Counted from the first letter of the stretch, positions 1 through 44,839 are shown. The stretch is 44,839 nt of DNA from Reclinomonas americana ATCC 50394 (GCA_048213135.1 PS015257.1:71835-116673); one strand, 5' to 3'. The notes: generated from the letters alone by a model not told the origin. Made by a program: numbers and translations.

Positions 1-279
1 GGAGAGAGGAGAGGAGAGGAGAGGAGAGAGGAGAGAGGAGAGGGAAAGGTTGGTGAGAAGGGCGAAGCGAGCAGGTGAAGGGAAACAAGAAGGGAAAGGA
101 ATACGAGAAAGGAGCGAGCCAGAAGGGAATGGGAAGAGGGAAAGGGAAGGGAAACAAAAAGTGAGGGGAGTACAGACACAGGCGAAGTGACAATGCGAAA
201 ACGTGCATGACGCTTGAATGTGCATAAACAAGTCTCAATGTCTGGCGACGAGCCGTTGCTATTCGTGACCCTCACAAAC

Positions 280-2708
280 CTGAATGTCGGCATTGTGATC
301 AAACACCACGTTGTTCTTCACCAGCTTGAGGACCTTGCGTCCCTCCGTGTCCAAATACAGCTTCGTGTGCTCCATGCTGTGCGAATCGACGCCATAGGCA
401 TACTTGAAGTCCACGTCACTGCGACGAGTGACACGCGTCAGTGGCGGTGACAAGTAATCAAGCTCTCATCCCAGCACTGCGCAACTCGGCACCCTCCGGC
501 AGAATCACACGCAAAACGTACTTACGCGCGGCGACCTTGGCCAGCGCCGAGGAGAACGGGTAACGCAGCACCATCTTGCCGTCGTCGGGACGCTGGAACA
601 GCACATCGTCAATCAGAGTGTTGTGGCCAAACATAATGTGCGTTTTCCAGCCGCCAAAGAGCGGATAGCGGGGGTACATGTTCAGCTGCCGCCAGGAAAA
701 CACAGCCGGTCAGACTGGCAAAAAAACAAGAGGATTCGTTTCGTGGTGACGCAACAATGGCTCCCTTGTCGTCAAAAGCAACGGCCGAGGACGACACGTT
801 GCCGATCTCGTCGCGGAAGTACAACCCGTAGGTGTTGAGCGGCATGAATGCCACTGTGCTGCGCATGGCGTTGGCGCTCCACGTTTCCGGGTTACGAGTG
901 TACTCCAGGCGAGAGAACGGCTGCTTCAGCCTGCACGCACCAAGAGAGTCAGCGTCGTGCACTGCGGTGACGATAGTGGCGCGAGGCCGACGCAACTTGG
1001 CGCCGACGTGCTTGATGGTGGCACTCTCCTCCACACGAATGTTGCCCCAGTGCGAGATCTCGATTTCGCGCTCGATCAGCGGCGCGACCAGCAGCGGCTC
1101 GTTGTTTTCAGTCTGAATGGCCAGCTCGGACTCGGAGAACGGGGCGACGCCTGCGGAGCGAGGGAGTGAGAGGAGGCGATGACAGAGGAAGAGAGACTTT
1201 TCTCCTGTGTAGACGCAACTGTCGTACGGTCCAAATGTCAGCTTCTTGCCGTCGCGCTTGCTCGGCTCCTTGGCCGTGAAATGCTCGACGCGAGTGGTCG
1301 CCAGGGTGACCTCGGTCTCCTGGCGCACAGTGCGGTACGGCGAGAAGAAGTAGTGGTTGCCGAGGAAGAGCACCGTCTGACGCTCGTTCTGCTCCATCTC
1401 CGACGGGTACGCATCAAAGCCCTCAATCAGCACAATCGTCACGCCAATGGCGGAGCGCTCGCCCGGGCCCACTGGCTCCTTCAGCAGCACGTCGTAGAAC
1501 TTGCCACTGTGTTGGGTTCGTGGTGAGGGAAGGAGAGGGATAGAGGGAGAAGGGAGGGAGAGAGAGGTGCGCAACTCCTTGACGACTTCCAACTCGGGCT
1601 CCGTCTCGGATTCCACGTGGAGGAAGGCCAGGCGTGAGAGCTCCAGGTCGTCGAATGCCAGCTGAGGGGGGAGGGGGAAAGAGTGAGGGAACGGAGGGGC
1701 AAGGGGAAAAGGGAGAGGGTGGAGCATATCAACAAGAGAATGGAACGAAGCGAGGTGAACGAGAGAAAGACGCGGAAGACTATAGGAGGAAACAGAGAAC
1801 GACGTGAACGAAATGCGAGCACAGCGAGCGAGTGCTGTGAGAAGGAAGACGCAGCGCGACAATGCAGCATTGCAACAGCATGCGCGATAGAGAAGGTGGA
1901 GCGAAACGAGAACACAGCGAGAGAGAAGAGACGAGTGCGGAGAGGAGGAAGACACCGTGTGTGAAAATGCGGCACTGAAAGAGAGCAGAAGGCAGAGCAA
2001 CAGTGGAAGATGAAACGAAATGAGAGCACAGCGAGAGAGAAGAGACGAGTGCTGAGAGGAGAAAGACACAGCGCGACAATGCAGCATTGCAACAGCATGC
2101 GCGATAGACAAGGTGGAGCAAAATGAGAGCACAGCGAGAGAGAAGAGGCGCACATGGAAAAGAGGAAGACGCAGTGCGGCAATGCAGCGTTGCAAATATG
2201 GCAGAGGATGAACACGAGCAACGATCGACGTATGACGAGCGATCATCACGAGGAGGAAGAGCGCATGAAGTGCAGGAAAGCCACGGAACAAAGAGAGAAA
2301 GAGAGAGAGAGAGAGAGAGCGAGAGAGCACGATGCCACCTGTCACGAAAACCTGCAATTCCTCCGCCACTCATGACACACACTCGGAATCGCCCCACTCA
2401 CACAGCACAAGCACAGACACACAAACACACTCAACTCGATACTTGGCCACCGACTCCTTTGCATCCTTGCTGTTGCGGAACCGAATCGAAATCTGGTACC
2501 CTATACACACACACACACACAAACACACACTCAGCACACACACACTCTCTCCCTCTCTCACACACAGACACACATACACGCAACGAGCGAGATTCCTGCT
2601 CAGATCCAACTTGCGTTCCACACGCTCATTCACAATCGCACTCTCCGCCACACACGCACACACAACAACAAGCAACACACAAACAACAAACACGCCACGT
2701 GTCATCAT
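280..2708 (-). CDS. RPN1: Oligosaccharyltransferase subunit ribophorin I (3' partial, runs off the window)
   Basis: Signal peptide MMTRGVFVVCVLLVVVCAC, then ribophorin I motifs (ENNEPLL..IEREIEISHWGNIRVEE, FSRLEY, YFRDEIGNVSSS, PRYPLFGGWKT, LPEGA, YLDTEGRKV). Frame-restoring GT-AG introns: 2501-2584, 1662-2435, 1507-1575, 1151-1219, 931-996, 686-755, 419-485; the next intron starts at 279. Confidence 0.95.
1815..2200. repeat. Imperfect intronic tandem repeat in RPN1 intron 2
   Basis: CAGCGCGACAATGCAGCATTGCAACAGCATGCGCGATAGA at ~1852 and ~2068, with a degenerate third copy at ~2170; interleaved GAGCACAGCGAGAGAGAAGAG copies. Confidence 0.8.
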
Positions 2709-2794
2709 CTCGTCACCACCTGCAAAACACAAAGAGAGAGAGAAGAGAGAGTGAGAGAGAGAGCGCAATGTCGACACAAACACACACAGGAAGA

Positions 2795-3355
2795 ATGTGT
2801 GTGTGAGTGTGTGTGTGCAGGAGTGTGTGAAAGAGTGTGCGCAAGTGTGTGTGTGTGCAAGAGTGTGTGTGTGTGTGTGTGCAAGAGTGTGTGCAAGTGT
2901 GTGCAAGAGTGTGTGCAAGTGTGCATGTATGTGCAAGTGTGTGTGCAAGTGTGTGAAAGAGTGTGTGCAAGTGTGTGCAANNNNNNNNNNNNNNNNNNNN
3001 NNNNNNNNNNNNNNNNNNNNNNNNNNNNNNNNNNNNNNNNNNNNNNNNNNNNNNNNNNNNNNNNNNNNNNNNNNNNNNNNNNNNNNNNNNNNNNNNNNNN
3101 NNNNNNNNNNNNNNNNNNNNNNNNNNNNNNNNNNNNNNNNNNNNNNNNNNNNNNNNNNNNNNNNNNNNNNNNNNNNNNNNNNNNNNNNNNNNNNNNNNNN
3201 NNNNNNNNNNNNNNNNNNNNNNNNNNNNNNNNNNNNNNNNNNNNNNNNNNNNNNNNNNNNNNNNNNNNNNNNNNNNNNNNNNNNNNNNNNNNNNNNNNNN
3301 NNNNNNNNNNNNNNNNNNNNNNNNNNNNNNNNNNNNNNNNNNNGTAGTGTGTGAG

Positions 3356-3412
<57 letters not shown>
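2795..3412. repeat. (TG)n / TGTGCAAG microsatellite spanning an assembly gap, inside a probable RPN1 5'UTR intron (2720-3417)
   Basis: Direct reading. Minus-strand donor AAG|GTGAGC at 3417 and acceptor TTTTGCAG at 2720, 12 nt upstream of the RPN1 ATG. Confidence 0.75.
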
Positions 3413-3414
<2 letters not shown>

Positions 3415-3510
3415 CACCTTTGTGTGTCGTGTGTCTTGTGACTGAGTGTTGGTTGATCAGTCATTCATTCTCTCTCTCTCTCTCTTTCTCTCTTTTGTTT
3501 GTTTGAGAGG

Positions 3511-3769
3511 ATGGCAAGTGCGTCTTCTGAGCGCTCATTAGTGCCTGTGGAGGTTGAGTATTGCCCGAGTTGCGTTGCTTTGCGTTGCTTGCATATAAAG
3601 GAGAGTGTGTGTGTGACATGTTTGTTTGTTTGTGTTTGTTTTTTAGATTGTGGAGTGCCGCCCGAGTATTGCGAGTTTATGCCGACGTTTAACAAGTGTA
3701 AGCCGTGGTTGCGTGAGCATCATCCGGAGTTGTATCCGCAGTTGTTGGCTGGTGAGTGTGTGAATGTGA

Positions 3770-3801
<32 letters not shown>

Positions 3802-3813
3802 TTGAGAGGGGGA

Positions 3814-3844
<31 letters not shown>

Positions 3845-3922
3845 TGTGTGTGAGTGAGAGAGAGAGACAGGCACACGCACACACCCTCTCTCTTCACATG
3901 CTNNNNNNNNNNNNNNNNNNNN

Positions 3923-3957
<35 letters not shown>

Positions 3958-5165
3958 GTGGACGCTCTATAACACACACGCTCTCTCACAAACACGTCTC
4001 ATTCTTCACACAATGCATGCGGTCTCACTCACTCTCACTCTCTCTTCATTCGCTCTCTTTACACACGCACCCTCCCCTGTCTCTGATTCACACTCACTTT
4101 CTTGCACTCTCCTCTTATAGACCCTCTCCCAACTCTCACTCGCGCACACGCACACACTCTCACGCTCTTCACATGCTCTCACTCTCTCTCTCTCTCTCAT
4201 TCTCTTCACATGCTCTCACTCTCATTCTCTGCACATGTTCTCACTCTCTTCCTTCTCTCTCCTTACACACACCCCCTCCCCTGTCTCTGATTCACACTTA
4301 TTTCCTTTGCACTCTTCTCATATACACCCTCCCAACTCTCACGCGCGTACACGCACACACTCTCATTCTCTTCACATGCTCTCACTCTCTCATTCTCTGC
4401 ACATTCTCTCACTCTCCCTCCCTCTGCTCCCTCTCCTCCCTCCCCCTCCCTCTTCTCCCTCTTCTCCTCACTTCCCCTCTTCTCGCCATCAGAGCGAATC
4501 AGTGTCGACGACGGTGCGTCGGGCTCCGGCGCTGCGGCCGTGGATGCTGCCGCCACGACGACGACGACGACGACCACCACCACCGCCACTGCTGCTGCTG
4601 CTGCTGCTGAGGACTCTGCGAGTGCTGCGGGTGGAGAGGCCAGTGGATCAGGTGCCACAGCCACTGCTGCTGCTGGGGGAGAGGGCGAGGTGGATGGCCT
4701 GGAAAAGTTCATTGTGGATGGCGAGGGAAGCGATGAAGACGATGCGCCGAAGAAGAGGAAGAAGAAGAAGGGATCGCAGGTGCTCAATCGCTCTCTCACT
4801 CGCTCACTCTCGTCCGCTCTCTCGCCGCTGTGCTTATCATCTTCGTGCAGCCCACGGGCAATCCCGAGGTGGTGCTGTCGTTTGAGCGCCGCAAGGGCAA
4901 GCGCATGGTCACGCTGATTGCGGGCCTGGAGCACTTTGGGTTGAACCTGAAGGACGCCAGCAAGGCGCTCAAGCGCAAGCTGGCGTCATCGGTCAATGTG
5001 ACGCAGAATCCGACGACGGGTCAGGAGGTGCTCGAGGCGCACGGCGACAAGTTTGGCGACCTGCTTCTCGGCATGATCACGGGCGAGTTTGGCGTGCCCA
5101 TTCAGCAGGTGTTTGTGATTCCCGACCGGAAGAAGATACCCGCGAGGGACTGGAATCCGCAGTGA
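3511..5165 (+). CDS. DENR: Density-regulated protein DENR/TMA22 (N-terminal Zn site, C-terminal SUI1 domain)
   Basis: YCPNCGVPPEYCEF...KCKPWLREHHPELY and VVLSFERRKGKRMVTLIAGLEHFGLNLKDASKALKRKLASS. Introns 3569-3646, 3752-4492 and 4780-4850; low-complexity Thr/Ala linker. Confidence 0.93.
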
Positions 5166-5391
5166 GGGGCGAGTGGATGAATGAGAGCGGGAGAGAGGTA
5201 CCGATAAGATAGAGTGAAAAAGCCAACAGTTGATGTTCAGTTGTGTTCTCTCTCCTTGCTGCTCCTGCTCGTGCTGGGTTTTGGAGCGAGTCTCCGCGCG
5301 GGTGTGTGTCTCCCTCCACTCTGTCTGCCGCGCGTGCCACTTTCTTCGGCAACGTGGACTGGTAGCGCCGCCACGTCTCTCCACTCAACAC

Positions 5392-7129
5392 TCAGCCGTG
5401 CCCGACAGTCACTGCCACAACTCCATCAGTCAACAGCTGCAGCAGCAGCAGCACGACACGTACGTCAATGCCCACCTTGCAGCAGCAGGCATGCCATGTC
5501 GCATGCCGTCTGCAACACAGCGTTCTTGACTGCCAACTCATCCCACACCACACACGTCGTCGGGAGTCCGCTCTCCCGCAACTGGCGCTGACGGCGGTCG
5601 ACTGTTTGTCAAGTCAGCAGCCTGCTTGCAGGCAGTCTCACTCACGACCGCAGACGCAACGCATGCCCGCCAGGTCCGACGTTCCACCGTCCAGCGAATT
5701 GATCATTAGCGTGCGTGGAATCGCCAGCAGGGCGCGAGCCAGCGCCTCGCCACCACACTGTGACACCACTGTCGGTTATCGAACATCGACCACGTCCAGT
5801 CGCTGTGTTTGCACCGTACCTCGTCTTCACCATCCCACTCTGCGATCTGCCGTCGCAACTGATCTGCCAACAGGAGCTCCGTGTCACCGTTGCCGGGCAC
5901 AACCTGCCGTTCATCGTCAATTGAGTAGCAACAACACGGAAACACATTCACACACATACCTCGGGCGTCAACATTCGTCTCCTTACGGCATCCAGAGCGC
6001 GTTCGGCACTGCGGGTGTGGTCGCCACACACCTCCACTGTGCTACCCCGCACCACCACCGAGCAGTGCGGCTGTGGCGTCCCCTCAAACACGACTATTCC
6101 CTCCTGCTCGCCAAGTCGAATGGTGCGCACACGCCCGACCGTCATCACCATGGCAGGCAGCGCGTCACCATCGAGTCGCACCTGCAGAGCGTGCGCTAGC
6201 CGTCGCATGTCGACAGTGCTCACGTGTGTGAGTACTACCAGGCCGGCGGCAGAGAGGTATTGCAGAATGGCGTCATGAACGCGTCCGCCGACAACCACCT
6301 GCGATCGCCACACAGCGTGTCATCATCGCTGCGCTTCATATACTCAGCTGTGTGTGTCTGTCACGCAAAGAACAAACCACGTTGGCACCGGTGTCAATCA
6401 CGGCCTGAGCCTGCGCCGCGTACACGCGATCTTCATCGCTCGCCCATGTCTGCAGGTGCTCCGGTGTGTCGAGGGAGGCCACCAGCGACGCCTGTGCAAG
6501 GAAGTGAGAATCGCGCATGTTTTTTGTCTCTCTCGTGGACTGCATGCACGCAGAGACCATGGTGCGATCCCGCTCCAACGCATCAGCTTGCAGCAACACA
6601 CGTGAGTCTCTCAACGAAGATTTCAGAGTCTGTTGTCGACAAGAGAGTGAGACCACAACAAGTGCGGAAGAAAGCAGTCGCAGCGCCAGACCCCGGATGC
6701 CAGTCGTCCCGATTGGACGAGCACACCACTGAACAACTCCGAGGCCTCCACGGTGCGACCCGACACGCCCACCACCTGCACACGTGCTCTCCACTGCTTA
6801 TCCCAGCCACCATCGACGCTCCTGACCTGCTCCACTGCTCGCACAAGCAGCGGTACGAGCTCCGCCGACGCTTCCTTGAGCGTGTACGCCAGCACACGCT
6901 CCACCAGAGTCTTCCAACCCATTGCATCAGCGCGGGAGACCACGGGAGCAACACAAGCGCGAGAGCAGTACCTCCTCACGCGATTCCACGCGCGACAAGG
7001 ACGGCAGCAACTCCTCGCAAAGCACATGACGGGCACGACGAAGACCGCAGACGAGCTTGTGTCGGGCGACGCCTCGACGACGCATCACCTCGGCGCTCTC
7101 TTGCCTACGGACGAGGGGGGGAGGAGATG

Positions 7130-7160
<31 letters not shown>

Positions 7161-7256
7161 AGGAGAAGGAGGGGAGGAAGGGAAGGAGGAGAAGGAGGAG
7201 GAGGAGGAGGAGGAGGAGGAGGAGGAGGAGGAGGAGGAGGAGGAGGAAGAAGAAGA

Positions 7257-7349
<93 letters not shown>

Positions 7350-7404
7350 NNNNNNNNNNNNNNNNNNNNGAGAGTAGTAGAGTAGAGAGAGACGAGAGAG
7401 AGAG

Positions 7405-7475
<71 letters not shown>

Positions 7476-8020
7476 AGAAGAAGAAGAAGAAGAAGAAGAA
7501 GAAGAAGAAGAAGAAGAAGAAGAAGAAGAAGAGGAAGAGGGGGAAGAATGGGAAGAGCAAGAAGGAGAATAAGGAGGAAGAAGAAGTAGGAAGAGAAGGA
7601 GAACGCAGTGAGAGACCGACTGGAAACGCAGAGGGAAGGGGAATGAGACAACTCAGTCTGCGCAACATAATGGCCTGTGTCAAGAGCACCACAGACGCGA
7701 CTCCATCACCACATTCACGATCGAGGGCTGAGCATGCACGGATAATCATGCGTGCCACTGGTCGCTGTTCCATGGCCGCGTATACTTGTCGCAAGAGATG
7801 CATGGTGGAGGCATGTGCAATGAGCGATCTGTGTGAGTGAGCGAGAGAGGAAGAAGAAGGAGAAGGAGGAGAAGACATAACAAGAAGAAGATGAAGATGA
7901 AGAAGACGAAGAAGAAGAGTTGCATTCTCACTTTCCATCCGGCTGAATGACGAGTTTGCCAAGCGCATTGGGACCTAAGCAAGTGGCCACCAAGTCGGCG
8001 AGAAGCTGCACGTCTTCCAT
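5392..8020 (-). CDS. Divergent group II chaperonin-like protein, BBS10/MKKS/BBS12 type (BBS10 most likely)
   Basis: Spliced N-terminus MEDVQLLADLVATCLGPNALGKLVIQPDGK..RPVARMIIRACSALDRECGDGVASVVLL; apical SVVVRGST; VVPGNGDTE; ALARALLAIPRTL; VVWDELAVKNAVLQTACDMACLLL. About 10 introns; the last exon and stop are uncertain. Confidence 0.7.
7130..7530. repeat. Compound (GGA)n/(GA)n/(GAA)n microsatellite inside chaperonin intron 7105-7666
   Basis: Direct reading; contains a 20-N gap. Confidence 0.95.
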
Positions 8021-8110
8021 GTGTCGGATTTGTGAAACACGACACGTCCTGTGAAGCTCCCTCCACTCCCTTCCTCGGAAAAAAACCTATCTCACTGCGT
8101 GTATTAATTA

Positions 8111-9844
8111 TCATCCTTCTCTTGGCGGCAACGGCTCATCGGCAACCTCACTCCACACTCCGTGCGGTCGCATGGCTTGGTCCTTGTTCTCGCCGGCAAA
8201 GTGCAACTGCAACGCCGCCACCACCACCACCCGCGCAATGAGCAGACGAAACGAATGCAGACACGCGCTCTCAGACACTGAGGACGAACCACTACGGCCT
8301 TGGCGGCGTCGATCTTGACTTCGCGATGCAGCAAGCCCATGTATCCGAACACGTGATTGGCACGGGTGGTGTCGAAGAACTCGACAGTCATGCGTGCCAG
8401 TCGCGCGTGGTACTCGGCGAGGAAGTTCATCTGGTCCTCCTCGAACCACTCCCAGTGCATGTCGATCATGTCGATCAGATGCGCAAAGTACCGCAGTGCG
8501 TACACCGTCGGTCGCGCCGTCCACAGCCCGCCGTTGAAGCACACCTTGCGTTGATTCTCGCGGCAGGCGTGATAGTCGCGCCACACGCACCCTGTCGGTG
8601 TGTAGTTGTAGATCGAGAAGCGTCGCGAGTGCAGCGGCGACTCCAGCACCGGTGACTGGTCACCCGAGCTGCCGCCAAAATTTGTCTGGCCGGCAAAATC
8701 CGCATCCGCCACGTGCGGCTCCAGCAGCGTCGTGAGGTCGCCGATCGGCACCGCATCGACATCAATGTAGAATGGTCGGTAGCCGGCCCGGATCATAGAG
8801 TACGCAATGACGAGTTTCTGCAGCGTGGAGATGTCACCGTTGAAGGGGCCAATGGGACCGCGGCCGACGTGCCTGGTGGAGACGAAACGCGAGTGAGAAT
8901 TGATCTTTGTGAATATGCCTCCCCGGTTGCGCGCCACATCACCATGTCGTGTCGGCCAGAAACACGTCGTCCTTGCTCAGATCGGTGACGCGTAGCACGC
9001 GGTCGTACGTGTACGCCGAGGTGCAGAAGATGAGCGGCCGCACACTCGGTTCGTGATTCTGTCGAAAGTGGAAGAGCCAGTTGCGCAGCATGCGTTCCCA
9101 GGCCTCGCCGGCGACGGAGTTTCGCAGAGTGAAGACGGTGAAGATGACCGGCTCGGTGCGATCGTTGGCCACACGAGGAATGCGCGCGAGATGCGCCGCT
9201 ATCCGTGCCACCAACTCCGTATCCTCGCGGAACGACGACACAAACAGCGACGATGGTGGTGGGGCAGTGGGGTTTCCCACGGCCGCGTTCGCCTCGCGCA
9301 GTGCCACTGGATCGGTCAGCACGCGCCACAAGTACGACTCGACCTGCTCGCACTTGGCCGGCGGCAGCAGGCCAGGAATGAACTCTTCGCCGACCGGCGC
9401 CTCCTTGTCGGGTCTCGCCGGCGGCTCCATCAGACGACCCCGGTCGGTGAACCCGGGCGCAATCGGCGAGCAATCGCACGGGTGCGGCGCTGAGATGCGC
9501 GATGAGAAGACAAATAGTCACAGCGTGCATCTATTTTCCCATCTCTCACCATTCTTCGGCACCGGCATCTCCAAACACGCCAACGCACAGAACGATGCAT
9601 GCGTGCCACTCGCTAGCGCCAACTGCTCACCGTACGCCCACCACGAGAAGCGATCGACGGAGGGTGTCAGTGCCTCCAGCTGTGACTGCGCCACCAGCTG
9701 CTCAAGTAGAAAAAAGGGGTCAGCAAAAAGACAGATACGAGAAAACCAATTTGCGATGACCTTGTGGCGCTCTGCAAAGACTTGCTCCATGACGCGATCG
9801 GCCTGCGCAGGCGCAGTGCATGAGCACGAGGCACAAACGATGAA
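8111..9844 (-). CDS. Nucleotide-diphospho-sugar transferase (GT77 / Nucleotid_trans-like), 5' end lost in gap
   Basis: MIRAGYRPFYIDVDAV (DxD), FNGGLWTARPT, EEDQMNF, and spliced C-terminus VVLHFAGENKDQAMRPHGVW. Four frame-consistent GT-AG introns. Confidence 0.75.
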
Positions 9845-10576
9845 NNNNNNNNNNNNNNNNNNNNNNNNNNNNNNNNNNNNNNNNNNNNNNNNNNNNNNNN
9901 NNNNNNNNNNNNNNNNNNNNNNNNNNNNNNNNNNNNNNNNNNNNNNNNNNNNNNNNNNNNNNNNNNNNNNNNNNNNNNNNNNNNNNNNNNNNNNNNNNNN
10001 NNNNNNNNNNNNNNNNNNNNNNNNNNNNNNNNNNNNNNNNNNNNNNNNNNNNNNNNNNNNNNNNNNNNNNNNNNNNNNNNNNNNNNNNNNNNNNNNNNNN
10101 NNNNNNNNNNNNNNNNNNNNNNNNNNNNNNNNNNNNNNNNNNNNNNNNNNNNNNNNNNNNNNNNNNNNNNNNNNNNNNNNNNNNNNNNNNNNNNNNNNNN
10201 NNNNNNNNNNNNNNNNNNNNNNNNNNNNNNNNNNNNNNNNNNNNNNNNNNNNNNNNNNNNNNNNNNNNNNNNNNNNNNNNNNNNNNNNNNNNNNNNNNNN
10301 NNNNNNNNNNNNNNNNNNNNNNNNNNNNNNNNNNNNNNNNNNNNNNNNNNNNNNNNNNNNNNNNNNNNNNNNNNNNNNNNNNNNNNNNNNNNNNNNNNNN
10401 NNNNNNNNNNNNNNNNNNNNNNNNNNNNNNNNNNNNNNNNNNNNNNNNNNNNNNNNNNNNNNNNNNNNNNNNNNNNNNNNNNNNNNNNNNNNNNNNNNNN
10501 NNNNNNNNNNNNNNNNNNNNNNNNNNNNNNNNNNNNNNNNNNNNNNNNNNNNNNNNNNNNNNNNNNNNNNNNNNNN

Positions 10577-10688
<112 letters not shown>

Positions 10689-10715
10689 CACTGCCTCTCC
10701 TGTTGTTCCGTGCAG

Positions 10716-12903
10716 TGTGGAGGAGGCGATTGCTCGTGCGTTGTGCTCCCTTGCTGCCTCTCTCCTTCTCTCTCTCTCTTACTTGCGATGTGTGTTCTGT
10801 GCAGGCTTGCAGAGTCTCGTGCCGATGAGTGAGGCCAGAGCAGTTCCCGGAGGTGTGCACTCTCAATCTCCCTCTCCCTCTCCCTCTCCCTCTCACTCGC
10901 ATATCACCAGTGGCCTCCAGTGTGCCTCTGTCGAATCGTTTCAATGCAGCCTCGTTGCGAGCTCAGCAGTCACAGCGATCGATAACAACAACAACAACAA
11001 GTGGCGTGCGACCGGCTGTTGTCGCGCCTTCTGTGGTGAGCACCCTGCGATGGGGTCAGTACGCGGCCAGCACCAACCTCGCCCTGTGTCTCCTCGACGA
11101 GACACTGATCACACTGGTCACTCATGGAGCCTCGGCGTTGCTTGCACAGTGCGTGTTCGCGTGCATAGACTAGGCGAAGGAGTGTGTGCGACTGAGCAGT
11201 GCTGCAGTGTTGTGTCGCGACAGCGGCATGAGTGGAGCGAGCGGTGGCGTGAGCTGTGCGACTCGGTGTTGTTTGATCAGGAGGCGCGTGGTTGTTTGCG
11301 AAAAGGGTGGCTCGTGTTGCGTGCTGAATGCGGTGCGTTGCAGGGTGACTTGTTGACGGTGCGCGATGTGCGGCGGAAGCGGCAGCAGCTGACGGAGATG
11401 ATGCAGTTGTCGTCGATTGTGTCGCTGTCGTCGCGTGGCCGCAGTCTCTTTCAGGCCACTGGGTTCATTGTCTCCATTCTGTATTATGTGGGCTCGGGTT
11501 CCCTCGGTTGCGTCGACGCCCGCAACATCAGTCTGGTTTTTGGGCGGTTTCTCACCCCGCAGCCGCACAGGTTATCGGTCGGCACTTGGTGGTTTGTTGG
11601 GACTGCTGAAGCGCAAGCGCATGCCGGTGAGTCGAAAATCTCCTGCACGACGTGCTGGTGTGCCCCTCACTGCTCTTGCGCAGAATCGTCTCGTGCACTG
11701 GGAGTTTGTGGGCCGCTGCTTCGTGTATGCCGTCAGTCGATGGAGTATTGCGGTGGGTGTGCAGTGGCTGGTTTCGTGGCTGTGGAACATGGTGGAGGAG
11801 GACGTGGTGAAGCGACCGACGAACGACGAGGTGCCTACCGATCACTTTGAGGAACGCAGTTGCGTGCCGTGTGCGCTCCTTGCGTGTGCACAAGGAGCTC
11901 AACGCCGTGGGTCGGGCAGCTCCGCCGGAGAGCCAAACCGGCGACTGCGTGACCAGTGTGGCCACGACGCGTGGTCATTTGACCAACATTGAGGATTTGG
12001 CGCGTCTCATTCTGCGTGACATGACCACTGTGCTGCAGAGATTACAGGTGCGCATCCTTCCACGATGTCTCCCTGCGTTCCTTACACTGACGTCTGCGTG
12101 TTTGTGATCGCAGAACTCGGTAAGCGGTGAAGACCGCGAAGCGATAGAGCAGCTACATGGCGACATGGACAAACTGCGGACAACATTGATGCTGGTGCAT
12201 CGGGGAGTGCTGGCGGAGGTGCGCTCCTCTCTCTCCCCCTCTAGCACACACAAATCTGTCTGTGTCTGTGTTCACACGTCGCCCGTACAGATGGAAGGAG
12301 AATCCGGCCGACTCATCCCAAGCGACGAGCTCGACAAGTACGTGACGGCGTGTGTGCGCGCCAGTCGCCAGAGTGTGGAGTGCATGCAACTGACACTCCG
12401 CGAGGGTACGCACGTCTTTTATTCTCCTCCTCATGCACTCTCCCATTTCCGATACGCACAGTCACGGAGCGCATGAGTTCCTCGTCGTCGCACGCGGCAC
12501 GCAGTGTGTCGTGGCAGGTTTTGTGCGAGCGCTGCTTGAAGATGGTGGCGCACCACGAACGAGAACTCGGTGCTCTGGGACTGCGATTGAGCGACCGCGC
12601 ACGCCAGCCGCCATCAAACGTGGTGACCAATTTGCTCAGCACACTCGGCGAGAGGCACGTGAAGCGCGCCCTTTCTCCGTCTCACACACTCTCTTACTCA
12701 TCGTGACGTCGCAGGCTGCCGGATCCGCTGGCCAATCATCCCAATCCAATTCTCCGCAAAGCCAGTCTGCACGTTCTCTCGCCTCTGCGACCGCTGGGCG
12801 GCGCGCTACAGTGGGCTTGTCAGGTGGTCTCCAGCTTCGCCACCTCCGCCATTCTCTCCATGGCCGATCTGTGAAACATTTTGTCTCTACCTCCGCCAAC
12901 TAA
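10716..12903 (+). CDS. Multi-exon hypothetical protein (5' partial)
   Basis: Chain of short open segments joined by ~60-nt GT-AG introns (e.g. RKRMP|NRLVHWEF, LQRLQ|NSVSGED, GVLAE|MEGESG). Stop is at 12874 or 12903 depending on the last donor; no recognisable domain. Confidence 0.55.
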
Positions 12904-13043
12904 TAAATGCATAACAGGGAGCTGGTGCGTGGAGATCTGTCGGCCATGCGTTTACCACCACTCGATTGCGCATACACGAACACACACACACACACACACC
13001 CAAAATAGAGAAGACAATTCGAATGCCGAGAGAGATGACAGAG

Positions 13044-13090
<47 letters not shown>

Positions 13091-13108
13091 GACGCGTGGT
13101 ACATGGGC

Positions 13109-14982
13109 TCAACGCTGCACCTTCTTCAGGGAGATGCCAAACGCAGTCGCCGGCGACAGCGACGGGTCCTCCACAGGCTTCTGCGCTGCTTGCACTGGCG
13201 CGGGCGCCGGTGCCTTGGGGGCGGGGGCTGCGGGAGCAGGGGCTGTTGAGGCGGGGGAGGGATGAGTCGCATGTGGAAAGAGACAGAGAGTGAGCACGGG
13301 TACAAACCTCGGGCAACAGGGGCCGGGAGCGAAGGCGCTGCCGATTTGGCGGGTGACGATTGGCGGACGGGGGCCACGACCGGCACTGGAGCCGGCATGC
13401 GCGAGGCCGGTGCGGAATACGACGACGACGATGATGATGAGGACGACGAGGAGGAGGCAGCCGCAGCACGAAGGGACTGGCGCTGTGCCTCGAGGCTGGA
13501 GAGGGGAGGGATGAGGGGAGTGCGGGGGAAGAGCAAAGGGGGGAAAGTAAGAGGGGGTAGGGAAGAGGGGGAAGTGAACGGAAAAGGGAAGGCGAAGGGG
13601 GAGGAGCATGGGGGGAGGAGCAAAGGGGGAAGANNNNNNNNNNNNNNNNNNNNNNNNNNNNNNNNNNNNNNNNNNNNNNNNNNNNNNNNNNNNNNNNNNN
13701 NNNNNNNNNNNNNNNNNNNNNNNNNNNNNNNNNNNNNNNNNNNNNNNNNNNNNNNNNNNNNNNNNNNNNNNNNNNNNNNNNNNNNNNNNNNNNNNNNNNN
13801 NNNNNNNNNNNNNNNNNNNNNNNNNNNNNNNNNNNNNNNNNNNNNNNNNNNNNNNNNNNNNNNNNNNNNNNNNNNNNNNNNNNNNNNNNNNNNNNNNNNN
13901 NNNNNNNNNNNNNNNNNNNNNGAAAGGGGAAGAGCAAAGGGGGAAGAGCAAAGGGGGAAGAGCAAAGGGGGAGGAGCAAAGGGGGAGGAGCAAAGGGGGA
14001 AGAGCAAGGGGGGAAGAGCAAGGGGGAAGAGCATGGGGGAAGAGCAAGGGGGGAAGAGCAAGGGGGGAAGAGCAAGGGGGAAGAGAAAGGAGGAAGGGAA
14101 AGAGGAAGGGGAGGGTAACGGAAATGAAACAGGCAGAGAAGACAAAAGAAATGGTTTTATGAGTGACGCAAACAGACAAAGAGAATAGAAGCTTGAGGAG
14201 ACGAAGAGCGCAGGGATGTGATAACACAGTCCAGAATGGCAGAGAGAGAATAAGGAAAGTCGACGAAGAGTGAGATGACTTGGGAGAAGGAGACACTGAA
14301 CTGAATCTAACACTACGGTTCATAGTAAACGCAACATCGAATTCAGCTCGCGGCTGAGAATGGCGAACGACGAATCAATGGCGCTCACATCGGCACCACC
14401 AGCTGCACCACCGCTGCCGCCACTGCTTCCAGACGATGCTGTGAACAGCACGCGGTCAACGGTTAGCCGCACAGAAGGATACATCCCATGTTATCACTGC
14501 GTCCGCACCTTGCGCCAACTGGCTGCGCAGCTGTGACACCTCGTCTTCCAGCGAGCGAACGCGATTGCGGAGGTCGGAGGCCTGCGCGTCGCAGAACAGA
14601 GATGGCGTGAATGACGGCAAGAGAATTGAGAGTATGGAAGCCCAACGAGTATCGAGGTGAACGAGAGGGCACATGGAGAAAATAAGCAAAGAGATTCGAA
14701 GAGGACACCATTTACAACAAGCAAAACGGGCTCTCCAATCTCGCACAAGCTCACAAACACACCTCCGATTTTGCGCGCTCAAGATCGCTGCGCAGCTGAC
14801 TGGCCGTGCTGTCGTTCGACTTGCGCATGCGCTCCGCTTCAGCGTTCATGTCTGGACACGAGTGAATGAGTCACTGCGATGCAGTCGACGAAAGAATGGA
14901 TACATGACTGACCGCGCTCGCGATCGTTCAGCCGCTTCTCGCGCTGCTCGAGCTCCTTTCGTCGCTCCTCCAGTTCCTTGGA
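13109..14982 (-). CDS. Coiled-coil plus Pro/Ala/Ser-rich protein ending AFGISLKKVQR (5' partial)
   Basis: Six exons splice in frame: SKELEERRKELEQREKRLNDRER / DMNAEAERMRK.. / ASDLRNRVRSLEDEV.. / ..SRELNS|ILEAQRQSL.. / APAPAAPAPK..FGISLKKVQR*. Confidence 0.7.
13520..14085. repeat. ~14-bp GGGGGAAGAGCAAA minisatellite in intron 13496-14335, spanning a gap
   Basis: Direct reading on both sides of the N run. Confidence 0.85.
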
Positions 14983-15033
14983 CTGAGCGGGGGAGAGCAT
15001 GAAGGTGAGGTGAAGGGCGGCGACATAATCAGC

Positions 15034-15116
<83 letters not shown>

Positions 15117-15119
15117 AGA

Positions 15120-15166
<47 letters not shown>

Positions 15167-15471
15167 AGAGAGAGAGAAGAAGAAGAAGNNNNNNNNNNNN
15201 NNNNNNNNNNNNNNNNNNNNNNNNNNNNNNNNNNNNNNNNNNNNNNNNNNNNNNNNNNNNNNNNNNNNNNNNNNNNNNNNNNNNNNNNNNNNNNNNNNNN
15301 NNNNNNNNNNNNNNNNNNNNNNNNNNNNNNNNNNNNNNNNNNNNNNNNNNNNNNNNNNNNNNNNNNNNNNNNNNNNNNNNNNNNNNNNNNNNNNNNNNNN
15401 NNNNNNNNNNNNNNNNNNNNNNNNNNNNNNNNNNNNNNNNNNNNNNNNNNNNNNNNNNNNNNNNNNNNNNN

Positions 15472-15584
<113 letters not shown>

Positions 15585-15673
15585 TTCTGCGTAAATATGT
15601 TACGGACTCGAAGAATGAAAACGCGTTTCACAAGAAAAGACTAATGATACGAAAGTGGAGAAGTCACAGTGAA

Positions 15674-18600
15674 TCAACACGACAAAAGGAAGAGTTGATC
15701 TCCGCCTGCCACAAGCTTGGTGCCGTCAAAGCTGTAGCTGACTGCCGCCCAATTGCCACTGGAGCCACGGGGCAACCACGTTACGCCAAAATCGGTGGAG
15801 GTGTAAATCTGACCAGGATTCACCGCGGCCACCAGCTTTGAGCCATCACCGCTCGAGGCCACCGACCACCACTGGCGACTGGAATCACGAGCAGTCCATG
15901 TCAGACCAGAATCAGCGGAAGTGTAAATCTGACCGCCGTCCACGACGGCCACCAGTTTGCTGCCGTCACTGTTGGAGGCTACTCCCCTCCAGATGCGATT
16001 GGAATCACGAGCAGTCCACGTAACACCAGAGTTGGTGGACGTGTAGACCTGCCCGCCGCCCGCCACGGCCACCAGCTTGGTGCCGTCATTGTTGGAAGCC
16101 ACAGCCAGCCAGTTGCGATTGGAATCACGGGCTGTCCATGTTACACCAGAATCAGTGGAGGTGTAGATCTGACCACCGTTCACGCAAGCCACCAGCTTGG
16201 TGCCGACATCGTTGGAAGCCACAGCCTGCCAGTAGCGACTGGTATCGCGCGCAGTCCACGTAATGCCAGAGTCTGAGGATGTGTATATCTGGCCAGGAAG
16301 CACCACAGCCACCAGCTTGGTGCCGTCACGGCTGGAGGCCACTGCTGTCCACAGGAGAGTGGGACCACGCGCTGTCCACGTCACTCCAGAGTTCGCAGAG
16401 ATGTAAATCTGACCAGAGTTCACCACAGCCGCCAGCTTGGTGCCGTTACTGCTGGAGGCCATTGATCGCCAGCCCCCACTAACGATCACATTTAGTCCTT
16501 GGGTCGCTCCCTTCCAAGTCACACCAAAGTCAGCGGAGGTGTACATCTGACCGTAGTCCGCAACGGCCACCTGATTATGTCCACTTAAGCTGGAGGCCAC
16601 TCCAGTCCACACGCGACTGGAATCACGGGCCGACCACGTCACACCTAAATCGGCGGAGGTGTAGATCTGACCACCCCTCACTGCAGCCACGAGACTGGTA
16701 GCAGTATCGCCGAAGCTGTACGCCACTGCGACCCAGTTGCGATTGGAGTCACGAGCCGTCCATGTCACACCAGAGTCAATGGAGGTGTAGATCTGACCAC
16801 CATTCACACAAGCCACCATCTTGTTACCACCATAGCTGGAGGCCACTGCAGTCCAGTTCCGACTGGAATTTCGAGCCGTCCACGAAACACCAGAGTCAGT
16901 CGAGGTGTAGATCTGACCGCCGTCCACCGTTGCCACCAGGATAGCGCTGTTATAGTTGGAGGCCATTGCATTCCAGTTGCGTATTGATTCGCGAGCTGTC
17001 CAAGTCACGCCGGAGTCACTGGAAGTGTAGATCTGACCGCCGTATACAACAGCCACCAGCTTCGTGCCGTCACCGCTAGAGGCCACTGCACGCCAATTGC
17101 GAATGGAATCACGAGCCGTCCACGTCACGCCGGCGTCCGTAGAAGTGTAGATACGGCCATTCTGCACCACAGCCACCAAGTTGGTGCCAGCATCGCCGGA
17201 GGCCACAGCCTTCCATGCACGACTAGATTCCCGAGCAGTCCACGTCGCACCAGCGTCCGTAGACGTGTAAATCTGACCACCGGCGACAACAGCGACCAGG
17301 TAGGTGCCATCTATGTTGGCAGCAACTCCCTGCCAATTACCAACAAATCCAACCGAAACGCTCACAGCGCAATTTTGAATTGCAGGTGTCGAGCACGTGG
17401 ACCCTGATCACACATACGCCACAGCATTAAGAAAACAGCAAATACAAGCCTACAGAAAAAATGCATTACTCACCTGTGTACGCACTCGTACAACTGCACA
17501 CTCCATCTAAACCACATGTACCGTGTCCAGAGCACGTCACAGATGGACTGCAGTTGCAGCTGGTATTCGTGTAGTCGCCCGTGCAGACACACGCCCCCGT
17601 TGTTGAGTTGCACGTGCCATGTCCAGAGCACGTCGTCGCCGCCACACAATTCACGTTGCATGATGTGCCGTAGTAGTCGGCAGCGCATGCACAAGCGCCG
17701 TTGGTGTTACATGTGCCATGACCAGAGCACGTCGTGCTGGGACTGCAGTTGCAGCTGCCATTGGTGTAGTCGCCAGTGCACAGACACGTGCCGTCACTTT
17801 TGCAAGTTCCATGTCCAGAGCACGTCGTCGCCACCATACAGTTCACGTTGCACGATGCACCGTAATAGTCAGCATTGCACTGACATGTACCGTCACTCTT
17901 GCACGTTCCATGTCCAGAGCACGTTGTCGCCGCCACACAGTTCACGTTGCACGATGCACCATAATAGTCAGCATTGCACTGGCATGTGCCGTCACTCTTG
18001 CACGTTCCGTGTCCAGAGCACGTCGCCGACGGACTGCAATTGCAGCTGGCATTCGTGTAGCCGCTCGCGCACTGANNNNNNNNNNNNNNNNNNNNCACGT
18101 GCCGTCACCCAGGCACGTTCCGTGACCAGAGCACGTCACCGATGGACTGCAGTTGCAGCTGGCATTCGCATAGTCGCCCGTGCACTGGCACGTGCTGTCA
18201 CCCAGGCACGTTCCGTGACCAGAGCATGTGACGGTGGGACTGCAGTTGCAATCGCCGTTGGTATAGTCGTCCGTGCACGTGCATGAGCCGTCGACGAGGT
18301 CGAGTGTACCGTGACCCCAGCAGGCGACGCACGTGCCGAGATCCATGGTGTAAATCTGACCGTCGAACACAGTCGCCGCCAGCTTCGTGTCGTCGCTGCT
18401 GAAGGCCACTGCACTCCAGTTGCGACTGGAATCACGCGCCGTCCACGTCACACCAGAATTCGTGGACGTGTACATCCGTCCACCTAGCTCAACAGCCACC
18501 AGCTGCGTGCCATCACCACTGGAGGCCACTGCAGTCCAATTGCGATCGGAATCACGCGCTGTCCACGTCCCACCAGAGTCGGTGGAGGTGTAGATCTGAC

Positions 18601-21244
18601 CACCACCGCCCACCACAGCCGCCAGCTTGCTGCCGTCACTGCTGGAGGTCACAGACACCCATCCGCGACTGGATTCGCGAGCCGTCCACGTCACACCGGA
18701 ATCCGAGGAGACGTAGATACGACCCTGTTCCTCCACGCCCACCAATTTTGTGCCGTCGCTACTGGAGGCCACTGCAGTCCAGTTGCGATCGGAGTCGCGA
18801 GCCGTCCACGTCGCGCCGGCGTCCGTGGAAGTGTAGATCTGACCACCTTGCTCAGCAGCCACCAGCCGGGTACCGTCACTGCTCGAGGCCACTGCCTTCC
18901 AGTTGCGAACCGCCTCATGTGCAGACCACGTCACGCCAGAGTCAATGGACGTGTAAATCTGTCCATGGTGCTCGACAGCCACCAAATTCATGCCGTCGAC
19001 ACTGGAGGCCACAGATCGCCAGTCGCGACTGGAATCACGAGTCGTCCACGTCACGCCAGAGTCCGCGGAGGTGTAGATCAGGCCGTTCTGCTCCACGGCC
19101 ACCAGCTTGGTGGCGTCGCTGCTCGAGGCAACCGACTGCCATTTGCCAACAGGTCCGAGACCGCGAGCAAAGCAGTCGACCGAGCACGTAGATCCTGCAC
19201 GTGAAGAACAACACATCAACACAACGAAACTCTCACGACATAATAAACTGACCAAAACACTTACCGCTCCACGGACTCGTGCAACTGCACGTGCCATCGG
19301 CACCGCAAATACCATGCCCAAAGCATGTCGTGGCCGCCACACAGTGCACGCTACATGCAGCACCGTAGTAGTCAGTGTCACACTGACACGTGCCGTCACC
19401 CAGGCACGTTCCGCGACCCGAGCACGTGACGGTGGGACTGCAGTTGCAGCTCGCGTTGGTGTAGTCGTCCGCGCACAGGCATGAGCCGTCGACGAGGTCG
19501 AGTGTGCCGTGACCCGAGCACGCCGAACACGTGTCGAGATCCATGGTGTAAATCTGACCGTCGAACACAGTCGCCACCAGCTTGCTACCATCACTGCTAG
19601 AGGTCACTGCGCTCCAGTTGCGACTGGAGTCACGCGCCGTCCATGTCACGCCAGAATCAGTGGACGTGTACATCCGTCCACCTTGCTCAACCGCCACCAG
19701 CTGCGAGCCGTCATCGCTGGAAGCTATGGACTTCCAGTCACGACTGGAATCACGCGCCGTCCACGTCAAGCCCGAGTCGGTGGAGGTGTAGATCTGACCG
19801 CCACCGCCCACCACAGCCGCCAGCTTGCTGCCGTCACTGCTGGAGGTCACAGACACCCATCCGCGACTGGATTCGCGAGCCGTCCACGTCACACCGGAAT
19901 CCGAGGAGACGTAGATACGACCCTGTTCCTCCACGCCCACCAATTTTGTGCCGTCGCTACTGGAGGCCACTGCAGTCCAGTTGCGGCTGGAACCGTGAGC
20001 CGTCCACGTCACGCCCGAGNNNNNNNNNNNNNNNNNNNNGTGGAGGTGTAGATCTGACCACCTTGCTCAGCAGCCACCAGCCGGGTACCGTCACTGCTCG
20101 AGGCCACTGCCTTCCAGTTGCGAACAGCCTCATGTGCAGACCACGTCACGCCAGAGTCAGTGGACGTGTAAATCTGTCCATGGTGCTCGACAGCCACCAA
20201 ATTCATGCCGTCGACACTGGAGGCCACAGATCGCCAGTCGCGACTGGAATCACGAGCCGTCCACGTCACGCCAGAGTCCGTGGAGGTGTAGATCAGGCCG
20301 TTCTGCTCCACGGCCACCAGCTTGGTGGCGTCGCTGCTCGAGGCAACCGACTGCCATTTGCCAACAGGTCCGAGACCGCGAGCAAAGCAGTCGACCGAGC
20401 ACGTAGATCCTGCACGTGAAGAACAACACATCAACACAACGAAACTCTCGCGACGTAATAAACTGACCAAAACACTTACCGCTCCACGGACTCGTGCAAC
20501 TGCACGTGCCATCGGCACCGCAAATACCATGCCCAAAGCATGTCGTGGCCGCCACACAGTGCACGCTACATGCAGCACCGTAGTAGTCAGTGTCACACTG
20601 ACACGTGCCGTCACCCAGGCACGTTCCGCGACCCGAGCACGTGACGGTGGGACTGCAGTCGCAGCTCGCGTTGGTGTAGTCGTCCGCGCACAGGCATGAG
20701 CCGTCGACGAGGTCGAGTGTGCCGTGACCCGAGCACGCCGAACACGTGTCGAGATCCATGGTGTAAATCTGACCGTCGAACACAGTCGCCACCAGCTTGC
20801 TACCGTTACTGCTGGAGGCCACTGCGCTCCAGTTGCGACTCGAGTCACGCGCCGTCCATGTCACACCAGAATCAGTGGACGTGAACATCCGTCCACCTTG
20901 CTCAACCGCCACCAGCTGCGTGCAGTCATCGCTGGAAGCTATGGACTTCCAGTCACGACTGGAATCACGCGCCGTCCACGTCAAGCCCGAGTCGGTGGAG
21001 GTGTAGATCTGACCGCCACCGCCCACCACAGCCGCCAGCTTGCTGCCGTCACTGCTGGAGGTCACAGACACCCATCCGCGACTGGATTCGCGAGCCGTCC
21101 ACGTCACACCGGAATCCGAGGAGACGTAGATATGACCCTGTTCCTCCACGCCCACCAATTTTGTGCCGTCGCTACTGGAGGCCACTGCAGTCCAGTTGCG
21201 GCTGGAACCGTGAGCCGTCCACGTCGCGCCCGAGTCCGTGGAAG
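15674..21244 (-). CDS. Large EGF-like (CSGHGTC) + BNR/Asp-box beta-propeller repeat protein (5' partial)
   Basis: ~39-aa repeats W..VASSSDGTKLVA...GGQIYTSTDSGVTWTARDSSRN in blocks of about 7, and about 14 in the last exon, alternating with tenascin-like EGF repeats. Three 70-nt phase-1 introns: 17404-17473, 19195-19264, 20410-20479. Confidence 0.88.
18165..21244. repeat. Near-identical ~1198-bp tandem module (2 EGF + intron + 7-blade propeller), at least 2.5 copies
   Basis: ATCCATGGTGTAAATCTGACCGTCGAACACAGTCGCC recurs at 18341, 19539 and 20754 (the last spacing is inflated by a 20-N gap); the intron copies are almost identical. Confidence 0.9.
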
Positions 21245-21811
21245 NNNNNNNNNNNNNNNNNNNNNNNNNNNNNNNNNNNNNNNNNNNNNNNNNNNNNNNN
21301 NNNNNNNNNNNNNNNNNNNNNNNNNNNNNNNNNNNNNNNNNNNNNNNNNNNNNNNNNNNNNNNNNNNNNNNNNNNNNNNNNNNNNNNNNNNNNNNNNNNN
21401 NNNNNNNNNNNNNNNNNNNNNNNNNNNNNNNNNNNNNNNNNNNNNNNNNNNNNNNNNNNNNNNNNNNNNNNNNNNNNNNNNNNNNNNNNNNNNNNNNNNN
21501 NNNNNNNNNNNNNNNNNNNNNNNNNNNNNNNNNNNNNNNNNNNNNNNNNNNNNNNNNNNNNNNNNNNNNNNNNNNNNNNNNNNNNNNNNNNNNNNNNNNN
21601 NNNNNNNNNNNNNNNNNNNNNNNNNNNNNNNNNNNNNNNNNNNNNNNNNNNNNNNNNNNNNNNNNNNNNNNNNNNNNNNNNNNNNNNNNNNNNNNNNNNN
21701 NNNNNNNNNNCTGTGTGACGCTCGCTCTTCACCGCAATGTGGAATCCATTTTCACCCTTTCCCCTCCCCCCTTACCCTTCCCCTCCTTCTCCCCCTTCTT
21801 GCCCTCCTCAG

Positions 21812-24479
21812 ACACCAGCGGCTCCATGTGCGTCTCCACCGAGGTCCGCGGCAAGATCAAGCTCAAGGGCGTCAAGGACACCACCTCCACATTCGCCGAG
21901 TTCCTGCGCGAGGACGGCGAGCAGTGGATGCCCGGTCAGAGCCGCGAAGTCACCTACGTCTCCCGACTGCAGGCCGTCAAGGCGGCCGTCGAGTCGCAAG
22001 TGGAGGACATGGTGGCCAAGCATCCGCGCCGTCGTGCTGGTCTCGGTGAGTTTTTTTCTGGGAAGGCGTGACTATTTTCAATGCTCGGTTGTCCTCATTT
22101 CTTCGGCAGTCACCTTCTCCAACGGCGTCAATCTGCTCGGCGACGGCTCCAAGGACCCGCAATCGCTGCCCGAGGACATTCTCTCCGACTTTGACTCGCT
22201 GGTGGAGCGTGGTGAGGAGGTGGCCGACACGCTGATGGGCAAGAGTGTGGCCGAGACGCACGAGACGCTGGTCAGTCGGTTGTATGAGCTGGAGGATGGA
22301 GGTATGTGTGTGGGGGCAAAGGGCGAAGGAGAGAAACGAAGGAGAGACGCAATATTATTGGAAGTGAGTGAACGCAGAGGCAGCGACGATTGAGAAGGAG
22401 ATGAGCAGAAAGAAGCCGCTTGCTGAAGTGAGGAAAGATATTCGGCACACAGACTTCAAACGTGATAGGGTCGGAAGTGAGAGAAAGCAGCGAGCGTAAA
22501 CAGCCTGCATTCGCGAGATTGTCGGAAGCGTGAGAATCGAGGAGGACATTGACTCCAAAACGACAGTGGCTAACAGGCTTGAATGAAGTTGACAGAGGGC
22601 GAGAGAAACAGAGAGATCCTGAGAGACCAGACCTCACGACACAGACGAAGAGACACAGACACCAACAAGCCCTTCGACCGTCAGAGACCGCCGCAAGCGA
22701 GAGAAAACGCCGAGAAGCAGTCGCTCTTTCCTCTTCCCCTCTCCCTTCCCTCCTCACTCCTCTACCTCGACCCACAGGTCAAACCGCCCTGGGACCCGCC
22801 CTGCTGACCGCCGTGGCCATGGCCAACCAGATTGGCTCGCAAGTCATTCTGTGCACTGACGGTGCGCATTCAGCCACCAATTACTCCTCTCACATTTTTG
22901 GAAGTCTCACTCCCTTTCCTTCTCCTTCTCCTTTCCCCTTCTCCCCCTTTCCCCCATTCCTCTTCCCCCTTCCCCAGGTCTTGCCAACGTTGGTCTCGGC
23001 TCCCTGGAGGACCTGAAGACCGACGAGGAGCGCGAGGCCGTCGACCAATTCTACCAACAGATCGGCCAGCTGGCACAGCAAAAGGGTGTGTCGGTCAGTG
23101 TCGTCTCCATCACCGGCACCGACTGCCGCCTCGAGAAGCTGGTGAGACGCCTCTCTCTCTTTCTCCTCTCTCCCCTCCATTGCTGCTCAAGATCCTCTTT
23201 TCGTAGGGCTCCGTGGCCGACGTCACCGGCGGCTCGGTCAACGTGGTCGACCCGCTGCAACTCATTCGCGAGTTTGCCAACATTCTCGCGCTTCCGGTGG
23301 TCGCCACGCGTGTGCAAGTACGACTGATTCTGCGCAAGGGATTCTCGCTGCTCAACGAGGAGCCGAGCGAGTCCGACCACGTCTACTGCGCCGATGTCGG
23401 CAACGTCACTGTTGCGCTCGCCGTCAATCACTCGTGAGTCGTGCTCCTTTCGCTGACCATCGCCATCCGCAGTCGGAGACCGAGACCGTGTATGAGTACC
23501 TGCCGAAGCCGGAGTGCATGGAGGCACTGAAGGCGCTCAAGCAGATCTCGTTCCAGGCGCAAATCACCTACACTCGTCCCGACGGCTCGCAAGTCTGCCG
23601 CACCATCACCAAGGTGCAGCAGGTCACCGAGGCGCAGGAGGTGGCCGAGAGCGACGTCGATGTGACGCTGCTCGGTGCCAACCTGGTGCAGCAGACCGCC
23701 AAGATGGTGCGTGACGCGCAGAGAGTGATGATGAAGCATGTCACTCATAGCTGTTGTTGACACAGGCGATGCGTGGCGAGTACCGCGAGGCGCAGGCGAA
23801 TGCGCGCGTGTGGATGGACTACGTGGGCAGTGTGGGAGCGTTGCGTCTTGTTGTGAGAGCAGCGCGATGCTCTAGATCTGTTCGTTTCTGTTGCTTACCC
23901 TGTGCGGGCAGTCGTCGTGGCGTGGAGCAGAATGTGCTCTCCAACGTGTTTGCCGCCTCACGCGAGATCGACGATGAGCTGGAGCGTGAGATGGAGACGG
24001 AACGCAGCGAAGGTACTTGCAGCTCGTTCTCGACGTGCGATTCTTGTGCCTTTTTGTTCTCATCGCATCACGACCAGGTCTTGAAATGGCCGCGGACGCG
24101 CCGCGCGCGGCTGTCTCCAAAGCTCGCAGCAACCGCCGTGGCGATGCCGCCGCTCGCGTGCTCTACAATGCGTGCGTCTCTTGTGTTTCTTGGTGATTGA
24201 CTGTGCGGTGGACTCATTCTCGTGTGTCGCACAGCAAGAAGAAGTCGACCAGTGCGCTCAGCTCCGCCGTGCCACGCGGCGCGGTGCCGAATGTTGACGA
24301 CGATGACGATGTGCCACTGGTGCGTTGCTGTTTTTTTGAGGGGTATGCTTGCTTGTTGACGTGGACGTCTCATGAATGCCCGCGCGCCACAGGCTTCGGC
24401 CGGCTCAAGCCTCGCACCACCGCGTCTGTTCCAGCAAAACCGCGTGCAGCACCAGAAGCGCGAGGAGGAGGAGGAGTAA
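21812..24479 (+). CDS. von Willebrand factor A (MIDAS) protein resembling the vWA part of circularly permuted Ras proteins (5' partial)
   Basis: DTSGSMCVSTEV, YVSRLQAVK, LEDGGQTALGPAL, VILCTDGLANVGLGSL, LADVTGGSV-like segment. Ten in-frame introns; stop TAA after ..QKREEEEE. Confidence 0.78.
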
Positions 24480-25420
24480 GGAGAGTTAAAGAGAGTAGTG
24501 AATTATCAACAGTCGTTTTGAAGTGACCGAAGGGGGTGATAGAGTGGAGCGAGTGGGTTGCGATTCGTTGCTGCTCTTTTCTGGTTGGGTGGACGTACAC
24601 TCCTCGGTCTCTGAGTTGGGTTGTCAGACATGCACTCCTCGGTCTCTGGGTTTGGCTGGTACACAAGCATGTGCATTGGGACTTCTGCTTGTCGCGGCGA
24701 ATGAGTTCACGTGCAGCGAGACGGCATCTATCCCGAGAGGAGGTGTGTCATGGTTTCACAGTTAGATGAGTGCATGGGCAAGTGATAGAGAAAGAAGGGC
24801 AGGAGGGCAAGTGATCGCACTGTTTCTGCGATGTCTCCGTTTCTGGTGTCTCCTCAACGCCCTTACGCAGCTGTGCGGCAAGTTGATACTGTTTGCGGCA
24901 GGATTGATTTCTCTTGCAGAGTCGTCAGCAGTACATTCTGACTCTCTTCTGTTGCTTCAGATCGCGTCTCCGTTTCTAGTGTCTCCTCAACGCAGTGATC
25001 TTTTCGCACCTGTGCTGCAGGTTGGATTGTTCAATTCTGATCAAGTTGATAGTGGTTTCTCTTGCAGACCCCCCAACATCACATTCGCCTCTCTTCTATG
25101 GTTGCAGAGGGTGTCCCAGTTGTACTACGTGTCTCAGCGTGTTGTAGTTTGCATCGGTGTTGTCCTTGCGTCGATCGAGAAAGGAAGTTATCGCATACTG
25201 CAGATATATTACCCCGGTATTCCACTCAAGATTTAAAGCACAAGACACGACGGGCGATGCTCCACGCACTGCCTCTCTAATGTACACACGCCATGCAGCA
25301 CGCAACCCAGTCCATCCCATTTTGACCCCGCTGCACCTCCGCAAGTCGCGCAGCTCTCGATTTCCGGACTCCGAACACCCAATTTGCACACACGCGAGAT
25401 AAAGGAGGAAGGCGGGAGGA

Positions 25421-25859
25421 ATGCCTCGCATAGCTCCGCACCACCTCCTCCGCGCCCTCTACATCCTCATCCTCATCGCCGCCTCTCTGCTTGTCTCTGC
25501 CGCCATTATCCCACTGGTGGCTCCGCGCGATCGCAGTCCCTTTGGGGGCACACCGCCTCCCTCCTCCGTCTCCACACACCTCTCGCGCCCGTTCCTCATT
25601 GCGGAGAACGCGGGGAGTGGAGGAGGAGGAGGAGGTGTTGCGTGTGAGCGCGAGTCAAGACATGCGTATAAAAAGTGGAGGAGAGAGGAGGCAAAGGAGG
25701 AGGAGGAGGATTGGTGGTGGGATGCGGTGGTTAGTCTGTTGTATGGGCCCACGACGTGGAAGGAGTTGCGTGAGAGAAGAGAGAGAGAGAGGGAGGGAGG
25801 GAGAGGGCGAGGAGAAGGAGTTGAGAGAAACCAAGGCCGATTGGAGTTGTGATCGGAAG

Positions 25860-25898
<39 letters not shown>

Positions 25899-27818
25899 NN
25901 NNNNNNNNNNNNNNNNNNNNNNNNNNNNNNNNNNNNNNNNNNNNNNNNNNNNNNNNNNNNNNNNNNNNNNNNNNNNNNNNNNNNNNNNNNNNNNNNNNNN
26001 NNNNNNNNNNNNNNNNNNNNNNNNNNNNNNNNNNNNNNNNNNNNNNNAGAGAGAGAGTAAGAAGGCACGTGCGCCTTAAGATCAGAGAGACCAGAGACAA
26101 GGAGGTCATAAGGCAAGAAGGAAGAGAGGGCGAGAAGGGAACTGATGCAAGCAGACGAGCGAGAGTTGTGATCGGAAGAGAGAATAGTCAAGGCTGAAGG
26201 CTGGAAGGAAAGCACGTGCGACAAGACGACGAAAGACTTGCACTGGTGCAAGCCGATTAGACTGAAGACTGAGGGACCAGAGACGAGGTACAGAAAGCAG
26301 ATGCGAGTTGAGTTCGAGAGGAGACGAGACAAGAAGCAACTTGCACTGGTGCAAGCAGAATGATGAAGGCGAGGGATCGGAGTCAAGGCTGGGATCAATG
26401 CAGTAAGGTCGGCGAGAAGAGAGTGTGAAGGAAGGATGCTAGTTGAGAGCAAGGCAAGCAGGAGAATGAAGCGATGGGGAAGTGTAATCGGAGAGAGAAG
26501 ACAAATACAGGCAGTCGTTTCCTGTCTCTCTTACTGTTCCCCTGTTGACGATTCTCTTTTCTTGCTTCACAGCCCGGCGATCTACAGCGCAACGCCGACC
26601 TGGGACGACTATGTAGCTCGTGCACGCACGCAGGCGCCGTCGTTTGAGGACGTGGGAGTGGCGATTGTGTCGCATCGGTTTCAGGATACGGTGCGAGTGG
26701 CATGCCAGCAGCGCACGTTTCTGCGCGCGTTTCCGCACCACGTGGTGCTGTCGGATCGTGATGTGCCGGAGCGCGCGATTCAAAAGATCTCCGGGTGTCC
26801 GTTCCGCGCCAACAAGAGCTCGGGGCAGCGCAAGATGGAGTTTGCGCCGGTGGATTTGTGGCGGGCGTTCCCCGACAAGCGCTTCTACTTGATCTTGGAC
26901 GACGATGTGGTGCTGCAGCCAAAGGGCTTGCTACAGCTGTTGTGGGAGACCGAGAAGGCCATGATTGATGGTGAGGGAATTGAGGGAACGGGGGAAGAGG
27001 AAGAGAAGGGACTGAGACACTAGAGGTGAAGAGAAAAGAGTGGCAGAGGTCTGTCTGTGCAGTGACACATGGCCAGCGAGTGACTCAGTGCTCTCACTCT
27101 CTCCCTTCGCTCTTTCCCCTTTCGCTTCCCCCAATCCCCCAGTTCCCGTTGCTTCACCTCTTGCTTCCGTCTGTGCTTCTCCTTTCCCGCAGTTTCTCCG
27201 TGCTCTCCTCCTTCTCATTTCCGCCTTCTCTCCTCCGTCTCGCTCGTCCCCTTCCCCTTCCCTGCCCCCCTTCCCCTCTCCCCCTTCCCCCTCTCCCCCC
27301 CTCACCCCCTTCCCCTTCCGTCATCGCAGTCGGCACCGACGTCTGGCTCTCGGGCGAACTATGGGGCGTCGTCTACGGCGGCACCTACATGTTCTCCGGC
27401 ACCGCCATGCGCGAGCTGGTGCGCCACGGCACCATTCTCTCGTGCAACTTTGACCTGGAGGACCGGCGGCGGCGTCACATTGAGTTTTATCCGGGAGTGG
27501 AGCCGCATGCGCCGTACAATGTTGCGTTTCTTTCGTGTCCCACCCTTTATGTGAGACCCTGACGATCACGTGCAGGGCGATCACATCCTGTCGTACTGCG
27601 TCGAGTCACGTCTCGGCGGCTACCTCTTCGACAACAAGGAGAGGGTGATTTACGATTTGCCGGCCACCGGCTTTGACATTTACGGTGGCGATCGGCTGCC
27701 GCGCAACGTGGTCGCCGTGCACCACATCAAGGACCTCGCCGCCATGGAGATACTGTGGAGTCAGTTCTCCGGCGAGTCTGTCTCCTGCACCGATGAGGTG
27801 ATGAAGCCGAAGAGATGA
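25421..27818 (+). CDS. Type II membrane glycosyltransferase, GT31/Fringe-like
   Basis: N-terminal TM (ALYILILIAASLLVSAAII), FPDKRFYLILDDDVVL, YGGTYMFSGTAMREL, GDHILSYCV, VAVHHIK. Introns 26972-27328 and 27521-27575; the first intron contains a gap. Confidence 0.72.
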
Positions 27819-27941
27819 GTAAATGGCAGCTTGTAGAGTCAAGGAGATTGCTCTGTTGAATGCGTAACACGGAGCTGCTGCGATTGGTTGCTGCGTCGAG
27901 TTCGCTGCTGGGTACCAATCATGGAGCGCAGATAATGTACT

Positions 27942-28013
27942 TCTCCTGTAGTCTAATGGTTAGGATATCTGCCTGTCACGCAGGTGATCCGGGTTCAATT
28001 CCCGGCGGGAGAG
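27942..28013 (+). tRNA. tRNA-Asp(GTC), copy 1
   Basis: Acceptor stem TCTCCTG/CGGGAGA, D arm GTCTAATGGTTAGGAT, anticodon arm TCTGC-CTGTCAC-GCAGG, T arm CCGGG-TTCAATT-CCCGG. Confidence 0.95.
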
Positions 28014-28681
28014 CTCTTNNNNNNNNNNNNNNNNNNNNNNNNNNNNNNNNNNNNNNNNNNNNNNNNNNNNNNNNNNNNNNNNNNNNNNNNNNNNNNNNNN
28101 NNNNNNNNNNNNNNNNNNNNNNNNNNNNNNNNNNNNNNNNNNNNNNNNNNNNNNNNNNNNNNNNNNNNNNNNNNNNNNNNNNNNNNNNNNNNNNNNNNNN
28201 NNNNNNNNNNNNNNNNNNNNNNNNNNNNNNNNNNNNNNNNNNNNNNNNNNNNNNNNNNNNNNNNNNNNNNNNNNNNNNNNNNNNNNNNNNNNNNNNNNNN
28301 NNNNNNNNNNNNNNNNNNNNNNNNNNNNNNNNNNNNNNNNNNNNNNNNNNNNNNNNNNNNNNNNNNNNNNNNNNNNNNNNNNNNNNNNNNNNNNNNNNNN
28401 NNNNNNNNNNNNNNNNNNNNNNNNNNNNNNNNNNNNNNNNNNNNNNNNNNNNNNNNNNNNNNNNNNNNNNNNNNNNNNNNNNNNNNNNNNNNNNNNNNNN
28501 NNNNNNNNNNNNNNNNNNNNNNNNNNNNNNNNNNNNNNNNNNNNNNNNNNNNNNNNNNNNNNNNNNNNNNNNNNNNNNNNNNNNNGATTGCTCTGTTGAA
28601 TGCGTAACACGGAGCTGCTGCGATTGGTTGCTGCGTCGAGTTCGCTGCTGGGTACCAATCATGGAGCGCAGATAATGTACT

Positions 28682-28753
28682 TCTCCTGTAGTCTAATGGT
28701 TAGGATATCTGCCTGTCACGCAGGTGATCCGGGTTCAATTCCCGGCGGGAGAG
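28682..28753 (+). tRNA. tRNA-Asp(GTC), copy 2
   Basis: Identical to copy 1; may be an assembly duplicate. Confidence 0.9.
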
Positions 28754-28756
28754 CTC

Positions 28757-28761
28757 TTTTT
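28757..28761 (+). terminator. Pol III oligo-T terminator
   Basis: TTTTT begins 4 nt after the tRNA discriminator base. Confidence 0.7.
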
Positions 28762-29252
28762 GTCGGAGAAATGCAGCGAGTGTTTTTGCTTCTTTTTTGA
28801 CTGTTCTTGGCTGCCACGCCTTACAGTCACAGATCTCACGCACACGAGCACAGAATGCAAGTGCAGGTCGCACTCCGAGGCGGAGTGGGGGTCAGCAATT
28901 GGCCTTGATGTCCTGTCAATGCATGTGTCGACGTCAACGGTCATGGACAAACAGGGTGTGTGGTACCACGAAGGCAGAAAACCTTGCAGTTCGAGGATGG
29001 CCAACGAAATCGCACAGTTCTTTTTTCTGTGCAACTTCACGACTCGACGTCGAGGTTGCGGGAAATATTGCCCCCGCGCCACCCCTCTTGTGAAACCACG
29101 AATGCTTCCACCAACCAGCATGTGTTAATCCACAACGGCACCCACCGCCGAGCGAAAGAATGCCTCGAAAACCAGCGTGTCCTGCCACCGTCAGTTAAGC
29201 AGCATTTGTAAAGACAGAGAGAGACGCACACGTGCTCCTCCAGCGTGCGCGC

Positions 29253-30561
29253 ATGGCCGCCGCAGCACGTGCCAACAGTCTCCGCGTGCGCCCCGCCCCT
29301 CTCTTTGAGGAGGACGACGACTGGCCCGCGCGCAGGTCCCACCGCAGTCCCTCTCACTCCTCCTCTCGCCTCGCCGACTCGCCTGCCTCCGCCTCCTCGC
29401 CCATCATCGCCGCTGCAGCAGTGGCCGCTGTAGCACAAGAGCCAGTTGGCGCGCGAGCAGCCGCTGCTGCAGCAGAGGCGGTGGCGGACGCAGAGGAGGT
29501 GCTGCGCGAGCGGGCGAGACAGATGTGGTATTTGACCATGCAGCAGGGGAGAGCGGCGTCGATGGAGTTTCTGAGCTCGTTTTGCTGCGCGGGATTGTGT
29601 CCGGTGATCGAGGTTTGCCCTCGACGAAGAGCTTTTGGTGAATGAGGCAGAGAGATTGATCCGCTGCGTGGTGCAGACGCCGAGTGATCTGTGCTTGGTG
29701 TGCTGTCGCCTGACGTGTGTTCCGTGCTGGGTGAGTCTATAGTCGCGCGTGTCCTCTATTGACGTGTATCGATTTCGTGCTTATGCATGATGAATACAGG
29801 TGTCGTATTGTTGCGAGGCTCGGCAGTTGCGTTCAAGTCTTGTTGAGCTCGGGACTTGCCCAGTCCTCGCCGACGTGTATGCTGCAGAATCCGACAGTTT
29901 CAGAACGAGGAGCGGCGTGCGCTGGCTGTGTTGGCGCACGGTGAAGAGCTTGTCATGTTGGAGATGATGCGAGTGCATCGGGAGCGTCGTTGCGTGGCCG
30001 CCCGGTGACGCGCTTCTTCCTCCCCCTTCCCACCCACTCACTGTTGCCTGCAGAGCGACATGAGGAGGCAGTGGCACTGCGACGGGAGGTGTGTGAGCGC
30101 GATCGGCCACGGGATGTGCGGCACCCGGTTCGTCGACCACTTCCCGTCCATCGCTTGTTTGTCCGCGTTTCCCGCACCTCACACTCACTCCCCTATAGCC
30201 ACCTGTGGAGTTGCTGCGTCGCTCTCCAACCGTAATCGAGGGCGCCTCGTCGTTATTTGACGACGACGACGACGACGACGGCGGCGATAAGCGACCGGTG
30301 CTGTCGCCCGTCATGTTCTCCAGTCCAAGCTACCCGCCACCACCGGCGCTGCTCGCCGCCAGTGATCCGCACTGGGGCGACAGCTGGGTGTTGCACGCGC
30401 CGACCGATGCCGACATGCAAGTGGCGCGAGCGGCTTCCGAGAGCTTCTTTGGCAAGCAGCAGCGGTCGCCGTCGTCACGCGCAACACTATCGCCTCCGCC
30501 GATGGTGCTGTTGTCGCCCCTCCCTGGCTCTGTGATGGAGACCGACGAGGAGCCAGACTGA
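29253..30561 (+). CDS. Hypothetical protein with Cys-rich (possibly Zn-binding) centre and low-complexity ends
   Basis: Six exons splice in frame: ..FCCAGLCPVIE|TPSDLCLVCCRLTCVPCW|VSYCCEARQ|IRQFQNEERR..RVHRER|QRHEEAV..RHP|PPVELLRRSP..ETDEEPD*. Two junctions use GTTGCG donors (29826, 29989). Confidence 0.6.
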
Positions 30562-31094
30562 CGAATTCGAAGGGGAGACGAATGCGACCAAGCAAGCAAT
30601 TAATTGTCTCGACCGACGATTGAGGTTGAAAAGCAGCTGTGTCTCACCGACGTGCGAAGGGAGACTGTTTACTGGCCTGCGAGCTGAAGAGCGACTGCGT
30701 CTTATGGACGGCGAAGGCAGACAGCCTGTTACTACATGCTGGTCGATTCAGGAGGCGGCGAGGTCGCCGATGAGCGAAGGCAGACAGAGTCCTCTTTGGC
30801 CCATTCAAGAAGTGGTCGAGTATGCTTGCGAGTTGAAGCGCGACAGCATCTCGCCGCTGGCCTGCCGGCCGATTTAGGAGGTGCGTTGAGTTCGCCTGTG
30901 AGTTGAAGTGCACCTGTGCCTCACCGATGATGAGCGCAGACAACTGCAGCTGCTCAATCAACCGCTGCGTGTGACGGCGATCGGTCGACACACTGAAGTG
31001 ACGGAGCAGAACATCGCCTCCTGTGCCAGACCAGACGGACTTGCACGACGATGGAAACGAATGAAGTTGTCCGCAAGTCCTCTTCATCATCGCA

Positions 31095-32650
31095 ATGGTG
31101 TCTGTGCGCCTTCCCCACCACCCCTCACAGCATGTCGCCGATCCGCTCTCCCTCGTCTCCGCCGACGAGCCAACAGTGCCAACATGGGAGCTGATTGTGG
31201 CCGTGCTCTCGCAGGCGAGTCTGCCTCCGCTGGACACACTGATTCGCGACCACTTCTGGCCCGACTCGTACTCCCCCTCCCGCACTCGGCCCCGCGAGCT
31301 GCAAGCACTGCGACACGTGCTGTGCGAGATGGGAGAGGAGAGTGCCAATGCACTGCGTCACTCACTGATCACGTGGGCCACACTGCTGCCGGAGCTCTTT
31401 CCGCGCGCTGTGCTGGAGGAAGGCGTGGAGTTGTCGCGATTGACGCGCGCACAGACGCGATGCTTGCTGGCCAACATGGCACTGTGCACCATCAGTGGTG
31501 ATGGTGGTGGTGGTGGCGATGGAGAGGCGCGTGTGGCGCAGAACTTTGGTGTGTGGTACGAGAGTGACGCGGAGAATCAGCCGGCGGTCGCATACATTCA
31601 GTCGCTCTTCGACTTTGTGAAGCAGTGGGATGCAGACGATGATGGTGTGGTCTCCATCAGCAGGCATTGCTCCACAGCAGAGCTGTTTGCGACGGCGGCC
31701 GCTGGCTGCAGCGCGTTTGCGACCACTGTGCGTCACGTGGTGGGCGATATGGCAGAAGAGGTGCGACGACCAAGAAGTTCGTGTCGCAGCGCTGTCGTGT
31801 TCATGTAGAGTATGTGTGGGCAGGCACGTCGGCTGGCAGACACGGCCGAGGTCGACTTTGCCAACCGGCTGGTCGGCTTTGGTGCGTCGGGCACGCAAGA
31901 GGAGCGGCTGATGGGATCCACACCGGCGGTCGGTGACCCTCGTCGTCCGCGGCATGAACGCCACCTGCTGACTCTTGTGTGCATCGGCAGCTGTGTCTGG
32001 CGGCCCTGGCGTGTGGAGCAGGCCTCGACGACGGTGAGGTGCTGCTGGTGACGGGCACGGCGGCGAGTGCGGTGCTTTCGGGATACGGCCGCACCACGGC
32101 GTTTGCAGGCCGAGTGGCCGAGCAAAGACTGCGCTCCGTCATTTGCATGGATGCGGCAGAGCTGGATGGAGGCGACGAGGGTGAGGAGGAGGACAAGATA
32201 GCCGAGCTGGTGGTGCCTGGCATGGCTGAGCGCGAGTTGGTCAAGGTGAGCTGCAAAAGGCAAAACAAGCTGGGTGGTGCAAGAAAGAAAACTGACGGCG
32301 GTCCGCAGTGCTTTGCCGGTTTCCATGCGGCTCGCCAGCACGGCACTCGGCGAGTGGTGACGGGCCATTGGGGCTGCGGTGCATTCGGCGGCAGCCACCA
32401 CTGCAAGGCCCTGATGCAGGTGCTGGCGGCCAACGCCGCCGGCATCGAGGAGCTGGTGTTTTGCGATTTCCACGCTGAGCGACAAGTCGTGCCGCGACTG
32501 GTGGCGCTGGTCGAGCGCCTCCGCGCGGCCGCGGTGCCGGTGGCCCGGGTGGTGGAGGTGCTGCAGAGTGCTGCGGTGCGGCAGCGAGCAGCCACCGATG
32601 CAACGCTGTTCGACGTGCTGGTGGACGAGCTGGCCATTGGAGAAGTGTAA
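31095..32650 (+). CDS. PARG: Poly(ADP-ribose) glycohydrolase
   Basis: LTRAQTRCLLANM, VDFANRLVGFGASGTQEE (catalytic QEE), SGYG, ICMDA, RELVKCFAGF, VTGHWGCGAFGG, KALMQVLAA; three introns. Confidence 0.9.
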
Positions 32651-33545
32651 ATAATGCAAAATGGTCGACGGCAATTGACAAAAGAACGGAGATCGAACGC
32701 AAGGAAACTACTGGTGGTACCATTCTACGTCGCTGTCGCTGTTGCCCGTCGACACCAACGGTGCTTTCGTGATCATGAATTCGAAGGTCGACCTGCAAAA
32801 TCGAGGTCCAATGAAGTTCATTTGCAGGCGATCAGGCTGAGACTCATGTAGCATAAGCACATATGTATACTTGCAGCTCCTTTTTCATTCAAGCACCATG
32901 TGCATGGACACGAGACAAGATTTTTTTTTAGTGTCCCGTCAGTCGACCAGTCAGCACCGAACACTCGTCGCGCACACGGTGAGCAACAACACCCACCACT
33001 CTCACACGCCACACCACCACTCATTGCGGGTGTGTGTGTGAGAGAGAGAGAGCTTCTTTTCTGTGCCTGTCGTCACACATCGGTGAAGTGTGTGTCTCCC
33101 ACTTTTCAACTACATACCCACTTTTGTCAATCTTCGTTCTCTCTCTCCCTCCACCGCGCGCGCTCTCCTTCAAAGCACCTCACGCGCGTGCACATAAGAG
33201 AGGGCAGCGCGCGCTTGCTACTGCTGCCCACGCAAAAAGTGTGCACGTTTTTTTTATTTACACATCACCTCACGTCGCACTCACCGTGTCACTCCTTGTT
33301 GTGTGTACACGTGGTATGCGCATGCTCACTCACAAAAACGCGAGAAATGAACAGAGAGTTAGAGAGAGTGAGTTTGGTCGGGGAAATGTCCGCGCAAAAT
33401 AGTTTGTTGTTGACTCTTTTTCTTTTGCGTGTGTTGTTGTTCCTCGCGTGCGTTCTCTCCGTGACACATGCTGCACACTCACCTTTTCTTTTGTTGTTGT
33501 TTTTGTTGCTCATTGTTGTTGTTGTGTTATAGAACGGAACAAATC

Positions 33546-34267
33546 ATGTCTGAGGGAGCATCTGGATCGGCAGCAGCGCCTGCAGCGGCGTCGGCGGCGG
33601 CGGCAGCAGCGGCCTCGACTGACCCGGCCATTGCGGCCAAGGCGGCGGCCATGCACGCGCGTGTGTCATATGAGCCGATTGATCCGGCCTCGGCGCCGCG
33701 CATTACGCTCGTGTCGCTCGAGGGCGTCGAGTTTGAGGTGGCCCGTGCCATTATCTGCGGCGTCAATGGCGAAGGCCATGCGCTGCCGATTGCCTCGCAG
33801 TTCATCATCGACATGCAGGGAGTTGCGCTGCTGATGTCGCCACCACAACTCGAATCGCCGTATTGTCTGACGTTTTCATTTGTGTGTAGGCGGAGGCCGA
33901 GGGTGATGGCTCTGAGCGCGTGGAGCTCAGCCGTGTGCACACCAAGACACTAGAGGCGGTGGTCAAGTTCATCAACCACCACGCCGTGCACCCGATGGAG
34001 GAGATCAAGCGACCACTGGAGCTGCAGTACAAGGAGTCGTTCAACTTTGACGACTCCATCTCCGAGTTTGATCGCGAGTTCGTCAACGAGCCCGCCTGCA
34101 ACATGGAGCTGCTGCTGCGCCTGATTGAGGCCGCCAACTACCTGTCGATCAGCGATCTGACCTCGCTAACGCACGCCAAGATGATGTCGCTCATCAAGAA
34201 CAAGTCCAAGGAGGAGATCCAGGCCATGTTCCGCGACCTCATGCACCTGCGCGCCGCTGGCCACTAA
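33546..34267 (+). CDS. Skp1-like protein (BTB/POZ + partial dimerisation domain)
   Basis: ITLVSLEGVEFEV, VHTKTLEAVVKFINHH, ISEFDREFV, LLRLIEAANYLSISDL..MMSLIKNKSKEEIQAMF. Intron 33822-33889; probable 5'UTR intron acceptor at 33532. Confidence 0.88.
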
Positions 34268-34528
34268 ATTGGGAACCCCCCACCCCTCGCTTTGCCAATT
34301 GCTTCTTCCTCCTCGTCTCCTGCTCTCTGTCCCGTTGCCGCCACCCTGCCCAGTACCTCGTTTTTTTGATTTTTCTATTCTCCCTCTCTTGCTGTTTTCT
34401 GAATGTTATGGTTGAAGAATGAGGTGCGTGGGTGTGTAGTAACAGTAAATGGCGAGAAGGTCGCATGTTCCTCTCCCTTCCGTTTCCTTTGCATTACGGA
34501 AATCGTGTGTCATCACAACGACTCGTCG

Positions 34529-35493
34529 TCACAGCTTGGCTCGCGGCTGCTGGCTGGAGCGTGCAGCAATGAACTTTTGCATGGCGGCGAACTGCTCCGG
34601 TCGCATCTTGGCATAGTACGCAAAGGCGCGCTCCTTTTCCAGGCGCCGACCCTCGGCCAGCGTCTTGGAGAAGCCCTCGTTCAGCACCGCCCGGTAGCCA
34701 CGCACCACCGGCTGATAATTCTCCGCAATCATGCGCGCCAGCTTCTGCGCCGTCGGCAACAGATCGTCGGCCGTCGCCACCACGCGGTTCAGCAGGCCCC
34801 ACGACAGCGCCTCCTCGGCCGACACTGGGCGCGCAGTCAACGAGATCTCGCGCGCCACGTTGGGGCCGACCACGCGCGCCAGCCGCTGCGAGAGGCCCCA
34901 CGACGGCATCAGGCCGAACTTGCAGTGCGTGTCCATGAACTTGGCCTCGGGGGCGCCAATGAGGAAGTCACACGCCAGTGCCAACTCGAAGCCTCCGGTG
35001 ATCGCGAATCCGTTGATGGCGCCAATGATCGGGAACGGGCACAGGTCCATCTCCACCAGTGGATCGTTCTCCACTGTGGCCGGAGCACCGTCCTTGGACT
35101 GCACGTGAATGTGTGTGAGACACATGCATGCAGGCTGCGGAGATTTCCTCCCGCCACTCAACTCCTTGGAAAACGGACTTGGCGGCGGTGAGGTCAATGC
35201 CCGAGGTGAAGGCGCGCCCGGCGCCCGTGAAGATGACCACCTTGACAGAGGCGTCGTTGCGCAGAGCGCGGAATGCCTCTGCCTGCATGTGTGGAGAGAG
35301 TGAGATACAGACTGGTTTCTCTACTCGTCACAGTGTGTGTGCTCACCAAGTCGCGCAGGAGGTCCAGGCTGAGGGCGTTGAGGGCATCGGGACGGTTCAT
35401 GGTCACCGTCCAGATGCCACTCTCGCTGCTGCCGGAGACCAGCACGAGGCCGGAGGCGCGAGTGTGGTCAATGCTCGACGAGGAGGAAGCCAT
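34529..35493 (-). CDS. Peroxisomal enoyl-CoA hydratase/isomerase (crotonase family), PTS1 -AKL
   Basis: TVTMNRPDALNALS, IFTGAGRAFTSGIDL, PIIGAINGFAITGGFELALACD, FMDTHCKFGLMPSWGLSQRL; ends PRAKL*; two introns. Confidence 0.92.
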
Positions 35494-35592
35494 GAGATCG
35501 ATGGGACAAGACAAGTGCGAAACGACGGACTTTTTATTCCTCCTCCTCTGCCTGCCTGCCAGCCTGTCTGGCTCTCTCCTATGCACGGGTGC

Positions 35593-37075
35593 TCATGTCC
35601 TCGCCGGTGGTGTGTAATCGGCGGCCTTTTCCAGCTTGAGCTTGGTGTACCACACGACACCGGCGGCGGCAATGATTAGGCCGGTGATACCGCGCGGGCC
35701 GAGGACAGTGCCGAAGAACACGGTGCCGATGACCAGCAGGGCCACAGTCTTGGCGTGACCAATCACTTGGTACCTGCAAGCACACGAATGAGGATCGACG
35801 AAAACTTTCATACACGAATTCGCCGTCATCGCTGCACGCAACATGAGTGCCGTCAGCTTGCCAATGACCAGCGCCGAGGTCAGGTTGACAAAGAACGCAA
35901 ACGTGCACGACAGGAAGAAGAGACCCTGTGCGCGTAGATGCGAAGAGTGAGCGCAGTCGCCCTGCAGAATCATCATCGCTCGCATGAACGAACGCACAAA
36001 CACATCCTGCGAGAGGGCGACGCCAATGAAATCGGTATTAAGCTGGCCCGACAGCAGCGTAAAGACGAGCATGATGGCGGTCTGGTAAAAGCTGAGATGC
36101 CGCAGGTAGTGGATCGAGTCCAGCTTGTACACATTCTGCGTCTGCTGCAGCTCCTGCTGACCGACCGTGGTCGACACCAGTGCCACCACGGCTCCCAACA
36201 ACCCAAGGCCCGTCACCGTAAACTCGGTGACAAAGATCAGCGCCAGTCCCACGCCGAGCAAGGCGAGCGCCACCGCTCCTTGCAGCGTCGGTCGCACATT
36301 GAGCCAGAGGAACTGCAGGAGGGCCTGAGCGGGGATGATCAGCAGCTTGGTGAACTGGTAGAACGACACGTTGGTCTTGTCCAGCGTCCAGTTCATCGAC
36401 AGCACCGACACGTCGAGCAGGAAGGCGTCGAGGGCGATCCTCCATTGCGGCACATCAATCGGTGTGTTCACGTAGAAGCCCAGTCGCTCGGCGAGAATCG
36501 CATACAGCCACGTCACCAGCAAGTGGGACAGCACGAGCACGCCGTCTGTGCATGAGTGAGTGGGATGAGTGGGATGAGGAGAAGGGGATGAGAGTGAGGC
36601 GCAACGGTAGTTCCAATCGGGCGTCATAAAGAGCAGCTTGTTGACCGACACGAGACTGATGGTGGACAGCACGTTCAGAACGGCAAACAACGCCGGGGCG
36701 TACTTGATGTATGGGCTCTCTGTGCACACGCACGCACACGTGTGAGTGATGGCGCGCAGATCCAACATGCGCGCGCGCACCGCAAAGACCAACACACGTA
36801 CCAGCCGCCGACGACGATGACGATGAGGAGTGTGAGGGCAGCAGGGAGCCGCCTGCGCCTCCACTACCACCACCACCACCACTGGAGCCCATGGGCGAGC
36901 TGCTGACAGGAGCGCCGCCTCCTGCAGTGGGAGCACTGCCAATCAGCGCGCCCATTCGTCGCAGCTCCTCGCCGCCACCATGTGCGTCCGGCACGTCGTC
37001 GTCATCGTCGCGCGAACGTGTCAGTGGTATGCGAGCCGCGGCATCGTCGCTGTTGCCTCTTCCCGGGCCACGCAT
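35593..37075 (-). CDS. SLC35/TPT-family nucleotide-sugar or sugar-phosphate transporter (SLC35E3-like)
   Basis: NVLSTISLVSVNKLLF, MNWTLDKTNVSFYQFTKLLIIP, AFFVNLTSALVIGKLTALMYQVIGHAKTV; about 10 hydrophobic segments; four introns. Confidence 0.85.
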
Positions 37076-38148
37076 TGTTGTTGTTGTCGAGCGCAATTTC
37101 GTTGTGCGACGAAACGGTCGATGGTTGTCGGATTTTGCATGTTGGCACTGTCGGGGCGCAGGAGAGGGTAGGGTGGGTTGACAAAAGGCGAATGAGGAGA
37201 AGGGGTGGAGGAAGGGCTCGAGTGATTTGGTGCGAAAAAAATCGAATTCGAAAAACTGGTTCGATATCGCGCGCGGGTTCGAATTGTCGTGCGGTCCCTG
37301 TTTCTCTCGAGGGGAACCCGTGGGCTAAAATCCTGGATATCCTTTGCTCATTCTTGATGATTCTGAGAATGCCGGCAAGCCGTCTTGGCTGGGAATCAGC
37401 GTATCGGATCTGGAACGCTTTGCGCATGCCATGTCTGCATTCGAGCCCTATGATCTTAGGGCACGAGAAGTGGCGTGCATCCAAGAAGGGGTTGAGAAAA
37501 GCTGCAGCCGTGGAAGGCGATTCAGCTGCTCGATATCAGCAAGCGCTCGCCGTTTCCAAGCTCGAGAGTGCGTAGGGCCATTTTCCTGCATGGCTGTGTG
37601 CATTCAAGCCCTAATTCCTCATGCCATGGGCACTGGCATTCACTCTTGACGGTTCGGAGAAAGCCGGCGCCGGCAAGGGTCCGCGCACTTCTCGCACCGA
37701 CAATTCGATATCCGCAAGCCGTTTCCAATTGCACGAAGACGGCGAGCTGTGTGCCCTTCCGCTATTGATTCGTGCATTCGAGCTATCCACTTACACGCCA
37801 TGGCCAGTGGTTTCCTTGCCAAAAACTCGAGCTCTTCGGTTTCGAATTCGAACTCAGCTTTTCGAAATCGAATTCGAATTCTCTTCTCCTTTTTCTCGTG
37901 TCACGCATGCCTCCGTTTTCTGGAACTGCATGATCACCGTGCAGATCTGGTACTCGACTAGTGCAGCACGCCCTTCTCTCCAAGGCTCCCTGACAAGCAA
38001 GCACCTCGCAAGTCGACATCGACTTGCTGCATCAGCCACGCGCGAAACGCATTTTCATTTCGCCAACCAAAAAACTTTTTCTCTTTCACGCGCGTAGTCC
38101 CTCTTCTTCTCACCCCCCCAACCCTCACCAATCGAACTGCGCGTGTGA

Positions 38149-38461
38149 ATGGGTGCACACCATGGAGTCGCCTTTTCCAAAAAGAACTTTGAAGTCGCTC
38201 TCAAGGACAGCCAACATCGCGGCACGAGCACTCGCCGTCGCCGCGCCAACTCGGTGCTCGATGGCCAGCAGCCGCGCGCGCACCACCACCACCACCACCA
38301 TCACCACCACAGCAGCAGCCGTGCAGTGGCGCCCATCAATGAGCAAACGGCGGCTGAGGCTCTGCCCGTTGCTGAGGGCGCACATCGCTCGCGCTCTCGC
38401 ACTCGCCCGCGCAGCGGCAGCCACAACCGCCCGCGCTCTGCCTCCCGCGACATCCCCGGAG
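38149..38461 (+). CDS. Probable first exon of an unidentified gene (His/Arg/Ser-rich), remainder in gap
   Basis: ATG-initiated open frame ending at donor G|GTCAGT just before the N run. Confidence 0.45.
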
Positions 38462-38896
38462 GTCAGTCAACAACACTTTTGTTTTCTTGGCGCGCNNNNN
38501 NNNNNNNNNNNNNNNNNNNNNNNNNNNNNNNNNNNNNNNNNNNNNNNNNNNNNNNNNNNNNNNNNNNNNNNNNNNNNNNNNNNNNNNNNNNNNNNNNNNN
38601 NNNNNNNNNNNNNNNNNNNNNNNNNNNNNNNNNNNNNNNNNNNNNNNNNNNNNNNNNNNNNNNNNNNNNNNNNNNNNNNNNNNNNNNNNNNNNNNNNNNN
38701 NNNNNNNNNNNNNNNNNNNNNNNNNNNNNNNNNNNNNNNNNNNNNNNNNNNNNNNNNNNNNNNNNNNNNNNNNNNNNNNNNNNNNNNNNNNNNNNNNNNN
38801 NNNNNNNNNNNNNNNNNNNNNNNNNNNNNNNNNNNNNNNNNNNNNNNNNNNNNNNNNNNNNNNNNNNNNNNNNNNNNNNNNNNNNNNNNNNNNNNN

Positions 38897-41518
38897 GCTT
38901 TGACTGGTGGGGAGGGCGATGTCTCGTCGAGCTCCAGGTCGTCGTCATCGTCGTCGTCGTCTCCCTCATCTTCGTGCTCGACCCCGTCGCGGAAGGCGCG
39001 ATTGCGACGACGGATGCGGACCCAAGGTGAGGCGATCCACTCGAGCGAGGGCGCGGATTCCATGCCACCACCACCGCCGCCGCCACTCGACGACATGTGT
39101 CGCAGCAGCCACACGTCGGTGGCCGAGGTCGAGGAGGAGGAGGAGGCGAGGGCGGCGGCGGTGGAATCGTCCGAGTGCGGAAGCGTGCCGATCGTGGTTG
39201 CATGTGATGCGGCGGCGGCAGCAGCAGACGCAGTACCCGCTGTGCCGGCCGTGATGGGAATTGTGAGACTGCGACTGGCTGGCACGTGCGCCAAGGCCTC
39301 CAGCCGAAGCATGTGGATGCCGGGTTCATGCAGCGGCAGCTCCACACGCAGGCGCTTATGTTCCCCCGCACCCGGCGTGATGACGGCCTCGCTGGCCACT
39401 GTGAGCGTAGTGTGAGTACGGGAAAAGTCAAAACGAGTGTGGTGGTGGTGGTGGTGCACACACCGGAAGCCATCTTTCCGGGCGCTCGGTGCAGCACGCG
39501 CAGCTGCGTGTAGTGTTTGGGCAGACGTGCACCATCCCATTCCATGACCAAGTGGTTGAGGGAGCCACGTGACACGACGCGCGCAATGTGCAGTGCCGAT
39601 TTCTCCGTGTGCTCCGCTGCGCAAAGAAGAAGAAGAGTGTAAGTAAAGCGAAATGCCGTGTCATCGGTGGAGATTGCACGCCTACCATGCTCGGTTGCTG
39701 CTCGTGCTGCGGCCACACTTGACGCTGCACGAAGCACGTGTTAATAATACGCAAGGGGAAACAGAGCACCTTGCCAATCAACAAACCCAGGCGAATCTCG
39801 TAGACGTCGTCCGACGGCCCAAAGTCATCCTCGCCGCCGCACAGCAGGCCGCGATCGGTGCCGAGCATGACCACCTGTTCGCCGAAACGACGCGGTGCCT
39901 TTCCGCGCCGCCACGAATGCTTCACCTGCGACCACTGCATGCCGTCCACCGACAGATAATGCAGATGCTCGCTGGCCGTCATGTGCACCGTCTCGCCGCC
40001 CACCAGCAAGAAGCCACCCTCGGCGACCTTGGTGAAGGAGGCGTATGCGACGGCCGGTGGAATGCGCCCAAGGAAGTGCACGGCACGCCATCGTTTTCTG
40101 TCTGCACAGAGGCGGATGCATGTGAGAGGAAGAAGAGAGCGCGCGCGGAAGGAAAAAACCACAAACCAAAATCGTACACGTGCGCTCGCGGTGCCCACGG
40201 CCACTCCGGCTGCATGCCACCAAACACGAGCATGACGTGGGGAGAGATCATCGCAGCCGCATGGCCACAGCGAGCCATTGGCGGTGTGCCATGCGGCTCC
40301 AGCACCTCGCTTGTGCGTGCTTCTGCTCGCAACGGGTGAGGCGAGGCAGAGATGGGGCAGTGGAGAGAGAGTGACGCAACCTATATCGATAATGTACATG
40401 TCGGCCAGGAGCTGCTGACCGTCGTAGCCACCAAATATTACCAGTTTGTCATGATACCTCACGCTGAAGAAACGCAGCGAGTGAGGAATGAAGTGGCAAA
40501 GGGGAAGGATTGGAACAAGGGTGAGAAACTCACCACGAGTGACCACATCGTGGAGTTGGAACCGCGCCTTCCAATTGTATGGCCTTGCATTGCATCTCGG
40601 TGGCACTCACTGCGAAGAGCATAATTAAAACAGACGACCCAAGACGCTCTCAGTTCCCTCTTCCCCTACTCCCTTCCCTCTCTCTCCCTCCTTCTTCTCC
40701 CTTCCTCCACTACATCCCTGATAAACAGACGACCCAAGATGATCTCAGTTCCTCTTCCCTTCTCCCTCCTTCTCCCTTCTCCCCCTTCTCCTCCCTTCCC
40801 CTTTACCCCTTTACCCCTTTACCCCTTTCTCCCCCCTCTGCTCACCATCCGCAAACTGCAACCACAGCGTCTCATTGCTGAACGCCCTCGGTCCCAACTG
40901 GCCACCCCACAGCACAAATCCACTGCCGCCGCCCAACTCCAACGCCGTCAACGTGCACCGCGCTCGCGGAGCCGGTGGCGCCTCACCCGCCTCCATCTTC
41001 CACGCCACTCGCCTTCTCTCATGAAACTCCGTGTCGATCACCATCAGGTCGTTGGAGAACGTGGCCTCGGTGTGATCCACTGCACGATCATTCACATCAG
41101 AGATCCGAACACACTATCTGTCACTGTGTTGTTTTCATGAAAGACCTGCATGACTGCTGTTGTGATGATGATGATGATGATCAGTGATCTCACACTCCAC
41201 TCGTGTTGGAGGCGCTCCCGTTCCATCACTGCGCTGGTGCGCATGTCGACGATTGGAGGTCGACGAAGACTTGTGCTCCACGTGCCCGCCAAACATGAGA
41301 ACGCGATGTGCGTCAATGGCCACTGCCACGTGTCCCGACTGTTGGCACGCGGGAGTGAGAGAGTGAGCAGGAGAGAGAGCGTGTCTTTTGTTATCAGCAA
41401 CTCGGAGAGCATCTGTTGAAGAGTCGCCTGTGTCAGTGGCGCCTTCTGCGGGGACGGAGTGCAGGGCGAGACGGCGAACGGATACGCGAGGCACACTGGC
41501 GCCGCACGCGTTGCCCAT
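38897..41518 (-). CDS. Kelch-repeat beta-propeller protein with N-terminal MGNAC motif (3' partial)
   Basis: Repeats RSGHVAV..VLMFGG, PRARCTL..VLWGG, PRCGHSC..VIFGGY, ARCGHAA..LVFGG, ..LLVGG, RRFGEQV..LLCGG; about 10 in-frame introns. Confidence 0.82.
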
Positions 41519-41930
41519 GATGGCGATCGATGAAAAAGATGCGATGGATGCGATCGGACGCGACGTTTTGTCGGAGAAGATGCCTCCAGGTGGACTGTGA
41601 TTGAAAAGTGCTGCTGTGTGCGTACGATCTGGATCCGAAGCCCGTAGGCTGTTGCAAACACGCGATTCTTTGACCAACAGTTACCTCCAAGTTGTCCTGC
41701 GAAGGATCAAGAGTCATAGATGCCAGGATCGATGCACGGCCGGGTACTGAGAGATGCACAAGGGTCAAAGGAGACAAGGGAATGGTCAACGAAAGCCGGG
41801 TTACCTCTGGGCGTATGATATGGGGATTTGTGGACATTTGTCGCATTATTGGAATGTGGTGAGTGTTTCATATAGGATCAGCCTCCCCTTTCCGCTCTTG
41901 TTGATTGTTGCTATTCATTCTATGTGATCC

Positions 41931-44659
41931 TTATGCCAGTTTCCTTGCCAGTTCACGATGCCGCCGGATAGCCACTCGCTTCGCTGACAGCCAGTATCGG
42001 AACACTGATTGGTGCACATGCGCGACGGTGAGATGACACGAATACAGTCGGTGTAATGCACAGCGACGCAACAAAGCACAAGCATGTAGACGTACGAGGA
42101 GATGGCAATGGCAACTGCGGAGCACGGTCAGCAACATCAGAAAACACAAGCACGCACAGAGAGCGAGGGCACGCACTGAGTGGAAGAGTGGCCGACGAGA
42201 CGCCCAGGGTGCACTGCTGGTCGCAGTCGATGGTGCCGGTGACGCCGGGAACCTTCAGCGTCGTAGCGTCGACTTTCTTGTGCTTGCAGATGCCGGCATA
42301 CGTGCGCGTCGGACTGCTACCGTCACACTCGTACAACATCGGCACAAAGTACGCCGAAATGTAGGTGGACAGCAGGAGGAACAACATTAACGTGGCGGCA
42401 ACGGCGTGGAACAGCGCGACACCTGCATAGGCAAATAATAAATCTCCTTCTCCACAGCGATGGCCATGCCGCATGTGCCACACACTCACCGAGACGGTTC
42501 TCCACGAACGCGACAGTGTAGTTCAACACGATGCACGAGATGAACAGCAGAAGAATGCACGCCGTGCCCACCATGAAAGTGTAGGCCACGGGGAGGTTGT
42601 TGAGCGTGAACGGTCTGCAAACACTGCTCTGGATAGTGTAGCCGGCAATAACGCCCTCTGTGAGCCACGGCAATGCAGTCAGTCCACCGTCTGATGAATT
42701 ACAGGGAGCAGATGAACGTACGATAATCGAAGCAGTGGACATTCGGGCTCAGCGTGAGGAACCACATGGAGACGAGCGTGAGGCCGAGTTTGGCGAGCGA
42801 CGTAATGTCCGACATGAGACCGAAGGCGTGGCGGAGAATGCCTTGGCGGATCTCCAGCTGCTGCACGGTAATCGCCAGCAATTTGCCCTCCTGTCCATCG
42901 TCGTCTTCCTCCTCTTCCTCTTGCCGATCTCTTGCCGCCGCCGCCGCCGCTGCCGCGGTTACTGCTGCTGCAGAGGGAGTCGCCACCACCGCCACCACCG
43001 TGTTTTCACTGTCGGCGGGCTGATTGATACCCGTAACCGTGGCAGCCACCACCACGGCATTGTCACCATCCAAGAGCTGATCATGATCCTTGGCACTCTT
43101 TCGCCGCCGCCGACACGTGCAGTCGCGCCAAAAGTCGGAAAACGAGCACTCCATGTCAGGCGGTATCTTGCGCTGGTACTCGAAGCCCAGGAACGCCACA
43201 TACAAGGCTGCGCGTGCGGTGAAGGGGGACAGGAACTTGTAAGGCGACATAGGAAAAGCACGATGAGTGCAAGTGTGTGTGCATACTCACAGGAGACAAG
43301 GAATGCGACGGAAAGCAGAAACACTTCGGTCGGCACAAAGGCCTGGCAGCTGTGAACATCAGAGTAAGAGAGAATGCGTTTCTTGCTCTCTGTTCGCAGA
43401 CTGCGTTCACTCACTTGCCGCACGAATAGCTGGTCATGCAGTTGTTGGTGTACGGACATATGGGCGTCTGACTGCCGTAGTAGCCCGCACAACCAACGTC
43501 GGCATAAATCTGCGTGACATTCAACGATAATATCAAGCCGGTACAGTTGGTGCTGGTAAACTGGACACGCGAGTGAGGGGCGATGTGCAAACAAAGAGAG
43601 GAGGAATGGTAACGGCGGCGACTCACCTTGTCCACATAGCACTTGAAGCGTGCCCTCAGGAACGGCAGGTAGTACACCAGCGAGTACTGTGCCACGCCAA
43701 ACAACGCCGACAACACCGTCACCGTGTATCTGCGATGAACAGGGATCAGATATCTTCTCCTTCTTCGTCTTGTGCCAACGTGCCACACGCAGGCGCTCAC
43801 CCGATGATGGTGGCGGCGGCCGCGAATGGTCGAAACGTGCGCAACAGAATGGCCGTCAGAAAGATGAGCTGATTGGCCACGGCCAGCACCACGTATGTCT
43901 CCATGAGACCGGCTGTGTCGTACACCACGTTGCAGTACTGCCGAGGGAGGAGGAGGAAGGTCAAGAATGAGACCAGGAAGGAAGAGGCTGGCTTCACCAA
44001 AGAGAGGAGAAGAGAAGATACCCGCAGTCACACAGACCATGAAGGTGCCACACAGGCCACGAAGAGACGGGAGACAGACACTATCACAGCCGAAGGAAGG
44101 AGAAGCCAGCAATCACCTCGACGGTTACCACACAGACCACGTAGAGACGAGAGACAGACACGAAGAACAGGAGATGGGAAAGAAGATAACAGCCATACCA
44201 AGCGTCTCCTCGACAACGGCAACACTGAGCACGGAGGCAGAAGAGACAGACAAAGCAACAGCCGAAGAAAGACAGAAAGAAGAGAAAACAGCTGGAACGA
44301 AGAAGCTAGCAATCACAAAGACAATGAGAGACCACGACGAGAAAGAGAGACACGCAAGAAGAACAAGAGAAGGGAAAGAAAGTGAGAGCCACCACGAATG
44401 AGGCATACAGGCCACTGACATTCGAGAGACAGATGCAAAGAACGCCAGTGGGGAAAGGAGATAAAAGTCACAAAGAAACCTCGACAATTGCAAAGACAGG
44501 TGAGCATACAGAGAGATCCTCCCTCTGCCTCCCCGTCTCTGTCCCTTCCCTCCTCACCGACGGCGAATGCTGCAGATCAGACCCAGAAATCGTCCGCAAC
44601 ACCGGCTTCTGCTTCGTATCACAAAACCCCAACGTCATGTCGGGGCACTTTACCGCCTC
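41931..44659 (-). CDS. Orphan multi-pass membrane protein with Cys-rich loops (5' partial)
   Basis: About 10 exons splice in frame, giving several hydrophobic helices (e.g. VVLAVANQLIFLTAILL, TFMVGTACILLLFISCIVL, ALFHAVAATLMLFLLL, LIAIAISSYVYMLVLLF) and ending RELARKLA*. Confidence 0.65.
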
Positions 44660-44839
44660 CTGATTGTGAAGCACGAGGAACACGGCCGCCGAAGACAGAA
44701 ACGACTTGGCCTGAGCGAGAAAGAGAGAGAGAAACAGAGAAGAGTCAGAGAGAGAGAGAAGGCAGTGGAGCGATGTGTTATGCAGCTTCTTTCAGTCTGT
44801 ACGTGAGTGTCAGCGTGCAGGCAACTCTCTCTCTCTCTC

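Follow-up and report, generated by a model that had tools for sequence, protein, structure and literature searches.

GTTGCG donors as an abundant class of U2-type 5′ splice sites in a window of Reclinomonas americana DNA

The DNA analyzed here, a single window of 44,839 nucleotides from Reclinomonas americana, raises the question of whether many of its introns begin with GTTG(C/A)G and, if they do, how such a donor would be read by the U1 snRNA. Twenty-two donors of this kind had been predicted, and the observation is confirmed: GTTG(C/A)G is present on the expected strand at 22 of the 22 coordinates, as GTTGCG in 20 cases and as GTTGAG in 2. The base at +7 is always a pyrimidine (16 T and 6 C). 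The description of these sites as ordinary donors with one extra T also holds, since in GTTG(C/A)G the conserved G of the local G|GTG(A/C)G donor is moved inward by one position, and GUUGCGY differs at one position from GGUGCGY, the ordinary site from −1 to +6. Ordinary G|GTG(A/C)G donors occur beside the GTTGCG class, even inside single genes. GTTGCG(T/C), rarely GTTGAGT, after a base other than G is a genuine and abundant class of U2-type GT–AG donors here. No description of a GTTGCG donor class was found in the literature.

Placement of the motif at exon ends

Cleavage sites were inferred from the reading frame, homology, and the GT–AG rule. The raw count of GTTG(C/A)G, 81, is not above chance (shuffled sequences give 65.6 ± 7.8, and 4 in 100 of them contain as many as 81), and GTTGCG makes up 56 of the 5,370 GT sites of the window; it is the placement of the copies that exceeds chance. 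In a scan that is blind to the motif, with a codon model trained partly on exons ending at the predicted GTTG(C/A)G sites, 5,164 GT sites were scored for a change from coding to noncoding sequence, and such transitions were found at 11 of 54 GTTGCG sites, compared with 99 of the 5,164 overall (1.9%; P = 5.8e-9). GTTGCG was the sole hexamer with P < 0.01. The transition scores of the 22 predicted donors are higher than those of 57 further copies of the motif (Mann–Whitney P = 1.2e-4), while these 57 copies score like other GT sites (P = 0.38).

In motif-blind gene models obtained by dynamic programming, GTTGCG is also the most frequent donor hexamer (9 of 91 and 10 of 69 introns), and the second of them places it at 8 of 25 short introns. 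With a learned donor model, the class accounts for 13 of the 55 introns predicted. The original prediction of a major donor class is borne out, while its figure of about a quarter of the introns is probably an underestimate for the window, where the share of the GTTGCG class is roughly a third. The learned model also gave a further candidate of the class that had not been predicted, a 61-nt intron with GTTGCGT at 11859..11919 on the plus strand, which passed the transition filter.

Evidence at individual junctions

Profile HMMs of 44 homologs for ribophorin I and of 109 homologs for enoyl-CoA hydratase were used to compare each donor with its in-frame GT–AG alternatives. The GTTGMG solution is preferred at 7 of the 8 testable junctions, and at the remaining one it is second to intron retention by 1.4 bits, in agreement with U2-type GT–AG splicing. 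In the ribophorin I gene, on the minus strand, six of the seven donors have the top profile score among 3–33 in-frame alternatives, and at the seventh no other spliced solution scores higher. The intron at 419..485 (67 nt, GTTGCGC) is the best of 8 alternatives, no other in-frame GT pairs with its acceptor, and it contains a CACTGAC branch-like motif. The intron at 686..755 (70 nt, GTTGCGT) is the best of 3, and the HMM positions are continuous across its junction, with no gap. The intron at 931..996 (66 nt, GTTGCGT), the best of 17, is in frame and stop-free, and if read through it would give a 22-residue insert that is seen in none of the 44 homologs. For the intron at 1151..1219 (69 nt, GTTGCGT), the best of 6, HMM positions 194 and 195 adjoin only when it is spliced. 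The introns at 1662..2435 (774 nt, GTTGAGT) and 2501..2584 (84 nt, GTTGCGT) are the best of 12 and of 33 alternatives, respectively. The seventh, at 1507..1575 (69 nt, GTTGCGC), is the best spliced of 12, and it is here, in a variable region, that retention scores higher by 1.4 bits; its sequence is a pyrimidine tract. Retention loses by 13–22 bits at 2584 (19 bits), 1219, and 996 (13 bits). The intron at 2501..2584 is rich in GT microsatellite.

Cleavage at the GT within GCGT, just downstream of the predicted donor, had been named as a finding that would speak against the class, and it does not fit the data. Six of the 22 sites have C at +7, so there is no downstream GT there to be cut, and the downstream GTs at 1214 and 991 in ribophorin I score 11–19 bits below the predicted donors (19 bits at 1214). 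One relative (P0002, 74% identical in the exon) reads S-C-V across the point of donor 1219, as does the window, and a second relative reads S-F-V, so that the donor is compatible with GTT..GT in the window and in both relatives.

In the enoyl-CoA hydratase gene (minus strand), the GTTGAGT donor of the 64-nt intron at 35099..35162 is found in the two best of 9 solutions, and a relative (P0153) is similar to the window up to the exon end at 35162 and divergent beyond it. An ordinary donor of the same gene, g|GTGAGC, with its intron at 35283..35346 on the minus strand, is the best of 8 by HMM and serves as a comparison.

The motif-blind gene model alone picks six donors in other genes. On the plus strand these begin the introns at 23411..23472 (62 nt, GTTGCGC, with a GCTGAC branch-like motif), 23840..23911 (72 nt, GTTGCGT), 27521..27575 (55 nt, GTTGCGT, with a CCTGAC branch-like motif), and 33822..33889 in a Skp1-like gene (68 nt, GTTGCGC). 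On the minus strand they begin the introns at 36546..36605 in a gene of the TPT transporter family (60 nt, GTTGCGC) and 5602..5660 in a divergent chaperonin-like gene (59 nt, GTTGCGT). No other in-frame GT is present for the Skp1-like intron and for the one at 36546..36605, and this is the case at 5 of the 18 junctions examined. The donor at 5660 is ambiguous: the acceptor at 5602 was read by sequence, with a GCTGAC branch motif, and the choice lies between GTTGCGT and an in-frame GTGAGT 15 nt downstream.

Three donors on the minus strand are picked only once the donor model has been learned. They are those of the 69-nt intron at 35774..35842 in the TPT-family gene (GTTGCGT), for which the single in-frame alternative would be a 42-nt intron; of the 279-nt intron at 40102..40380 in a Kelch-repeat gene (GTTGCGT), where similarity to Kelch motifs extends through the preceding exon as far as the donor, the only predicted site with G at −1; and the candidate GTTGCGT at 42067..42072, which would join a 42-nt exon to a 993-nt intron. 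For the putative 78-nt intron at 3569..3646 on the plus strand, in a gene with a DENR/SUI1 domain (GTTGCGT), which is in frame and stop-free and has three other in-frame GT sites, the one argument is domain logic, with the SUI1 domain downstream and the cysteine spacing that we take to be that of DENR.

The sites at 7666, 14335, 29826, 29989, and 42072 stand as candidates. At 7661..7666 on the minus strand (GTTGCGC), the Cpn60_TCP1 match of the chaperonin-like gene stops at profile position 73; its acceptor was not located, the next exon being lost in repeats and a run of N. The candidate donor of an orphan gene at 14330..14335 on the minus strand (GTTGCGT) lies at a coding-to-noncoding transition with a strong score in the first codon model (8.1 upstream, −17.7 downstream) and has no homology. 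Of two candidate orphan-gene introns on the plus strand, both with GTTGCGT, the one at 29826..29887 (62 nt) has the shape GT...CTGCAG, and the one at 29989..30053 (65 nt) is plausible, with a pyrimidine tract, CTCAC, and CTGCAG, and joins two open frames rich in E and R. The transition scan gave no coding signal upstream of 29826 or of 42072. The motif had been described as predictive for orphan genes, a claim that is weakened here: the argument is circular for 29826, 29989, and 42072, and 5660 has the equally in-frame GTGAGT.

It could be argued that many of these sites are misplaced, with a nearby ordinary GT being cut and GTTGCG being just a common word close to exon ends, or with the putative in-frame introns being coding inserts. 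The GTGAGT near 5660, the chance-level motif count, the placement of several sites on the assumption of the motif, and the fact that four of the seven ribophorin introns are stop-free with a length that is a multiple of 3 all lend themselves to this explanation. We nevertheless regard it as very unlikely, given the profile preference at 7 of 8 junctions, with retention winning only at 1575, the 5 junctions that offer no other in-frame GT, and the strong motif-blind enrichment of GTTGCG.

The introns themselves have an ordinary appearance. By eye, and as a plain tally, 13 of the 16 printed short introns carry a branch-like motif resembling CTRAC (CTGAC, CTCAC, CTTAC, or CTCAT) at 15–30 nt before the AG. 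U12-type introns have the 5′ consensus (A/G)TATCCTT and the branch consensus TCCTTAAC; neither was seen in the 22 donor contexts or the 16 printed introns. The 7-base start that the introns have in common, and their uniformly short lengths (mostly 55–84 nt), could also arise if they were introners, copied from a mobile element that generates introns and carries a common 5′ end with it. This we consider extremely improbable. An all-against-all blastn of 18 introns revealed no whole-length similarity, the sole matches being of GT microsatellite and confined to 3 introns, and the relative with 74% identity in the exon protein keeps the orthologous donor.

The base before the donor and the register of U1

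The class exists, sits at exon ends, and lacks the preference for G at −1 seen in ordinary donors. G is found at −1 in 1 of the 22 predicted sites, compared with 8 of 11 GTGMG donors (Fisher P = 1e-4), the comparison set being these 11 donors only, taken from our learned gene model. Among the unlisted motif copies, G is at −1 in 11 of 57, and the shortage in the predicted sites relative to these is not significant (P = 0.16). C is also strongly favored over A at +5, as the predicted donors account for 20 of 56 GTTGCG copies and only 2 of 25 GTTGAG copies (P = 0.014).

What is proposed here on U1, U6, and the register of the GTTGCG class is inferred from these base preferences and from pairing considerations. 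The 5′ end of standard U1 is ACUUACCUG; no snRNA genes were found within the 44,839-nt window. Pairs were tallied manually with the U1 5′ end shown by Tan et al. 2016 (PMC4856993), with the assumption that the U1 of this organism is standard, and on this basis GTTGCG would form 4 Watson–Crick pairs and 1 wobble pair in a register shifted by one base, compared with 2 and 1 in the ordinary register.

As many pairs as in the shifted register would be formed if standard U1 remained in the ordinary register with the U at +3 (or +2) bulged, a possibility raised in the original prediction. This would keep G+1:C8 and U+2:A7, and single-base bulges at +2/+3 and at +3 have been validated experimentally in human cells, according to the available part of PMC4856993, where these registers nonetheless account for only 54 and 36 of 201,541 sites. 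However, a bulged U at +3 would leave C9 of U1 free, so the preference for G at −1 should persist, whereas just one of the 22 sites has this G, which 8 of 11 ordinary donors have. Such a scarcity of G before the donor fits a register shifted by one base better than a bulge, and we consider the bulge an unlikely explanation. The pyrimidine at +7 of all 22 sites is also taken to favor the shifted register.

We tentatively suggest, at a little under even probability, that one U1 footprint is common to both kinds of donor and that the shifted register is a routine mode here. U1 would pair with GTTGCG and with G|GTG(A/C)G sites by the identical footprint. In the GTTGCG class, the first G of the intron would then lie opposite C9 of U1, the place normally taken by the last G of the exon, and cleavage at the GU in the later catalytic steps would fall one base 5′ of the point that U1 marks. 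One observation speaks against this reading: standard U1 pairs no better with C than with A at +5, and the strong preference for C points to a non-standard U1 and may reflect a change in U1 itself. A slightly more tentative form of the proposal is that one U1 footprint routinely serves two cleavage registers, with about a third or more of the introns shifted (|GUUGCGY compared with G|GUGCGY). A U1 in which the conserved C faces a G might assist in this.

Comparison with known systems

Lineage-specific donors with U at +3 or C at +4 are known from Entamoeba and Mastigamoeba, respectively. In the available part of Roy and Bowser (bioRxiv 10.1101/2022.06.08.495308), the GUUUGU donors of Entamoeba pair with a U1 carrying ACAAAC, and in Mastigamoeba the GUGCGC donors are accompanied by a candidate U1 that contains ACGUAC. 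These are precedents for an snRNA and its donor changing together, and the GTTGCG class could likewise be read by a co-evolved snRNA, either one U1 whose 5′ end has changed, for instance to place a G across from the C of GUGCG and GUUGCG as has been proposed for Mastigamoeba, or a second U1 variant complementary to GUUGCG. Pairing would then be normal rather than a tolerated mis-register, and the bias toward C at +5 would follow from a G in U1. We find this explanation rather doubtful, if somewhat less so than a bulge. Two donor classes occur inside single genes, and one altered U1 would still need two registers; moreover, the available part of 10.1101/2022.06.08.495308 gives a standard U1 both for Mamiellales, despite their GYGCGY donors, and for Thecamonas, with its +4 C donors. 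A single atypical donor of the Entamoeba type is not what is seen here, as genes with GTTGCG also use GTG(A/C)G and other donors. Entamoeba has one near-universal atypical donor and few introns, whereas the window has two classes offset by one base in intron-rich genes.

The ordinary G|GTGCG(T/A/C) donors of the window share their shape with those of Mamiellales and Thecamonas. The GTTGCG class, in contrast, is not described for these organisms in the available text of 10.1101/2022.06.08.495308. The window also differs from them in its long introns and microsatellites and in having no close protein relatives among them.

A close parallel to a shared U1 footprint with a shifted register is in human genes, from which shifted-register 5′ splice sites were reportedly described by Roca and Krainer in 2009. 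Like the human shifted and bulged sites, the GTTGCG donors start with GU, carry the conserved G one position deeper in the intron, and, if U1 is standard, would pair better with it outside the ordinary register. The sequences differ (GUUGCG here, GUUAAGU there), and so does the abundance. All validated non-standard registers together amount to 1.5% of 201,541 human sites in the available part of PMC4856993, whereas GTTGCG is the commonest single donor hexamer of the window. If our proposal is correct, a register that is on record for a few human sites would be one of the main ways in which splice sites are defined here, stable in evolution and kept by relatives at orthologous introns.

GTTGMG at the ends of coding exons

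The original prediction listed 22 donors beginning GTTG(C/A)G, or GTTGMG with M for A or C, and a motif search found the motif on the stated strand at every one, 20 of them GTTGCG and two GTTGAG. Each site is named here by the first base of its intron. The base at +7 is always a pyrimidine (T at 16 sites, C at 6), and the base at −1 is A at 9, T at 7, C at 5, and G at 1. The window contains 81 copies of GTTGMG, compared with 65.6 ± 7.8 in shuffled sequences, 4 of 100 of which reach 81, so the total is not above chance. The raw count is thus uninformative alone, and the question is whether the motif is placed at exon ends. All of the site calls are based on DNA, homologous proteins, and statistics, and the cleavage sites are predicted.

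A dynamic-programming gene finder was run in which only codon usage was scored and any GT and any AG were accepted; it chains neighbouring genes and misplaces many donors. GTTGCG was the commonest donor hexamer in these motif-blind predictions, starting 9 of 91 introns when the finder was self-trained and 10 of 69 when codon usage was taken from recognisable exons. The background is 56 of 5,370 GT sites in the window, giving binomial P = 5 × 10−7 and 3 × 10−9, respectively. Of the motif-blind introns of 120 nt or less, 8 of 25 begin GTTGCG, and once donor and acceptor models had been learned from the motif-blind predictions, GTTGCG started 13 of 55 introns.

Transitions out of coding sequence were scanned at 5,164 GT sites, requiring 20 coding-like codons upstream and the same frame not to be coding-like downstream, with a codon model from exons of recognisable proteins. 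The scan flagged 11 of 54 GTTGCG copies but 1.9% of all GT sites (P = 5.8 × 10−9), and the other hexamers all had P ≥ 0.01. The transition scores of the 22 listed sites exceed those of 57 unlisted GTTGMG copies (P = 1.2 × 10−4), which score about like any other GT. The codon table behind these motif-blind results was trained partly on exons ending at listed GTTGMG sites. Given the acceptor, any other in-frame GT is absent at 5 of 18 junctions (485, 996, 1219, 33822, and 36605). That GTTGMG is a major donor class is thus borne out, with GTTGCG the commonest motif-blind donor hexamer and enriched at exon ends. The accompanying estimate of about a quarter of introns was probably too low for the window, where the class accounts for between roughly a quarter and a third of those predicted.

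In the confident exons (11,595 nt), there are 3 sense and 14 antisense copies of GTTGMG, whereas GTG(A/C)G is balanced, 26 vs 25. Avoidance of cryptic donors may underlie the scarcity on the sense strand, but codon bias on its own might be enough to produce it, and the donor at 35842 is itself among the sense copies; the skew is accordingly not counted as evidence.

Junctions in ribophorin I and enoyl-CoA hydratase

The ribophorin I gene, on the (−) strand, has seven of the listed donors. A full-database HMMER search with a 95-residue ribophorin exon gave 378 matches at E ≤ 0.001, and the ribophorin I profile was built from the 44 matches of 400–680 residues among the best 150. When the gene is read through in one frame, the profile is matched in blocks, and the block edges are the proposed intron borders. 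Profile positions 194 and 195 adjoin only with 1151–1219 removed, and 931–996, when read through, gives a 22-residue insert that is present in no homolog.

At all seven junctions, each GT lying no more than 45 nt from the donor was combined with each AG at most 45 nt from the acceptor, provided that the frame stayed open, and the spliced proteins were scored against the profile. The donor and AG of the original prediction score highest at 2584 (of 33 alternatives), 2435 (of 12), 1219 (of 6), 996 (of 17), 755 (of 3), and 485 (of 8). The site at 1575 is the best spliced solution of 12; it lies in a variable region, and only retention outscores it, by 1.4 bits. Cleavage at the downstream GT in GCGT, the case raised beforehand as contrary, gives lower scores where it is testable, by 19 bits at 1214 and 11 bits at 991. 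All seven of the resolved ribophorin I introns in the window belong to the GTTGMG class. Four of these, 931–996, 1151–1219, 1507–1575, and 2501–2584 (−), are stop-free and have lengths that are multiples of three, so that 612–2369 is a single open frame, and a naive ORF caller would read through them. We conclude that the GTTGMG donor class is real in the window.

Likely GTTTGT donors are seen at 270–277 (−), in the window's last ribophorin intron, and at 6372–6377 (−), in a chaperonin-like gene. GTTTGT shows a weak enrichment at the ends of coding sequence (3 of 29). These donors also have T at +3, and they match the Entamoeba-type consensus.

With a 109-homolog profile of enoyl-CoA hydratase, the donor at 35162 (GTTGAG) is in the two best of 9 alternatives, and the ordinary donor at 35346, g↓GTGAGC (the arrow marks the cut), is the best of 8. 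The read-through protein of a relative, P0153 (72% identical), is similar up to the same hydratase exon end and diverges after it. One relative, with 74% identity in the exon, has the read-through S-C-V at the orthologous ribophorin donor, as does the window (A↓GT TGC GT); a second relative (77% identical, AT-rich flanks) has S-F-V. Thus, a donor with GTT at +1 to +3 followed by GT at +6 and +7 would fit the window and both relatives. The read-through in two relatives rules out the T at +3 as a sequencing error or a quirk of a single genome.

The maximum identity to the tested exons in two very large protein databases is 77%, and the closest matches are environmental fragments at 72–77%, one with AT-rich flanks. 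The best named matches are streptophytes (Mesostigma, 59%) and Euglena (58%) for the hydratase, and Cyanophora, Chlorokybus, and Thecamonas, at about 35%, for ribophorin I. The source organism seems to be a member of a poorly sampled lineage. Two metagenome scans, one using the ribophorin exon alone and the other an alignment of 3 sequences, matched no comparative DNA, and the TPT exon gave no match in a word-index search of proteins.

Individual sites and surrounding features

The window is eukaryotic nuclear DNA of 44,839 bases, with about 55% G+C, 12 N-runs, and many GA and GT microsatellites. The chaperonin-like gene at 5640–8090 (−) is a very divergent Cpn60/TCP-1 member, with all exon matches below or near the Pfam cut-off, and lies partly within repeats and an N-run. 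Per-exon Pfam matches for the TPT, chaperonin-like, and Kelch genes are too weak to fix junctions. The donor at 5660, in the chaperonin-like gene, has a rival in-frame GTGAGT 15 nt downstream, and homology favours neither. The chaperonin match extends as far as the donor at 7666 and no further, and repeats and an N-run obscure the exon that should follow.

Elsewhere, the donor at 14335 shows a strong coding drop, without a homolog, and the placement at 3569 presumably fits the cysteine spacing of DENR. The donors at 35842 and 40380 are selected only by the gene finder with learned donor and acceptor models. The listed donors at 29826 and 42072 were placed by assuming the motif and have no upstream coding signal; that at 29989, in an orphan frame, looks like a good intron. 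The gene models also contain three candidate GTTG(C/A)G donors absent from the original list: at 11859–11919 (+); at 25765 (+), which would require an 808-nt intron across an N-run; and at 13113 (−), a GTTGAG whose coding drop is stronger than that of any other unlisted copy.

A poly(ADP-ribose) glycohydrolase gene with PARG helical and macro domains, at 31095–32805 (+), has the ordinary donors g↓GTGCGA and g↓GTGACC. The region 15700–21200 (−) is a very large gene or gene array in which Asp-box/BNR-like units (YTS.DSG.TW) alternate with cysteine-rich EGF-like units; some of it consists of nearly identical copies in tandem, spaced by about 1.2 kb and separated by N-runs. Rfam at the gathering threshold gave no snRNA across the window, the sole matches being two tRNA-Asp(GTC) genes, 27942–28014 and 28682–28754 (+). 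These have equal scores and flank a 567-base N-run, and may be a true pair or an assembly duplication.

Recognition of GTTGMG donors and comparison with known systems

The GTTGMG introns have AG at the 3′ end, and in most of the 16 short ones inspected it is preceded, at a distance of 15–30 nt, by CTGAC, CTCAC, or a similar motif. U12-type signals were found in none of them. Beyond the first seven bases, only a GT microsatellite is common to these introns, which rules out that they are copies of a mobile element.

The mechanism by which these donors are recognised we infer from U1 pairing and base preferences. The standard U1 5′ end is ACUUACCUG. Aligned on the base that would lie opposite U1 C9, the last G of the exon in ordinary donors and the first G of the intron in the GTTGMG class, the two classes read GGUGCGY and GUUGCGY, with one difference, and the second class would be cut one base further upstream. 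Counted against the U1 5′ end as printed in PMC4856993, from which the organism's own U1 may differ, GUUGCGU in the ordinary register forms two Watson–Crick pairs plus one wobble. With a one-base shift, it forms four Watson–Crick pairs plus one wobble, and a bulge that loops out the +3 U in the ordinary register equals this count. However, the bulge would free C9 and should retain a preference for G at −1. G is found there at 8 of 11 G↓GTG(A/C)G donors from the learned models but at 1 of 22 GTTGMG sites (Fisher P = 1 × 10−4), and this absence favours the shift over the bulge, which we rank third. The −1 argument is weak, given the small comparison set, and the shortage of G in listed relative to unlisted GTTGMG copies is not significant (P = 0.16).

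There is also a preference for C over A at +5. The listed donors account for 20 of 56 GTTGCG copies but 2 of 25 GTTGAG copies (P = 0.014), and the C:A ratio is 20:2 in the GTTGMG class, compared with 5:6 in ordinary donors (P = 0.008). A standard U1 leaves this preference unexplained. An altered or second U1 reading the GTTGMG donors would account for it with a G opposite +5, and a U1 with G at that place has been proposed for Mastigamoeba (bioRxiv 10.1101/2022.06.08.495308); we rank this explanation second. The shifted U1 register is ranked first.

Work on how the cut site is fixed once U1 leaves, and on how far U1 pairing can slip, has relied largely on rare sites in human genes and on engineered minigenes. 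If the offset donor is routine, it would provide hundreds or thousands of natural test cases, with the ordinary class in the same genes, and would allow a direct look at whether donors and snRNAs co-evolve. In this organism and its relatives, a large share of genes would be annotated wrongly by gene finders that had learned from ordinary donors. No description of GTTGCG or GUUGCG as a donor consensus was found among the titles and abstracts listed by the literature searches, and a genome paper already showing such a logo may exist.

Of 201,541 human donors, 1.5% fall under validated non-standard U1 registers, with 54 sites assigned to bulges at +2/+3 and 36 to bulges at +3 (PMC4856993). In Entamoeba, the donors are GUUUGU and U1 matches them; the Mastigamoeba U1 candidate matches its own GUGCGC donors; and U1 is standard in Thecamonas and Mamiellales even though their donors are GYGCGY (bioRxiv 10.1101/2022.06.08.495308). 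Whereas the portions of these sources that concern human, Entamoeba, Mastigamoeba, Thecamonas, and Mamiellales do not describe such an arrangement, two donor classes offset by one base occur here at comparable frequency.
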